Shown here one piece after another: positions 1 to 64,000 of a DNA stretch of 64,000 nucleotides. The notes beneath the pieces were generated by a model that saw nothing but the letters and a program-made list of their open reading frames with translations, did not search any database and was not told the DNA's origin. The position numbers and the translations under genes are program-made. Every line of letters starts with the position of its first letter. The first letter of the stretch is position 1. Source of the stretch: Nitrospirota bacterium (GTDB lineage: Bacteria > Nitrospirota > UBA9217); contig CAVVUN010000012.1 in the NCBI GenBank assembly GCA_963751455.1, positions 224,001-288,000 on the forward strand. The letters run 5' to 3'.

Positions 1-1643
1 CCTTTGCCTTTCACGATTGCAAGCGCTTTTTCCTTCGCTGCAGGAAGCTTCGGATGATGCGGCTGCCTTAAGGCAAGAGCAAAAAACAGCGAGGAGGAAA
101 CCCGGGCTTCGATTTCAGGACTGGGAAAAGAATAGGCAGTCTCAAGATCATCGAGAATGGAAATCCACGGGTCAAGTTGTCTTAAATCTCCAAGCTCATG
201 GATAAGCGATTCAACGATGCCTGACCAGGAAAGATAAATTCCTGCCGTCTCGTTTCTGTCCCTGAATGAAGTGAATGACCTTTCAAATAAATCCTTTCCC
301 TCGCTGAGATCGAAGGGCATCCGGCACACACCCATCCAGTATTGAAGCCATGGCTCCTGTTGAATGATGTCGGGAGGGAGATATTTCAACCACTGGTCAA
401 GCAGTTGGAGCCTGCCTTGCGATATGACAGGTTTAGCCTTCGAAAGGATCAGCCCGATGAGACTTTTCCAGTCTTCAGATAATCGGTAAAGCTCAACCGC
501 ATCTTCGATCTGACCTGATCTTTCGAGAAGCACGCCGGCCCGCCGCATGATAACAAGGAGTTCGTCATGCGGATAAACTTCCCGGGACCTGGACTGAAGG
601 TATTCCCGGAAGAGAGGGTGATACCGAAAATGGACCTCGGATATGCCGTGCTTTTCGGTAAAAAAGTTATTGCGGCTCAAGCGCGCAAGGATTTGTCCGG
701 CGCGCTCATTGCCGGTGAGTTCTTCGGCGTTGTGCACCGTCATGTTCGGCAGGAAAGAGCTTATGAGGAGAAATTCGCGGATTTCACCATTCAGGTTGTT
801 CAGGATTTCTCCGGCAAAATACGCAAAAATATTTTCATGCGAAAAGTCTCCCTTGGGCTGCACAATATTGGAGCCGGTTTTCGATCCGCTGGTCATCAGC
901 ACCAAACCCGCGGCCCAGCCCTGCGCCTTTTCGTATATCCCTTTAACCGCAGCCTGAGGGATTTTCTTGTTTTTTATTTGCAGCATGGCGCGCGCTTCAC
1001 GGTCAGTAAATCGAAGTTCGTCCCAATCAAGGGTTTCCATGCCGCTCTTTGCAGAGAGATCGGATAGTTGCACAGGAGGCGAGGTTCTGCTGAGGACCAT
1101 AACATTGAATTCGTCCGGAATATTCGACATCCCGTGCTTGATCATTTCGTGAAAGGGCGATGTTTCCGCTACATCCTGGTAGTTGTCGAAGACCAGGATA
1201 AAGCCGTCAGGGGTTCCCCGTGATGCGGACGAGGCAGCGAGCTTCAGCCTGCGTGCAGTTGAGAAGTGAGACGATGATAGGCCGAGAAACAATTCCTCGA
1301 AATATCTTCTCGTAAACGTCGGAATGCCGAGGCGGTATTCAGGCGTCAGGAGGGGCAGAGGTTTTTTGAATCGGGACGCGGCCTTCTTTGCCGCAAGGCC
1401 CATATAGTAGAAAAAAGTAGCGATGTCTGCATCGCCTTCGTCAAGACGATACCATAAGCAGGGAAGCTTCCGGGCATCAAGGTAGCTCGCAACGAGGGTT
1501 GTCTTCCCCGAGCCCCCGGGTCCTGAAATCCAGGTTACCGGCGCTTTTCGACTGAGGTCGAGCAGATGAAAAAGCCGGGAGCGCTCAAGGACATCCGATA
1601 TCCGGGGACGTGTTATCTTGGTAATGGCAGTTTTGTTCAGCAT
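1..1643 (-). CDS. MalT-like STAND NTPase/TPR transcriptional regulator, N-terminal part (runs off the left edge)
   Basis: Manual translation from ATG at 1643: MLNKTAITKITRPRIS..WISGPGGSGKTT (Walker A)..LVFDNYQ..GWAAGLVL..YHPLFREYL; open to the window edge; paralog of 40022..41713. Absent from the ORF track because there is no stop in the window. Confidence 0.9.
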   Translation of the reverse strand, partial: MLNKTAITKITRPRISDVLERSRLFHLLDLSRKAPVTWISGPGGSGKTTLVASYLDARKLPCLWYRLDEGDADIATFFYYMGLAAKKAASRFKKPLPLLTPEYRLGIPTFTRRYFEELFLGLSSSHFSTARRLKLAASSASRGTPDGFILVFDNYQDVAETSPFHEMIKHGMSNIPDEFNVMVLSRTSPPVQLSDLSAKSGMETLDWDELRFTDREARAMLQIKNKKIPQAAVKGIYEKAQGWAAGLVLMTSGSKTGSNIVQPKGDFSHENIFAYFAGEILNNLNGEIREFLLISSFLPNMTVHNAEELTGNERAGQILARLSRNNFFTEKHGISEVHFRYHPLFREYLQSRSREVYPHDELLVIMRRAGVLLERSGQIEDAVELYRLSEDWKSLIGLILSKAKPVISQGRLQLLDQWLKYLPPDIIQQEPWLQYWMGVCRMPFDLSEGKDLFERSFTSFRDRNETAGIYLSWSGIVESLIHELGDLRQLDPWISILDDLETAYSFPSPEIEARVSSSLFFALALRQPHHPKLPAAKEKALAIVKGK

Positions 1644-1861
1644 GCTATAGCGCATCGACCGGGATAGTTCTTTCCCCAGTGCATTATCAGCGTGAAGAAA
1701 GGCAAACGCAAAATCTTGGTGGGAATTCCAGAGAAAGGGGAAATATAAACGCTTCGACAAGCACCTTCATTATATCACTTAATCCGCGTCTTGCAAGAAA
1801 CATATTGCGGGGGGGCGGGATTGCGTGCGATTTGTATTTCGATACTTTAATTCGACGCCGG

Positions 1862-1988
1862 TCAAAGAAGATCAAACTGAGAGGTCTGTGCGAGAGGGAA
1901 AAAACCGAGTGAAGCGGGCGATCTTTTTCTCAAGGTCAGGATCCGCTCCCCTTTTTTGATAGGGTAAAAGGAATATTTGAGGAGATGA
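1862..1988 (+). pseudogene. Degraded 3' fragment of a DnaJ/CbpA-type C-terminal domain gene
   Basis: Aligns with 28495-28624 (..KIKLKGLGEEGKHGGEAGDLFLKV..); contains stops/indels. Confidence 0.65.
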
Positions 1989-2017
1989 GTCAAACATTAA
2001 AGACCCTATATAGGTTG

Positions 2018-2075
2018 TTACGGACAGGACTGGTCGGGGGTCGGCGTAACCTTCCCCCGATCCTGTCCGTCTCGA
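2018..2075 (-). terminator. Long GC-rich hairpin downstream of the DUF2959-like gene
   Basis: acggacagga..tcggggg / cccccgatcctgtccgt arms; second copy at 27371-27432. Confidence 0.6.
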
Positions 2076-2117
2076 AGTTGTTCTCACGCTGCATAGGTGA
2101 TTCGTCTCATTGATCTG

Positions 2118-2834
2118 CTAGTACCCAGGCGAAGAAACACCTCCCGTCGCCATTCCTCTCTCGCCTATTTGAGCACGCGTCTGCTCGGCCGCAGCCAGCA
2201 TCGGTTTCGAGTCTATTATTATCTGCTGGCCGTCAGCAATGGTTTTTTGGGCAACAGGAGTGATCGCATCGATTCCTGAAGCTGACAGGTCGCTCGATAG
2301 ATAGGTTTCTATCTCCTTTGTCCGAGACAGATAAGTGTTAACTCGCTCTATTACTCCCGTGCTGGGTCCCGCTATTTTATCGAATGTGTCCATGAGGCGG
2401 GATTGTCTCTCCTCACTGAGCTTCTGCAGTTGGGGATCGGAGTAGAACTTAGTCCACTCTCTGAAGTAGTCAGTACCTCTTGCCGTCATCTGGTCACTGT
2501 CCCTGAGGAACACTGCCGCGGCTTTATCCATTTTCAAAACATTTCTCGAATATTCATCGAAAGCTCTTTTTCCCTCAAGTGTCCCTTTCAACTGGATTAC
2601 CTGGTTCAGGGACGCGTTGGTCGTGTTAATCTGGGACGTCACGGCCCTGATGTCTCTTTCGACCGTCGCAATCGATGCTATGGTTTTATCCGCAGTCGTC
2701 TGGCCGAGTGATGTACCAGCCTGCGCTGGTGGTGCACTAGCCTGGACCGGCGCTGCCTTCTTCTCCGCACAGCCTCCGAAAAGCAAAACAGAACTGAGGA
2801 GAAGCACTATCGTTATTTCTCTTCGGACTATCAT
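2118..2834 (-). CDS. Coiled-coil lipoprotein, DUF2959-like
   Basis: RBS AAGGAG before ATG 2834, lipobox LFGGC, helical body ending YLSSDLSASGIDAI; family call from recall. Confidence 0.7.
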   Translation of the reverse strand: MIVRREITIVLLLSSVLLFGGCAEKKAAPVQASAPPAQAGTSLGQTTADKTIASIATVERDIRAVTSQINTTNASLNQVIQLKGTLEGKRAFDEYSRNVLKMDKAAAVFLRDSDQMTARGTDYFREWTKFYSDPQLQKLSEERQSRLMDTFDKIAGPSTGVIERVNTYLSRTKEIETYLSSDLSASGIDAITPVAQKTIADGQQIIIDSKPMLAAAEQTRAQIGERGMATGGVSSPGY

Positions 2835-3019
2835 GATTGATCTCCTTTGTAACATACTTACCGTTCAGCAATTTACATCCATGCCATTTGAAAACGTATC
2901 CTACCTATATTATGACACAGCCTCTAAGTATGATTATCGCTGCTTTCTTCGTTCATCGTCCTTCAGCCGGGGACAAATTAGTTTCTAAGGAATCAAATTC
3001 TTCTCAAAACGGAAAGAAA

Positions 3020-3184
3020 TTTTTCTCGCAAAGCCGCAAAGGACGCGAAGGAAAAGTTAAATCAAAAGCTTCAGTTCTTGGGTTTTAAAACCAGAATCAA
3101 GCCGTGCCCTTCTTTGCGAACTTTGCGGCTTTGCGAGAGATGCCTTTTGCTTCCGATTTTTGATTCCGGCTTGTCCGGGTTAGG
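3020..3184. repeat. MITE-like element with inverted 9-mer arrays
   Basis: ctcgcaaagccgcaaaggacgcgaag ... ctttgcgaactttgcggctttgcgag; right end ccggcttgtccgggttagg. Confidence 0.55.
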
Positions 3185-3347
3185 GGTTTCTATTATGCTT
3201 TCCTTTGTCGACCCATTTTGAAAGACTCAAAACCCGATTGGTCTTGCGGCTTGATTTTTCTCATGGAACAGCTTTCGGTTGCAGTGATATTCTTTAAGTA
3301 TGAGAAGCTCTTTCGGAGCCGCTGCAGCACCAGAAAGGAGATCTCCA

Positions 3348-3515
3348 ATGTTCACGGAGATTACGAATGGTACATCAAGCATCTGACAGTGCATTCGGGC
3401 CTGAAGTTTTGAGTTCCAGTTCGTGGACAGTATAGCATCCTGGTGCCGGCAGCACGGAATCGACGAGCCGGATGAGCACAAACCGCTCAAGATCGTGACC
3501 GGGAACGGGGCTTGA
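3348..3515 (+). pseudogene. Frameshifted N-terminal fragment of a hypothetical protein
   Basis: RBS AAGGAG + ATG; frames join as DYEWYIKHLTVHSGLKF / EFQFVDSIASWCRQHGIDEPDEHKPLKIVTGNG; ends just before the motif at 3530-3551. Confidence 0.45.
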
Positions 3516-3556
3516 TGTTTGACATCTATGTCAAGCTAAAGAATTGACCTTTAATG

Positions 3557-4114
3557 CTACTGCGGCTCATAGACCAGTAAAACATTACCTCCCTTGAAGG
3601 ACCTGGTCCTCACAAGATTCAATTTGATTTTTTCGCTGAACAGCGTCTTGCCAGTCCCCAAGGCAATGGGGTTTACCATGAACTGGTACTCGTCGATCAA
3701 TCCTGCGACGGCGAGCTGCCTCACTATGGTTCCACTTCCATAAATAACGACGTCGCGGCCTGTTTCCTGCTTTAATTTGCCGACTTCGCCTTCGAGGTTG
3801 GCATGAATGAGCCGGGAGTTATTCCAAGTGACCTTGCTGAGCGACGTCGAAAAAACAATCTTTTTCATTTGATTTATTCTGCCTGCAATTATTCTGTCTT
3901 CTTTTGAAGTAGCGGGGTCCAGCGCCGCCTTCGGCCAATAGCCCTCAAACAACTCGTATGTTATGCGGCCGAACAATATCGTATCGAACTGCTCAATCAT
4001 CTCAGTTGCCGCCTCATCAAATTCCTCATCAACGTTGTGCCAGTCTATTTCTCCTTTTGGCCCGGCAAAAAAGCCGTCAAGTGAAACCAGGTTGAACATT
4101 ACGACTTTTCTCAT
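3557..4114 (-). CDS. Dihydrofolate reductase/RibD C-terminal family protein
   Basis: MRKVVMFNLVSLDGF, LFGRITYE, YGSGTIV, LIDEY..P..LGTGKTLF motifs. Confidence 0.9.
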   Translation of the reverse strand: MRKVVMFNLVSLDGFFAGPKGEIDWHNVDEEFDEAATEMIEQFDTILFGRITYELFEGYWPKAALDPATSKEDRIIAGRINQMKKIVFSTSLSKVTWNNSRLIHANLEGEVGKLKQETGRDVVIYGSGTIVRQLAVAGLIDEYQFMVNPIALGTGKTLFSEKIKLNLVRTRSFKGGNVLLVYEPQ

Positions 4115-4411
4115 TTATTCCCCCCTTAATCTCAAGTAATGGTGCCTTTATACATAGTATAGGACATTGAGGATAGTTAGAAGGGAGAACTTTGGGGACG
4201 TTGTGGCCCGAGTGTCAAAAAAAATCAGTATCAAATCAAGGGCCAAATTCGGGGACGTTGTTTCTATTTATGCTTTCCTTTGTCGACCCATTCTGAAAAG
4301 ACTCAGAACCGAGCAGATCGAGCCTGTCGTTTCGAATCAAACCAGAACGAAATACCTGCAGGTATAATTTAATTATCAGGAATCTGAAAACCCTGATAAG
4401 GAGGTAATCAC

Positions 4412-4678
4412 ATGAGAAAACTGGTGGTAGGTACATTCCTGACACTTGACGAAGTGATGCAGGCGCCTGGAGGTCCTGAGGAAGACCGTAGCGGCGGGTT
4501 CGAACATGGCGGCTGGATAGTCCCGTATTCTGACGAGATGATGATGCAAGTCATGATCGAATGGATCCGGAGGGCGGACGCACTCCTGCTCGGGCGGAAA
4601 ACGTATGAGATATTTGCCGCCTATTGGCCACATGTTACCGAAGCCGATCCGATCGCTGCGAAATTCAACGCCGCGCGC
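4412..4678 (+). pseudogene. Truncated dihydrofolate reductase-family gene
   Basis: MRKLVVGTFLTLD..QAPGGPEEDRSGGFEHGGW..LLLGRKTYEIFAAYWP; homology stops at ..KFNAA, exactly at the repeat site 4679-4708. Confidence 0.85.
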
Positions 4679-4712
4679 AACTTCCGGGACGTAGTGACCG
4701 AAATGGACTATT

Positions 4713-5027
4713 CTATGCCGCTTTTTTCCCCTGTAGCGGTTTAATCCCATCTATTGTCTTTTTTGATTTCACCATCGCCCAGTAAAGATCGTAGTCGGCT
4801 TGGAGGCCGAGCCAGACATCCGGCGTTGTTCCCAAATAACGGGACAGGCGAAGCGCCATGTCCGGGCTGACGCTCCGCTTCTCGTTCAGAATCTCGTTGA
4901 TCGTCCGAAACGAGGTTTTAAGCGCCTTTGCGAGGTCTGTCTGTGTGATTCCGAGAGGCGATATAAAATCTTCTTTCAATATTAATCCGGGATGTGTGGG
5001 CGGTCTTTTCAACTGAAACTTGGCCAT
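4713..5027 (-). CDS. higA: HigA family antitoxin (Xre HTH)
   Basis: PPTHPGLILKEDF..TQTDLAKAL..INEILNEKRSVSPDMALRL..WLGLQADYDL. Confidence 0.92.
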   Translation of the reverse strand: MAKFQLKRPPTHPGLILKEDFISPLGITQTDLAKALKTSFRTINEILNEKRSVSPDMALRLSRYLGTTPDVWLGLQADYDLYWAMVKSKKTIDGIKPLQGKKAA

Positions 5028-5119
5028 AAAATCTCCTTAATCAATCCAAGAACGAAATACAAAGTTTTTTGAGTCTTTTTTTATCCGTGCCTATCCGTGT
5101 TCATCCGTGGTTAAAACAG

Positions 5120-5180
5120 TTAATGATAATCCGTCACTTCGACTTCAGATGCTTCGCCGCTGCTGAACCTGAAAACGATA
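5120..5180 (-). pseudogene. higB: C-terminal remnant of a HigB toxin
   Basis: IVFRFSSGEASEVEVTDYH* immediately upstream of higA; the typical HigB ..DYH end. Confidence 0.75.
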
Positions 5181-5341
5181 TGGAGAACATTATAACACAT
5201 AGGGTTATAAGGCAAGAACTATTTACAAGGATGTCAAGCTAAAGTACGATGCAATCTCCCGTCCTTATTGAAGACCAGGCCCGTCCTGTTTTTTATAAAG
5301 GGTGTATAATCGAAAAATAAAGGACGAAAGGGGTGGTTTAT

Positions 5342-5719
5342 ATGAAATCAGAAACCAGGACACCAGAACTGAAGCATTTCGAAAAGCCTGATGAGGTGAG
5401 AGAGTTCCCGAAAGGGAAGGTAGAGGTGGTAAAAATCGCCGAAAAATCGATCGGCCGGCTGAGCTTGGAGCCGGGATGGAAGTGGTCTACGGCAGTCCAG
5501 CCCATTGTAAAAACGAAGAGCTGCCAGTTCTCGCATTTTATTTATCAGATCTCGGGGACCCTGATGGTGCAGATGGATGACGGCGCCAGGATTGAGATAA
5601 AGCCGGGCGACGTGACCCTGGTGCCGGGCGGGCATGACGCCTGGGTTGTAGGGGATGAGCCGGTTCTTTCCGTGGATTTCCAGGGGATGGCCGAATATGC
5701 GCTGAAAAAAGCGGCGTAA
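5342..5719 (+). CDS. Cupin domain protein
   Basis: FEKPDEVREFPKGK, LEPGWKWS, PGGHDAWVVGDEP. Confidence 0.88.
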   Translation: MKSETRTPELKHFEKPDEVREFPKGKVEVVKIAEKSIGRLSLEPGWKWSTAVQPIVKTKSCQFSHFIYQISGTLMVQMDDGARIEIKPGDVTLVPGGHDAWVVGDEPVLSVDFQGMAEYALKKAA

Positions 5720-6149
5720 AGGAGCTCGTTCAGCGGAATAACCCGAAATCAAGGAAGCTTACGGGTCACCTCAATGGAATATGGTGATTCAGGTGAACTT
5801 CGGGAAATTGATAAAGAATACCTTAGCAGGAGCAGGGGGGCGCTTCTTTACTTTTGAGGTATGTCAGCTAAAGAAGCGACCTCCCCATGCTATACCAGCC
5901 ATCAGGCGAAGCGTGCCGGTTGCCTTCTAAGATTCAGAATCCGATTGTCTGCGGACTCCTCGGAACAGGGGTTCATGCTGCGCTGCCTATGATACACGAT
6001 GCAAGATGCATGATACAGGATGCATGATGGAAGCGGCGAAGCTCGAGATACCATTGTACGATATCGAAGTCGGACCACGCTAAGATATTTAGCTTGGTCC
6101 GATCCCTAATACTTTAAGTCAGTCCGTTCGTAATAATGCGGACGATAAG

Positions 6150-6287
6150 CAAGTTAAATCAAAGCAGGCGCCGACAGGGCCATCGTCTGAAGCGAGACTT
6201 CAGGAACTCAAGAATCTAAAGGCAAAAGGCCTGATAACCGGGAAGGAATACGAAGCAAAAAGAAACGAGATTTTAAAAAAATTATGA
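6150..6287 (+). pseudogene. C-terminal SHOCT domain fragment
   Basis: EARLQELKNLKAKGLITGKEYEAKRNEILKKL*; no start codon; follows the inverted motif at 6068-6108. Confidence 0.75.
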
Positions 6288-6333
6288 TACGACTGATTGA
6301 ATCGGATGTCGATTTCTAGTTGTTGCCCGTTCC

Positions 6334-6362
6334 TTGACTTTAGGAGTTGCATAATATAGAAT
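6334..6362 (+). promoter_or_regulatory. Sigma70-type promoter
   Basis: TTGACT-N17-TAGAAT upstream of the large lipoprotein gene. Confidence 0.6.
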
Positions 6363-6547
6363 CTTAGTCACCTGCTAGATAGCCCGTCTTTAGCCACGAT
6401 AGCTACTCATAGACACTCGCTTAATTTAACAAAAAGCAAGCATAGAAACGCGATCGGATCGAATAACAGAGGGGAAGCATTTTGAGGACCAACTCCCCCA
6501 AAGCTCTTTTCGGGATTCATACTTTGACATACCAGGAGGATTCTTAC

Positions 6548-9364
6548 GTGAACAGAGTGATCGTGATGTTAGTGTCGGTTCTTCTTGTAACTATGACTGC
6601 GTGCAGCGGAAAGAATGGAGGAGGGGGAACAACAAGTCAAGTAGGAGTAGGATTCCCGGTCGGCGGGACAGTAAGCGGGCTTTCGGGCGCGGGCCTGGTC
6701 CTCCAGAACAACGGCGGCGACGACCTCGCCGTTTCGGCCAACGGCAGCTTCACTTTCGGCACCGCGATGGCAGACGGCAGCAGCTATGCTGTCACCGTCG
6801 CCACCCAACCGACAGGCCAGACCTGCACGGTTAATAACGGAACCGGCACCATATCAGGCGCATCTGTCACTAACGTCTCGGTAGTATGCGCCGTGACATC
6901 CTATTCCGTGGGCGGTACGGTGAGCGGACTTACGGGCAGCGGTTTGGTCCTCCGGAACAACGGAGCTGACGATCTCAGCATAAGCAGCAGCGGTTCTTTC
7001 ACGTTCACAACCAATGTGGCGGACAATGCAGGATATACGGTGACGGTCAAGACACAACCTGGCGGGCAGACCTGCGTGGTAAGTAACGGCACAGGGACAA
7101 TATCCGGAGCGAACATCACGAATGTTTCGTTATCGTGCACGGACAATCCGTATACGGTAGGCGGCGCAGTGAGCGGTCTCACGGGCAGCGGCCTGGTCCT
7201 TCAGAACAACGGGAGAGACGACCTCAGCGTGACTGCGGGCAATTTCACCTTTACTTGGCGGCTGGCTGACGGCGATTCATATGCTGTTACGGTCAAGACC
7301 CAGCCCACGGGACAGTTGTGTGCAGTCTCGAACGGAATCAGCACAATCCAGGGCGCACATGTAACGGATGTGGCCGTTCAGTGCGGCGTTAATTTAGGTT
7401 CCGTTTCGCCGTTTTATCCCACGAACGGCGCAGACTGGAACGACTATGTGAAAAACAATGGAGGGACCGTTTACAGCGCTGACGATACGGCTTGTGCTGG
7501 AACAGAGACAGGAGGCTACAGCGCGTGTCTTCACGGCGGGGAGATGCGGGTGGCAACAGTTACGGGCAAGTCCTCCTGCACGGCGCTTACGGCCTCTGAT
7601 GCCCTCGGAGCATTCGACTGGACTTGTGATGCTTCGACCGGCGCTGCCAGGTTCATCTCAACCGGGCTTAAGAATGAAAAAAACCTTTCTGACCTTATTG
7701 ATTTCACTGCTCCCGGCTGGGGGGCGAACTCCGTCATCGTATATGACGGAGGGACCGTTTACGGTACAACAATGTCATCCGTATGGTGGCAGAATCCCGT
7801 GACCATTGACAACGACGGAGGCCCGCTCGATGCTGCCGGGACCATTTATGTCGTGACAAACGATGCCCTCGCTCAAGGTTACACGATAAACGCCTCATCC
7901 GTGGGCCTCATGGGAAAGCCCGGGGTGATTATCAACGGTCCCGGGGGAGGCTCCTATTCACGCGTCATAAAGGCGGATGGTTCGGCGGACGGCGCAAAGG
8001 ACTTTCTCTGGATAGAAGGCAGCGTGGATGGAGCTGGCGATGCCACAGGTATTTATCTCAATACCGTAAGATTTTCGGTCCTCAGAAACGTCGAGGCCAA
8101 CAAAGCAGGTAATGGGGTTTATCTTCTCTTTTCCGACAACAATAAGCTTTCCCGCATCGCTGCTTCAAACAACACCGACACCGGAGTCTGGCTTGACGCT
8201 TCGCGGAGCAACAGTCTATCGGATATTACGACCTCAAACAGCACTGATGGCATTCAGCTTCGCAGCACTCCGCCTGCCGGCAATCCGTATGCCATGCCTA
8301 CCGTCCATCCGCATGGCAACAAGCTATCGGGTATAACCGCTATCGGCAACATAAGGGGGCTCTATCTCCGCGTAAGCAACAACAACATCCTGACGGACAT
8401 TACGGCATCAGACAACAGGTACGGAATTTCTTTTGAAGACGCGGATCGCAACTGTCTGATCGGAATAACGGCTTCGAATAATACAGTCTACGGGCTTCAT
8501 GCCGTATACGGCTCATACAATACCCTGTCCCAGCTTGCAACCTTGAACAGCGGCACCGGGGTTTATTTTGACGAGTCTTGGTACAATACGTTTTCCGATG
8601 TAGCGGTCTCCGATAATGAGCACGTCGGGATCAAGCTCGACACTTCCGGTGGAAACAAATTCACCGGTTTCCTGAGGGTTGGAAATAATGGAGCCGGTAA
8701 CTGTTCCGTAACCGGAGCCACAAACCCGTCCGCGGGGCTTTTCAGCGGGTGCGGCAACAATGGTTCTTCCGACGCAGTTCTTTTGACCGGCGTAACTCTT
8801 GGTTCTTCCTTCAAAGGTAAAGAGACCTCGGACGACGCTGTTAATGCAAACGATACAAACGGTTCTGCTTCTTTCAGCAGTATTACCGACTGGACGGGGT
8901 TTGAGAACAGGTACAGAGGCTGGGGCAACGACGGGAGCGCATTCCCGAACGCCGACAACCGGGGACCGTGTGAAACAGGCACATGCCGCATATGGGATTG
9001 GAGCCTCACGAGTTCAGACACGGTGATACAGGATGTGCTGAGCTTCCCCACAGGCTCGGCTTATTTGACCCACGTGTGGTACGTAAGCCCTGCGCCCAGC
9101 CAGCAATCGGACTGTGACAACGCTGTACCGGGCTCCGCCTTTGTCACGGACCACTGCGAGAGCGCCTTCCTCCGCCGCGCGGTGGAGATCGAGGGCGACG
9201 GAATAGGAAACGATAATACACTTTGCGAATCGAACGAGACGTGCCTCTCTACCCTGAACATAGGCGCCTATCAGGGCCATGGAAACCTCGTAGATGCAGG
9301 CGCAATCACCGACGGCGCGATAACCGGCGTAACGCTCAAGAGATACCAGACAAACGGCTACTAA
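6548..9364 (+). CDS. Large lipoprotein: three Ig-like repeats plus a parallel beta-helix (NosD-like) domain and Cys-rich C-terminus
   Basis: RBS AGGAGG before GTG 6548; lipobox MTAC; 3x VGGxVSGLxGxGLVLxNNGxDDL; repeated N-x-L-x-x-I-T-A-S-N-N beta-helix pattern. Confidence 0.8.
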   Translation: MNRVIVMLVSVLLVTMTACSGKNGGGGTTSQVGVGFPVGGTVSGLSGAGLVLQNNGGDDLAVSANGSFTFGTAMADGSSYAVTVATQPTGQTCTVNNGTGTISGASVTNVSVVCAVTSYSVGGTVSGLTGSGLVLRNNGADDLSISSSGSFTFTTNVADNAGYTVTVKTQPGGQTCVVSNGTGTISGANITNVSLSCTDNPYTVGGAVSGLTGSGLVLQNNGRDDLSVTAGNFTFTWRLADGDSYAVTVKTQPTGQLCAVSNGISTIQGAHVTDVAVQCGVNLGSVSPFYPTNGADWNDYVKNNGGTVYSADDTACAGTETGGYSACLHGGEMRVATVTGKSSCTALTASDALGAFDWTCDASTGAARFISTGLKNEKNLSDLIDFTAPGWGANSVIVYDGGTVYGTTMSSVWWQNPVTIDNDGGPLDAAGTIYVVTNDALAQGYTINASSVGLMGKPGVIINGPGGGSYSRVIKADGSADGAKDFLWIEGSVDGAGDATGIYLNTVRFSVLRNVEANKAGNGVYLLFSDNNKLSRIAASNNTDTGVWLDASRSNSLSDITTSNSTDGIQLRSTPPAGNPYAMPTVHPHGNKLSGITAIGNIRGLYLRVSNNNILTDITASDNRYGISFEDADRNCLIGITASNNTVYGLHAVYGSYNTLSQLATLNSGTGVYFDESWYNTFSDVAVSDNEHVGIKLDTSGGNKFTGFLRVGNNGAGNCSVTGATNPSAGLFSGCGNNGSSDAVLLTGVTLGSSFKGKETSDDAVNANDTNGSASFSSITDWTGFENRYRGWGNDGSAFPNADNRGPCETGTCRIWDWSLTSSDTVIQDVLSFPTGSAYLTHVWYVSPAPSQQSDCDNAVPGSAFVTDHCESAFLRRAVEIEGDGIGNDNTLCESNETCLSTLNIGAYQGHGNLVDAGAITDGAITGVTLKRYQTNGY

Positions 9365-9370
9365 AATTAA

Positions 9371-9404
9371 GCATCGGGGGAGCGCTGCTGCGCCCCCCCG
9401 ATGC
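9371..9404 (+). terminator. GC hairpin after the lipoprotein gene
   Basis: gcatcggggg..cccccgatgc stem. Confidence 0.6.
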
Positions 9405-9454
9405 CAGCTTAAGTTTCAAGTTGCAGGTTTCAAGTTTTTAAGAGATCGGACTTG

Positions 9455-9477
9455 GTAGCCGCAGGCTTCAGCCTGCG
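9455..9477. repeat. GTAG-type REP palindrome
   Basis: GTAG + cgcaggct tc agcctgcg. Confidence 0.65.
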
Positions 9478-9602
9478 TACTTTTGAAGGGTTCCGGAAAT
9501 GCAAGGTACGATATCGGGGTCGGACCACGCTAAACTACTGGTTTTCAAAAATTTATCATTCCAATAATAGGCATTTTCGGAGCCCATAGGGTCAGGTCTA
9601 CT

Positions 9603-9730
9603 GGGGTTGTTGCCTAAATCAAATTTGTGCTTCGACAGGCTCAGCACTAACGGAATAGTTTATGATTTCAAATGCAATGCCGTTCGCCCTGAGCTTGTCG
9701 AAGGGTGAACGGGGTTTAGGCAACGGCCCG
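9603..9730. repeat. REPIN/MITE-like inverted doublet
   Basis: Outer arms gttgcctaaa/tttaggcaac; inner arms cttcgacaggctcag/ctgagcttgtcgaag. Confidence 0.75.
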
Positions 9731-9745
9731 TACTTTGATGTCATT

Positions 9746-10080
9746 CTACTTCTTCGCGTTCACAATCCTGCTGATCGAAGTAAAATACATGCCTAGATGA
9801 TCAGCAACCTCACGCTGACGGTAGCCGTGCTTCTCAACCAATTGTTTGATTGCTTTATTGCGTTTCGTCATGTTCCCGAGTGTTTTCTTACTGAATAGCT
9901 TCTCGAGGGAAGGCCTGTCTACATACCGCTGACTCCGGGAAATCTCAGGGATATCTTTGTTTTTCTTGAGATGATACACGAATTGATCGACAAAGCCCTC
10001 CTCCCCCAGGAGTGATTGACCTCTCACCTCTGTCCAGATCGTTGGCTTCCCTATTCCCCAGCTTACGAACTGGCGGTATT
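9746..10080 (-). pseudogene. C-terminal half of a RAYT-type Y1 transposase (HTH tail)
   Basis: YRQFV..GIGKPTIWTEVRGQSLLGEEGFV..IPEISRSQRY..RPSLEKLF..HGYRQREVADHLGMYFTSISRIV; fused upstream to unrelated sequence. Confidence 0.75.
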
Positions 10081-10566
10081 GCCATAGCTGGACCACTTCC
10101 AGTCGTCAACCGAATCGACAATAACATCCCGCAGTACATGATCGGCGCAGATGGGGCGCTCACAACCATGACCCCGGCCACAGTCGCAGGAGCACGGGTC
10201 CCTACTCCATCACGACTGTCGGCAGCTATCAATAAAAGGAGAACAGCCAAGGGAAGCATTACGATGCGCATCAAAGCAATGCCTTCTGACTTATTCTTCT
10301 TATTCTCCAATCAAAAAACCGCCAGGGATATTGATCCTTGGCGGTTTTTTTCTTCAGCTCATCGTTTTTCGTCGCGGCCTCCAAAGAGCCTAAGATGTTT
10401 CCAGAAAAAATCATTCCTAAACTGAAAAGTGATTTTCAAGACACGATCCTATTTGGTTCCGGCCCCATTTGGTTCGCACGTGCGCGGTTCATGATTAACG
10501 GATTTCCGGTTTTACGTTGCTTATTTCGTAAGTCCATTTCCGCGTCACTTCAAAATGATGCACGAT

Positions 10567-11040
10567 CTAGCCTGCGAGATAGTTAATTCCCCACGGCCCT
10601 TCTACATTGAGCTCCAAGATGGTTTCCTTGTCAGTCGTAAACGCATACATCTGGTCTCCAGCCGGGATTGAAAAGAAACTACCTGGTCCGAAAACCTTGG
10701 CATGCTTATCCACCTTTGGCCCGAGGCCGAACGATAACTTCCCCGAAAGAACAGTGAATCGTTCATCCCCGGGATGGGTATGCGGTCGTAACGTCGCGCC
10801 TGCGGGAATTTTAAGCCGCATGGTAAGCGGACCTGGCTGGTCGGGAGTGCCCTTGAGTACTGCGATTTTCGTTCCGGGCGGCAGGTCTTTGGATGCCTCT
10901 TTCCATACTATATCTTTCTGGTTCAACATGATCGCCGAATCGTCTGCCTTCGTCGTATCCTTAACGGCAGCGTTCACTGCGGTCGACATTAGACCGATCA
11001 CGAACAGGACCGGCAAAAGGCGTACTATTTTTAATTTCAT
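10567..11040 (-). CDS. Exported cupin (DUF4437-like)
   Basis: Signal peptide; LPPGTKIAVLKGTP..RPHTHPGDERFTVLSG. Confidence 0.85.
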   Translation of the reverse strand: MKLKIVRLLPVLFVIGLMSTAVNAAVKDTTKADDSAIMLNQKDIVWKEASKDLPPGTKIAVLKGTPDQPGPLTMRLKIPAGATLRPHTHPGDERFTVLSGKLSFGLGPKVDKHAKVFGPGSFFSIPAGDQMYAFTTDKETILELNVEGPWGINYLAG

Positions 11041-11370
11041 TTCAGTTTCTCCTCTCAGAAGCATTTTAAATCGGATAACCTATCCTTATTTAGGATAGCA
11101 TGCATTATTGACTCTTGTCAAAAACCTAGGGTCACCCATTTATTTTATAAATAGCACGATCGTTTCAGATCAGGTTCAAGAAGCAAATAGCAGAGGTCAG
11201 AGCGAGGAGACGAATATAGGATGCAGGATAAAGGGTTTAAAGATGACCAGGACCGGAATTAATTTCTTAACAGTGACCTTTTCCCTACTTGCTTGGTTCG
11301 CCCCTGGCTCCTTGATTTTTCCTGTTAAACTGAGAGCCCATAGCAAGCCCATAGAATCAGGTCTACTGGG

Positions 11371-11513
11371 ATTGTATCGCTTATTGACGTGCTGAAGGGT
11401 GTTTAGAAAGGTTTGGCGATCTGTGTCACTCTTAAAGACGGGCCTTTTCTCGTTTCCACGGGAAGTGACATGATAGACTGCGCCAGCGTATTCGATGCGA
11501 AGCGGACGGCCAT
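11371..11513 (-). pseudogene. N-terminal fragment of a RAYT-type Y1 transposase
   Basis: MARPLRIEYAGAVYHVTSRGNEKRPVFKSDTDRQTFLNTLQHVNKRYN, then the end motif. Confidence 0.9.
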
Positions 11514-11949
11514 GGAGCGGCTATAGCACAGAATGGACGCAATGGCACGAAAGTAGACCTGACCCTATGATGTTCCTAAAGGTTCCTGGTTTTTAGATGC
11601 AGAAAGTTGCGTTTACTGTCAGGCCGCGGGCTAAACATTCGGCGTGAGTATAGAAGAAACCTTCCAAAGAAGAGGGACGTCACCGGAGTTGAACCAGCAG
11701 ACTACGCGACCGTATAGAAAGGTAACACATTTCACTAGAGAGAATTATCAGATTGATTGATAGCTGTAATTAGAATTTGACAAAGGGAAGCGGCTTGAGT
11801 TATACGAACTGTAAATGATTAAACTTCGCAACAATTGATTTGAATGACGTAACGTATATTTTCGAAAATAAAGCTCGCTTCCATCCGGAGAAAAATGGCC
11901 GGGCTGCGGAAGGAAATCGTTCGGCGCGGCTGGTCTTTTTTACCATACA

Positions 11950-12131
11950 CCGATTACGCCAGTCAGGTGCTGGAGCTCATGACGAACAATCATATACGCC
12001 ATCTCACGGCCCTGGGCGGGAATACGTTATGGTCATCCCTCGTGAGCATCGGAGATGTGGTCAAAGCGATAATTACCCATCACGGATGCCATCAAGAACT
12101 CTGGAAAGCTATATCACGCGTGCGTTATTAA
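11950..12131 (+). pseudogene. CBS-domain protein remnant
   Basis: LELMTNNHIRHL..LVSIGDVVKAII; degenerate, lacks the N-terminus. Confidence 0.7.
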
Positions 12132-12257
12132 TGATGGACTCTAAAATTGCCAGTCCTGTCATTTCGAGCGAAGCGAGAAATCCTGGTTTTCCAGCCTGTT
12201 GAAATTCCGCTCTCTTCGTTCGGGGTGACACGTCCGGACTTTTTACGAGATCATCAA
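12131..12257. repeat. MITE with an internal REP-like doublet
   Basis: Ends tgatggactctaaaa / tttttacgagatcatca; inner gtcatttcgagcgaagcgagaaatc..cttcgttcggggtgac. Confidence 0.6.
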
Positions 12258-12383
12258 GATTTGCGCATTCAAAACAGGGATGTTCCTACCACTCGATTCT
12301 CGAGACCGGAGAATGCTTCACGGGAATCTTCTTTACGGCTTCGATTTTTTCAAAATCCTCACTTTCACTAGGAGCCACAATAT

Positions 12384-14165
12384 ATGAATAATAACCTACG
12401 CAAAAACCCTGGCATTATCCCGCTAAATAATCTCTACCCGCATGTTCTTGAGAGCATTGCAGAAGGAATCATTGTGTTAGGGATGGACAGAAAAATTCTG
12501 TTTATCAATAAGATGGCAAAGGAGCTTATAGGGCTGCAGGGTGAGCTTGCAGAGGGAATGGCCTGTAATAAGATCTTGAAGACTGATCTTTGCTCAAGGG
12601 GTTGTCCCTTTGAATCAATGAGTAACAATGACACAAACTGTAGCCACGCTGCTCACTTCATGAATATTAATCTGTACAAAAAGGATAATTCATCAATCCC
12701 GCTCTGTCTCAATGTAGCCGCTTTATACGATCAAGGCGGGATCGTGGTTGGCTTTATAGAGAACTTTCGGCCTATGAGCGAAGTTATTAAGACGATAGAA
12801 GCCCTGGAAAAAAGTAATATAATGCTCACCCAGGAAAAAAGCAGAATAGATTCGATTATTAATAGTCTCGCTGACGGAGTATTTACGGTCGATAAAGAGC
12901 TTCGTATCACGAGCTTCAATAAAGGAATGGAGAATCTTACGGGCCTCAAGAGTTCAGACGTCACAGGACATCTCTGTAGAGAGGTATTGACTGCTGATAA
13001 CTGTGATTGCGATTGTCCCCTTTCATATACATTAAAAAATGATTATGGTTTAGCAAATATCAGGGAGCGAATCACAGGAAAAAACGGAAAGATGATTTCA
13101 GCATCCATCAGCACTGCATTTATTAAGGATGGCGCCGTGGATATAGGATTGATCGCTATAATAAGAGACACCACGGAGATCGAAATGCTGAAGAAAGAGG
13201 TAAATGATAGATATCACTTCTCCAACATTATCGGCAAAAGCAATCAGATGCAGAAGATTTTTGAGTTAATAGAATGCCTGAGCGATACAGACTGTGCAAT
13301 ACTTATCGAGGGGGAAAGCGGGACAGGAAAAGAACTTGTAGCAAGGGCTATTCACCATGAGAGTTATAGAAGGAATAAGCCTTTTTTAAAGGTCAACTGC
13401 AGCGCCATAGTTGAGGGGCTTTTTGAGAGCGAGCTTTTTGGACATGTAAAAGGAGCTTTTACCGGTGCGATAAAGGATAAGATAGGAAAATTGGAACTTG
13501 CTGACGGCGGCACAATCTTCCTTGATGAAATAGGTGACATGTCTCTTGCATTACAGCCGAAGCTTTTAAGGGTCCTCCAGGACAAAGAGTTAGAAAGGGT
13601 TGGCGATACTAAAACAAGAAAAGTGGACGTAAGGATCCTTACCGCTACAAACAGAAACCTTAAGAACAGGATAAAGATCAATAAATTCAGGGAGGACCTT
13701 TATTACCGGCTCTGCGTTGTGCCCATTGAAATGCCTCCGCTGAGAGAGAGAAAAGAAGATATGCCTCTGCTTATCAACCATTTTTTAGAAAAATGTTATA
13801 TGAAGATACCAAAAAGGCAAAGAATTATAGAAGTAACACAAGAGGCGCTCACAGCCCTCATGGATTATAACTGGCCGGGGAATATAAGAGAACTGGAGAA
13901 CACAATAGAGCATGCCTATATACGTTCAAAAACAAACATGATTGATCTTAAATCTCTCCCGTCTTCGATAACAGGCGTCTCTGAACAGGAGGTCTCAGGA
14001 ATTGAAACAAAAGGGTTGCCGAGGTATAGAGAAGAATCGGAAAAGTTCTGTATTGAAACGCTGCTCGAAAAATATAATGGTAATAGAACGAAAGTAGCAA
14101 AAGATCTTGGCCTTAGCCGGACTACCCTTTGGAGAAAATTTAAAAAACATAATTTGTCAGCTTGA
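12384..14165 (+). CDS. Sigma54-dependent enhancer-binding protein, PAS-PAS-AAA+-Fis HTH
   Basis: GESGTGKE, GAFTGA, FLDEIG, FREDLYYRL, WPGNIREL, C-terminal HTH; each PAS domain has CX8CX3C. Confidence 0.95.
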   Translation: MNNNLRKNPGIIPLNNLYPHVLESIAEGIIVLGMDRKILFINKMAKELIGLQGELAEGMACNKILKTDLCSRGCPFESMSNNDTNCSHAAHFMNINLYKKDNSSIPLCLNVAALYDQGGIVVGFIENFRPMSEVIKTIEALEKSNIMLTQEKSRIDSIINSLADGVFTVDKELRITSFNKGMENLTGLKSSDVTGHLCREVLTADNCDCDCPLSYTLKNDYGLANIRERITGKNGKMISASISTAFIKDGAVDIGLIAIIRDTTEIEMLKKEVNDRYHFSNIIGKSNQMQKIFELIECLSDTDCAILIEGESGTGKELVARAIHHESYRRNKPFLKVNCSAIVEGLFESELFGHVKGAFTGAIKDKIGKLELADGGTIFLDEIGDMSLALQPKLLRVLQDKELERVGDTKTRKVDVRILTATNRNLKNRIKINKFREDLYYRLCVVPIEMPPLRERKEDMPLLINHFLEKCYMKIPKRQRIIEVTQEALTALMDYNWPGNIRELENTIEHAYIRSKTNMIDLKSLPSSITGVSEQEVSGIETKGLPRYREESEKFCIETLLEKYNGNRTKVAKDLGLSRTTLWRKFKKHNLSA

Positions 14166-14223
14166 TGTTTCAACGAAACATTGTTTTCTGCCCGGTGTTT
14201 CAATTCTAAAACAGATTGAAACA
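14166..14223 (+). promoter_or_regulatory. Putative upstream activator sites
   Basis: TGTTTC-aac-GAAACA, TGTTTC..AAACA and TTGAAACA, about 110-165 nt upstream of the sigma54 promoter. Confidence 0.65.
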
Positions 14224-14329
14224 GGGGTCTTCAGCCCGCTGTATCCATTTCATAAATCCCGCCACATATATTCTGCGTGTTTTCTAAGACCTATAAAACA
14301 GGTGATAAAACTAAATACTTCGGACTAAA

Positions 14330-14346
14330 TTGGTATTAGAGTTGCT
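14330..14346 (+). promoter_or_regulatory. Sigma54 (-24/-12) promoter
   Basis: TTGGTATTAGAGTTGCT: GG-N10-GC spacing is exact. Confidence 0.85.
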
Positions 14347-14590
14347 TTACTTTGCAAGGTATTACGCTGAATTCTGCTGCAGCCCGGCCCAAAGCGCCCC
14401 GCAACAAGCCGCTGCAGCAAACAACCTCGCCGGCAAGTAACCCTGGCCACCGGCCCGTTGCTGTTCTGCCGCGGGATGCTCAAAGACTCAGGCGGCATGA
14501 CATAAATAAAAAAAATCAAAAAGGAGGGAAGAATTTTTAATGGTCTTCACAATTTGTTTAAAGAAGAATTAATAATAAAAGGAGGAAAAA

Positions 14591-15850
14591 ATGAGTTATT
14601 TAAAGAATTACAGATGGATGATGTTGCTGACAGTATCAGTTTCTCTAATACTGGTACCGGTGTTTTCCTATGCAGGTAAGCCGCCAGCACCTGCGCCAAA
14701 TATTTTTATAGAGGCGTCTACGCTGAATAGCTGGATACAGAATGGGTATAACAATGGTGTACCGGACAGCAATGGCTATTCACAAATGGTTGTAATCAGC
14801 GCTACAACAAGCGCAGTATACGCGGCTGGTCATCCGACCGGGTCATATCTCTGGGATTACAATACTGAAATGAGAACTACCAGGTCGGACGGCGTACTCC
14901 CGACATCGCAGGGTGTTCTTACAAAGCCAATGATGAATGCCTTCTTTTCAAAGACCGGAATAGACGGCGCGAAAGTCGTCGTGCTTATCAGCGATGACTG
15001 GATGCACATGGGTTCAGCGTATTATGATCTCAGGTATTGGGGAATTCCCAAAAAGCAGCTGAAAGTTGTAAACGGGCTTATCAAGGATTATAAAACCGCA
15101 GGGTATGCATGGGACACAAATACCCCTGCGCCTGCAGGAGGCACTTACAGTGTCTGCAACCTGGATCAAAGTACATCAATTGATGAAGTGAGGGCCCCTT
15201 TACAAGAGATGATGAGCGTTGCAAAGGACAATGACGCAAATACCGTGATACTAGACGTCAGGAACCTGAATGAATATAACGGTGAAAATGCAACCTCGGA
15301 TACCAGCTTCTCAGGGCGTATCAGAACTGCCGTATTGGCTACCTATACGGACATGATAACAAACGGCAGTTCAAATGCTGCAGGCGCAAAAATTAAGAGC
15401 GCTGCAGACCTTAAAACATATTTAGAGGCAAAGGGTGCAAGCAGCGCTAAACAGCATTACGTTCATTGCCGAACATCCATAAGGGCAGGGGTTGGCTTCC
15501 TTGCAATTGACGCTATGCTCGGCTGGAAGGTAAAAAAGTTTGAAGGTTCATGGATAGTCTGGGGCAATTTGTCTGATGAGGAAGGCATATTGGCATCAGA
15601 CAGTCCTTGGAGGACAAATAAACCAGAGTACAGTGAAGTAATAAACGCGTCCGTTTCTACCAATAAATCTCAAACCATCCCAGGCTATGGAATCACGGTC
15701 GGCTGTTCGTATGCTAAGTTGGCAAATCGTACCAATGCCAATGACAAGCAGATTTGCGGTAGTAACAGCAGTGCGTGTATTTCCGTTGACCCCTGTGTGC
15801 CGTTTGAAGGTTGTACACAAACTTACGATTGCAAATTTAACCCGCAATAA
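14591..15850 (+). CDS. Exported tandem-domain rhodanese/sulfurtransferase, ExtH-like
   Basis: Signal peptide; ILDVRNLNEYNG, active-site-like HCRTSIRA, GSWIVW; Cys-rich tail; resemblance to Geobacter ExtH from recall. Confidence 0.8.
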   Translation: MSYLKNYRWMMLLTVSVSLILVPVFSYAGKPPAPAPNIFIEASTLNSWIQNGYNNGVPDSNGYSQMVVISATTSAVYAAGHPTGSYLWDYNTEMRTTRSDGVLPTSQGVLTKPMMNAFFSKTGIDGAKVVVLISDDWMHMGSAYYDLRYWGIPKKQLKVVNGLIKDYKTAGYAWDTNTPAPAGGTYSVCNLDQSTSIDEVRAPLQEMMSVAKDNDANTVILDVRNLNEYNGENATSDTSFSGRIRTAVLATYTDMITNGSSNAAGAKIKSAADLKTYLEAKGASSAKQHYVHCRTSIRAGVGFLAIDAMLGWKVKKFEGSWIVWGNLSDEEGILASDSPWRTNKPEYSEVINASVSTNKSQTIPGYGITVGCSYAKLANRTNANDKQICGSNSSACISVDPCVPFEGCTQTYDCKFNPQ

Positions 15851-15928
15851 GGGAGCAATAGTGATGAACCGATTTTTTAAGATTTTTTTAAGCTTGAAAA
15901 GTATCAAAAAATACAAAGGAGGTAAAAA

Positions 15929-17353
15929 ATGAAGTCTACTATAAGCATTATAACAATAATGCTGGTCGTCATTGCGGTAATGGCCGGTCCAGCATCAGCA
16001 CACCATCAAAAAATTGGGAACAAAACTATTGTTCATAGCCTGCCCGCTGCTAACCCAAACCTGACATATGACGGAAATCTGACAGCTAAAGAAGCATATG
16101 AACTGTTGATCTACAACAACCCCGACGATGTAATATTACTTGATATCAGATCTCCCATGGAGAGGAACGGCAGTCACGGCGGCTGTATAGCGCAAGTCGC
16201 ATTGGGCATATGGATAGATCCTTTGAACGCGGGAACTCCCTATTGGCAGAACCGGACATATTGTACAGCGGACATAACGAATCCAATCATGCCGGTTCAC
16301 GCGCAAGCCCAGATAGGCGTTGCTTTCAATGCGCAGGCTTCAGACGGCACTGACCTGGTTGGTTGGCCCTTCAGGGCTGCCGGCTTCATGATCATGAACC
16401 CGGACTTCGATAACTATTTGTCGGCGCTTGAAGCAGAAGGCATAATGGCCAAGAGCAAGCCCACCATAGTGATGTGCGCAAGCGGATGGCGCGCCAAATA
16501 TATAGCTCACTACCTTAAAACGCAGAAGGCTTATCAAAAAGTCTATGTTATGGATGGCGGCCTTTCGGCATGGGTTAAGTCAGGGTTGCCGGTTTCCACA
16601 AACGAAACTGCTTGGATAGGCTGGGATCGCAGGAAACTCTATGACCCGGCGCGTCTTGACGCATATGGCGGAGCGAGGTGGCCTAATTCCCAGTTCTTGA
16701 CAGGCGGCGACCCGGTAATGCCGGAGTGGATGGGACAGTATGTGCCGTCCAGCGATCTGGTCGGATATCCTGATCCGACTTGTCCTGCTCCGGGGAACCT
16801 GGTAGGATTGAATGGACCATGGGCAAGGGACAAAAAGATAGAAGACCTCGGCATCGTTCCAACCCTGACAAGTATTAAATTGCCCGCAGGCTGGGACGGA
16901 CCAACCCTGAACAGCCAGTGCATTCAAACCATGATGGGATTTAAAGGCATGACCTATGAACAAGCCGTAGCAGCATGCGCATCTGCCCCGGCAGTCGTGC
17001 CGGGCTACTTTGATGCATGGCCTATTGCGAAAGGGATAATGATAGAAGGCGCCGAGCTTCCGTTCAAGGGAGCAGACGACCCCTGTGGAGACATGTATAC
17101 AGAGTTCTTCGGAGAGGGATGGTATCCAAGGAATCTGAACCAATGTGAGATAAGATCTATCGAAAGCACAGATAGCCTGACGAATACCAGGTATTGCAAT
17201 GTTGGCGACCCCCTGTGCATAGGTACGAGGACTTACTGCTTTGCAAATCCGCCATTCGGCGCCGGCGGTTTCACAAAAATGACTGCGCCGGACGGGACTT
17301 TTAAGACTCCGGCCATGACATTAAATTGCGATTTCATGAAGTTTGCTGAGTAG
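15929..17353 (+). CDS. Exported rhodanese-domain protein with a Cys/Pro-rich C-terminal extension
   Basis: Signal peptide; LLDIRSPME, MCASGWRA, MDGGLSAWVKSGLPV. Confidence 0.8.
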   Translation: MKSTISIITIMLVVIAVMAGPASAHHQKIGNKTIVHSLPAANPNLTYDGNLTAKEAYELLIYNNPDDVILLDIRSPMERNGSHGGCIAQVALGIWIDPLNAGTPYWQNRTYCTADITNPIMPVHAQAQIGVAFNAQASDGTDLVGWPFRAAGFMIMNPDFDNYLSALEAEGIMAKSKPTIVMCASGWRAKYIAHYLKTQKAYQKVYVMDGGLSAWVKSGLPVSTNETAWIGWDRRKLYDPARLDAYGGARWPNSQFLTGGDPVMPEWMGQYVPSSDLVGYPDPTCPAPGNLVGLNGPWARDKKIEDLGIVPTLTSIKLPAGWDGPTLNSQCIQTMMGFKGMTYEQAVAACASAPAVVPGYFDAWPIAKGIMIEGAELPFKGADDPCGDMYTEFFGEGWYPRNLNQCEIRSIESTDSLTNTRYCNVGDPLCIGTRTYCFANPPFGAGGFTKMTAPDGTFKTPAMTLNCDFMKFAE

Positions 17354-17370
17354 TACAAAGCGCACAAATA

Positions 17371-17410
17371 ACTCTCTCTATCCCCTCTTCCAAAAGGGAA
17401 TAGAGAGAGT
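17371..17410. terminator. Intergenic hairpin
   Basis: actctctctat..atagagagagt stem. Confidence 0.5.
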
Positions 17411-17436
17411 GTTTTAAAGAACCACAAGAATATAAT

Positions 17437-19188
17437 ATGTTTGAAAATTCCTCGTCTTTGAATAAAATTCGTTCATCCCTGATAGTTTCCGTGGTTACAC
17501 TATCTGTTTTTTTTACGCAGTTCATCTTCCGTTCTCACGACGACAATACACTCACCCGGTGGGCATGGACCTTTGCTGATGTAAATATAATCAGGATTTT
17601 TCTTTTTCTCTTCCTCGGGATAATTATTGCCTATGCCTTTTCAAAGTTTTCTTTTCCTGAACGGTACCCTGCGATATTCCTCTTTCTTTCATCCATCGGA
17701 ATCGGCGCTCTTTTCTGGAGTGAGCCGGAAGTCATCATTGATGCTTCGAGGTATTTTACCCAGGCCAAACATCTTGAACTGTACGGAGTAAAATATTTTA
17801 TTCAGGAATGGGGCAGAGGCATTAATGCATGGACAGACCTGCCGCTTATTCCTTTTTTATACGGCTTGATTTTTAAGTTCCTCGGAGAATCCAGACTCTC
17901 CATCCAGATATTCACAACCTTTCTCTTCTCAACGACTCTTGTCCTGACCTGCAAGACAGGGAAGATACTCTGGGACGAGGAGACGGGTCTTATTGCCGGC
18001 GTATCATTGCTGGGAATGCCTTACCTTTTTACGCAGGTTCCTATCATGCTTATTGACGTGCCCACGATGTTTTTTTTCATGCTTTCAATTTATACCTTTA
18101 TCAGGGCTTTAAATGAGGGCGGCGTTGGGATGATCACTTTCTCAGCTATTGCCCTGTTCTTGGCGTTCTTTTCAAAATATTCAATATGGTTAATGCTCTC
18201 GGTTTTGTTAGTTATCTATATTGTTTACATAATGAATAAATCAGGGAACAGAAAGCGTTATGTTTTTCGAGGGGGCCTGGTTGCCTTGATCGCCGGATTG
18301 CTAATCGGGATTGCAATACTTGCCAAATTCGGTGTCATTTCAGGCCAAATCAAGTTCCTCCAGGAGTATCAAATGCCTGGACTCAAACAGTGGGGAGAGA
18401 GTTTTATCTCTACCTTTCTTTTTCAGATACATCCATTTATTACAGTTGCCGCCCTTTACTCATTCTATGTTGCCTTCAAAAAAAGGGATTTTAAATATGC
18501 AATTATAAGCTGGTTGATAATCCTTGTATTTATAGTGCAGATCAGGAGAATCCGATACATCATAATGGTGTTCCCTCTGTTGGCGCTGATGGCCTCCTAT
18601 GGACTGCAGCAAATCAGGGACAAAGGGATGAGGAGGTTTATTATTGGGAGCGCTATCGCGTCTTCGCTGGTTGTCGCAATTTTCACCTATCTGCCTTACT
18701 TGGAGAAACTGAGCGCCGTAAATATGAAAAATGCTGGTCAGTATCTGAATTCTCTTGAAATAGAAAAAGTTGAGGTTTTCACTCCCCCGCAGACGATGCC
18801 TATTGTAAACCCGGCGATTAATGTGCCGATTCTTGACCTTTCTACGGATAAGAAAATAACCTATAACTATGAACAACCTCTTCTCACGCAATGGGCCAGG
18901 CACACTCGGGTCAGGTTCACCTGGGAATATAAAAACCCTGAATATTACAGTATGGACATCAAAGATTCGGAAAAGGCCGATGCAGTAGTGGTTATATCAG
19001 ACAGCGCCGATCCGCCCCTTCCCGATTATCTCAGGCAGAGAGTGGAAGGGTACCATGTTTCCAGAGTATTCAGGACTGGTGCAGAAATGAGTTACACGAC
19101 GGTTGTAATTGTGTACGAAAAAATCAGTGACGCGAATTCATCTCGAAGTGCAACGCTTGAGTCCGCGAGCTCCAATGGCGTTTTTTAG
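17437..19188 (+). CDS. GT-C fold glycosyltransferase (ArnT/PMT_2 family)
   Basis: Many TM helices; IIDASRYF, DLPLIPFLYG, IDVPTMFF, FSKYS motifs. Confidence 0.8.
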   Translation: MFENSSSLNKIRSSLIVSVVTLSVFFTQFIFRSHDDNTLTRWAWTFADVNIIRIFLFLFLGIIIAYAFSKFSFPERYPAIFLFLSSIGIGALFWSEPEVIIDASRYFTQAKHLELYGVKYFIQEWGRGINAWTDLPLIPFLYGLIFKFLGESRLSIQIFTTFLFSTTLVLTCKTGKILWDEETGLIAGVSLLGMPYLFTQVPIMLIDVPTMFFFMLSIYTFIRALNEGGVGMITFSAIALFLAFFSKYSIWLMLSVLLVIYIVYIMNKSGNRKRYVFRGGLVALIAGLLIGIAILAKFGVISGQIKFLQEYQMPGLKQWGESFISTFLFQIHPFITVAALYSFYVAFKKRDFKYAIISWLIILVFIVQIRRIRYIIMVFPLLALMASYGLQQIRDKGMRRFIIGSAIASSLVVAIFTYLPYLEKLSAVNMKNAGQYLNSLEIEKVEVFTPPQTMPIVNPAINVPILDLSTDKKITYNYEQPLLTQWARHTRVRFTWEYKNPEYYSMDIKDSEKADAVVVISDSADPPLPDYLRQRVEGYHVSRVFRTGAEMSYTTVVIVYEKISDANSSRSATLESASSNGVF

Positions 19189-19447
19189 CCGAGACACTTT
19201 CTCGGTCTGTATTCAGTACATATTCGATTGAGCTGTAAGCTTAGGGGCATTCTTACAAAAAGTCAGCCGCCTAAAATAATTCCGTTCCGGATAAGCAGCT
19301 GATTCATTGAAAAGGGACACCGGACAATTGCCGACGCCCTTTTAGGTGTGACCGTCAGACTTGGCGGTTAAAAGCCGAACGGCAAGAAGACCGGTCACAG
19401 AGAGAATTGACCGTTTCTGCCGCATGCTGTATCAAACGAAGTCTATG

Positions 19448-19945
19448 TCAGGAAGCAAATCGTTCCATTAAAGACTCTATAAATTTGCCGGCATATTGTC
19501 CATTCCCAGTGGGTTCAGCAAACAGCTTTACATCGCCGGTGACCCGTGCATTGCCAAAGAGCAGGGCGTTTCCGGCGCCTTCAGCTTTTGCCAACACCTC
19601 GGCAGCCCCGGTTATGACTGCATCGCCGTGCACACGCGCACATCCGTGGATTTTGGCATCGTCCTGGACTTTGGCATTGCCGAAAACCCTCGCACTCCCG
19701 AAGATTTGCGCGCTGCCCGACACTTCCGCCCTGTCCGATATCGAGGCGCTCCCGAATACAATCACATCGTCGCTGACTTTGCAATGACCGCAGACCTTTG
19801 AGCAAGGACCGACATAGACTGTGTCCGCTACTTGTGCAGTCTCTGCAATCAGGCCTCCCCCGTTCGGATGGTGGTGATATTTTACTCCGTCGATTTCTAA
19901 AACCGGTCCCTTCGAGACGTTGAGGGTCAGGTCTACTTTAAACAC
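19448..19945 (-). CDS. Left-handed beta-helix (hexapeptide repeat) protein whose N-terminus is replaced by a mini-element
   Basis: HPNGGGLIAETAQV + (V/I)xGxAx repeats; near-identical to 57325..57828 except the first residues. Confidence 0.75.
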   Translation of the reverse strand: MFKVDLTLNVSKGPVLEIDGVKYHHHPNGGGLIAETAQVADTVYVGPCSKVCGHCKVSDDVIVFGSASISDRAEVSGSAQIFGSARVFGNAKVQDDAKIHGCARVHGDAVITGAAEVLAKAEGAGNALLFGNARVTGDVKLFAEPTGNGQYAGKFIESLMERFAS

Positions 19946-20239
19946 CGTTCAACTGACGCATGCCGAGAGCAAGGTTGCCGTCCGGAGTCTCGATGAGAAG
20001 ATGATAATGGTTGGTCATGAGACAGTAGGCATGACAAATCCAGTTGTAGCGTTTGTTGACGTGCTGAAGCGTGTTCAAAAAGTTCTGACGGTCCGCGTCA
20101 CTCTTAAAGACGGGCTTTTTCTCGTTTCCACGGGAGGTGACATGATAGACTGCGCCGGGGTATTCGATGCGGAGAGGACGGGCCATGGAGCAACTATAGC
20201 AGAAAGTGGACACAATGACAAGAAAGTAGACCTGACCCT
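19923..20239 (-). mobile_element. 317-bp internally deleted RAYT mini-element with a 17-bp perfect inverted repeat
   Basis: AGGGTCAGGTCTACTTT (19923-19939) / AAAGTAGACCTGACCCT (20223-20239); contains MARPLRIEYPGAVYHVTSRGN..AYCLMTNHYHLL..QLNGV* (19938-20186) with the HUH motif. Confidence 0.88.
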
Positions 20240-20284
20240 GAAAGTTGCTTCCCATCAATAAGCAGCAAGACAAAGCCCATCATA

Positions 20285-20311
20285 AAAAAAGCGGGGCCGA
20301 AGCCCCGCTTT
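20285..20311 (-). terminator. Rho-independent terminator
   Basis: aaagcggggc-cgaa-gccccgcttt hairpin with a T-tract on the minus strand. Confidence 0.85.
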
Positions 20312-20335
20312 CATGAAGCTGCAACTATTAATGAA

Positions 20336-23300
20336 TTATTTTCTTTGATCGTGGGGGACAATCACGGTCGCCGTCTCAGTCGACTGATTCCCCGCCCTGT
20401 CGGTAACAACGGCAGTAATCGTATATACTCTGCCGTCTTTGTCCGTCCCTTCACGCCACGCTTCGAGTGCGATGAAACTATTGAACCCGCTTATTGATGG
20501 CTGTACCAGGCCGTATTCATCGGTAACGGTAAATACGATCGATTCAATGCCTGAATCCGTATCAATGACTCCTCCGTTTATTTTTACGTTTACCATCTTA
20601 TGGTTCGGCGGCCAGAGTATATTTGTTGACGGGAAGAGATCTATTTCGGGTTTTGCTTTGTCGATCTTCACCGTAACCGTTGCATCCTTCGAATTGCCCG
20701 CCTTATCGGTAGCTGTGACGGTTATGGTGTGCTCCGCGTCGGTATTAAACGTTTGCGGTTCGGGGCAGGTGTCGATGCCCGATCCGCCCGTGTTGTCAGT
20801 GCAGGTGAAAGTCACCGTTACATCAGTGTTGTTCCATCCGTTTGCGTTCGGAGAAGGTGATATCGAAGGAGTGATCACGGGCTTTGTTTTGTCGATGTTC
20901 ACAGTTACCGTCTCATCTCCTGTGTTGCCGGCTTTATCGTGAGCCGTGATGGTTATGACATGCCGCCCGTCTGTGGTAAGGGTTAGCGGTTCCGGGCAAG
21001 TGTCGATGCCCGATCCGCCCGTGTTGTCAGTGCAGGTGAAAGTCACCGTTACATCAGTGTTGCTCCATCCGTTTGCGTTCGGAGACGGTGATATCGAAGG
21101 AGTGATCACGGGCTTTGTTTTGTCGATGTTCACAGTTACCGTCTCATCTCCTGTGTTGCCGGCTTTATCGTGAGCCGTGACGGTTATGACATGCCGCCCG
21201 TCTGTGGTAAGGGTTAGCGGTTCCGGGCAAGTGTCGATGCCTGATCCGCCGATGTTGTCGGTGCAGGTGAAAGTCACGGTTACATCGGTGTTGTTCCAAC
21301 CGAAGCTATTAGGGGCGGGAACTGCCGATGGCGTGATCGTCGGCGGCGTCTTGTCGATGTTTACCATGATCGATGTGTCAGCCGAATTATCCGCGTTGTC
21401 CTTTGCATGGCCGGGTATGACAGTTCCCGTGACCTCGGTCGTAAGATGAACGGGGGACGTACAGGTATCTATGTCCGACCGGTCATCCTTGCATTCGAAA
21501 CTCACCGTAACATCCGAATTATTCCAGCCGTTCCTGTTCGGATCGGGCGAAATCTTCGGGTCGATTGAGGGAGGCGTCTTGTCGATGCTCACAGTAGTCG
21601 AGCCGGAACCAGGATTGCCCGCCTTATCAGCCCCTGCTCCGGTCACCGTTTGATTGCTGACTTCATTCGTGACCGTCACACGTTGAGCACACGTTGCAAT
21701 GCCGGACAGCGTGTCGTCGCAATGGAAGCCGACTGTTACATCAGTCTTGTTCCATCCTTTCCCATTGGGAAGAGGATCCTTATCCGCGGTAACCGTGGGC
21801 GGGGTTTTATCTATTTTGACCGGCCTGGAGTCAACGTCTTCCTGGTTGCCGGCGTTGTCTTTCGCATTAAAGAAAACGATATGAGCGCCTTCCGAGGCAA
21901 GGGTAAAGGATATTTCGTCTCCCGCTTTCTTGATCTCCGCAGCTTGATCTATGCGGTACGCGATCTCTCTGACACCCGATCCGGAATCCGATGCGTTTAA
22001 AGAGAAGATCACATCGGAAGAATACCAATTCTCCATTCCGGACGTGCCGCTGATCAAAGGCGTCGTGTCCGGCGGTATTGTATCCCGGACCGTGATCGTA
22101 ACCGTATCGGATGCCGTCTCCAATCCGATTGACACCGTAAGAGTCACTGTTGTGGTGCCGGCGGATAGCAGGACTGCCGGATTTGCACCAGCCGCAGACC
22201 CGCCGGGCCAGGACCATGCGTAGATCATGTCTCCCGTACATCCTTCCTGTGTCGCCGAGCCGTTCAGCTCAACGGTCGCGCCGTCCGAAGAGGTCTGTTC
22301 CACAAACTGATCGGGACCCGCATGCGCGGTAACTACACAGCTCTGAAAGCCTGCAAAAACCTGCACATTATTGTTATACGGATTCGAATCGGTGATAAAT
22401 ACCTTTTTCCCGTCCGGTGAAACTGCTATGCCGTAGGGAGTATTAAACTGTCCATCGCCCGCACCTTGCGAGCCCCACTTCCCCAAATAATTCCCCATGC
22501 TATCGAAAACCTGCGCTCTGTAGTGGCCGGCATCGATTACATAAAGATTCCCTGCGTAATCCACTGTCAGACCGGAAGGGCGAAGAAACTGTCCATCGCC
22601 GCTTCCCGACGATCCGACGGTTCTCAGAAAAGTTCCCGTGTCGGAATAAACCTTGATGGTGTTATCTGCACTGCTCAAGTAGACGTTGTTTCGTGCGTCC
22701 AGGGCGATGAACGAACTGACGCCAGTTCCCCATGCGCTCAGTAAATTTCCGCCGGTATCGAGAATCACAAGCTTGCCGCCGTCACTTACGAATATATTAT
22801 CATTTGAATCTATTGCTACCCCGGTTGGATTCGAAAATGCAGTTTCATCGGCGCCGTAAGAGGTCCATTTTGCTTTGAATGTGCAGGTATTGTCGAATAC
22901 CTGTACTCTCTTGTTCTCTCTATCGGTCACGTACACGTTTCCATTCGAATCCAGCGTTACTTGAGCAGGTGATCTAAATTGCCCATCGCCTGTCCCGCCG
23001 GGATATTCTGATCCGCACGTATGGATGAATCCGCCGGTACTGTCGAAAACCTGCACTCTGTTCTTGCCGGTATCAACTACGTACACGTTTCCGTTCATGT
23101 CGGTAGCAACACCCTGGGGCTGCTTCAAAATGCCATCGCCCATTATATGATGCCACATTCTTATGTAGGACCCCTCATTGGTGAAAAGCTGGACATTCTG
23201 GTAATCCGTCACATAGACGTTTCCTGATGAATTAACGGCTATGCCTGCGGGATGCGCAAACTGTCCTGCCAGGTTGCCTTGAGATCCCCATTTTCTGAGG

Positions 23301-24100
23301 AATGTACCGTCGCTGTTAAAAACCTCCACGCGGTATTTCGTATGATCCGTAACAAAAACATTGCCGTTTGAATCAACCGCGACGCCTTCCGGATATCCCA
23401 ATTGATTATCGCCGGTACCACTCCATTTCTTGATAAAATTACCCTCACTATCAAAAACCTGTATCCTCTTGTTGCCGGAATCAGCTACGTACACGTATCC
23501 GCTTTGGTCCACAGCAATGCCTCTCGGAACTATAAAATCGCCGTCATCGATGCCGTATTCACCCCATCTCCGCAGGAATTTACCGTCAGCATCAAAGACC
23601 TGTACATAGTCGTTTCCCGAGTCGGTCACATAAACATTATCATTTGCATCTATGGCAATCCCGTTCGGCTGATAAAATTTCCCGTCCCCTTTGCCCATAG
23701 AACCCCATTCTCTCAGGAACTCGCCCGTTCTGCTGAAGACCTTTATCCGGATATATGCCGACATATTGCCGCCGCTCGTGACGTACACGTCTCCTTTCGA
23801 ATCCACTGCGATGCCTCTGGGGATCGCATATTTGCCGAACCCTCCCCATGTTCTTAATAACCTGCCTTTATTGTCGAAAGCCGTCACTTGCTTGGCGGAA
23901 TAATCGATTACGAACATATTGCCGTTTGAATCGACCGCGACTCCGTTTGCATAGAAAAAGGTATAGTCTTCGACACCCCATTTATATAAAAAATCGCCTG
24001 GTGCGGCATGGACCGGCGGACAAAGGAACGCTAGGAACAATGTGAAAAGAAAGATGAAACGAGATACCCGATATCTATACATAGCTGTGATGGTCAACAT
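20336..24100 (-). CDS. Secreted NHL-repeat beta-propeller protein with PKD/Ig-like stalk and LWPPNHKM-type C-terminal domain
   Basis: Signal peptide; about 12 P.G(I/V)A(V/I)D..GNVYV.D repeats; repeated GWNNTDVTVTFTC..SGI..CP modules, including near-identical 231-bp units. Confidence 0.9.
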   Translation of the reverse strand: MLTITAMYRYRVSRFIFLFTLFLAFLCPPVHAAPGDFLYKWGVEDYTFFYANGVAVDSNGNMFVIDYSAKQVTAFDNKGRLLRTWGGFGKYAIPRGIAVDSKGDVYVTSGGNMSAYIRIKVFSRTGEFLREWGSMGKGDGKFYQPNGIAIDANDNVYVTDSGNDYVQVFDADGKFLRRWGEYGIDDGDFIVPRGIAVDQSGYVYVADSGNKRIQVFDSEGNFIKKWSGTGDNQLGYPEGVAVDSNGNVFVTDHTKYRVEVFNSDGTFLRKWGSQGNLAGQFAHPAGIAVNSSGNVYVTDYQNVQLFTNEGSYIRMWHHIMGDGILKQPQGVATDMNGNVYVVDTGKNRVQVFDSTGGFIHTCGSEYPGGTGDGQFRSPAQVTLDSNGNVYVTDRENKRVQVFDNTCTFKAKWTSYGADETAFSNPTGVAIDSNDNIFVSDGGKLVILDTGGNLLSAWGTGVSSFIALDARNNVYLSSADNTIKVYSDTGTFLRTVGSSGSGDGQFLRPSGLTVDYAGNLYVIDAGHYRAQVFDSMGNYLGKWGSQGAGDGQFNTPYGIAVSPDGKKVFITDSNPYNNNVQVFAGFQSCVVTAHAGPDQFVEQTSSDGATVELNGSATQEGCTGDMIYAWSWPGGSAAGANPAVLLSAGTTTVTLTVSIGLETASDTVTITVRDTIPPDTTPLISGTSGMENWYSSDVIFSLNASDSGSGVREIAYRIDQAAEIKKAGDEISFTLASEGAHIVFFNAKDNAGNQEDVDSRPVKIDKTPPTVTADKDPLPNGKGWNKTDVTVGFHCDDTLSGIATCAQRVTVTNEVSNQTVTGAGADKAGNPGSGSTTVSIDKTPPSIDPKISPDPNRNGWNNSDVTVSFECKDDRSDIDTCTSPVHLTTEVTGTVIPGHAKDNADNSADTSIMVNIDKTPPTITPSAVPAPNSFGWNNTDVTVTFTCTDNIGGSGIDTCPEPLTLTTDGRHVITVTAHDKAGNTGDETVTVNIDKTKPVITPSISPSPNANGWSNTDVTVTFTCTDNTGGSGIDTCPEPLTLTTDGRHVITITAHDKAGNTGDETVTVNIDKTKPVITPSISPSPNANGWNNTDVTVTFTCTDNTGGSGIDTCPEPQTFNTDAEHTITVTATDKAGNSKDATVTVKIDKAKPEIDLFPSTNILWPPNHKMVNVKINGGVIDTDSGIESIVFTVTDEYGLVQPSISGFNSFIALEAWREGTDKDGRVYTITAVVTDRAGNQSTETATVIVPHDQRK

Positions 24101-25683
24101 ATGATCCTCCCGGGGAAAGAAATTTTGCAGACTCTCAACTGCTGTTTTAAAATAGAAATTTTACTAATTGAAAGACAATCAGAAAATCCCGATTTCCGGG
24201 CGCCAAAGATTTTTAGCAATAATAAAATACGGAAAGATAGTTAAGGTAAGATTGAAAAAGAATTTATTACAAACTCGAACAATAAAAATTATACGCAAGA
24301 GAAAATTGGAAGTCAACATAATTTTATTTGTAATTTCCATAAAAAATGTACCAAAACTGAAACAAAATTTCTTTGTTCCCGAGGGGGATTTCCGGAAAGA
24401 ACTTTGGGGAACGTTGGTTCTCAAAATGCTTTCCTCCGTTTTCATTTTGATAGATGAATTGCTGGGAGGTGTTCGGCGACATGGAAAAACTTCTCAAGGT
24501 GTTCTCCCGAGGCTACTACGCTGAGTTCCGAGTTTCAATTTCCAAGCTTAATTGTGCTAATGAGGCGAGAATACTATTTTTAAGAGAAAGGGGCAAGGGA
24601 AAGTTAAAGCAGACGTGAGACGACAATTAGTCGACCAAGAAGCGACACACTGCACTCCCGCTAGTGCAGTCGTAACCGACTGGGTTGCAGGCGAGGTGAT
24701 GGGGTGACGCCGAGCGTTACGAATGCACCTTCGCCACCTGGTGAGTTCCCTTCGGCAGGAGCCGGTGCCTTCCTTTGCAAGTCGCGGGATTCAATCCGGC
24801 TAAGCCGCACGCCGTATTGGGCTTAATTTCTTTTTGACCTCTCTTGCCGAGCACTTTGTCTTCGATCGGCTTTTTCCATCCGGACCCGGATGAGAGTCTT
24901 TGTCGCTCAGGCAACGAACATGGCCAAAGGAACGTAACGTAGTACTGCGGAATTGATTTTCATAAGTTTGACCTCCTGGCGCATTTCCCGGCGCCTTATG
25001 CTTCTGAATTTAGCGCTCATCGGAGGCGAGTCAATTGACCCAATGTATTAGCCGGCCGTGGGCTTTTGACCCGACGAAAGACAAGGAGGATAAGCCAACA
25101 GATTTTCGCCGCGTGCATCTTCTGAGGAGATCCGCCAGCAGCTGAATACGCCCTATAATGCGACCTCCCCGCGACTGACCCCTTCCCCGTCCAAAGCCGG
25201 GATCATATGTCGCAGCGGGATTGGGTCACTTTCTTGCCCTGACGCAGGTTTTAGCGTCGCTTAGGGTTCTCGCGCCCAGCGGGTGCGAGAGCGCAGGATG
25301 GCACGCAAGAAAGGCGACAAAAAGAGCTGTGAAGAATGAGAAATGCAAAAAGTTCCACTCATTATGGAGAAGAGCCAAAAGAAAAGATCTCGAACATCAA
25401 GGCATGAAGTTCAGCCTGTATTCGCGCTTTGGCTCATGTTCACTGGCCGCAAGCAAGATCCTTATCTTTTTCGCACCAGCCGCTCGCAGCACCACCCAGA
25501 CATGCCAAAGACTCAGAACCCGATTGTCTGCGGACTCCTCGGACACGCGATTACATCGCTGATATTCTGCATATCCAGATACTGGATATCGGGGTCGGGC
25601 CACGCTAAACTACTGGTTTTCAAAAATTTATCATTCCAATAATAGGCATTTTCTTAAAGATTCTCCCTTCAATTGAAGCGCCC

Positions 25684-27120
25684 TTACCCCGCCGGCTGAG
25701 GCACCGATCCTGAGTAAAACGGCGCGCACTTTTCTCGCTGAATGAATTTCCTCGCGCTCTTGAGGGCGTTTGACATTGGCCCGGTAATTGACTTAAGCGC
25801 GCTTGCCTCGATCTCCGGCTTGAGCAATGGTCCATGCACTTTCTGCCTGTACACAGCGCACCCCCGCTTATCAAGCACTGCTACGGATGTGTCAATAAGC
25901 CGGTCGTTGACGAGATTCAATCCTCCCCTCATGGCGATCCTGTGCTTGTTTGAAGCAAGGGCCACATCCGACGCTTCCGCAATGCCGTGATCGACTTTCC
26001 AGATTGCAACGAGTTTTTTGATGCTCCCTTCTCCGCCTCGTGACTCTTCGTGATACAGACGTCCGAAATTATAGCTCTTGGTGAGCAACGGTCCGAACGG
26101 GCCCGCAAGTAAGAACGCCCCGGCGTCCACAAGGTTGAAGTTCTGGCAGCGCTTGAATTTTGAGACAAGGGCATCGATATTGGCGCCGGAGAACGTAACA
26201 TTTTCGCCTTTCAGGGAAACGTCGCCGCTGAGCGACCGTTTCATCTCATCCATGCTCTTCCCCTTTGCAGTCAGGTTCGCGGAAAAGTCCGTCAGCCCTT
26301 CTATGGTTTTTGCAGGGATGTTTTTGGGCGAGAATTCCCGGATAAGATCTGCGATTCTGAACCGGCTGAGAGCACAGAACACCCGGTAACGAGGGGCTGC
26401 ACCCGTCGCGTCCAGGTGCAAGCTCCCTTTCCCGCTCCCCCCGAAAACGTTCATCCTGGCCCGTTCGATATCGAACATTCCCCTTCTTCCTGTTATTTTC
26501 ATCGCGATGTTCGATACGGCGAGGTTGTTGCTCTTGACTGTCCTGCACCTGATATCCCCGGTGAATGAAATGTTCCTGAGCAGCTCCGCTGAATCCGACC
26601 CGCTGTATGAAACGTTTCGGAGGGTCAGATCAAGGCGTTCCGCTTCAATCTTTTCTCCGGATAACTTATCTGTAAAAACAAGCGTCCCCTGAAAGATGGA
26701 CGACGCCGGTATCGAAAGCGGTTTTTCCGACGGCGCCGGCCCTGGTTTGTCAAAATTGAACGTTCCGTTCCGGTAACGGACTACGGACATGGCCGGCCTC
26801 ACGAACTCGACCCGTCGTATCCGGACTTCGCCCCGCACGAGGGGAATGAGTTCCAGGCAGATCGTCATCTTCTCAATAGTGGCGACATTGGTTCCCTTGT
26901 TTCGGACGCTGACGTCCTCCATCGATATCGCGAACCCGGGAGTAAAAACGATGCCCATCCTGCCGTTGATCCGGACATCCATTCCCGCAGCCTGCGAGGC
27001 AGCTGCTTCGACCTGCGGTTTAAAGGTTTTGATTTCGAGCAGGAGAGCCGCGATGATCGCTGCAACAAGGACGATTACGATCGTTGCTATAAATATTATT
27101 TTTTTCTTCTGTACTATCAT
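25684..27120 (-). CDS. AsmA family protein
   Basis: N-terminal TM, KPQVEAAASQAAG.DVRI.G, C-terminal AsmA-like beta repeats. Confidence 0.8.
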   Translation of the reverse strand: MIVQKKKIIFIATIVIVLVAAIIAALLLEIKTFKPQVEAAASQAAGMDVRINGRMGIVFTPGFAISMEDVSVRNKGTNVATIEKMTICLELIPLVRGEVRIRRVEFVRPAMSVVRYRNGTFNFDKPGPAPSEKPLSIPASSIFQGTLVFTDKLSGEKIEAERLDLTLRNVSYSGSDSAELLRNISFTGDIRCRTVKSNNLAVSNIAMKITGRRGMFDIERARMNVFGGSGKGSLHLDATGAAPRYRVFCALSRFRIADLIREFSPKNIPAKTIEGLTDFSANLTAKGKSMDEMKRSLSGDVSLKGENVTFSGANIDALVSKFKRCQNFNLVDAGAFLLAGPFGPLLTKSYNFGRLYHEESRGGEGSIKKLVAIWKVDHGIAEASDVALASNKHRIAMRGGLNLVNDRLIDTSVAVLDKRGCAVYRQKVHGPLLKPEIEASALKSITGPMSNALKSARKFIQREKCAPFYSGSVPQPAG

Positions 27121-27471
27121 TTTTCACATTCGTCGAACTTGACAACGTAAATTTTGATTTGACGTTGGAATGGGTAGCGAGAGGGCGCAATGCGGACCTC
27201 CTGCAAAACTGCAGTTGATGTTATTTTACGGGCGGGTTAGGGGAAAGTATGTGATTTTGATTACGGAGGTCGCTGATATTTTTCCGGGAACAGGTGGTTG
27301 AGATAAAAGGGCTCATAGGACATAATGACATTCCGGACACGACATCCCAAAGTTCCCCATGGCGGGAATAGTTACGGACAGGATTTTGTCGGGGGTCAGC
27401 GTAACCTTCCCCCGATCCTGTCCGCCTCGAAGTTTTCTCACGCTGCATGGACGATTCTTCTCAGTGATCGG

Positions 27472-28163
27472 CTAGTTCCCAGGCGAAGAAACACCTCCCG
27501 TCGCCGCTCCTATCTCGCCTATTTGAGCATGCGCCTGTTCGGCGGCAGCCAACATCGGTTGCGCGTCAGTTATTATCTGCTGGCCGTCATTAATCGTTTT
27601 TTGGACAACAGAACTGATCGCATCGACTCCTGAAGCTGACAGGTCATTCGATAGATAGGTTTTTATCTGCTTGAGCTGAGACAGATAGGTGTTAACCTGG
27701 GCTTTTACTCCCCAGCTGGGTCCCGCTATTTGGCTGAACGTGTCCATGAGCTGGGAGCGTCTCTCGTCACTGAGCTGCTGTATCTGGGGATTAGTGTATG
27801 TATCGCCCGACTTACTCCACTCTGCGAAGTAGTCAATACCTCTTGCCGTCATCTGGTCACTGTCCTTGATGAACGCTGCTGCGGCTTTATCCATTTGCGA
27901 AACATTTATCGAATATGCATCGAAAGCAGTTTTCGCGGCAGGTGTACCTTTCAACTGGATTACCCGATTCAGGGACGCGTTTGTCGTGTTAATCTGTGAC
28001 GTCATTGCCTCATTGCCCTGATATCGCCTTCGACTGCCTCAATCGAGGTTGTGGTTTTTTCCGCACTCGTCTGGACGGGCGGTGTCTTCTTTTCTGCACA
28101 GCTTCCGACAAGCAAGACAGAAACGAGGAGAAGCATTATCGTTATCTCTCTTCGGACTATCAT
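27472..28163 (-). pseudogene. Second DUF2959-like lipoprotein copy, frameshifted by an 8-bp tandem duplication
   Basis: Paralog of 2118..2834; TCATTGCC duplicated at 28002-28017 splits the ORF. Confidence 0.85.
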
Positions 28164-28379
28164 GATTGATCTCCTTTCCTTAAATGTATTTCCATTAATC
28201 AAATTCTGCGAAATACATCCATGCCTTATGGAAAACGTCATCCTACCCATATTATGACACCGCTGCCTGTAAGACGTCTTATGTCGTACAGATGCTCTCA
28301 TAACCCCAATATTTGCCGCAATCAAAGTCGAGCATGAAGATCATAACGCTCCGACAAAAGTATTTGCGCATTAAGGTTC

Positions 28380-28624
28380 ACTGGCAATCACGCCGCCCGG
28401 GGGGAGGCTTCGTCCGGAGGAAAGGTCAAGTACATCCTCAATCAGCCGGTAAATCCAGGAAATCTTCATCACCGTTCCGCCTGGGATCAGAGAGGGGCAG
28501 AAGATCAAACTCAAAGGTCTGGGTGAAGAGGGAAAGCACGGGGGTGAAGCGGGCGATCTTTTTCTCAAGGTCAAGAATTCGACGGCCGCTTTTTGAAAGG
28601 GTAAAAGGAATATTGAGGGGATGA
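28380..28624 (+). pseudogene. DnaJ C-terminal domain remnant
   Basis: IFITVPPGIREGQKIKLKGLGEEGKHGGEAGDLFLKV; frameshifts, no start. Confidence 0.75.
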
Positions 28625-28816
28625 GTCAAACATTACAGACCTGCCTCTATTGATTCTAAGATGCTCCCCGTTTAAACAAAAGTCCAACAGTATGGACCTG
28701 ACCCCAGGGTTGTTTTGAATGGATATTATGAATGCAGACGATGAAGTCAACGCAAAAAAAGCAAATATAAACATTAAAGACCCTGACCCGATATATTCTC
28801 CTCAGGGAGGTATCGA

Positions 28817-28955
28817 ATGGCTGTATGGTTTCCTTTACTGAAAGCTTCGCTTCCTTACATAACGCAATTGGTAACAGCAGCGATCCCTGCTTTTATCTCT
28901 AAATCCACCACTGAAAAAGATGCGGACATTGTCCCAAAGCAAATCGCAGAACTCA
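28817..28955 (+). pseudogene. N-terminal fragment of a hypothetical protein
   Basis: RBS GGAGG, MAVWFPLLKASLPYITQLVTAAIPAF..KQIAEL, then apparently unrelated sequence; starts right after the stacked end motifs. Confidence 0.45.
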
Positions 28956-29060
28956 GTGAAGGCGTTGGCTGCAAGGCACTATCCCGCTTCCTGCTACTTT
29001 TCCTGCATTGACAGAAAAGGATCCCTTTGCTTTATATGAAGAAGGGAAAGGAGATATGTC

Positions 29061-29495
29061 ATGACCGAGCAGGAAAAAAATATAGAGATTGTGAAAGATA
29101 TGTTCTCCGCGTACGGCAGGAAAGACCTGAAGACTCTCGTTGCCCATGTGGCGGAAGACAAGGTCGACTGGAAGTGCCCCGTGACCGGCGATATCTCCGG
29201 CATGGGCTTCGCGAAACCCCGGCACAACCGGCATGAGGTGGAAAGCTTTTTCAAGGAATTCCTGGACGCGGTCGAGCCTATCGAAGAAAAGCCCGTGCGC
29301 TTCACCGCCCAGGATGACCGCGTGATCGTGGAAGGGATCGAGCACAGCAAGGTCAGGTCCACGGGCGTCGAATACAAGGCCGACTTCGTGATGGTGATCG
29401 AGCTGAAGGATGGGAAAGTGACGCAGTTTCACTATTACCTGGACACGGAAGATATGAGGCGGGCGCTGCGGGGGGAAGTCAGCAAGGCGGCCTGA
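29061..29495 (+). CDS. SnoaL/NTF2-like protein
   Basis: NIEIVKDMFSAYGRKD..DRVIVEG..KDGKVTQFHYYLDT. Confidence 0.88.
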   Translation: MTEQEKNIEIVKDMFSAYGRKDLKTLVAHVAEDKVDWKCPVTGDISGMGFAKPRHNRHEVESFFKEFLDAVEPIEEKPVRFTAQDDRVIVEGIEHSKVRSTGVEYKADFVMVIELKDGKVTQFHYYLDTEDMRRALRGEVSKAA

Positions 29496-29571
29496 CAACG
29501 AACGCGAGGCCGGCAAAATCAACTTAAAGGAAAAGGAGAGGGATTATCCCTTAAAACAGTATGAAGAACAG

Positions 29572-29956
29572 AGAACAAATATATAAAGAGATGGAAGAGA
29601 AGCTCGGGCTCGTCCCGGGTTTCCTCAAAACAATTCCGGACTCGACTCTTGAGCATGAGTGGGAGCTTTTCAAGGAAATACAGCTCGGGGATGGCGCAGT
29701 CCCGAACAAATACCGCGAGCTTATAGGCTTGGGGATATCGGCAGTTTCCAAATGCAGTTACTGCACGCTCTACCATACCGAGATGGCGAAGCTGTTCGGC
29801 GCTACCGATAAGGAAATTGAGGAGGCCGTGCATTATGCCAAGGCAAGCGCCGGGTGGAGCGCATACTTGAACGGCATGCAGGTCGATCATGAACAGTTCA
29901 GGGACGAACTGAGGCGCGCCGGAGAACATGTTAAGAAAATGAAGAAAGCCGCGTGA
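29572..29956 (+). CDS. Carboxymuconolactone decarboxylase/AhpD family protein
   Basis: KYRELIGLGISAVSKCSYCTLYH (CxxC); ATG at 29572. Confidence 0.88.
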
Positions 29957-30383
29957 CCACACCATTAAAGAGCGAGGCCAGAAAGGAACTCTGAGCATTT
30001 ACCCTGTGCTCAGGGTTCCTTTTGTCCAACCGTGACAGCAAGAGAAAATAATCCGGAATTTCATGGATAACCATATCGACATTGACTTTAAAAAGACTAT
30101 TGTGATTAAGAGGAAGAGAAGTTGAAGCGATCCGGGAAGTTCCGCTCGGATAAAGCAATCTTCGGACAGCAGAAAAGATTTCACTACTATGCACGTTGAC
30201 TCAAGTGAAACGGCTATCGATTAAGAATTGAAGGATGAGAAAAACCCCAGCTATTCTCTAGCCATTTCGGTCACTACGTCCGCAACGGCGTCCCCGGTCG
30301 AACCGCCAGATTACCAATGTTCTTCCTCTGGAATCTTCCGTCCCCAAAGTTCTTCAGGCCTCACAGTCTCCGCGTCAGTCTCA

Positions 30384-30872
30384 TCACGCTGCTTCCCGCT
30401 GATCATAGGCCTGCTGCAGCTTCTTCATGTCGAGCTTGGTCATTTTGAGCACCGCCTTCATGACCCGCTTCGCTCCCTCCCTGTCCTTCATCAGCTCTCC
30501 GAGAACAGCGGGGGCGACCTGCCACGACACGCCGTACTTATCTTTCAACCAGCCGCAAACGTTCTTCTCTCCGCCCTCGGACAGCTTCTCCCAGAGCAGG
30601 TCGATCTCTTCCTGCGTATCGCACTTGATCATGAACGAGATCGCCGGCGAGAAGGAAAATGTCGGACCGCCGTTCAGAGCCATAAAATCCTGCCCATTCA
30701 GATGGAACTCGACGGTCATCACCGACCCGGCAGGCATACCCGCCGCTGCTGCGGCCTCCTCGGTGTAGCGGGTGGTCGTGATGATCTTCGAATTCTTGAT
30801 AAGGGAAACATAGAATTTTACGGCTTCTTCGGCCTGGGTATCAAACCATAAGAAGGGGGTAATGTTCTTCAT
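30384..30872 (-). CDS. VOC/PhnB-like (3-demethylubiquinone-9 3-methyltransferase family) protein
   Basis: ITPFLWFD, ALNGGP.F, CGWLKDKYGVSWQ. Confidence 0.92.
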   Translation of the reverse strand: MKNITPFLWFDTQAEEAVKFYVSLIKNSKIITTTRYTEEAAAAAGMPAGSVMTVEFHLNGQDFMALNGGPTFSFSPAISFMIKCDTQEEIDLLWEKLSEGGEKNVCGWLKDKYGVSWQVAPAVLGELMKDREGAKRVMKAVLKMTKLDMKKLQQAYDQREAA

Positions 30873-31058
30873 GGCGAATTTCTCCTTTCGATTGTTTCGT
30901 TAATTTAATTATACATGCTGGAGGACAGAGGTGCCTTGTCGGTGTCGCTTCGCGTCTGTAGGGACATGATGAGGACCTGGCAATCAGTGAAGCGGTCAGG
31001 AGTGGATTGGAAATGTAACTGGCCTATTTAACAAGGCCACTCGGGACACTACGTCCCC

Positions 31059-31471
31059 GCTCCGGTTCCGAAAGCTTTTTCATGGCTTTTATTTTAACAG
31101 GGTTCAAGTGAATGTAGCGTGAGAGGACGGAAAGATATTCGTTCTTATCCACGAGAACGCTTTTGTATCTGCCTTGGTACAGATGTCCGACCCGGTCATG
31201 GCGACGATTGTAATAACCGGTATAGGTTATGTTAAACTTGCGCATAAACTCGGAAAGGTTGGCTTTGGGGGTTTCGAGAAGCAGATGAAAATGGTTGGAC
31301 ATAAGGACGTAACTGTAAAACTTGATTGAGTAGATATTTATCGACTGAACCAGGTATCTGAAGAAACCGTTTCCGATCCTCATCATCCTTGAATATAGCC
31401 TGTCGTTCATTTCCGCGGCAAGTAACATGATAGACTGCATTGGGGTATTGTATTCGAAGGGGGCGCGCCAT
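31059..31471 (-). pseudogene. RAYT-type Y1 transposase, frameshifted and 3'-truncated
   Basis: MARPLRIQYPNAVYHVTCRGNERQAIF / YVLMSNHFHLLLETP..GHLYQGRYKS..RYIHLNPV; +1 frameshift near 31353; breaks at the site 31035-31058. Confidence 0.9.
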
Positions 31472-31529
31472 GTCCGATCATGGCAGAAAGGAGTAAACTT
31501 GTCAACAGCAAAGATTTGACCCTAATGAC

Positions 31530-31940
31530 CTCAAGATGCTCATCAGTCATTTCATGGATCCGGATGCCGTGCGAGGGATTGTCGATGATGACTTCATGCC
31601 GGCCGTATCCGTCAATGGCCTGCTGGAGTCCGAAAGCGAAGTTCGGATTCTCTTTGTCGTCGCCCAGGACCGGAAACATATTCTCCACGATCCTGATCTG
31701 CCATGCTCCTTCACGGGGAAATACCGCGATAGGCGCAGGTGTCTTGTCCTCGTTTCCCGTGCAAAAGGGACAGGCCTCCACATACGGGCGCGCGTCGTGC
31801 GGCACAGGGGGCTCTTCTTTTTTCGGGCGCATACTGCGCGCTGTGGCCACAAGCACCGACTCGGTCGGCACGATCGGGTTTATTCTGATTTCCCGAATCG
31901 CCTTTTTCTGTTCTGTCTTCTCTGAGTCACGCATCAGCAT
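31530..31940 (-). pseudogene. galT: N-terminal fragment of galactose-1-phosphate uridylyltransferase
   Basis: ATARSMRP, CPFCTGNEDKTP, RIVENMFP, GYGRHEVII..H; cut at the RAYT left end. Confidence 0.8.
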
Positions 31941-32037
31941 GTTCCCCGTTCCGCGAGCACTAAAAATAGCGATCTACTGAAAGGCGAGGATAACGCATTT
32001 TGAATGAAGGGACAAGGGAATTTTATCAATTGCGGAT

Positions 32038-32101
32038 CATTCGACAGGACTTCGGCAAGCTCAGTCGAGGGCGCTCATGATGGTGAGCAACGTCGAACCA
32101 T
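32038..32101. repeat. REP-like palindromic cluster
   Basis: ttcgac..cttcggcaagctcagtcgag..gctcatgatggtgagc..gtcgaa nested inverted arms. Confidence 0.55.
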
Positions 32102-32373
32102 TGCGGATTGTGGAATGTTGGAACATTCTGGAGTGAGCGGTAGCGAGCGAATTCGTTTTTGCATTTCCAGAACCCCCTGCATCCCGTGCAACCGCCTGCA
32201 TTCGCGCTATGCACTGCTTAGACTCATTGTCGTACCATCTCAATAGATAAACTCCCCTCACCCCTGCCCTTCTCCCCTGGAGGGAGAGGGAAAAAGGGAG
32301 AGGGGGCTTTATTATCTGCGAGACGGGAACCAAGGGTGAAGCATAGACCCGTTATAAACCCGATAAAACCTCC

Positions 32374-32402
32374 TTGACAAAAAAAATGCCTATTTGTATA
32401 AT
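32374..32402 (+). promoter_or_regulatory. Consensus sigma70 promoter
   Basis: TTGACA-N17-TATAAT. Confidence 0.85.
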
Positions 32403-32589
32403 CCTACCTCCACGATAGCAGCCTTCCTAAATCACGATAGCATTCACGGTTTAGCGTTGAATTTTTGTCGATCATGAGTAGTTTCTGCAAAGCTTTACCG
32501 AAGCGCATCGTGTCCTTCACGTCATAAATCTTCTGAATACTGACAACGCATATCAAGTGTACTGCTTTAAAAATAAACAGGAGGTCTCT

Positions 32590-33003
32590 ATGAAGCAGCG
32601 GCTTGCGGCATTATTGTTTTTCGTATTTCTCGCACTTTCAAGTGCGGCATGGGCGGACCCGCCTATTTCCGTCACTCACACCATGACGGACTTCAGCACT
32701 GGCCTGGATACGGTTGTTGTGAGTTACAGTCTTACGGTCAAGAATTCCGGGACGAGCACCCTCTCCAATCTGGTTTTGTCTCTTGACCCGGTTCCTCTCA
32801 TGAGCCGGGACCGGACCGTTCTGAACGTCGCGTCACTGGCGCCGCAGCAGCAAATGCAGCTCCCCGTTACCGTAACCAGTTCCATGGTCCTCGAGCAGAG
32901 TGATTTCCGTCAGTTGCATCTTTTCTGGGACTATGAAGGAGAGATTGCTGAGAATGGTCCGGTAAAGGATCTTGCTGTTTCGGTTGAGGGAGGTGCGTTA
33001 TGA
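32590..33003 (+). CDS. Small secreted Ig-like (CARDB/DUF11-like) protein
   Basis: RBS AGGAGG, signal peptide ending AWA, YSLTVKNSG.STLSNL; stop overlaps the next start (ATGA). Confidence 0.7.
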   Translation: MKQRLAALLFFVFLALSSAAWADPPISVTHTMTDFSTGLDTVVVSYSLTVKNSGTSTLSNLVLSLDPVPLMSRDRTVLNVASLAPQQQMQLPVTVTSSMVLEQSDFRQLHLFWDYEGEIAENGPVKDLAVSVEGGAL

Positions 33004-36000
33004 GACGCTCCCTGCCCGGACTTATTGCGGAGAAGCGCGGCCTGCTTTCAGCAATCTCGCTTTTCATTCTGTTCTTTCTGTCCATCCCGTCCCTTTCTCA
33101 GGCCGTTCCCTGCGCTGAGTCTGCTACCATTGCCGCGGGCGGGGCTATTTCAGTCGGCATTAAAGAGGATGGAACGGTCGCGGCTGTCGGTTATGACGCC
33201 GATGGCCAATTGAAGGTCTTCTCGTGGACGAACATCAAGTCCGTTGCAGCAGCCGACCGTCATGTGGTCGGTCTTAAAGACGATGGAACAGTCGTGGCTG
33301 TCGGTAATAACACCTATGGCCAGCTGAATGTGTCCTCGTGGACGAATATTATCGCGATTGCTGCAGGCCTGTATCACACGGTGGGGGTCAAGGAGGACGG
33401 CACGGTCGTGGCGGTCGGGCGAGACAATTACGGCCAGATAGAGGTGTCGTCGTGGACGAATATCATCGCGATTGCTGCCGACTCGGTTCATACGGTCGGC
33501 CTTAAATCCGACGGCACAGTCGTTGGGGCCGGATTCAATTCCTATGGTCAGCTGAATTTTTCTTCATGGAATCACATAAAGGACATTGCAACAGGCGATT
33601 TTCACACGGTCGGTCTTAAAGAGGACGGGACCGTCGTGGCGGTCGGTGATAACAACCAGGGCCAGATGAATGTGGGCTCGTGGACGAATATTACGGCCAT
33701 TGCAGCCGGCTGGGAGCATACCGTGGGGCTTAAAGCCGACGGCACAGCCGTTGCTGTCGGATCCAACGATTCAGGGACCGGCGAGTCGAATGTGTCCTCG
33801 TGGACGAACCTTACGGCCATTGCGGCGGGCTCGACTCATACGATCGGTCTTAAAGCGGATGGAACGGTTGTGGGCGCCGGAAATAACAGCTATGGCCAGT
33901 TGAATATTCCATGGTTGAACATAACTGCCGTAGCAGCAGGCACCAACCATACGGTCGCGGTTAAAGAGGATGGAACAGTCATAGGTTTCGGACTGAGAGA
34001 GTCGGGCCAGTTGCTGGTCACGTCGTGGACAGGCATCAAGGCCGTTGCAGGAGGCAACTTTCATACAGCCGGCCTGAAAGCGGATGGAACCGTGGTGGCT
34101 ACGGGAAGCAACACGTACGGCCAGTTGAATGTCTCCTCCTGGACGAATATAGCCGCTATTTCCGCAGCCGCACTGCAGACAGTCGGCCTGAGGCAGGATG
34201 GAACAGTCGTGGGCTCCGGAAATTACAATTCAGGCCAGTTGAACTTCTCCTCCTGGGCGAACATCAAAGCAGTTGCGGCAGGCTACTATCACACGGTCGG
34301 ACTTAAACAGGACGGAACAGTTGTGGCTGTCGGAAATAACACGTACGGCCCCGGCCAGTTGAACGTCACCTCGTGGACGAACATCAAGGGGATTGCCGCT
34401 GGCTACGCTCACACCGTGGGACTGAAAGAGGACGGAACAGTCGTGGCCGTCGGAAAAAATGATTATGGACAGTTGAATGTCTCCGGCTGGACGCACATCA
34501 AGGCGATAGCAGCAGGCTACAGCCATACGGTGGGACTGAAAGAGGATGGAACAGTCGTGGCTGTCGGAAAAAATGTTTATGGACAGTTGAATGTCTCCGG
34601 CTGGACGCACATCATTGCCGTTGCCGGAGGCTACAACCACACGGTTGGGCTTAAAGAGGACGCTACAGTCGTGGCAGCGGGCGACAGCAGGTATGATCAG
34701 ACAAATGTGTCCTGGACGATTATCAGGCAGCCTGTCTGCGGGGGCCGGGACGCCACGCCGCCCGTCACAACCGCTATCGTAAGCGGGACAGCGGGCGCGA
34801 ACGGATGGTACGTCTCGGACGTTTCAGTCTCCTTAACTGCAACAGACACGGGCTCGGGAGTTAAGGAGATCCACTACACTCTTGACGGAACCGAGACTGT
34901 CGTGCCGTCGAGCACCGCGTCGTTTACCGTAAGCGGGGACCGCCGGCACACCGCTCCCTATTACGCAAAGGACAACGCCGGCAATAGCGAGGATCCGCCG
35001 CATGATCTCGCAATCAATATTGACACGATGCCGCCCGCCATCTCGGCGTCCACCCTCCCGCTTCCGAATAAGAATGCGTGGAACAACACCGATGTGACCG
35101 TAACGTTCACCTGCAATGATACCGGGTCCGGGATTGCATCCTGCACTGCTCCGGTAACCGCCTCCGCTGAAACGCAGGGCCGGGAAGTGAGCGGAACGGC
35201 TGTCGACAACGCGGGCCTTACAGCAACAACCTCGGTCACGATAAAACTCGACAAGACCCCTCCGGTGATCAAGACGACGATCACACCGGCTCCGAACACG
35301 TACGGGTGGAACAAAACGGATGTTACCGTAGCATTCGAATGTATTGACAACGGGTCAGGCATTGCTTCCTGTCCCGCTTTTGCATTCTTCAACGCCGAAG
35401 CACCCAACCAGACAACTACCGGCACGGCCTATGACCTGGCAGACAACAACACCCCGACGACGGTGACGGTGAATATCGACAAAACACCGCCTTCGATAAC
35501 GGCAACCGTCACGCCGGCTCCGAACTCAAATGGATGGAACAACACCGATGTCATGGTCACGTTCACCTGTGCCGATTCCGGGTCGGGGATCGCATCCTGC
35601 CCTGCTCCGGTAACCGTCCCCTATGAAACGCCGGGGCAGGAGGTGAGTGGAACAGCAGTAGACAAGGCGGGGCTTACTGCAACTGCCTCGGTCACGATAA
35701 AACTCGACAAGACCCCTCCGGCTATCACAATCACCGGGATCAGCAATGGAGGGACCTATCTTCTCGGCGGGGTGCCTGTTGCCGGCTATTCACTAACTGA
35801 CAATCTTTCAGGCGTGGCCGGTCAAAACGCATCATTGGCCGGTGGAGATGCGAACGGGGTAGGAACATATACGTATACCGTCAGCGCGACAGACCGGTCC
35901 GGAAATACGTCGCAGACGAGCGCAACCTATACGGTGACATACGCTTTCGGCGGTTTTCTCACGCCGGTCAGTCTTAACAAACCGTTTAAGCTGGGGAGCA

Positions 36001-36290
36001 CGATACCGGTGAAGTTCCAGTTGATGAATGCAGGCGGAGAATATATTTCCTCGGCCCGCGCCGCGCTTACCCTGCAGAAATACTCCGATGATCAGCCGGC
36101 TGGAGATCCGATAGATGCAACGTCCACCAGCGGGGCGGACACGGGCAACCTTTTCAGATATAATTCCACGGACAACATATATATTTTCAACCTGAGTACA
36201 GCCGGGCTGACAAGCGGCACGTGGCTCGTCAACGCAACGCTGGATGATGGGACGATAAGGACTGCGTTTATTTATCTTAAGACAAATTAA
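33000..36290 (+). CDS. Secreted RCC1-repeat protein with Ig-like stalk and C-terminal PxKF domain
   Basis: 14 repeats of (H)TVGLKxDGTVVAxG.N.YGQLNV..W; stalk GWNNTDV modules; PFKLGSTIPVKFQL. Confidence 0.92.
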   Translation: MRRSLPGLIAEKRGLLSAISLFILFFLSIPSLSQAVPCAESATIAAGGAISVGIKEDGTVAAVGYDADGQLKVFSWTNIKSVAAADRHVVGLKDDGTVVAVGNNTYGQLNVSSWTNIIAIAAGLYHTVGVKEDGTVVAVGRDNYGQIEVSSWTNIIAIAADSVHTVGLKSDGTVVGAGFNSYGQLNFSSWNHIKDIATGDFHTVGLKEDGTVVAVGDNNQGQMNVGSWTNITAIAAGWEHTVGLKADGTAVAVGSNDSGTGESNVSSWTNLTAIAAGSTHTIGLKADGTVVGAGNNSYGQLNIPWLNITAVAAGTNHTVAVKEDGTVIGFGLRESGQLLVTSWTGIKAVAGGNFHTAGLKADGTVVATGSNTYGQLNVSSWTNIAAISAAALQTVGLRQDGTVVGSGNYNSGQLNFSSWANIKAVAAGYYHTVGLKQDGTVVAVGNNTYGPGQLNVTSWTNIKGIAAGYAHTVGLKEDGTVVAVGKNDYGQLNVSGWTHIKAIAAGYSHTVGLKEDGTVVAVGKNVYGQLNVSGWTHIIAVAGGYNHTVGLKEDATVVAAGDSRYDQTNVSWTIIRQPVCGGRDATPPVTTAIVSGTAGANGWYVSDVSVSLTATDTGSGVKEIHYTLDGTETVVPSSTASFTVSGDRRHTAPYYAKDNAGNSEDPPHDLAINIDTMPPAISASTLPLPNKNAWNNTDVTVTFTCNDTGSGIASCTAPVTASAETQGREVSGTAVDNAGLTATTSVTIKLDKTPPVIKTTITPAPNTYGWNKTDVTVAFECIDNGSGIASCPAFAFFNAEAPNQTTTGTAYDLADNNTPTTVTVNIDKTPPSITATVTPAPNSNGWNNTDVMVTFTCADSGSGIASCPAPVTVPYETPGQEVSGTAVDKAGLTATASVTIKLDKTPPAITITGISNGGTYLLGGVPVAGYSLTDNLSGVAGQNASLAGGDANGVGTYTYTVSATDRSGNTSQTSATYTVTYAFGGFLTPVSLNKPFKLGSTIPVKFQLMNAGGEYISSARAALTLQKYSDDQPAGDPIDATSTSGADTGNLFRYNSTDNIYIFNLSTAGLTSGTWLVNATLDDGTIRTAFIYLKTN

Positions 36291-36378
36291 GACAGGGAAA
36301 TCGGGATAGCCGGAGTCTGATCAGTCAGTAACGAAGGCGGTTTCCGGCCAGGTGCAGGCTATAATTTCAATCTGATTG

Positions 36379-36416
36379 AAGAGAAGGATCGTGAACATTC
36401 ACGATCCTTCTCTTTT
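36379..36416 (+). terminator. Rho-independent terminator
   Basis: aagagaaggatcgtgaa-ca-ttcacgatccttctctttt. Confidence 0.9.
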
Positions 36417-36417
36417 G

Positions 36418-36500
36418 GTCCGCCCGCAGGGGCACTCACTCGAAGGTGCAAGTCCCCTACGGACATTGATGACGGGAACCGTTAGCCGAACCGCAAGGGC
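36418..36500 (+). mobile_element. 5' fragment of a group IIC intron
   Basis: GTCCGCCCG start, GGTGCAAGTCC loop, AACCGTTAGCCGAACCGCAAGGG; located directly after a terminator. Confidence 0.75.
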
Positions 36501-36501
36501 C

Positions 36502-36660
36502 TTTATCCCTACATCAAAACTTAAATGATAAAGCTGCCAATAAATACCGTTCGTTAATAAGACCCAAGGAATTCCTGAATTGGCGCATAGTTTTCTGCTT
36601 GTTCTATGTTTTTCTTTCAAAGCTATTCCGGCTTGCTTAACGGAGACCGTGAATCTGGCG
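36502..36660 (-). pseudogene. Type I restriction enzyme HsdR N-terminal-like fragment
   Basis: K.AGIALKEKH..ANSGIPWVLLTNGIYWQLYHL. Confidence 0.65.
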
Positions 36661-36968
36661 AGAGCCGACATCCTTCCGAACGACATTTATAGGATAGTAG
36701 AATCTGGCGATTTATCGCATCTTCTTTGATCCACGAAAACTTGCCTTTTGATATTAATAATAAAATCTGCGAGGTATATTTATAATATTATCCCGGTTCA
36801 ATTGGAAATTAATATTGATCGTAAGTCAAACGAACGCTCTCGATCAAAAAAGGAAAGGAGGCAACTGCTCAGGTCATTTTTCAATCCGCAGATTACAGAG
36901 ATTTCGCAGATGAAAGCAAATGAGTCTGGTTTTAAAAAGCTGACTAATTACGAAAGGAGAATAAAGCT

Positions 36969-37322
36969 ATGAAATTGATACGGATGGTTTTACTTGTTAC
37001 GTCAGCTCTTGTCGTTATGGTCTCTCTGGTTCTTGCTCAAGGCACTGTGGAAAAAGGAAAGGCCCTCTTCAATGACCCTAAGGCCTTCAGCGCACCGGGC
37101 GAAAAATCATGTAGTTCCTGCCATCCGGATGGAAAAGGATTAGAGAAAGCAGGAGCGCCCGGCAGGAAAGACTGGACGAATCCGGGAGGGAAATGGCTCT
37201 CGCTTGAAGATGCCAACAATGTCTGCATCATGATGGCAAACAAGGGGAAGACTATCGATCCCAGATCGGATGAAATGAAGGATTTAGTCGCCTATATGAA
37301 GTCCTTGGGAAAAAATAAATAA
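36969..37322 (+). CDS. Periplasmic monoheme cytochrome c
   Basis: Signal peptide, KGKALFNDP, CSSCH, distal SLEDANNVCI. Confidence 0.9.
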   Translation: MKLIRMVLLVTSALVVMVSLVLAQGTVEKGKALFNDPKAFSAPGEKSCSSCHPDGKGLEKAGAPGRKDWTNPGGKWLSLEDANNVCIMMANKGKTIDPRSDEMKDLVAYMKSLGKNK

Positions 37323-37503
37323 ACGAAGCCGGTGTTTCCTGGACCGGGATATTAAGGGAGGGGCTTAGTCCCTCCCTTCCCCCTGATCCGGGGCTCTATC
37401 TTGTCTGTGTCGGATACAACTCCGGAAAGAACCATTCCGCCGCATGAATGGGGAACCCTAATTTCACTCTCTATTTATAAGCAAAGCTCCTGCCCGGGCT
37501 TGC

Positions 37504-38343
37504 TTACTGAATTGTTGTTTTTGGCTGAAGAATATAACTTTCTCCGGGTTTAAGAACGACAATCTCCACTTCGGGCGCCACTTTTTTGGCCTGCGCTACA
37601 AACTGCTCGGGACTCGACACGAGCATCGGGAAGGTGCCGTAATGCATGGGCATTGCTTTTCCCGGCTTGAGAAGCCTCAGGCTTTCGGCCGCCTGCACGG
37701 CATCCATCGTGAACGCACCGCCGATCGGCAACAAGGCCATATCCATCGGATACAGTGTTCCATAGATCTGCATATCGCTGAAAATTGCGGTATCGCCGGC
37801 ATGGTAAATAGTTGCTCCGCCGGGGAATGTTATAATGTGGCCAACGGCCGCACCGGAGTCCGAGGAGTGGACGGCAGGAGTCATAACGAGAATAATTCCA
37901 TTCACGTTTATTGGTCCGCCGATACCCCTGCCATAGCCGCCGAACAGGACATTCTGCGGTGGCAGGCCCTCAGCTATAAGCTTTTGAGCGGTTTCATATT
38001 CGGCCACGACAATTGCCCCGGTGTTCTTTGCAATCGCTATCGTGTCTCCCGCGTGAATCGTTTTTCCCTCGCTATCATACGTATCTCCCACGTGATCGAA
38101 ATGATCATGGCTGATAAAAATCAGATCTGCAACCTTAATGTCGTTAACCTTAATAATGCCCTGGGCTGCAGGATTGTAGGTGATCCAGGGATCTATCAGG
38201 ACAGTCTTTCCGCCTGATTCCAGCTTAAAAGCGGATTGGCCCCAATACGTCATGGTAACATCGCCTGTTCCGGCATACGCTGCCGAGAACAGAAACATCG
38301 TAAGAACAGCCATTGTTGCGAACACTGACAAAAGTTTTTTCAT
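37504..38343 (-). CDS. Exported metallo-beta-lactamase-fold hydrolase (UPF0173-like)
   Basis: SHDHFDH, YHAGDT, PMHYGTF; signal peptide. Confidence 0.9.
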   Translation of the reverse strand: MKKLLSVFATMAVLTMFLFSAAYAGTGDVTMTYWGQSAFKLESGGKTVLIDPWITYNPAAQGIIKVNDIKVADLIFISHDHFDHVGDTYDSEGKTIHAGDTIAIAKNTGAIVVAEYETAQKLIAEGLPPQNVLFGGYGRGIGGPINVNGIILVMTPAVHSSDSGAAVGHIITFPGGATIYHAGDTAIFSDMQIYGTLYPMDMALLPIGGAFTMDAVQAAESLRLLKPGKAMPMHYGTFPMLVSSPEQFVAQAKKVAPEVEIVVLKPGESYILQPKTTIQ

Positions 38344-38522
38344 TTTCGTTTTCTTCTTTTTTTTAAAGTAAAAGCCGGGCAGGAGCTGTTAAAAACAGTT
38401 CGCATTTTAAAAAACAATACCCACAGATAGCTTACGGATTTAATTGAGTCGGATAAAAATAGGATCACATTGAAAAGAAAGGAATTTTGCAGATGGGAAT
38501 TTCGATTGTGTGGAGGGGATTA

Positions 38523-41500
38523 TTAAATAGGCCTCAACATCTCAGCTCTCAGCTTTTCTGTTTTTGAAGACGGCTTGATACCGAGCGTTTCATTCATCAC
38601 GAAGCTGCACTGGTTATAAATTCTCAGGACCTCCGACTCCAGCCCGAGCTTGTGATGGCAAATCATGAGATGTTGATAGAATTGCTCGGCCATACTATCT
38701 ATCTCAAGACCCTTCTGGAGAATCTGAACAGCCTTGTTCCACTCCCCGGTGCTCTCAAGGTGTTCGCAATATCTCGTAATAACGAAAATAAATTTATTCC
38801 GGAGGCGCTCCCGTTTGGCACCAGTGCCTAATTTATCGGAATCATGGGACAGAAAATGGCCTCGATAAATCTTCACGGCTTTCTCGGCCTGCGCGGCATT
38901 CGGAGGGGATGCGCTTTTGGCCTTGTCGAAAAGCCGTTCAAAAGCCCAGACATCAACCCAGCATTGTCCGGGATCGAGGCTCAGAAGCCCTTCCTTGAGA
39001 CGGATTGCTTTATCATTCCCTATTAACAGACGCAACCGATGCAGTGTAATGTCAAAAGATTTATGCGCCAGATCACCATCAGCATCGGGCCACAGGATAT
39101 CGGTCAGCTGTTCTTCGTGTACTTCCCGCCCTCCAAGGGCAATCAATACCTTGAGTAAAGCCAAAGGCTTTTGCTGAACTTTTCCGGAAAATATAACGGG
39201 TCCGTTCTCTTTGATGATTTCGAATTTACCGAACACATATATTCTTATTGGCCATGGCCACTCCTCGATCTCCACCAGGCGATCAGAGGGAACCAGGTTG
39301 CGTTTCCGGATAAGTTCACGTACATACTCGACCTCGATCCCGGCCTTGAGCGCCTTTTCGCACATCCAGACCAGAAAATAGGGAGGGAATACGCAAAAAT
39401 TTAAAAATTTCCCTTTGCCCCTCCCAATTGCAAGCCCTTTGCGAAGCAATTCAAAACCGTTTTCATCCGTGCCCTGATCAAAGGCGGATCTGGCCTCGCA
39501 GACCATGCATATGAATTCAATATAGGAGCAGTTCATTGCGATGGCCGAGGTTTTGGCAGCCGTAAGATGTCCGGCAGCTTCCTCGTGTTCATTTTTTTGA
39601 ATCAGTGAAAGCGCAAGCCCGGTTTGAAACATTGTCTCAGCCAGAATATAACCGGACTTCTTGGCCAGCTCCACAGCAACCCGTGCATAGCCCGCAGCCC
39701 GATCGAGGTCTTTGTGGTGTATAGCTTGAATATACAGCAGGTAATTGTAGAGAGCGACATCTATATAACTGGAGCTGTTGACGACGGCAGCGAGTTTATT
39801 CAGGCATTCCGATGCAGCGGGATAATTACACGATGTTAAATGACTGAATGCCGCCTCTGCGAGCAGCCTGAAATCCATCAGATGAATGCCGTTTGTTTCG
39901 GCAACATCCATGCCGTTCTTGACGGCGTTCAGGCAATCATTGTGTAAATTGGTGAACCAGCAATACCTGGCGAGCATTGCATACCAGGTAATCAAAGTGA
40001 GCGGCGGGCTCCCCCCCGAGTCTATAACAGGCTGCAATTCATTAATGATCTCTTCGGCCTTAGCAAAGTCCCCGAACAGCACCGCATAGTTGATGGCGAG
40101 CAGGCTTCCGTCATTTTATAATTCATATCAGGGACCGCCTGCATAAGCTCTCTTACATGGTCCTGCCATTTCGAAAAGTCCGGGTGCTGCGGCCGCCTGA
40201 ACATGAGGGCACTGAGCATCGCGGCTGCTGCTTGCGCTTCAACCTGAAATGAAGGGAATACCGGATAACGTACCAGGAGCTCCTCCATCTCGGAAATCCA
40301 GCGGTCAAGCGGTCTGAAATCTCCCCATGCATAAATATAAGTCGTAACCACCCCCGCCCAGGACAGGTAAAGGCCGGCAGGATCATTCCGGACCTTGAAC
40401 TGCACAAAGGCCCTCTCGAAACAAGAACGACTTTCAAGAATGTTGAAAGAAAGCCGGGAAGCGCCGAGCCAGTAGAGGAGCCAGGGTGAGGTATCAGTCT
40501 GCATTTGCGGAATGAAGCTGATCCATGTTTCCAAAGTCCTGTTCCGGCCCTGGGACAACAGAGAAGCTGCATTGTTCGTTATTAACCGGACAAGATCTTC
40601 ATATCTCCTCAACTCGACAAGAAGCAGCGCGGCATCCTCGACCATGTTCGATCGTTCCAGTATTTCTGCTGCAGCCATCTGTATTTTTTCCAGGTCCTCA
40701 CTGGAAAAAAAGGACTTTGCTTTTGTCGCCAGAAAATCCCTGAATAGGGAATGGTATTGATAAACAGGGAGGGCCAGGGAGCGTCTTTCCGTGAAATAGT
40801 GATTCCTGCTTAAATAGGCCAATTTCCTGCCTGCTTCCCGGTCTCCTGACACGTGTTCCGCCATGTGAGAATCCATTTTCGGAAGGAAGGCGGTCCTGAG
40901 TAAAAAATTTTGTATTTCCTCGTCCGCTTTCTCAAAAATTTCATTTGCAAAATAATCAAATATCTCATTCTCCTTCAATATATCCAGGGATTCGATATTG
41001 AAGCCGGCAGTCTTCCACCGCTCCAACAAGAGAACCAGTCCTGCAGCCCATCCTTCCACTTTTTGATAGAGGCTTTTTATATCCGCAGGGCTGACCTCTT
41101 TACGCTTTTGGCCCCGGATGAGCGTTTTTGTTTCATGGAGGCTGAAGCTGAGTTCGCCAAAACCGAGATATGATATTTTTTTATTGGCCCGGAGGCGTGC
41201 AAACGGTTTTAAAGGTTCAGCCCGGCTTATTATTATTACATTGATATGGTCGGGCAGTATTGACAGGCCTTCCTTGATCAACTCGTGTAACCGGGAATCA
41301 GCGGGAATCTCCTGATAGTTGTCGAATACGAGGACAAAAGGCGGTCTCAGTCTTCCATAAAGGTTTTCGAAAAACTTCCCGGCAAATATACTCAATGCCT
41401 GAAGGTATTCCGGAGATAAGATCGGAAGGGGCTTCCGGTAACGGGGCGCAGCCTTCTTTGCCGCCAGTCCCATATAATAAAAGAAGCCAGCTATATCCGA

Positions 41501-41713
41501 GTCCCCCCCGTCCACTTGATACCAGAGGCAGGGCAGCCTGCGCGCCTCAAGATAACTCGAGATAAGAGTAGTCTTGCCCGAACCGGCGGGACCGGCTACC
41601 CAGATTACCGGCTGTTTCCGGCTTTTATCGAGTTGTCTGAAGAGCCTCTCCCGCCGTAACACACCCGAAATTCCCGGCCGGGTTATTTTGGGTAATTGAA
41701 CATCATTTCTCAT
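38523..41713 (-). pseudogene. MalT-like STAND NTPase-TPR-wHTH-BTAD regulator with one frameshift (could be a sequencing error)
   Basis: GPAGSGKTT Walker A in 40022..41713; LWPDADGD..TLHRLR..WVDVWAF BTAD in 38523..40082; frames join near 40110. Confidence 0.85.
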
Positions 41714-41954
41714 GGCTGGGCATCCTTAATTCTCTTTTGAATGGTCTGAAATATCTGCTGCGTCGGGTATTTTTTTCTTCGTATACTTCAATGGTAGCAT
41801 AACTCAAATTATTCACAGGGCAAGCCATGCAAATTCACATAAAGTTTATGGATAATGCAAAAAAGTGGTCCAAGTTTCAATAGCACTTGTACCCATCCAA
41901 GTTCGCCCATCCTGAAAACCTCGTCCAAAAAAATAAGCTGATTAAAATTGCAAC

Positions 41955-42170
41955 TCCCCGCAGCAAGCTGCGGTGTCACCTTATGTGCTAAGCCCGAAGC
42001 GTGAAAGAGCGAACGGAAGTAAATAAAGGAAATCATTGCGCGTGGTCGATTCACTATCATATCGTATTTCCTGTGAAGTACCGAAAAGCGCTGCTCGATA
42101 GAGATGTGGTGAAAATAATCAGAGAGACTGCCATAGGAATCCAGGAAAGATTTGAAATAGAAATAGAGCG
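41955..42170 (+). mobile_element. tnpA: IS200/IS605 left end and truncated TnpA
   Basis: Hairpin ccgcagcaagctgcgg, then HCAWSIHYHIVFPVKYRKALL..IQERFEIEIE; stops before the HUH motif. Confidence 0.85.
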
Positions 42171-42191
42171 TCAAAAGATTGTCGTTATTTT

Positions 42192-42358
42192 GTAACTATT
42201 CAGCTTCTTTTCAGAACGGCATTAAGACAAATCTGAGAAAAAGCCTTCTATCCGCAGATTTCGCAGATGGACGCAGATTTTAAAACCAGAATTCAGGTTT
42301 TGTTTTTATCTGCGAAATCTGCGTGATCTGCGGATAAAAAAATGACCTGAGTAGTTAC
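42192..42358. mobile_element. 167-bp MITE with terminal inverted repeats and an 8-bp target duplication
   Basis: GTAACTATTCAG / CTGAGTAGTTAC; GTTATTTT on both sides; inner inverted CGCAGAT arrays. Confidence 0.85.
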
Positions 42359-42802
42359 GTTATTTTTTGGGTTTATCTGATGGATCTAGTCGTTTATCGA
42401 ACTCAAAATCTTCAATTTTGGTAATCGTAATGGACTTCATATCTGGGTGGGCAGGGAGTTTTCGGCGAGATGAGAAAACGTCTCAATGGTGTTCTCCCGA
42501 TGAGACGAGAATACTATTTTTAAGCGAATGGGGCAAGGGGAAATGTATCAATTTGCGGAGTTCGGAATGCGGATTGCGGAATGTTGGTGAACAAACGGAT
42601 TTGCGACGAAGCGGCCCACATTAATCCAGCTTAATGCTTCTCAGCTGTTCTGCAGACACGAAAAATGCATTTTTATCGACAGGAGCGACGAGAAACAACG
42701 TAAAAGCGAGGGAATAATAAATCAGACGCGGAGAAATTTCAATTGCGGATTGCTGAATGTTTAAGGCCGATCTATTGAGGCGACCGGACGACTGTTATGC
42801 AA

Positions 42803-44038
42803 TTAAAAAAAGATGTCCTCCGTGAATTCCTCGGGCACGGCATATCGGGGCGTAGTCACGGCAAGATATGACTTTACAAACTGAACGATCTTTTGCTTGG
42901 GCGATGTTTTGGAAAATACCTTTATGAGCTCTTTAAGCCCTGTGATCGCTTGCTGATAGTCTCGCGCCGTTTTCCTGATCTGCTGTATCCCTGAAGACTC
43001 TCGATATGGAGCCAATTCCGATACTTCCCGAAACCGGGGGTTTATGTACAACAGCTCCCGCTCCTGCTCGAGCGCCTCAACCTGTTCCTGAAGCGCTGAA
43101 ATATACAGCTTCAGCTGCTCCTCGGGAAGCGTCTCGAGGCCGCGGCCTTCCGATCTTACCCACTCCATCTCAAGCTTCAGGAGAACCGAAAGGTCCCGGC
43201 AGGAATACGCTGCCGTCACCTTTTTCATCAATTCCTCTTTTCTGCTCTTTTCGGCCGGATCAGTAACGGTGTCCGGGTGCAGGGCCTTGGCGAGGCATAG
43301 ATAGATGCTTCGCATGCTCTTCAGCGTATGCGCTTCCTCCTGTTTCCTCAGTTCCTCGCGCTCAAGCTGTTTTTTGGTCTGTTTCCTGCCCGTACGGCAC
43401 CCCGCCTGTTTTTGCTCGTTTTCTTCGAACTCGTTTTGCAGCCGCCTGGCAAAACGCGCAAACCCGTCGGCTGTGTCCTCGATCTCATCCGGGTCGATTT
43501 CAATCCCGAAGGCAGCCCGCGCATGCTCCGCCATTTCCCGCTTTACCGCGTCAGTCTGGACCTGGGCTTCTTCCCGGTAGCTGGTTTCCGACCATGCATC
43601 GTAAAATGCCTCGGTTTCCTTGTCCGGCTGGATCTCTACAAACGCTTCCTCGCAGAGATCGAGGACCACCGCGCGCACGTTTTCATACTGCCTCTTCCCG
43701 AACTTGATCGTCTTTGTCGAGGAGGCCAGGGCTTTTGCCACGGCGATGCGCTTTTCAGCAAGCACCCGCTTCCGCTCCGGGATTTCCGCAAAATAAACCT
43801 TAAGCAGAGCTTCGAGCTTTAGCGTCTCCGCCTGAATGATGTGCTGAAGCTGCTCGATCCGGTTCGTCAGCCTGTTGAACGTTATCTGGCTTTTCGAAAG
43901 CTTTTGGCTGCGGCCGGCGGCGATTTTCAGACTTTTTCTCTCCGGCTTTATTGCTTCCCGAAGTTCATCCTTATCGAATAAAGAATACGTTTCGTCGTCC
44001 ATCCCGGTCTCGCTTACTTTTGTTTTTCCGTCCGACAT
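42803..44038 (-). CDS. Coiled-coil protein with an internal J-domain-like HPD motif
   Basis: RSIYLCLAKALHPD..KEELMKKVTAAY..DL..LL.LE; start uncertain. Confidence 0.75.
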   Translation of the reverse strand: MSDGKTKVSETGMDDETYSLFDKDELREAIKPERKSLKIAAGRSQKLSKSQITFNRLTNRIEQLQHIIQAETLKLEALLKVYFAEIPERKRVLAEKRIAVAKALASSTKTIKFGKRQYENVRAVVLDLCEEAFVEIQPDKETEAFYDAWSETSYREEAQVQTDAVKREMAEHARAAFGIEIDPDEIEDTADGFARFARRLQNEFEENEQKQAGCRTGRKQTKKQLEREELRKQEEAHTLKSMRSIYLCLAKALHPDTVTDPAEKSRKEELMKKVTAAYSCRDLSVLLKLEMEWVRSEGRGLETLPEEQLKLYISALQEQVEALEQERELLYINPRFREVSELAPYRESSGIQQIRKTARDYQQAITGLKELIKVFSKTSPKQKIVQFVKSYLAVTTPRYAVPEEFTEDIFF

Positions 44039-44198
44039 TGGATATCGTAACACGGGATGGAAAAAAGAGTCAATAATAATATCGGGTGGTTCAGATAGGG
44101 GCAAGGGTCAAGTAGCCAGTAGAATGAGAGGGCTGACATAAAAGCGACGAGAACCGAATTGAGGCGACGTGACGCGGTGACGATTCAATTGCGGATTG

Positions 44199-45712
44199 TC
44201 ACACTGCTCGTCTTAATTGTTTCTCTGATGACGTAAATGTTTTCCTGTCTCTCTCGCAGATCGCCTGTATTGCCTTCCGGCCGGATAAGGCGTTCATAAA
44301 CAGAGCTCCGGCCGAGGTGACCCATTGTCCGACCATGTAGAAATCTGAGAGGCCCGGGAGCTTCATCTCCTGTTTTTTCCGGAACAGCGTATTGATCAGC
44401 GACGATTTTTTGTTCGGCATGTTGGCAAACCCGTGCGTTCCGCCCATGAACCGCTCCCACGTGATGATCGTCGGAACATCTATTACTTCAACCTGGCTTT
44501 TGAGCCCGGTGAAATATCGTTGCTCCAGGAGCTCGATGACCTGGCCTGCTATCTTTTGCTTCTCTTCATCATATCGTTGTCGGTCCGCGTACAGTTTCTT
44601 CCAGAAGGAATAGCTGGAAACGAGCTCGACCTTGATGATGCCTTTGCCCGCGGCTGCCATGGTTTTGTCGAACCCGTACATCTGCATCTCGAGGCTGAGA
44701 TGTTCGTGCCCGGCGATCTTGACCGGATTATCAAGCAGCATTACGAGGCTTGAAGGCTCCCGGCCAAGTTCCCGGTTCACGCCGAGGAAGACCTGGACCG
44801 CAAAGTTCGTCTCATCCGCGGGTTCCCCGCAGTAGTGCCTGATATGTTCATCAGTATATTTGTTCTCGAGCATCTGCACGATCGTCTTTCGTCCGTCCGC
44901 GTTCGAAATGACCAGATCGGCCCAATGTTCGGTCCCGTCAGCCAGCTTTATCCCCTTTGCATGATCATGCTGAACGAGTATCTTTTCCACGCGGCTGTTG
45001 TAATGTATCTCCCCGCCCAACTCCCGGTATCTCCGTTCAAGAGAACGGGCAAATTCGCGCGAACCGCCTATGGGCCATTGCAGCGCCCCGGTCAGGCCGT
45101 ACGCGTGCCGTACGAGGTGGATCATAAGAGGTATGTCCGGCATGGAATAGATAAGGAGCGGGAAGGCGCGCTTCAAAAACGGGTCGGAGAATTTCTGTCC
45201 GAACTCTCGCATGGTCGGCTTCACCCACGGAAGCACGGGCAGCATGTTTTTCGCGATCGTAAGGAACCCGCCCCCGCCGCTCATGATCAGTTCGCCCCAG
45301 ATGTCTCTTTTACTGAATGCCTTGATTGCCCTGATGTATTGCTTCGTGACATGCGAATCAAGGGGCGAAAAGGCATTGAGGTGCTCCTCGAGCCTGTTCA
45401 CGTCATAATAATCGTAAAAGATCCGGTCATCAGGAGAAAGAACGCTTGCGCATTCCTCGGTCCGGACCATCTCGCGCGGCATGGCGCCGAGCTCCTCCAG
45501 AGGGTATAAAGCTTCGAGCTGGGATTGCTTCCGAAGAAATGGTGAATACAGGCGTCGAACGTGTAGCCCTTGCGCTGCCAGGACGCGCATTGTCCGCCTG
45601 GCTTGGAATGCATTTCGAAAATACGCGTGTCATAGCCGTTCATCCTGCCGTAGATGCCGGCAGCAAGGCCGCCCATTCCCGCGCCGATGACGATTATGGA
45701 TTTATTCCCCAT
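44199..45712 (-). pseudogene. Phytoene desaturase-family FAD oxidoreductase with a single frameshift
   Basis: GAGMGGLAAG..GG....W.RKGYTFD in frame 1; WPIGGS..FYMVGQW in frame 2; one G missing near 45497. Confidence 0.85.
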
Positions 45713-45905
45713 GATTTAAGTATAGGTCAAACGAGAAAGGAAGAGAAACACGGACGTAAGACTTTACGCTGCAAGACCGAACTTCAAGATGCATGATCCA
45801 ATGATACACCATACAAGACGCAGGATGAAAAAGGCAGTAGACAGGAGACAGTGAAATAATGGTTCAGGGTAAAAAGTCGGATGAGTAGAACGTGCGGTCA
45901 AGAGG

Positions 45906-46322
45906 CTACACTTCGATTGCAGCAAGAAACTCTTCAGGCGTCATTACCGGAATACGATCGGCCTTGTAGTCCCGCTTGTTTCTCGTAATGACGTAATCAG
46001 CGCGCACCTGCAGCGCCGAATAATACTGTACGGCATCCTCGAAGTCCTTGAAGTCTGATGCAAGCGACAGACCAGCCACTTTTTCGTCGACTGCCGCTAT
46101 CGAAAAAACCATCTGGAGTTTTTCCAGTACCCGCAGAGCTTTCTCCCGTTTCACTTCCTTAGAAAGCAGATAAAACAGAATCGGAAAGCTCTGGGCCGAA
46201 AGAAACCCGAGCAGCTTCTTTTCCTCTATGAGCGCAAACAAACGCGCGGAGGGATTGTAAAAGGGTTCTCGTTTGAGAAATATATCGAGAATGAAGTTGA
46301 TATCACACAAGACTGACTTCAA
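45906..46322 (-). CDS. PIN domain toxin
   Basis: LCDINFILD, DFEDAVQY, ITRNKRDY. Confidence 0.92.
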   Translation of the reverse strand: MKSVLCDINFILDIFLKREPFYNPSARLFALIEEKKLLGFLSAQSFPILFYLLSKEVKREKALRVLEKLQMVFSIAAVDEKVAGLSLASDFKDFEDAVQYYSALQVRADYVITRNKRDYKADRIPVMTPEEFLAAIEV

Positions 46323-46567
46323 CGATACTTCTCCGAAAGATGCTTCCGGTATTCAGTCTTCGCTTTTTTCGCTCTGTTTTTGCCGGCAAGCACGCCTGCG
46401 ATTTCGTAAAGAACCGGTGTTTCCCTCACTTCGTGCTGTTCCATTTCTGCAACGGATTTAAAGTAGTCTTCAACCATGCGAGACAGGCTTACCCCTTTGG
46501 TCCGGGCCTTCTTTTTGGCTTTTTTGATGACTGTGTCATCCAATCTCAAAGTAAGCTTGGTACTCAT
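46319..46567 (-). CDS. DUF6364-like RHH antitoxin
   Basis: MSTKLTLRLD..IKKAK..A...G.SLSRMVEDYF; overlaps the PIN gene start. Confidence 0.85.
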   Translation of the reverse strand: MSTKLTLRLDDTVIKKAKKKARTKGVSLSRMVEDYFKSVAEMEQHEVRETPVLYEIAGVLAGKNRAKKAKTEYRKHLSEKYR

Positions 46568-46729
46568 TCTCCAATTCCTCCTGACGTACATATTTTATAA
46601 AATTAGACGTCTTTTGCCAAGTCCGAGGCGACGAAGAAGCGACGCGGGGACGCGGGGACGTTTGAGAGGCGACACGGAAACGCCGAAACCGTGAATCAGA
46701 CGAGAGCCGACACCCTATGAGCGCATGCA

Positions 46730-47554
46730 CTAATTTTTCTCCAAAAAATCGAGCACCCCTGCGTTGAAGGCCTCCGGATTCATCTGGTTCATGGGATGAG
46801 AAGCTTTAGGGATTGTTATGCTCTTATGCCGCTTGAAGCATTGCCGAAGCGACTCCGACATTAATTTATATATGCCGGCACTTTTTTCACCGGTCACAAA
46901 AAGGACGGGGCCTTCGAATTTACCAACCTCCGAACAGGTAAGCGGCTCATCGGCGTCCGCCTGCAGGCTTTTTAGAGACCATGCGTTGTCGCGAAATATT
47001 TCTTTTTGTATATCGGGAACTTTTTCCCATGCCCCGGGGTAATTAACAGCGTCCACGAACTGCTTTAATGCGTTATCCCGGTCGCCGCGCTGAAGGGCTG
47101 CCAGCGCGTCGCCGAATATTATTCTGTATTTCTCCATCCCCGCTCTCGTCTCCCGTGTTTCAGGCAGCATCGCATTTATGGGTGCCGGTTCAGCCAGGAC
47201 GAGCTTGCGCACGAGATCGGGCCGGGCCGCTGCCAGCAGCAAGGCAACATCAGCGCCCCGCGAATGTCCGACAACATGCACCTGGCCCGCATTCAATTGT
47301 TCGATGAACGAAGCCATATCCTCTACATGCTGCCTGAAGGAGCAGCCGCCTCCTTTGCCGTCCCATTGCTCAGGATAGCAATGCCGCAAGCTGACAGAGA
47401 CAGCACGATACTGTTCGCTGAACGGCCTCATCTGGGACGTCCAGTACCGATAGTCGCTGATGGCCCCGTGCACCAGTATCACGGGAACACCGCTGCCGCG
47501 CTCGACGTATGCCATGTCGTAGCCGTTCACCCGCATGGTCTTGTAAGAAAGCAT
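46730..47554 (-). CDS. Alpha/beta hydrolase
   Basis: LVHGA, GHSRG nucleophile elbow, C-terminal SHPM. Confidence 0.92.
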   Translation of the reverse strand: MLSYKTMRVNGYDMAYVERGSGVPVILVHGAISDYRYWTSQMRPFSEQYRAVSVSLRHCYPEQWDGKGGGCSFRQHVEDMASFIEQLNAGQVHVVGHSRGADVALLLAAARPDLVRKLVLAEPAPINAMLPETRETRAGMEKYRIIFGDALAALQRGDRDNALKQFVDAVNYPGAWEKVPDIQKEIFRDNAWSLKSLQADADEPLTCSEVGKFEGPVLFVTGEKSAGIYKLMSESLRQCFKRHKSITIPKASHPMNQMNPEAFNAGVLDFLEKN

Positions 47555-47703
47555 GGCACCTCATTCTGAAACGACCCTCTCCGGAATGTATCACTTCTAA
47601 TTCGCAATGCTATCGTGAGTTAAAAAAGCCGGTTTAAAATGATAACTTCATTTCAAACCGGCTTCATTTGCTCAGGCCCGGCAAGCGGGCTCATTACTTT
47701 GAT

Positions 47704-48399
47704 TTAAAGGGACTTGACGATTTCGTCAAGTGCGCGATTGAATGCGTCTCGCCATTCTCCGATCGTTTCCTCATTCACTGCTTTCACACCGGCGAGACCC
47801 AGCGTTTTATTACCGACCATGTCAACCCGTTTTGTGTTCACCTTGTTTCCGCTGCTGTCCCATACCGTCAAGATGTTCTTGGTAAGCGCCTTGGTCGTAG
47901 GAACAAAGCCGCCGGTTTTTGCGGTCCATTCGGAGAAAATCAGTACCACGGCATCGACCTTCAATGCGGCACAGAGCTCCTTGGCTTTTTCCGCTTCAAT
48001 TATTCCGCCCTTAATTTCCTTGCTCACCTGAGTAAATACCGGCATTTCTTTTCCATTCAGGTTCGGCACGTATACGGTCAATGTTTTTTCCACGCCGGGT
48101 TTTCGGTAGCCGGGGCTATCAATAAAGCTGGATACTTTTTCCATGGTCCACTTGCTTCCCAGTTTTTTCTCGGCATCATCGAGCATGTTGTTAACCGCGC
48201 CAGTGATCAGTTTCGAGACCGGAGTGCTGCCGACACTGCCGGAGTTTACAGAGCCGCCCACGTCACTCACGGTGAGAGAGACGATGGCAACTTTATTAAA
48301 CTTCGGGCTCTCTTTAGCAAGAACGGTTGAGCTTAAAACAAAACAGGACAGGGTTAGCAGTGAACACAGCATTGCCGGTTTCCAAATACATTTTATCAT
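47704..48399 (-). CDS. Exported hypothetical protein
   Basis: RBS AGGAGG, signal peptide, KELCAALKVDAVV alpha/beta pattern. Confidence 0.75.
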   Translation of the reverse strand: MIKCIWKPAMLCSLLTLSCFVLSSTVLAKESPKFNKVAIVSLTVSDVGGSVNSGSVGSTPVSKLITGAVNNMLDDAEKKLGSKWTMEKVSSFIDSPGYRKPGVEKTLTVYVPNLNGKEMPVFTQVSKEIKGGIIEAEKAKELCAALKVDAVVLIFSEWTAKTGGFVPTTKALTKNILTVWDSSGNKVNTKRVDMVGNKTLGLAGVKAVNEETIGEWRDAFNRALDEIVKSL

Positions 48400-48626
48400 G
48401 ATTTCTCCTCCTTGTTTTAAATATCATGAATTGTGCTCATGGATGGGTAGCTTGATTATACTTATATGCAATTTGTTGTCAAGAACTCAATGTTGAATGG
48501 TTTAGTGGTTGAGAGGTTGAGTGGGCGGTGAGGCGCAGAGCGCATAGAGCATGGTGAAATGGACGGTGCATCTGAATGTAGAATTGGTACCACCAACTAA
48601 ATATGCCTATTGTTCTTCATTGCTGT

Positions 48627-49331
48627 TCAGTATACAAAGGGAATGAGTCGCCACGATCTGCGAGAATAAGACTCCCAAGCCGGCCCGAATTCCTCATGCA
48701 TGAGAGCTTCTTCATCGTGGATACGCCAAAGGAGAACCAGGGTCATGGCCAGGACGAGAAGCAGCGTCAGCCATGAACGAAAGACCAAAGAGATCCCGAT
48801 GGAAAATAATAGTATGCCGAGATATCTGGGATGGCGCAGATATTGGTAAAGACCGTCCGTGACGAGCTTATGATCAGCTTGAATGGTGACCTCCATGCTG
48901 AACAATTTTCCCAGTTTAGCCTCTGCCCAGGTCGTGAGTATTAATCCAATAGAAAACAAAACAAGACCGGGATATCGGATTATCTGCGCATCATCACTCA
49001 GTACGGCGATACTCCTGTGGTCGGAATAGGGAGCGACTATGACAATCGCCAGGCTGAAGGCCTGCATCAAGAGAACAGCCACTCGCTGCCTGCGCACCGT
49101 CTTTTCGCCGGCGCGACTCCGTCCGACCTCCGGGAATTTGACCACGATGAACAGCTGCACCAGGACTACCAGCACGATGTAGCCAAGCCGCGCAGGGTTA
49201 GTGATAAAACCGCGTATATCATTCACACCCCATCCCAGAAGCGGCAGTCCGGCGAACATCACGACTCCGATCAACAGCATTAGTGAAGAGCGAACAGTGG
49301 TCGACATAAAACAAGACCTCCGAGGGTCCAT
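48627..49331 (-). CDS. Isoprenylcysteine carboxyl methyltransferase (ICMT/PEMT) family membrane protein
   Basis: HKLVTDGLYQYLRHPRYLG, RIHDEEALM..FG..W..Y. Confidence 0.92.
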   Translation of the reverse strand: MDPRRSCFMSTTVRSSLMLLIGVVMFAGLPLLGWGVNDIRGFITNPARLGYIVLVVLVQLFIVVKFPEVGRSRAGEKTVRRQRVAVLLMQAFSLAIVIVAPYSDHRSIAVLSDDAQIIRYPGLVLFSIGLILTTWAEAKLGKLFSMEVTIQADHKLVTDGLYQYLRHPRYLGILLFSIGISLVFRSWLTLLLVLAMTLVLLWRIHDEEALMHEEFGPAWESYSRRSWRLIPFVY

Positions 49332-49481
49332 TTAAAGGATACTGTCAAGGGCAAAACGCAGCCTAATGACGAGAAACGAAACGTTTCTCGTCGAGCTTCT
49401 CAGTCATCCTCATCAGTACCGTTACCTCCCTTGGACCCCGAATGCAGCCCGGGTCCGTTCATAGAACCGTGAACGTATTCT

Positions 49482-49931
49482 CTACTTCTCTTTTCTTTTA
49501 TACACATCCGGATCCAGGATTGCCATCAACCGTTCCATTGCCGGCGTGTCCGCCACTTTTTGGAAACCGTATTTCCGGTACAGGTCATGGGCGTCCTTTG
49601 TCCCGAGGAACCACAAGCGCAGGCCTTCGAGCTCGGGGTGATCGACAATGGTTCTGACCAGCCTTTTTCCCAGTCCCCTGCCCCTGTACGATTCAATGAT
49701 AAAGACATCGCCAACATACGCGGTAGTCGCATAATCGGTGATGACCCGGCCGAAGCCGACCTGCTTTCCCTGATGATACAAACCGAAGCAGAGGGCATTC
49801 TCAATCGATTTTTTCAGGACGTTAAAGGGAATATCCTTTGCCCAGTACGATTGGTTTGCGAGGAAATCGTGAATCAGCGCAAGATCGAGCTTCGTTTTGT
49901 CAGTGCTTATTTCGTATTCGTTTTCGTCCAT
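49482..49931 (-). CDS. GNAT N-acetyltransferase
   Basis: QVGFGRVITD, YRGRGLGK, DAHDLYRKYGF. Confidence 0.93.
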   Translation of the reverse strand: MDENEYEISTDKTKLDLALIHDFLANQSYWAKDIPFNVLKKSIENALCFGLYHQGKQVGFGRVITDYATTAYVGDVFIIESYRGRGLGKRLVRTIVDHPELEGLRLWFLGTKDAHDLYRKYGFQKVADTPAMERLMAILDPDVYKRKEK

Positions 49932-49958
49932 AGCACACTGTCTCGAAACGATATTGTT

Positions 49959-50145
49959 GCGGATAACTCAGGCCGTTCGGCTTTGCCTTGATCCTGTCGC
50001 CCGCGGCAACTGCGTGGAAATTTGTATCGGTCACGCCCGGGAGCAGGGCCATGACATACACTCCCCGCTCCTTGTGCTCGTACCACAGCGATTCGGTGAA
50101 GTTTGTCACGAAACCCTTGGTGCCGCTGTATACTGCCCCGCCGGG
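49959..50145 (-). pseudogene. Near-identical internal copy of the SDR gene (52328-52514)
   Basis: Direct nucleotide match with only a few substitutions. Confidence 0.9.
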
Positions 50146-50173
50146 GAAAGTTCATTCTGATAACACAATGCTT

Positions 50174-52114
50174 TTACCATGAATCTGCCCGGAATTGTTC
50201 CTCTCTCGCAACGATCTTTGCTTTGCCTGCTTCTAAATCTCCGTTCCCGATTGTCCTAATTTCTAATTCAACTCCCCCAACCATCTCGGCCCTCTCGGTC
50301 TCGGTAAAGTAGGGTTTAACATATTCGCGATAAACTGTTCCATCAGGATTGACATCTGCGCGCAGCGCATTGCTTAGATAATCTCGGCCATAGACCGCAT
50401 ACAGCCAAAGCAAATGGTCCGTCTTATACTTATACGCCAACTGTAATTTAGCTTTTGAAGCATTGTAGCTTATCTGCTGACCCTTGGTGTTGCAGACGGT
50501 TCCTGATGCGATACAATCCAGTACAGGATTTATAAATTTTTCTTCCATCTGGCCGAACGTATAGAACAGTAAACCAGATGGCACAACCGACCCTGACGGT
50601 CTTAAATATCCTCCGTAAGGGTCGTCCCCATGCGGCATGCTTACACTTACAGAAGGAAAAGAGGGTCTGCTATGGATATCCCCGTCAAAAAGAGTATTGT
50701 CCGGCTTAACTGGTATATTGATACCACGCAGTACTGCAGAGAAAAGACCAGTCGTGCACCAGCAACCCCGAACCCGGTGCCCTTTCCGGTTTCGAGGATA
50801 TAAGATCCTGTCTGCGGGAGGCGGGCCTTCGTAATTAAATTGCTCGATGTTCGTCTCACTGTCACCCATATGGCCAAGGTGACCTCTCATCCAGTTTGTA
50901 AGCGAATAGATCGTGTGCATCGGGTCGGCTTTGATCATATTTAAATTGGAAAGAAATTCATAGCTGATTCTCGGATTCCATGCTGAAATATTGCCTATGT
51001 TCCCGATGGTAAAGCCATGTTGCTCGGCATCTCTTACATAAGTAAGCAGTTTTCTGCCGTCCAGTAAATAAGCTATTTGTTCATTGTCGTAATCCGCCAG
51101 GCGCCAGGAAACAGCGTGATGAACTTCTACCCACAAAGACTGCGCAATGTGAGAAATAAAAACATGCCAGGCATCGGCTTCCGAAATCGGGTCGAACTCA
51201 AGAACGGTGTCGTGAGGCAGCAAAGTCGGGACGGTGTCCGGATACTGGGTCTGCATTTTTTCAAGCCTGAGAACAGCGTTGTTCAGTTCATTCTTTTCCC
51301 TTACGCTCCACAAAGAATAATTTCTAACACCGGATCTGTTTTCCCAGATGATATTATCCCTAATTTTAGCGTTTTCCAGAAGTTCACGATACGGCTGCAA
51401 GATCAGATCGTCGCTCAGGAGCCTCTCCCGAAGTTCGTTATTGATATTATCCGCTTCGTCTCGGGAATCGCTTGTGGAAAGAACAACCTTCACTTTGGAC
51501 GAAGGTTCAACCTGGATTGGCGGATTCGGAACAACGATGGTCACCTGATGAGGGAAAAGCGTGGGCAAGAGATATTCGAAATCTGCAGCATTGTTTCCGT
51601 TCACGAATACTTTGATCCTGACCGGGGAAGCCGAGGCCCAGTTCGAGACGCCGATATTCGCGACAACAATGTTCAGCCTGTTGTTTACCTGATATGCATC
51701 GCTAACAATGAGGTCTGGTCGGTTTTTCGTAACATCAAATGTTCGGGTCATGGTATTCTGAAATTCGTTCGACTCCTTAATTTGATTTAAGGAATCCAGA
51801 ACAACCGCTACACGTCTGTGTGGTCCGGATATTCTGATATCCGTAGTCAACGTTGTTTCTCCTCCGGAAGGCCGGAACGACTGATCCGGCAGGTCGGATA
51901 AACGATACTCACGAGATAAAAAACCATCAATAAAGATTTTAAGATCCCCTCTATCATCCGGCACCGGCGCCTCGCCCTGATTCTTGAATATTACTGTCAG
52001 CATGTGATCGCTGTCAAATTGGATTTGTTTTGGCACCAAATCGGCTTTTTTACAGGATACAAATAGAGGCAGCGCTATAACACAAAACAAACAGTTTAAG
52101 GAAAAGTTTTTCAC
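50174..52114 (-). CDS. Lipoprotein with two CARDB domains and a putative transglutaminase-like domain
   Basis: Lipobox FVSC; DL(V/I)..N.G..D..N.I.ESNE.N CARDB pattern; GCWCTTGLFSAVLRGINIP..H..D. Confidence 0.7.
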   Translation of the reverse strand: MKNFSLNCLFCVIALPLFVSCKKADLVPKQIQFDSDHMLTVIFKNQGEAPVPDDRGDLKIFIDGFLSREYRLSDLPDQSFRPSGGETTLTTDIRISGPHRRVAVVLDSLNQIKESNEFQNTMTRTFDVTKNRPDLIVSDAYQVNNRLNIVVANIGVSNWASASPVRIKVFVNGNNAADFEYLLPTLFPHQVTIVVPNPPIQVEPSSKVKVVLSTSDSRDEADNINNELRERLLSDDLILQPYRELLENAKIRDNIIWENRSGVRNYSLWSVREKNELNNAVLRLEKMQTQYPDTVPTLLPHDTVLEFDPISEADAWHVFISHIAQSLWVEVHHAVSWRLADYDNEQIAYLLDGRKLLTYVRDAEQHGFTIGNIGNISAWNPRISYEFLSNLNMIKADPMHTIYSLTNWMRGHLGHMGDSETNIEQFNYEGPPPADRILYPRNRKGHRVRGCWCTTGLFSAVLRGINIPVKPDNTLFDGDIHSRPSFPSVSVSMPHGDDPYGGYLRPSGSVVPSGLLFYTFGQMEEKFINPVLDCIASGTVCNTKGQQISYNASKAKLQLAYKYKTDHLLWLYAVYGRDYLSNALRADVNPDGTVYREYVKPYFTETERAEMVGGVELEIRTIGNGDLEAGKAKIVAREEQFRADSW

Positions 52115-52160
52115 TCTATCCCTCCCGGATCAAATTGATTCCTGTGTAGCACTATCCGGT

Positions 52161-52931
52161 TTAACTCTTCAACCCGGAACTGCCCTTCCCCATATTAATG
52201 ATCATCATCTTCCTGCTCGCCAATTTCGTACCCAGAAATGTCAAAAGGCGATACATGCGGCCGGAAATGACAGAGGGTTCCTTCCGCATCCTGAGCGCGG
52301 CGAGCGCATCTTTTACGACGATCACGGGCGGATAACTCAGGCCGTTCGGCTTTGCCTTGATCCTGTCGCCCACGGCAACTGCGTGGAAATTTGTATCGGT
52401 CACGCCCGGGAGCAGGGCCATGACATACACTCCCCGCTCCTTGTGCTCGTACCAGAGTGATTCGGTGAAGTTTGTCACGAAACCCTTGGTGCCGCTGTAT
52501 ACGGCCCTGCCGGGATAGGGCAACCGGGAAAGGACTGACGAAACATTGATCAGCGCATCCCCTGCTTCGGAATTTTTCAGGAAAGCGTGGGAAAGCCTGA
52601 CGAGGGCGTTCATGTTCACGAACATCATATGTTCCTGCTGATCGAGCGCCAGCTTCTCAAATCTGCCGTAGATGCCGTAGCCTGCATTGTTCACGAGAAG
52701 CGAGTAGCGCGTGTGCTCCAGATCATCGACCACACGCTGAAGCTGATTGCTGTCGCTCAGGTCGGCAACGAGTATGCGGTGGCCGTTTCCCAGCTCCTTT
52801 ACGAGTTCCTGGAGCTTGTCCCTGGAGCGGGCGACGCACGTGACGCTATACCCGTCTTGTGCAAGTTCGCGCGCAAAAACCGCTCCGATCCCGCTGCTTG
52901 CTCCTGTAACCATTGCAGTTTTTCTTGTCAT
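52161..52931 (-). CDS. Short-chain dehydrogenase/reductase
   Basis: TGASSGIG, VNNAG, YSGTK. Confidence 0.95.
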   Translation of the reverse strand: MTRKTAMVTGASSGIGAVFARELAQDGYSVTCVARSRDKLQELVKELGNGHRILVADLSDSNQLQRVVDDLEHTRYSLLVNNAGYGIYGRFEKLALDQQEHMMFVNMNALVRLSHAFLKNSEAGDALINVSSVLSRLPYPGRAVYSGTKGFVTNFTESLWYEHKERGVYVMALLPGVTDTNFHAVAVGDRIKAKPNGLSYPPVIVVKDALAALRMRKEPSVISGRMYRLLTFLGTKLASRKMMIINMGKGSSGLKS

Positions 52932-53026
52932 GATGCTCCTCTCGCGGATAGTAATTAGTTTTTAGTTTTGAGTTTCAAGTAAAAAACAATAAACTTATAG
53001 GGCTGCTATCAAGTTCAGTCGCCCTT

Positions 53027-54937
53027 TCAGTACTTTACAACTCCGAAATCATAGCTAACTCCTGGTACTGTTGAGGTATCGGCTTGTACCACTACAAACA
53101 TATTCGTGCCGGTGCTATCATAAAAGACGAATTTCCCATGTGCTTGATAATGGCTGCCAGCATTAACGTCAGGAAGGGCAATGAATTTTTGAAGGCCAAA
53201 AAGTTGATCATCAAATATTTGAACTTCGGTATCTTCTACGCTGGACAATTCCGACGGGATCACCGCCAATGAAGCAGCGGCGGATGAATGAACTGCGTGT
53301 TGTAAGCTCATGTAAAGCGACGCTTTCCGAATCATGTCAAACGTACTGCCTTCGGAGGCAGGGAAAATGTTGCCGTACTTGACTACGAAACCTGTACCGT
53401 CCTCCATCATCCAGAGGTCGCCTCCGGCAAGATAAGTCATTCCAGGAAGAGAAGAACTGTACAAGTAAACCGGAGTTCCAGACGAAATATCGAATTTCAA
53501 AATCCTATTAACTGCATCAGCATAGATCGCTTTTCCACTCGGGTGCAGTTTGATCGCCTTCATATATCCAAAAGACGCTGCGTGAGTGGCGACATCGCCG
53601 GTGTCTACATTTACGGAAAGCAATGGCGCCTGTTCCGGGACGGCATATATATAGCCGTTTCCTGCCAATACGATATCCTTAATATTGCCATTGACGGTCC
53701 AGGTAGTTGTAACTGCTTTTGACACGAGCTCAACATACGAAATAGACCCGTTATGCCCCACGGCAGCGTGCAAACCATCGGGACTGACGGAGACACTCGT
53801 GGGGACAGCGGACAAGTAGACAACCTCATCGAGGTTAGCAACCGGATCATAGATATCGACCTGGTTCGATGGGGTGCCCGATACGGCGATGATACGGTCC
53901 ATCTGTCTGCTGTATTCGGCGTCGATGACCTTGAAGACAAGCTGGGCAACGGGTCTATTTGTGATAACAACCACAATAACGGTATCTGCAGCGCTATTCA
54001 CATAGCCATTGTGGAGCAGCTGCAGGCTGAGCTCATATTTACCTTCCAGGTCTGCCGTAAACGTCTGACAGACCGATGAAGGATCCGAAAGCGTTACAGT
54101 ACTGCCCACCGGTTTTCGCTTTAAACTCCAGGAGTAGTGTACAGTTTCACTGGAGGTATCATAACTACCGCTTCCGTCGAGCTTTATTTCTAGCATAGGC
54201 CCGCTTGTACTGTATTGGTCAGGTCCGGCATCGGCGACACCGGTCATGCTCACGTTCACATCAAGTTCATCCCAGTAGTTGGCGTCCCCGTCAGACACAT
54301 AGAGATAGACTGTATAAATACCCGGCATGTCAGGCGTAAAGGTCGGTTTTACTGCATTACTGTTGGAAAGAGCCGCTTGACTGCGGAACGGCTTCTGCAG
54401 CGTCCAATGATAGGTAAGGTCATCACCGTTCGGATCAGAACTGGCGCTGCCGTCGAGCGTTACCAAGTTTCCGACATTTGCATTCTGGTCCGGACCGGCG
54501 TCTGCGACAGGAGGATCATTTTTAGCTGAAACGTCCACAGTGTCGGGATAGCTTGTCAACGTACCATCAGAGACTTCGAGACTCAGGGTAAAGAGACCGG
54601 CGCGGTCGGCTCTAAACGACGGATTCACAGCAGCCGGATCAGAAAGGACTGCGCTGCTGCCTGCAGGCTTTTTCTCGAACTGCCAGGAATACGTCAAGGG
54701 AGTGCCCTCGTCATCAGAGCTCTGGCTTCCCTCGAGTGTGACCGTTACGCCGCTGGATATTGCCTGGTCAGCTCCTGCTTTGGCAACAGGCCTCGTATTT
54801 ATTGGTCCCGATCCTGAACTCAAAGAACCCGGCTCCAGAAAGCCGTCGCCGCCTGAGCCGCACCCGGCGAGCGAAAGAAAAAGAACAACACCCGGGCAGG
54901 TCATAGAGAATATCTTTGTGATGAATTTCATGGGCAA
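53027..54937 (-). CDS. Lipoprotein with three PKD-like domains and a C-terminal beta-propeller
   Basis: Lipobox LAGC; 3x A.AG.DQ..LDGS.S.D..Y.W; SVSVSPDG propeller blades. Confidence 0.85.
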   Translation of the reverse strand: MPMKFITKIFSMTCPGVVLFLSLAGCGSGGDGFLEPGSLSSGSGPINTRPVAKAGADQAISSGVTVTLEGSQSSDDEGTPLTYSWQFEKKPAGSSAVLSDPAAVNPSFRADRAGLFTLSLEVSDGTLTSYPDTVDVSAKNDPPVADAGPDQNANVGNLVTLDGSASSDPNGDDLTYHWTLQKPFRSQAALSNSNAVKPTFTPDMPGIYTVYLYVSDGDANYWDELDVNVSMTGVADAGPDQYSTSGPMLEIKLDGSGSYDTSSETVHYSWSLKRKPVGSTVTLSDPSSVCQTFTADLEGKYELSLQLLHNGYVNSAADTVIVVVITNRPVAQLVFKVIDAEYSRQMDRIIAVSGTPSNQVDIYDPVANLDEVVYLSAVPTSVSVSPDGLHAAVGHNGSISYVELVSKAVTTTWTVNGNIKDIVLAGNGYIYAVPEQAPLLSVNVDTGDVATHAASFGYMKAIKLHPSGKAIYADAVNRILKFDISSGTPVYLYSSSLPGMTYLAGGDLWMMEDGTGFVVKYGNIFPASEGSTFDMIRKASLYMSLQHAVHSSAAASLAVIPSELSSVEDTEVQIFDDQLFGLQKFIALPDVNAGSHYQAHGKFVFYDSTGTNMFVVVQADTSTVPGVSYDFGVVKY

Positions 54938-54965
54938 CTCGCCGGTCCTGCGGGCCGTCAGACCG

Positions 54966-55613
54966 TTAAAAATGATGGGTCGCGGACAGCATCAAACTGA
55001 GCCCGCTCCCGTCTAGCCCGTCTTCTATTGTTCCGCTTTGCTTGACCCCCTCCGCATTCGTGTAATTTACAACACGGAACATCATGCGCAGGCCCAGAGA
55101 CATGTGTCGACTGAGATATTCATCGATGCCGACTCCCAAATTTAACCCGGACCCGGAAAGTATCGCGTCTCCTGTTTCCCCCGTAGAAAGATTTTGCGAG
55201 CCGTCTCGAATAATAAGGACATTATCACTGCTGCCGAACAAGAGGTATGATTCTGATTCTGTTGTCGAAGCAAAAATATATTTTCCATTGATACTGAAAC
55301 TGAAGTAGTCAACATTCCCGGAGAAGCGCCCCCATTTCCCGCCATGGGTTGAACCAAGGAAATTCAATTCGACTGCCCACTTCTGGCTTATTCCATAGCC
55401 GAAGAAAATGTCGAGACCGAAAGACGGATCAATTCTAGGCACGATAATAACTTCATCGCCCTGCTGCAAATCCGATTTTCCGTTAAAATCGCCATCGATT
55501 GTGTTGTAGGGAACCCCCAGCCCGAGGTAAAAGCCTCGTTTTGCATCAGCATCACAAGTTATACCGAGGATCATGATCAAGACTAAACTCAAAATAAATC
55601 GAGTTTTATGCAT
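54966..55613 (-). CDS. Outer membrane beta-barrel protein
   Basis: Signal peptide, GFYLGLG start, alternating strands, C-terminal F; start estimated at MHKT. Confidence 0.8.
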   Translation of the reverse strand: MHKTRFILSLVLIMILGITCDADAKRGFYLGLGVPYNTIDGDFNGKSDLQQGDEVIIVPRIDPSFGLDIFFGYGISQKWAVELNFLGSTHGGKWGRFSGNVDYFSFSINGKYIFASTTESESYLLFGSSDNVLIIRDGSQNLSTGETGDAILSGSGLNLGVGIDEYLSRHMSLGLRMMFRVVNYTNAEGVKQSGTIEDGLDGSGLSLMLSATHHF

Positions 55614-56100
55614 TGATTCTCCTGGTGCCACTTTCAATTGCGGAATGACAATCTGAGTGCGATGAAATCTGATATTTACACGAACCTGTCATTGATGGGA
55701 TAAAGCTGAACCAATATTGTAAATTGCAAAATGCAAATTGAAGATAGTCAGACGGGGAAATGCTCTCGTGGATTGGTATCGTAATTATACGGATGCGCGA
55801 TTTGTTGTCAAGGGTAGAAGCAGACGCGATGATTGGGAGACGATGGAAACAGACGCAACAGCAACAGAGCGGCAACGAGGAGCGGCCAAAAAAGACGAAA
55901 ACCAAAGAGTGAAGGTTCAAGCCGCACTAAGCATCAGCTTAACCTTTGGAACTGGTAAAGCATCTTCTGTTCACATAATGATACAATCTGCAATACCCTG
56001 AAAATACCCCGCACATATCAGTTAATTTTAGTTGAATATACGAAATATGCCTGATACCATAGTTTTATCAAATTCGGAACCAGGAAACGGAGGATGTGCC

Positions 56101-56991
56101 ATGAAAAAAAGCCTCATCAGTGTCTTCTACAGTATGGTTGTCTTTTTACTCTGCTTTTACGCAGCAACGGCAGGCGCCAACGAGGAGCAGTACCAGACAG
56201 AGATTTCAGCTTTGTATGGCAACCTGGAAGCCGGCGACGATTTCAAAATGACTACGAAGGCCATTAACGGGGAGGTGTTCTTCGCTCCGGTGAACACGAA
56301 AGGTCATCCCTATGCGGAAGCGGCCTTTCTTGAACGGATCGGCAGCGCTTCTCTGGCAGCCTTTCGTTCAGATATAAAAGCAACAGGCAACAAGGGCGAC
56401 GGAATGACATATATGGTGGGGGTTAATATTGCACAGCCTGGTTTCCCGGTCGCAGTAGAACTGATGTATTCCACTTCAAATTTCGATTATGGACCTCCCA
56501 GCGACTCTACGTTTAAGAGCAAGGGATATGGACTCAGAGTCGGCAACTACTTCACGGACCATCTGCTCGCCGGGGTTGAACTGTCAACCAGCAAGACAGA
56601 TGCTTCGGCTTCCGGTTTCGCCATGACGTTCAAGTCCAAAGATTACGGGTTGTTTGCACGATATGCCGGCGAATTGTCAAAGGGCAAACATGTGAGCTTC
56701 GAAGGAAACGTCTTACAGAGCACGTCTGAAGACGACACCGACAAGGAAAAAAATACCAGTATCGGCTTGAGTGCTGATTACTTTTTTAACCGGGCTTTGA
56801 GTACGGGAATCGGCCTCGAGAAAAGCTCCGGCGATAGTGAATCCGACGAGGGCATGACCTACTCCGCGAACATTCGCTATTTCTTCACGCCCCGTTACTC
56901 CGTTCAGCTCGGATACGACCGGTTCCTGAACAGCAACGAGGGTTCCTGGAGCGACTGGTCCTATAACCTCACGCTTGCGGCACGGTTTTGA
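56101..56991 (+). CDS. Putative porin
   Basis: RBS GGAGG, signal peptide, PYAEAAFLER motif, ends LAARF. Confidence 0.8.
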   Translation: MKKSLISVFYSMVVFLLCFYAATAGANEEQYQTEISALYGNLEAGDDFKMTTKAINGEVFFAPVNTKGHPYAEAAFLERIGSASLAAFRSDIKATGNKGDGMTYMVGVNIAQPGFPVAVELMYSTSNFDYGPPSDSTFKSKGYGLRVGNYFTDHLLAGVELSTSKTDASASGFAMTFKSKDYGLFARYAGELSKGKHVSFEGNVLQSTSEDDTDKEKNTSIGLSADYFFNRALSTGIGLEKSSGDSESDEGMTYSANIRYFFTPRYSVQLGYDRFLNSNEGSWSDWSYNLTLAARF

Positions 56992-57026
56992 TTAAAACCG
57001 ACGTGAAATGAGAAGCGACAAGGGAA

Positions 57027-57158
57027 GGTTCAACTCTTCAGGCCGGAACTGCCCTTCCCCCTATTGATGATCATCATCTTCCTGCTCGCCAATTTCGTGC
57101 CCGGGAATGTAAGGACTCGATACATTGGGCCGGAAATGACAGATGGTTCTTTGCGCGC
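57027..57158 (-). pseudogene. Diverged copy of the 3' end of the SDR gene (52158-52289)
   Basis: Shared ccggaactgcccttcccc..gatcatcatcttcctgctcgccaatttcgt..gccggaaatgacaga. Confidence 0.85.
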
Positions 57159-57324
57159 CATCGAGATCAATAAAAATTTCGTTCCGGATAAGCACTACTT
57201 CAATTAAAAAAGGACACCGGACGATTCCCGGTGCCCTTTTTAATCTGACCGCGATACTTGACGGTTAAAGCCGGACACTGAAACGGCCAGGTGTTGCCGA
57301 AGGCTGTTCCAAACGAAGTCCATG

Positions 57325-57828
57325 TCACGAAACAAGTCGTTCCAGTAAAGACTCTATGAACCTGCCTGCAGGTTGCCCATTTCGTGCAGGTTCACTAAAC
57401 AGCTTTACATCGCCGGTGATCCGTGCATTGCCGAAGAGCAGGGCATTTCCGGCGATTTCCGCTTTTTCGAACACCTCGGTTGCCCCGGTTATGACTGCAT
57501 CGCCGTGCACGCGCGCGCAACCGTAGATCTTTGCATCATCCTGGACCCTGGCATTGCCGTAGACCCTTGCACTGCCGAAGATCTGAGCGCTGCCTGAAAC
57601 TTCCGCCTTGTCCGATATCCAGGCATTCCCGAATACAATCACATCGTCGCTGACTTTGCAATGACCGCAGACCTTTGAGCAGGGACCGACATAGACTGTG
57701 TCCGCTACTTGCGCAGTCTCTGCTACCAGCCCTCCCCCGTTCGGATGATGGTGGTATCTTACTCCATCGATCTCCAAAACCGGACCCTCTGTCAAAACCT
57801 TGATATTTCCGTTCATACCTGCGTTCAT
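57325..57828 (-). CDS. Left-handed beta-helix (hexapeptide repeat) protein
   Basis: RBS AAGGAG; HPNGGGLVAETAQV + (V/I)xGxAx repeats; intact paralog of 19448..19945. Confidence 0.85.
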   Translation of the reverse strand: MNAGMNGNIKVLTEGPVLEIDGVRYHHHPNGGGLVAETAQVADTVYVGPCSKVCGHCKVSDDVIVFGNAWISDKAEVSGSAQIFGSARVYGNARVQDDAKIYGCARVHGDAVITGATEVFEKAEIAGNALLFGNARITGDVKLFSEPARNGQPAGRFIESLLERLVS

Positions 57829-58174
57829 ATTTTTTCTCCTTTCCTGAGAAATCGTTCACGACCCGAATTTGTACCCGGTTTTTCCATTCCCTTTCTAAAA
57901 CAAAGGTACTTGATCGTGAATATTGTTTCTCGGCAATCTGTGCTATTTATCTCGGCTTATGCGGTCTGTTTTGATTTGTTTTTCCGAAGCGAATTGTGAA
58001 CCGCGAAATTTTCAGGACAAAACCGAAGTCGATCGCGTTAGTTCGAGACTTTGAATTAATTTAAGACAGCTTTTTGCAGTTTCCATAAACTTTATGCCAT
58101 TTGAAGCAGCACTACCCAATAAGGTAAGCAGTTATGATACTATTAAAGTATGAAGACAAGACTACTGACAGCAG

Positions 58175-59092
58175 ATGCGCCTTAGAGAGGATATGGACAT
58201 TACAAAACAGGTAAACGGGAAGAAGAGTCAGGTACTGATCGTGGAAGACGATCCGGAGATCACCAGCTTTTTGAAGGTGCTGCTTTCAGAGCTCTATTCC
58301 GTTACGGTCGTATCGGAAGGCAGAACTGCGATGGAAAAGATGGAGTCGCCGGAAAACAATACCGATGTCGTCGTTCTCGATTACCGGTTGCCGGACATAT
58401 CAGGCCTGGAGGTGTTGCGAAAAATAAAAAGATTGAAGCCTCATATTCCCGTGATATTCATTACTGCATATGGAGATGAGGAAGTTGCAGTGAAGGCGTT
58501 CAGGTGCGGAGTGAGAGATTACCTGAAGAAACCGTTTAATTATAATGAATTTTTACATTCCCTGAAAGCATGTCTGGCGCTTTCTCTCCTGGATAAGCGC
58601 GGGCCAAGAAGAGTTTTAACAGATGACGTAGACAGGATCACGTCCGACTTTATCAACGGGATTAACAATGCGGCAACGAAATATAATTTACAGAAAGCCG
58701 TCATCTATATAAATAACAACTACATGACCAGGATCACCCGCGATAAAGTGGCAAAAGAAGCATGCAGTTCCAAAAATCACTTTTCCCGCGAATTCAAAAA
58801 AATATTCGGCTGTACGTTTAAGGATTATATCAATAAGCTCAGAATTGAAAAAGCAAGAGAGCTCTTGAAAAATACCAGGATATCGATAACTGAAGCTGCT
58901 TTTTCCGTGGGCTATCCCGATCTCACCAATTTCGAAAGAGTTTTTAAAAAGATCGTGGGCTGCACTCCCAGGGAATTCAAAAACCGCCATAAGCCCGGAG
59001 AAAATGCGGCAAGCAGCTTGAATAGCATGGACCAGGATATATGCTGTGATTCAATAGCGGATTTCGGTTTGCCGATTGTGCCTAAAGAATAG
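58175..59092 (+). CDS. Response regulator, REC + AraC HTH (YesN-like)
   Basis: LIVEDD, LDYRLPD, DYLKKPF; FSREFKK..RIEKARELL..VGY.D...F.RVFKK..G.TP. Confidence 0.93.
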   Translation: MRLREDMDITKQVNGKKSQVLIVEDDPEITSFLKVLLSELYSVTVVSEGRTAMEKMESPENNTDVVVLDYRLPDISGLEVLRKIKRLKPHIPVIFITAYGDEEVAVKAFRCGVRDYLKKPFNYNEFLHSLKACLALSLLDKRGPRRVLTDDVDRITSDFINGINNAATKYNLQKAVIYINNNYMTRITRDKVAKEACSSKNHFSREFKKIFGCTFKDYINKLRIEKARELLKNTRISITEAAFSVGYPDLTNFERVFKKIVGCTPREFKNRHKPGENAASSLNSMDQDICCDSIADFGLPIVPKE

Positions 59093-59240
59093 ACTTTAGA
59101 GGGACTGATTGTAAATCGGACCCTGAGACAGAAGCGACGGGGAGAACCAGACCGGGTGATCGAGAATCGAAGGGGTGACTCGGGACAGGTCCCAGATAAA
59201 GGTTAGCCGCGAATACGAATTTATCCCTGACATGCAATAC

Positions 59241-59278
59241 CCAGGGCCACAGTGACTCTTCAATCACTGTGGCCCTGG
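59241..59278. terminator. Hairpin between convergent genes
   Basis: ccagggccacagtga..tcactgtggccctgg. Confidence 0.75.
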
Positions 59279-59292
59279 CTTGCATTGCTGTA

Positions 59293-62200
59293 TTATAAAG
59301 GTGTACTGAAGCTGAAGCTGTACTGGACGTTCGGGTTAGCGTCCTTGTCCATGACTGCGCCGGCAGGCACGGTCACACTATACGTTTTGCCCATTTCAAG
59401 ATTTGCGACCGGATCGATTACGATAAGCGCGGTATTTACGATCTCGGCCCATTCCCAGTCGTCCCAGTATCTGTCGTAGTCAATGCTGGCGTTCACAATA
59501 TTGCCTGCTTCGTCTTTCAGAACAATGCCGCCAAAGTTGGCCCCTGCTGACGTCTCCTCGGTAAGATTCACATTGATGGTCGTGCCCACTGCTACGTTCA
59601 CCGCGTTATTTGCAGGAGTACTGCCGGTTATCGCGGGCGCTATGATGTCCAGTGTCCTGAAGTTGAAGCTGTAGGCGTCCAAGGCCACACCCTCGGCGTT
59701 CCTGATGGAATCAGCCGGGATCGTGACCGTATATACGGTGTCGTTCGCGAGGTTCGCCACCGGGTCGATCGTCAGCACGTTTGCGTTCAGGCTGATCGTG
59801 CTCTCGATTGTCGTCGCTCCCGCCTTGAGCGTGATGCTGCCGAACGCGGGACCCTGGACTCCGTTCTCGCTCAGGTTTACGGTGATCGTCTGGTCCGTGG
59901 GGAACCGGATCACGTTGTGCGCGGGGTTGGTTATCGTTACCCTGGACCGCGTAGTGAAGCCGAAGTTGTACTGACCGTTCGGGTGGCCTTGCTCGTCACG
60001 GATCGCGTCGTGCGGGATCGTTACCGTGTACGTGACGTCATTGTCGAGGTACGACGCGGGAAGTATCGTGAGCACGTTTCCGTTTATGCTGACCGCGCTC
60101 TGGACGGGCATCGACCCTTTCTTGACCATGATGCCGTTGAAGTTGGGGCCCTGCACTCCGTTGTGGGCCAGGGTTACGGTGATCGCCTGGTCCACCGGGA
60201 CTCCGGTCGCGCCGTTCGCGGGGTTGGTTGACATTACCATGAACGGCGTGCTGAAGCTGAAGCTGTACTGGCTGTTCGGGTTGCCGTCCTTGTCCCGGAC
60301 CGCGTCCGCCGGAACGGTGACAGTGTAGATTTTGCCCATTTCAAGATTTGCACCCGGGTCGATTACGATGATCCTGGTATCAACAATCTCGGCCCATTCC
60401 CAGTCATCCCAATACCGGTTGTAGTCGATCGCTGTGGCAACCGTATTGCCGGCACTGTCTTTCAGAGTGATGCCGCTCCAGTTAGGTCCAGTTGCAGTGT
60501 CTTCGCTCAGATTCACATTGATGGTCGTGCCGACTGCGATGCTGGTCGTGCCATCAGCGGGACTGGTGCTGCTCACCGCGGGAGCCAGGACGTCCAGGGT
60601 CCTGAAGTTGAAACTGAACGCATTCACAGCCACGCCCGCGGCGTTCCTGATCGCATCGGCCGGGATGGTCACTGTATATACCGTGTCGTTAATGAGGTTT
60701 GCCACCGGGTCGATCGTGAGCACATTTCCGCTCAGGCTGACGCCAGCCTCAATAGTTGTTGCTCCGGCCTTCAGGGTGATGCTGTTGAAGGCGGGGCACT
60801 GCACCCCGGCGTCGCTCAGTGTTACGGTGATCGTCTGGTCCACCGGGACCATGGTCGCGTTGTTTGCGGGGCTGGTTGCCGTTACCAGGAACGACGTGCT
60901 GAAGCTGAAGCTGTACTGGCTGTTCGGGTTGCCGTCCTTGTCCCTGACAGCGTCCGCGGGGACGGTGACATTATAGGTTTTGCCCATTTCAAGATTCGCA
61001 GCCGGGTCGATCACGATGATTCTGGTGTTGACTCTCTCTTCCCATTCCTCTTCACCTACTTCTTCCCAGTACCGGTAGTAGTCGATGGCCGCATTCACCG
61101 GATTCGCGGCTGCGTCTTTAAGGGTGATTGCGCCGAAATTGGGCCCTGTTGACGTCTCTTCCGTAAGATTCACCGTGACGGTCGTGCCCACCGCTACGCT
61201 GGTCGCGCCGTTCGCGGGTTCGGTGCTGCTTACTGCCGGTGAACTGATGTCCACGGTCCTGAAGCTGAAGCTGTACGCGTTCACGGGCACGCCTCCGGCA
61301 TTCCTGATCGCATCAGCCGGGATGTTCACCGTGTAGGTGGTGTCGTTGCTGAGGTTTGCAGCCGGGTCGATCGTGAGCACGTTTGCGTTCAGGCTGATCG
61401 CGCTCTCGATCGTCGTCGCCCCGGCCTTGAGCGTGATGTTGCTGAAGGCGGGGCACTGCACCCCGTCGCCGCTCAGGGTTACGGTGATCGTCTGGCCGAC
61501 CGGGACCATGGTCGCGTTGTTGGCGGGGCTGGTTGCCGTTACTATGAACGGCGTGCTGAAGCTGAAGCTGTACTGGCTGTTCGGGTTGCCGTCCTTGTCC
61601 CTGACCGCGTCCGCGGGGACGGTGACGTTATAAGTTTTGCCCATTTCAAGATTTGCGACCGGGTCGATCACGATGATTCTGGTGTTGACTCTCTCTTCCC
61701 ATTCCTCTTCACCTACTTCTTCCCAGTACCGGTAGTAGTCGATGGCCGCGTTCACCGGATTCGCGGTTGCGTCTTTAAGGGTGATTGCGCCGAAATTGGG
61801 CCCTGTTGACGTCTCTTCCGTAAGATTCACCGTGACGGTCGTGCCCACCGCTACGCTGGTCGCGCCGTTCGCGGGCGTGCTGCCGGTTATTGCGGGCGCT
61901 ACGATGTCCAGCGTCCTGAAGCTGAAGCTGTACGCGTTCACGGGCACGCCTCCGGCATTCCTGATCGCATCAGCCGGGATGTTCACCGTGTAGGTGGTGT
62001 CGTTGCTGAGGTTTGCAGCCGGGTCGATCGTGAGCACGTTTGCGTTCAGGCTGATCGCGCTCTCGATCGTCGTTGCCCCGGCCTTGAGCGTGATGTTGCT
62101 GAAGGCGGGGCACTGCACCCCGTCGCCGCTCAGGGTTACGGTGATCGTCTGGCCGACCGGGACCATGGTCGCGTTGTTGGCGGGGCTGGTTGCCGTTACT

Positions 62201-64000
62201 ATGAACGGCGTGCTGAAGCTGAAGCTGTACTGGCTGTTCGGGTTGCCGTCCTTGTCCCTGACCGCGTCCGCGGGGACGGTGACGTTATAAGTTTTGCCCA
62301 TTTCAAGATTTGCGACCGGGTCGATCACGATGATTCTGGTGTTGACTCTCTCTTCCCATTCCTCTTCACCTACTTCTTCCCAGTACCGGTAGTAGTCGAT
62401 GGCCGCGTTCACCGGATTCGCGGTTGCGTCTTTAAGGATGATTGCGCCGAAATTGGGCCCTGTTGACGTCTCTTCCGTAAGATTCACCGTGACGGTCGTG
62501 CCCACCGCTACGCTGGTCGCGCCGTTCGCGGGCGTGCTGCCGGTTATTGCGGGCGCTACGATGTCCAGCGTCCTGAAGCTGAAGCTGTACGCGTTTGTTG
62601 AGACACCGCCGGCATTCCTGATCGCATCAGCAGGAATATTAACGGTGTATGTGGTGTCGTTGGTGAGGTTCGCGGCCGGGTCAATCGTGAGTACGTTTGC
62701 GTTTATGCTGATCGCGCTCTGGACGGTCGTCGCCCCGGCCTTGAGCGTGATACTGTTGAACGCGGGACCCTGCACTCCGTTGTCGCTCAAGGTTACGGTG
62801 ATCGTCTGGTCCACCGGGACCCGGGTCGCATTGTTCGCGGGGCTGGTAGCCGTTACTATGAACGGCGTCTTGAAGCTGAAGTTGTACTGGCTGTTCGGGT
62901 TTCCGTCCTTGTCCCTGACTGCGTCAGCCGGAACGGTCACAACATAGGTTTTGCCCATTTCAAGATTTGCGACCGGATCGATTACGATAAGCGCGGTATT
63001 AACGTACCATTCCCATTCCTCATCGTCAAAAGACCGGTAGTAATCGATCGCTGCATTCACAATATTGCCGGCTGCGTCTTTAAGAACGATGCCGCCAAAG
63101 TTGGCCCCTTGTGACGTCTCCTCAGTAAGGTTCACGGTGATGGTCGTGCCCACAGCTACGTTGGTCGCGTTGTTAGCGGGAGTGCTGCCGCTTACCGCAG
63201 GCGGCACGATGTCCAAGGTCCTGAAGCTGAAGCTACACGCGTTTACGGGCACGCTCGCGGCATCCCTGATGGAATCGGCCGGGATCGTGACCGTGTACGT
63301 GGTGTCATTGCTAAGGTTCGCCGCCGGGTCGATCGTGAGCACGTTTGCGTTTATGCTGATCGCGCTCTGGATCGTCGTTGCCCCGGCCTTGAGCGTGATA
63401 TTGCTGAACGCGGGACCCTGCACCCCATTCTCGCTAAACGTAACAGTAATTGTTTTACCTACGGGGACCATCGTCGCGTTATTTGCCGGGTCTGTGGAAG
63501 TTACGGAAAAAGGCGTCCGGAAGCTGAAGAGATACGCCTCGTTTCCGAGACCTCCGAGGTCCTTGACCGCGTTCGCCGGGATGGTTACAATATACATTTT
63601 GCCCAGTTGAAGATCCGCAATGGGATTGATTACAATAACCCTCGTGTCATAATACCAATCTTCCCATTCGTCCTGGTATCGGAGGTAATCAATGCCGGCG
63701 CTCACAATATTGCCGCTTTCGTCTTTGAGAAAGATGCCGGTAAAGCTGGTTCCTTTCGTCGTCTCTTCAGTGAGATTCACGGTGATGGTGGTGGATAGAG
63801 GTACGTCGATCGCGCCGTTTGAGGGATTGGTGCTGCTGACCGCGGGCGGTATGATATCAGCGGTTTTGAAGTTGAACGTATATCCGGATTGCAGCATATT
63901 GCCCTGTGGCGTGTCTTTTACCGACTCCGCAGGAATGGTGACGGTATAGTCGGTCTCGCTGCTCAGATTCGATGCCGGATCAATGCTCACGATGTTTCCA
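59293..64000 (-). CDS. Giant SbsA-type Ig-like (Big_5) repeat surface protein, C-terminal part (starts beyond the right edge)
   Basis: Repeated P.V.ST.PAN.AT.V....TITV..SE..I.P.ANL....Y.VT.PA.A..D..GN..YSFSF.T; two-domain units of 657 bp nearly identical at about 60.8-62.6 kb. Confidence 0.92.
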   Translation of the reverse strand, partial: GNIVSIDPASNLSSETDYTVTIPAESVKDTPQGNMLQSGYTFNFKTADIIPPAVSSTNPSNGAIDVPLSTTITVNLTEETTKGTSFTGIFLKDESGNIVSAGIDYLRYQDEWEDWYYDTRVIVINPIADLQLGKMYIVTIPANAVKDLGGLGNEAYLFSFRTPFSVTSTDPANNATMVPVGKTITVTFSENGVQGPAFSNITLKAGATTIQSAISINANVLTIDPAANLSNDTTYTVTIPADSIRDAASVPVNACSFSFRTLDIVPPAVSGSTPANNATNVAVGTTITVNLTEETSQGANFGGIVLKDAAGNIVNAAIDYYRSFDDEEWEWYVNTALIVIDPVANLEMGKTYVVTVPADAVRDKDGNPNSQYNFSFKTPFIVTATSPANNATRVPVDQTITVTLSDNGVQGPAFNSITLKAGATTVQSAISINANVLTIDPAANLTNDTTYTVNIPADAIRNAGGVSTNAYSFSFRTLDIVAPAITGSTPANGATSVAVGTTVTVNLTEETSTGPNFGAIILKDATANPVNAAIDYYRYWEEVGEEEWEERVNTRIIVIDPVANLEMGKTYNVTVPADAVRDKDGNPNSQYSFSFSTPFIVTATSPANNATMVPVGQTITVTLSGDGVQCPAFSNITLKAGATTIESAISLNANVLTIDPAANLSNDTTYTVNIPADAIRNAGGVPVNAYSFSFRTLDIVAPAITGSTPANGATSVAVGTTVTVNLTEETSTGPNFGAITLKDATANPVNAAIDYYRYWEEVGEEEWEERVNTRIIVIDPVANLEMGKTYNVTVPADAVRDKDGNPNSQYSFSFSTPFIVTATSPANNATMVPVGQTITVTLSGDGVQCPAFSNITLKAGATTIESAISLNANVLTIDPAANLSNDTTYTVNIPADAIRNAGGVPVNAYSFSFRTVDISSPAVSSTEPANGATSVAVGTTVTVNLTEETSTGPNFGAITLKDAAANPVNAAIDYYRYWEEVGEEEWEERVNTRIIVIDPAANLEMGKTYNVTVPADAVRDKDGNPNSQYSFSFSTSFLVTATSPANNATMVPVDQTITVTLSDAGVQCPAFNSITLKAGATTIEAGVSLSGNVLTIDPVANLINDTVYTVTIPADAIRNAAGVAVNAFSFNFRTLDVLAPAVSSTSPADGTTSIAVGTTINVNLSEDTATGPNWSGITLKDSAGNTVATAIDYNRYWDDWEWAEIVDTRIIVIDPGANLEMGKIYTVTVPADAVRDKDGNPNSQYSFSFSTPFMVMSTNPANGATGVPVDQAITVTLAHNGVQGPNFNGIMVKKGSMPVQSAVSINGNVLTILPASYLDNDVTYTVTIPHDAIRDEQGHPNGQYNFGFTTRSRVTITNPAHNVIRFPTDQTITVNLSENGVQGPAFGSITLKAGATTIESTISLNANVLTIDPVANLANDTVYTVTIPADSIRNAEGVALDAYSFNFRTLDIIAPAITGSTPANNAVNVAVGTTINVNLTEETSAGANFGGIVLKDEAGNIVNASIDYDRYWDDWEWAEIVNTALIVIDPVANLEMGKTYSVTVPAGAVMDKDANPNVQYSFSFSTPL

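Follow-up and report, generated by a model that had tools for sequence, protein, structure and literature searches.

The recurrent motif studied here is almost certainly the terminal inverted repeat (TIR) of TIRtrons, in their GGGGACGT type. Its copies in the window, the whole 64-kb stretch of Nitrospirota DNA that was analyzed, are likely orphan ends that the elements' own Y1/HUH enzyme produced by cutting and joining DNA at one end only. The genes found broken beside these copies are likely scars of such one-ended joining and not of an att-type crossover. The combination of TIRtron ends and one-ended joining provides the best explanation overall, with a probability of about 0.7. An earlier note on this DNA had regarded the motif as a recombination-related DNA end rather than a transcription-factor site, a view that proved right.

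An intact TIRtron and its relatives

The search for an intact Y1 gene between motif copies that the earlier note had proposed was successful at C9 of the same genome (C9:160303-161371), where perfect 28-bp inverted copies enclose one intact Y1 gene (C9:160374-161342) of 322 aa, a length that fits the roughly 300-330 aa of its class. A left-end copy at C1 of this genome is 98.8% identical to that of C9, with the common sequence beginning at AACTTA (-6). The C9 protein contains a Y1_Tnp domain (PF01797, E=5e-12) and a C-terminal HTH that resembles HTH_38 (E=2.5e-4), Bac_DnaA_C (E=0.0028) and HTH_23 (E=0.02), all below curated cut-offs; it scores 70 bits against NF047646, whose cut-off is 80. Its catalytic motifs are H60-V-H62 (HUH) and Y119-IHL-N123-P124 (Y---NP), and H60, H62, Y119 and N123-P124 are kept across 36 homologues. 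The structural model (pLDDT 84.7, falling to 45 when built from the single sequence alone) has a helical C-domain and is closest in the PDB to TnpAREP (4ER8, E=3e-6). The element belongs to a previously described but little-studied class, TIRYT, the Y1/HUH subclass 2.1 with a C-terminal HTH, a placement made by domain layout and TIRs.

In 65 related elements with paired ends, the inverted identity between left and right ends exceeds the permuted baseline at -6 and all positions further in, and equals it at -7 and beyond, and each element has a variable tip of 4-13 nt outside GGGG. Near-identical copies have 0-9 nt of this outer tip in common, and 26 of 47 pairs only 0-2 nt, so the tip is not always inherited. 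Approximately 34 ends of these TIRs are present in the 5.7 Mb genome, 19 of them within 10 kb of the end of another TIR family (3.1 at random). Partial correlation between HTH and TIR peaks at residues 302-323 (0.23-0.24) and 267-281 (0.23), and the residues AT at 310-311 accompany TTAC in 5/5 cases; this co-variation is not significant in independent-pair tests (1-6 pairs).

Orphan ends in the window and the genes beside them

All previously listed copies of the motif sit at their given coordinates. The core GGGACGT[AT]GT occurs four times in the window, compared to a mean of 0.07 (maximum 1) over 30 Markov simulations, and a profile of the right half gave 17 matches of at least 20 bits in the genome and none in the reversed genome. 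A second profile, trained solely on 101 TIRYT-flanking ends of other genomes, recovered six of the seven listed copies at 13 bits or more (4194, 4251, 4685, 24407, 30283 and 31058; the copy at 27347 was missed), two of them with just 14-16 bits, a range in which the reversed-genome control also has some matches. These copies do not represent one recurrent site, as had been thought, and belong instead to about four TIR subfamilies whose agreement is limited to the outer part and core, the inner halves being different. The exact 14-mer of the left half described in the earlier note is found just twice genome-wide, but at other copies of this TIR the outer sequence is most often RRRAC-TTT.

The first end (4188..4219, +) is of the GTGTCC/GTGGCC subfamily, like locus L042, and scores 26 bits with the ends profile; its outer hexamer AACTTT occupies 4188-4193 and GGGG starts at 4194. 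It is followed by a left end of the GTTTCT subfamily (4245..4310, +; 34 bits, like L049), which includes a decayed segment that ordinarily leads to the TIRYT start codon. The remnant reported at 3183 is a decayed duplicate of this end (3180..3234, +; 92% identical to 4260-4310) that has lost ACGTTG after GGGG. The end at 24399..24435 (+; 26 bits) is of the GGTTCT subfamily (like L037/L081) and has one extra A in its core, and a decayed end of the same subfamily, overlooked in the earlier listing, is present at 6472..6515 (-; 75% complementary to 24391-24434). Another decayed end, of the GTGTCC subfamily with an inner part like L042, is located at 27327..27358 (-) and scores 15 bits with the right-half profile. 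The duplicated DUF2959 unit, said to start next to this copy, stops not at the motif but at 27371, roughly 22 nt beyond the core on the outer side.

The TIR at 4679..4708 (+) falls into the C9 subfamily and is of right-end type, reading AACTTC CGGGACGTAGTGACCGAAATGGAC; it agrees with the right end at C9 in 34/37 positions. It had been described as a chimera keeping mainly the right half, yet its outer part is present as AACTTC. At the tip of this TIR a DHFR/RibD_C-like gene (PF01872, E=0.0027) breaks off, of which a 5′ fragment is left at 4412..4678 (+): four full-length homologues (192-200 aa) run on K-F/Y-V/I-A-S where the window has N-F-R. The break reported at 4679 is found inside AA|C, at about 4679-4681; it falls 4-6 nt outside the equivalent of GGGG and not at GGACG. 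Inward of this TIR is a higA antitoxin gene (4713..5027, -; TIGR02607, E=2e-30) whose stop lies 5 nt inside the TIR. The same TIR-higA joint recurs in two other genomes, G038 and G039, and in one metagenome contig. The joints of G038 and G039 adjoin the same glnA gene and therefore only DNA outside the TIR was exchanged there, so that transfer of TIR-higBA as cargo between the two was rejected.

The last two ends are a stub array with a C9-type TIR (30259..30355, -; recognized by its sequence layout) and an end without outer bases (31035..31058, -), which junction mapping places in fusion, at its first G, with a truncated TIRYT gene. The latter confirms the break of a RAYT gene at 31058, located at the first G of GGGG. 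The truncated stretch (31059..31523, -) consists of a left end followed by the 5′ portion of a TIRYT whose TIR family is a different one (GGGTCAAATC type), and it is 88% identical to the intact copy at C6:113036-113507 of the source genome. A 25.6-kb composite between 4685(+) and 30283(-) has the orientation of the two ends as its sole support and is for this reason not claimed.

Junctions, end-stubs and competing explanations

Of 14 junctions that could be mapped, 13 have foreign DNA meeting the end at a distance of 4-13 nt outside GGGG, the exception being 31058, and the bases between junction and GGGG differ from the uninterrupted homologue. This count leaves out four of 18 rows (C10, whose partner has a decayed TIR; L205, a stub pair; and the ambiguous L119 and L186) and includes L035, L141 and L215 after correction for stub length. 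Gene truncations fall exactly at TIR ends, and at C15 of the source genome 397 bp of a family-B element have given way to a family-A element, which follows a 370-nt prefix of itself. No empty site was found for the flanks of 78 elements searched against all loci and the source genome; tblastx detected one syntenic site (L047 versus C4 of the source genome), too diverged and itself with a decayed TIR, and no genome in the genera around G033 (15 genomes) and G052 (6 genomes) has both flanks adjacent. With no clean pair of empty and filled sites found, two-ended transposition is at most possible. Contigs of four low-share sequencing runs (0.06-0.07), considered with regard to rolling-circle single-strand intermediates, contained no joints, a result given no evidential weight.

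The copy at 30259-30352 had been read as two halves split by foreign DNA with GGACG on both sides. The flanking GGACG is correct; the insert measures 57 nt (30338-30282) and is not simply foreign. The first unit, GAAGAACTTTGGGGACG, occupies 30355-30339 and opens with GAAGA at 30355; the 57-nt stretch restarts with GAAGA at 30338 and again, as GAAGAACATTGG, from 30325, it contains a third GGGGACG at about 30295 (GGGAC at 30294), and the array closes with GGACGTAGTGACCGAAATGG at 30281-30262. Within this genome the stretch has chance-level matches only, of at most 17 nt, and the array is absent from the homologues of window positions 29850-31100, whose matches cover genes only. Iterated local partial duplications of the end (end-stubs) are likely a better account of the split copy than an insertion with duplication of GGACG. 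Such tandem end-stubs are found at 36 of 160 ends, compared to 19 of 3177 in the control (0.6%); of 55 ends in a separate, independent set from metagenomes, 6 have them. L189 and L205 are one locus without and with a 12-nt stub. Tandem prefix copies of ends range from about 7 nt to 370 nt, the latter in another TIR family of the same genome.

In the strongest competing explanation, the motif is a TIRtron end and the enzyme cuts a fixed core site (ACGT); host repair would restore the outer bases, or the opposite end would serve as their template, and the stubs would be footprints of cutting and rejoining. It would account for the commonest stopping point of stubs, GGGGACG(T), at core position 7-8 (16/36), for the overlaps at clean joints, which are often CG, GT or CGT and more often 2 nt long (9 of 22) than absent (8), for the concentration of small insertions and deletions at GGGGA^CGT (24406, 3183 and L127), and for the missing outer tip at 31058. 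However, all junctions with unrelated DNA but one lie outside GGGG, with intervening bases unlike the uninterrupted homologue, and stub ends span core positions 0 to 30, which makes a fixed core cut unlikely.

We regard it as still less probable that the ends are passive, being merely bound by the enzyme while host replication slippage and microhomology-mediated deletion act on protein-bound or G-rich repeats in an accessory island. The short microhomologies and variable breakpoints fit this explanation, and the variation in where stubs start (-4 to about -12) and where they end (core 0 to 30), also expected of replication slippage, counts against one-ended joining. On the other hand, the stubs are polar in the cases listed, with the outer tip copied and placed outside the end; near-identical elements and ends adjoin unrelated flanks inside one genome; joints at the tip are nested and interrupt genes; and the catalytic residues are conserved.

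An att-like site of a site-specific recombinase, in which GGACG is the crossover core and the split copy an integration with core duplication, agrees with the GGACG flanking the 57 nt and with stubs that often stop at GGGGACG, and is nevertheless very improbable. The copies form inverted pairs around one gene and not direct attL/attR pairs, the end restarts within the 57-nt stretch, and no uninterrupted homologue with the core at the junction was found among the rows filtered from the junction set. The junctions are spread over 0 to 13 nt outside GGGG, an outcome that the earlier note had itself named as refuting, and GGACG cannot be upheld as the crossover core suggested there. Least probable of all, as the primary role, is a transcription-factor binding site: spaced GAC units and a position about 40-50 nt upstream of TIRYT start codons make autoregulation by the HTH plausible, yet the TIR also occurs, inverted, at the gene's 3′ end and at gene breakpoints, clusters with other TIR families, and has its 20-mer in just 18 of 64 family genomes, with 1-4 copies each outside the source genome.

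To return to one-ended joining, a nick-extension-joining chemistry with the following order of steps appears slightly more probable than its negation, judging from sequence. The C-terminal DnaA-like HTH would bind the inner TIR on double-stranded DNA, and the HUH domain would nick the inward-reading strand approximately 6-10 nt outside GGGG, by distance rather than strict sequence, staying attached to the element's 5′ end via its tyrosine. The 3′-OH of the flank could then prime displacement synthesis, and the tyrosine-linked end would be transferred to a nearby or distant 3′-OH. A 3′-OH on the new strand a few bases in, often past GGGGACG/T and with 1-3 nt of microhomology, would give a stub (30259-30355). 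With one further off, the product would be a prefix copied in tandem, a deletion alongside or, as at 4679 and 31058, a gene broken at the TIR; the joined end would bring along whatever lies inward of the TIR. Another strand and position of the nick would be equally compatible with the sequence, as a 3′-OH at the element end that attacks a sister copy would give the same stubs.

Relation to known systems and significance

TIRtron/TIRYT (Di Nocera, De Gregorio, Rocco 2013, PMC3733652) corresponds to TnpA-Y1 subclass 2.1.2 (Quentin et al. 2018, PMC6006769) and RAYT group 1 (Bertels et al. 2017, PMC5581495). Common features are the RAYT-like Y1 gene with HUH, Y---NP and a C-terminal DnaA-like HTH, long flanking TIRs at fixed distance without REPs, and further TIR repeats in other parts of the genome, occurring singly, as dimers and in clusters. 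The core differs: GGGGACGT agrees at 6/8 positions with the published GGGGWSAS, which is common to some TIRs only (PMC3733652) and is matched in full by other TIR families of this genome (GGGGTCAG). In the consulted sections of these papers nothing was found on where the elements end, on tests for target duplication, on end-stubs, on one-ended joints or on nested insertions; Quentin et al. report no evidence of mobility and doubt recognition of the TIR by the HTH (PMC6006769).

The E. coli TnpAREP/REP-BIME system (Ton-Hoang et al. 2012, PMC3333891; 4ER8) has the same catalytic fold, low cleavage-site specificity and tandem copies made via strand transfer, and the nick-extend-religate model proposed there for BIME amplification would yield similar stubs. 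In contrast, TnpAREP recognizes a hairpin in single-stranded DNA, uses a GTAG-type guide and cuts at C^T (PMC3333891), whereas here the repeat is a TIR, the protein carries an HTH domain in addition and the 14 junctions follow no CT rule. IS91/ISCR elements (PMC13181058) likewise use an HUH enzyme, make no target duplication and mobilize adjacent DNA by one-ended transposition, but have two distinct ends (oriIS and terIS), no TIRs and a tetranucleotide target. Membership in IS91/ISCR was rejected: here the same sequence is inverted at both ends, and no target motif, tetranucleotide or other, was seen by eye at 14 junctions.

A REPtron (RAYT with REP/REPIN) was also rejected, the flanks being TIRs and not GTAG-footed palindromic REPs and the number of ends not being high, as was a classical DDE insertion sequence with TIRs: the enzyme is a Y1, and target-duplication lengths in the 65 elements equal those of the permuted control. 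In the IS200/IS605 family, cleavage is precise and occurs at a tetra- or pentanucleotide. Members of this family such as IS608 and ISDra2 (PMC3333891) resemble the present elements in the Y1 HUH fold and the lack of target duplication, but have subterminal hairpins instead of TIRs, a Y---Q motif and no HTH extension.

In a tentative wider reading, with odds somewhat below even, TIRtrons may be active HUH transposons of an undescribed type, in which the HTH reads the double-stranded TIR, the Y1 domain nicks the flank at a measured distance, strand displacement begins separately at the two ends, on a different strand at each, and panhandle pairing of the inverted ends keeps the tips alike. Solo ends may then serve as points of one-ended mobilization, by which accessory genes are stacked, truncated and swapped into islands, the present 30-kb region among them.

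Among the TnpA-Y1 subclasses, 2.1 ranks second in size and is present in 14.9% of strains according to Quentin et al. (PMC6006769). The C9 TIRtron appears to offer a native, apparently intact enzyme together with its exact substrate. Stubs concentrate at GGGGACG(T), and the predictions are nicks at 4-13 nt outside GGGG and a lack of target duplication, by which the working of a single-strand HUH enzyme on inverted ends becomes directly testable. If one-ended joining is true, it would mean that orphan TIRs have been overlooked as a cause of genes being truncated and shuffled in accessory islands.

Identity and class of the element

Every copy of the recurrent motif that the earlier note had listed, and had read as an att-like site with GGACG as its crossover core, was recovered in the window (C12:224001-288000) where that note had placed it. 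The core occurs there four times, far above the 0.07 occurrences expected from 30 simulations. The exact left 14-mer is found twice in the whole source genome (G000), and a profile of the right half has 17 matches of at least 20 bits in this genome and none in the reversed genome. On contig C9, two profile matches face each other 1.06 kb apart (C9:160303-161371); here a perfect 28-bp inverted repeat, CTTAGGGGACGTAGTGACCGAAATGGAC, encloses a single 322-aa gene, so that an intact Y1 gene flanked by the motif, for which a search had been suggested, does exist. The protein contains HUH (H60, H62) and Y119---NP motifs and a C-terminal HTH, its structure model (pLDDT 84.7, 36-sequence alignment) best matches TnpAREP 4ER8, and its closest relatives are mostly from Nitrospirota. 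A left-end copy 98.8% identical to this element lies at C1:394116-393770.

This is the layout of the TIRtron, in which terminal inverted repeats (TIRs) surround a TIRYT gene, as described by Di Nocera et al. 2013 (PMC3733652); Quentin et al. 2018 (PMC6006769), the other paper on TIRYT/TIRtron among the literature matches listed, assigned it mostly to subclass 2.1. The feature in the window is therefore real and is a member of an already known class. Group 1 is reported to have the highest duplication rate among RAYTs (6.2%; Bertels et al., PMC5581495), and a preprint (10.1101/2020.03.09.984088) associated prochlorosin clusters with genes of subclass 2.1 and their fragments, with the causal claim withdrawn there.

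The 110 loci of related genes, of which 11 were duplicates and four were excluded because they were masked, lacked ends or had another TIR type, yielded 160 distinct ends and 65 two-ended elements. Ends were selected by a GGGAC anchor, which partly dictates the invariance of their core; their inner TIR varies by subfamily. A profile built on 101 ends from outside G000 recovered six of the seven listed window copies. Judged by the inner TIR, the window copies fall into about four subfamilies, matching ends at related loci L042 (window 4187 and 27358), L049 (4245 and 3183) and L037 (24399 and 6506) and those of the C9 element (4679 and 30281), with an intermediate type at 31058. An exact 20-mer retrieved 59 distinct ends from metagenomes, many adjoining the same gene at 73-86% identity. 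Because the modal outer bases of these ends are RRRAC-TTT, the whole motif corresponds to the TIR with its outer tip (the bases outside GGGG).

Position of the ends and their junctions

Inverted identity between left and right ends exceeds a permuted baseline from -6 (nt outside GGGG) inward (0.40-0.66 vs 0.27-0.49) and is at baseline level from -7 outward. Near-identical ends at differing flanks (47 pairs) have 0-9 outer bases in common: 4-9 in 11 of 12 pairs of the C9 subfamily and one in the remaining pair, and often just 0-2 in other subfamilies. Among 258 ends examined, an uninterrupted homologue of the flank was available for 18, and the 14 interpretable junctions lie at 0, -4, -5, -6, -6, -8, -8, -8, -9, -9, -10, -10, -12 and -13. 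This scatter, together with the lack of an att-like partner in four rows filtered from the 18-row junction set, does not support GGACG as a crossover core. The fragment of the DHFR-like gene at 4679 does end at a TIR tip, with its breakpoint at -6 to -4 and not at GGACG; the gene break at 31058 was confirmed, at the first G of GGGG. Since DHFR-like homologues read AAG-TTC at the breakpoint, which resembles the window tip AAC-TTC, some target resemblance is possible. Target duplication was not detected, lengths in the 65 elements equalling the control at every offset from 0 to 12 (at least 6 nt: three observed, 2.7 expected).

Stubs, and a possible mechanism with one-ended joints

A tandem prefix copy of the end's own tip and part of the core, here called a stub, is carried by 36 of 160 ends (control, 19 of 3177) and six of 55 metagenome ends. 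Stubs reproduce the local tip variant and stop at core position 7-8 (GGGGACG/T) in 16 of 36 cases (full range, 0-30); L189 and L205 represent one locus without and with a 12-nt stub, GTATTAGGGGAC. The same arrays occur at other TIR families of G000, the longest being a prefix of 370 nt that precedes a full element; the nest to which both belong also replaces 397 bp of its target. The split copy (window 30355-30259), previously regarded as one insertion of foreign DNA, reads in order GAAGAACTTTGGGGACG, GAAGA.., GAAGAACATTGG, ..GGGGACG.. and GGACGTAGTGACC, and is best read as several stubs plus unexplained filler (~30 nt, source not found).

A joint between a TIR and higA (window 4683-5041) recurs in genomes G038 (with complete higBA) and G039 and in one metagenome contig. 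On its far side, G038 and G039 have the same glnA, and their differences are confined to DNA outside the TIR; G000 differs from them on both sides. The G038/G039 comparison shows that DNA was exchanged at the TIR tip, which by itself is no demonstration of cargo transposition. At window 4713-5179, higA is orphaned and most of higB deleted, as in G039, whereas G038 keeps the full pair. TIR ends lie within 10 kb of an end of another TIR family in 19 of 34 cases (random, 3.1), or 13 of 28 with the window excluded.

Cleavage by HUH enzymes produces a 3'-OH along with a 5'-phosphotyrosine, and for TnpAREP a nick-extend-religate model has been put forward (PMC3333891). By applying this model, we infer that a nick ~6-10 nt outside GGGG would let displacement synthesis start at the flank, after which the linked end would be passed to a 3'-OH either nearby or distant; the predicted products are stubs, duplicated prefixes, one-ended joints and adjacent deletions, with no target duplication. 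The main rival is a fixed cut at ACGT with tips rebuilt afterwards. The outcome proposed under nicking outside GGGG resembles the one-ended transposition of IS91 (PMC13181058). HTH/TIR co-variation, which did not reach statistical support, suggests that the HTH may bind the inner TIR. No description of where TIRtrons end, of their stubs or of one-ended joints was found in the mostly open-access literature covered; the figures and supplements of PMC3733652 and PMC6006769 may bear on these points.

Neighboring TIRtrons and repeats

The first 33 kb of the window is a mixed TIRtron graveyard, with ends of other families (GGGTCAGGTC and GGGTCAAATC types) at 9589(+), 11565(-), 19924(+), 20238(-), 28704(-) and 31522(-) and, among them, truncated TIRYT genes at 19938-20273 and 31059-31440. 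Two DUF2959 units (2017-2921 and 27371-28263; 78% identical) share their breakpoint to the base (..GTCCGTAAC) and then run into ends of different TIR families, a pattern also seen at L079, which suggests reused junction points. An AsmA-family gene (25672-27288) is 99.3% identical to C12:218828-220443, ~30 kb upstream, a copy ending beside a GGGGTCT-type repeat. Large repeat-rich surface-type proteins (NHL/Ig, RCC1, Big_5; 20336-24100, 33000-36290 and 59293-63990) are ordinary.

Elsewhere in G000, nested and tandem GGGTCAAG-family TIRtrons occur as near-identical copies across contigs (C15:1322900-1324870, C1:184298-186124 and C1:504818-506360); one holds an IS200-type gene, and the nest's right joint directly follows GTTC. 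A repeat end, ..AAAAGG[AG]CTAAACT[AG]TTAC, lies 20-30 nt outside TIRtron ends (C9:161390-161410, L115, L116 and L121), at no fewer than four loci in at least three genomes among the matches listed. Gene-less miniature elements of ~70-130 bp with two facing TIRs were found at C6:270095-270162, L009, L011/L025, L019 and L192. A decayed TIR at C4:37620-37760 occupies the intergenic position where L047 carries a whole TIRtron, and the TIRtron at L182:1520-1710 carries ~180 additional bp that separate its gene from the left TIR; G000 contains at least 12 homologues of this stretch, probably a small and unrelated repeat element. Since a TTGAC(A) box comes after most left TIRs among the matches listed (L001:2030-2075 and other left ends), solo left ends may supply a promoter to adjacent genes.
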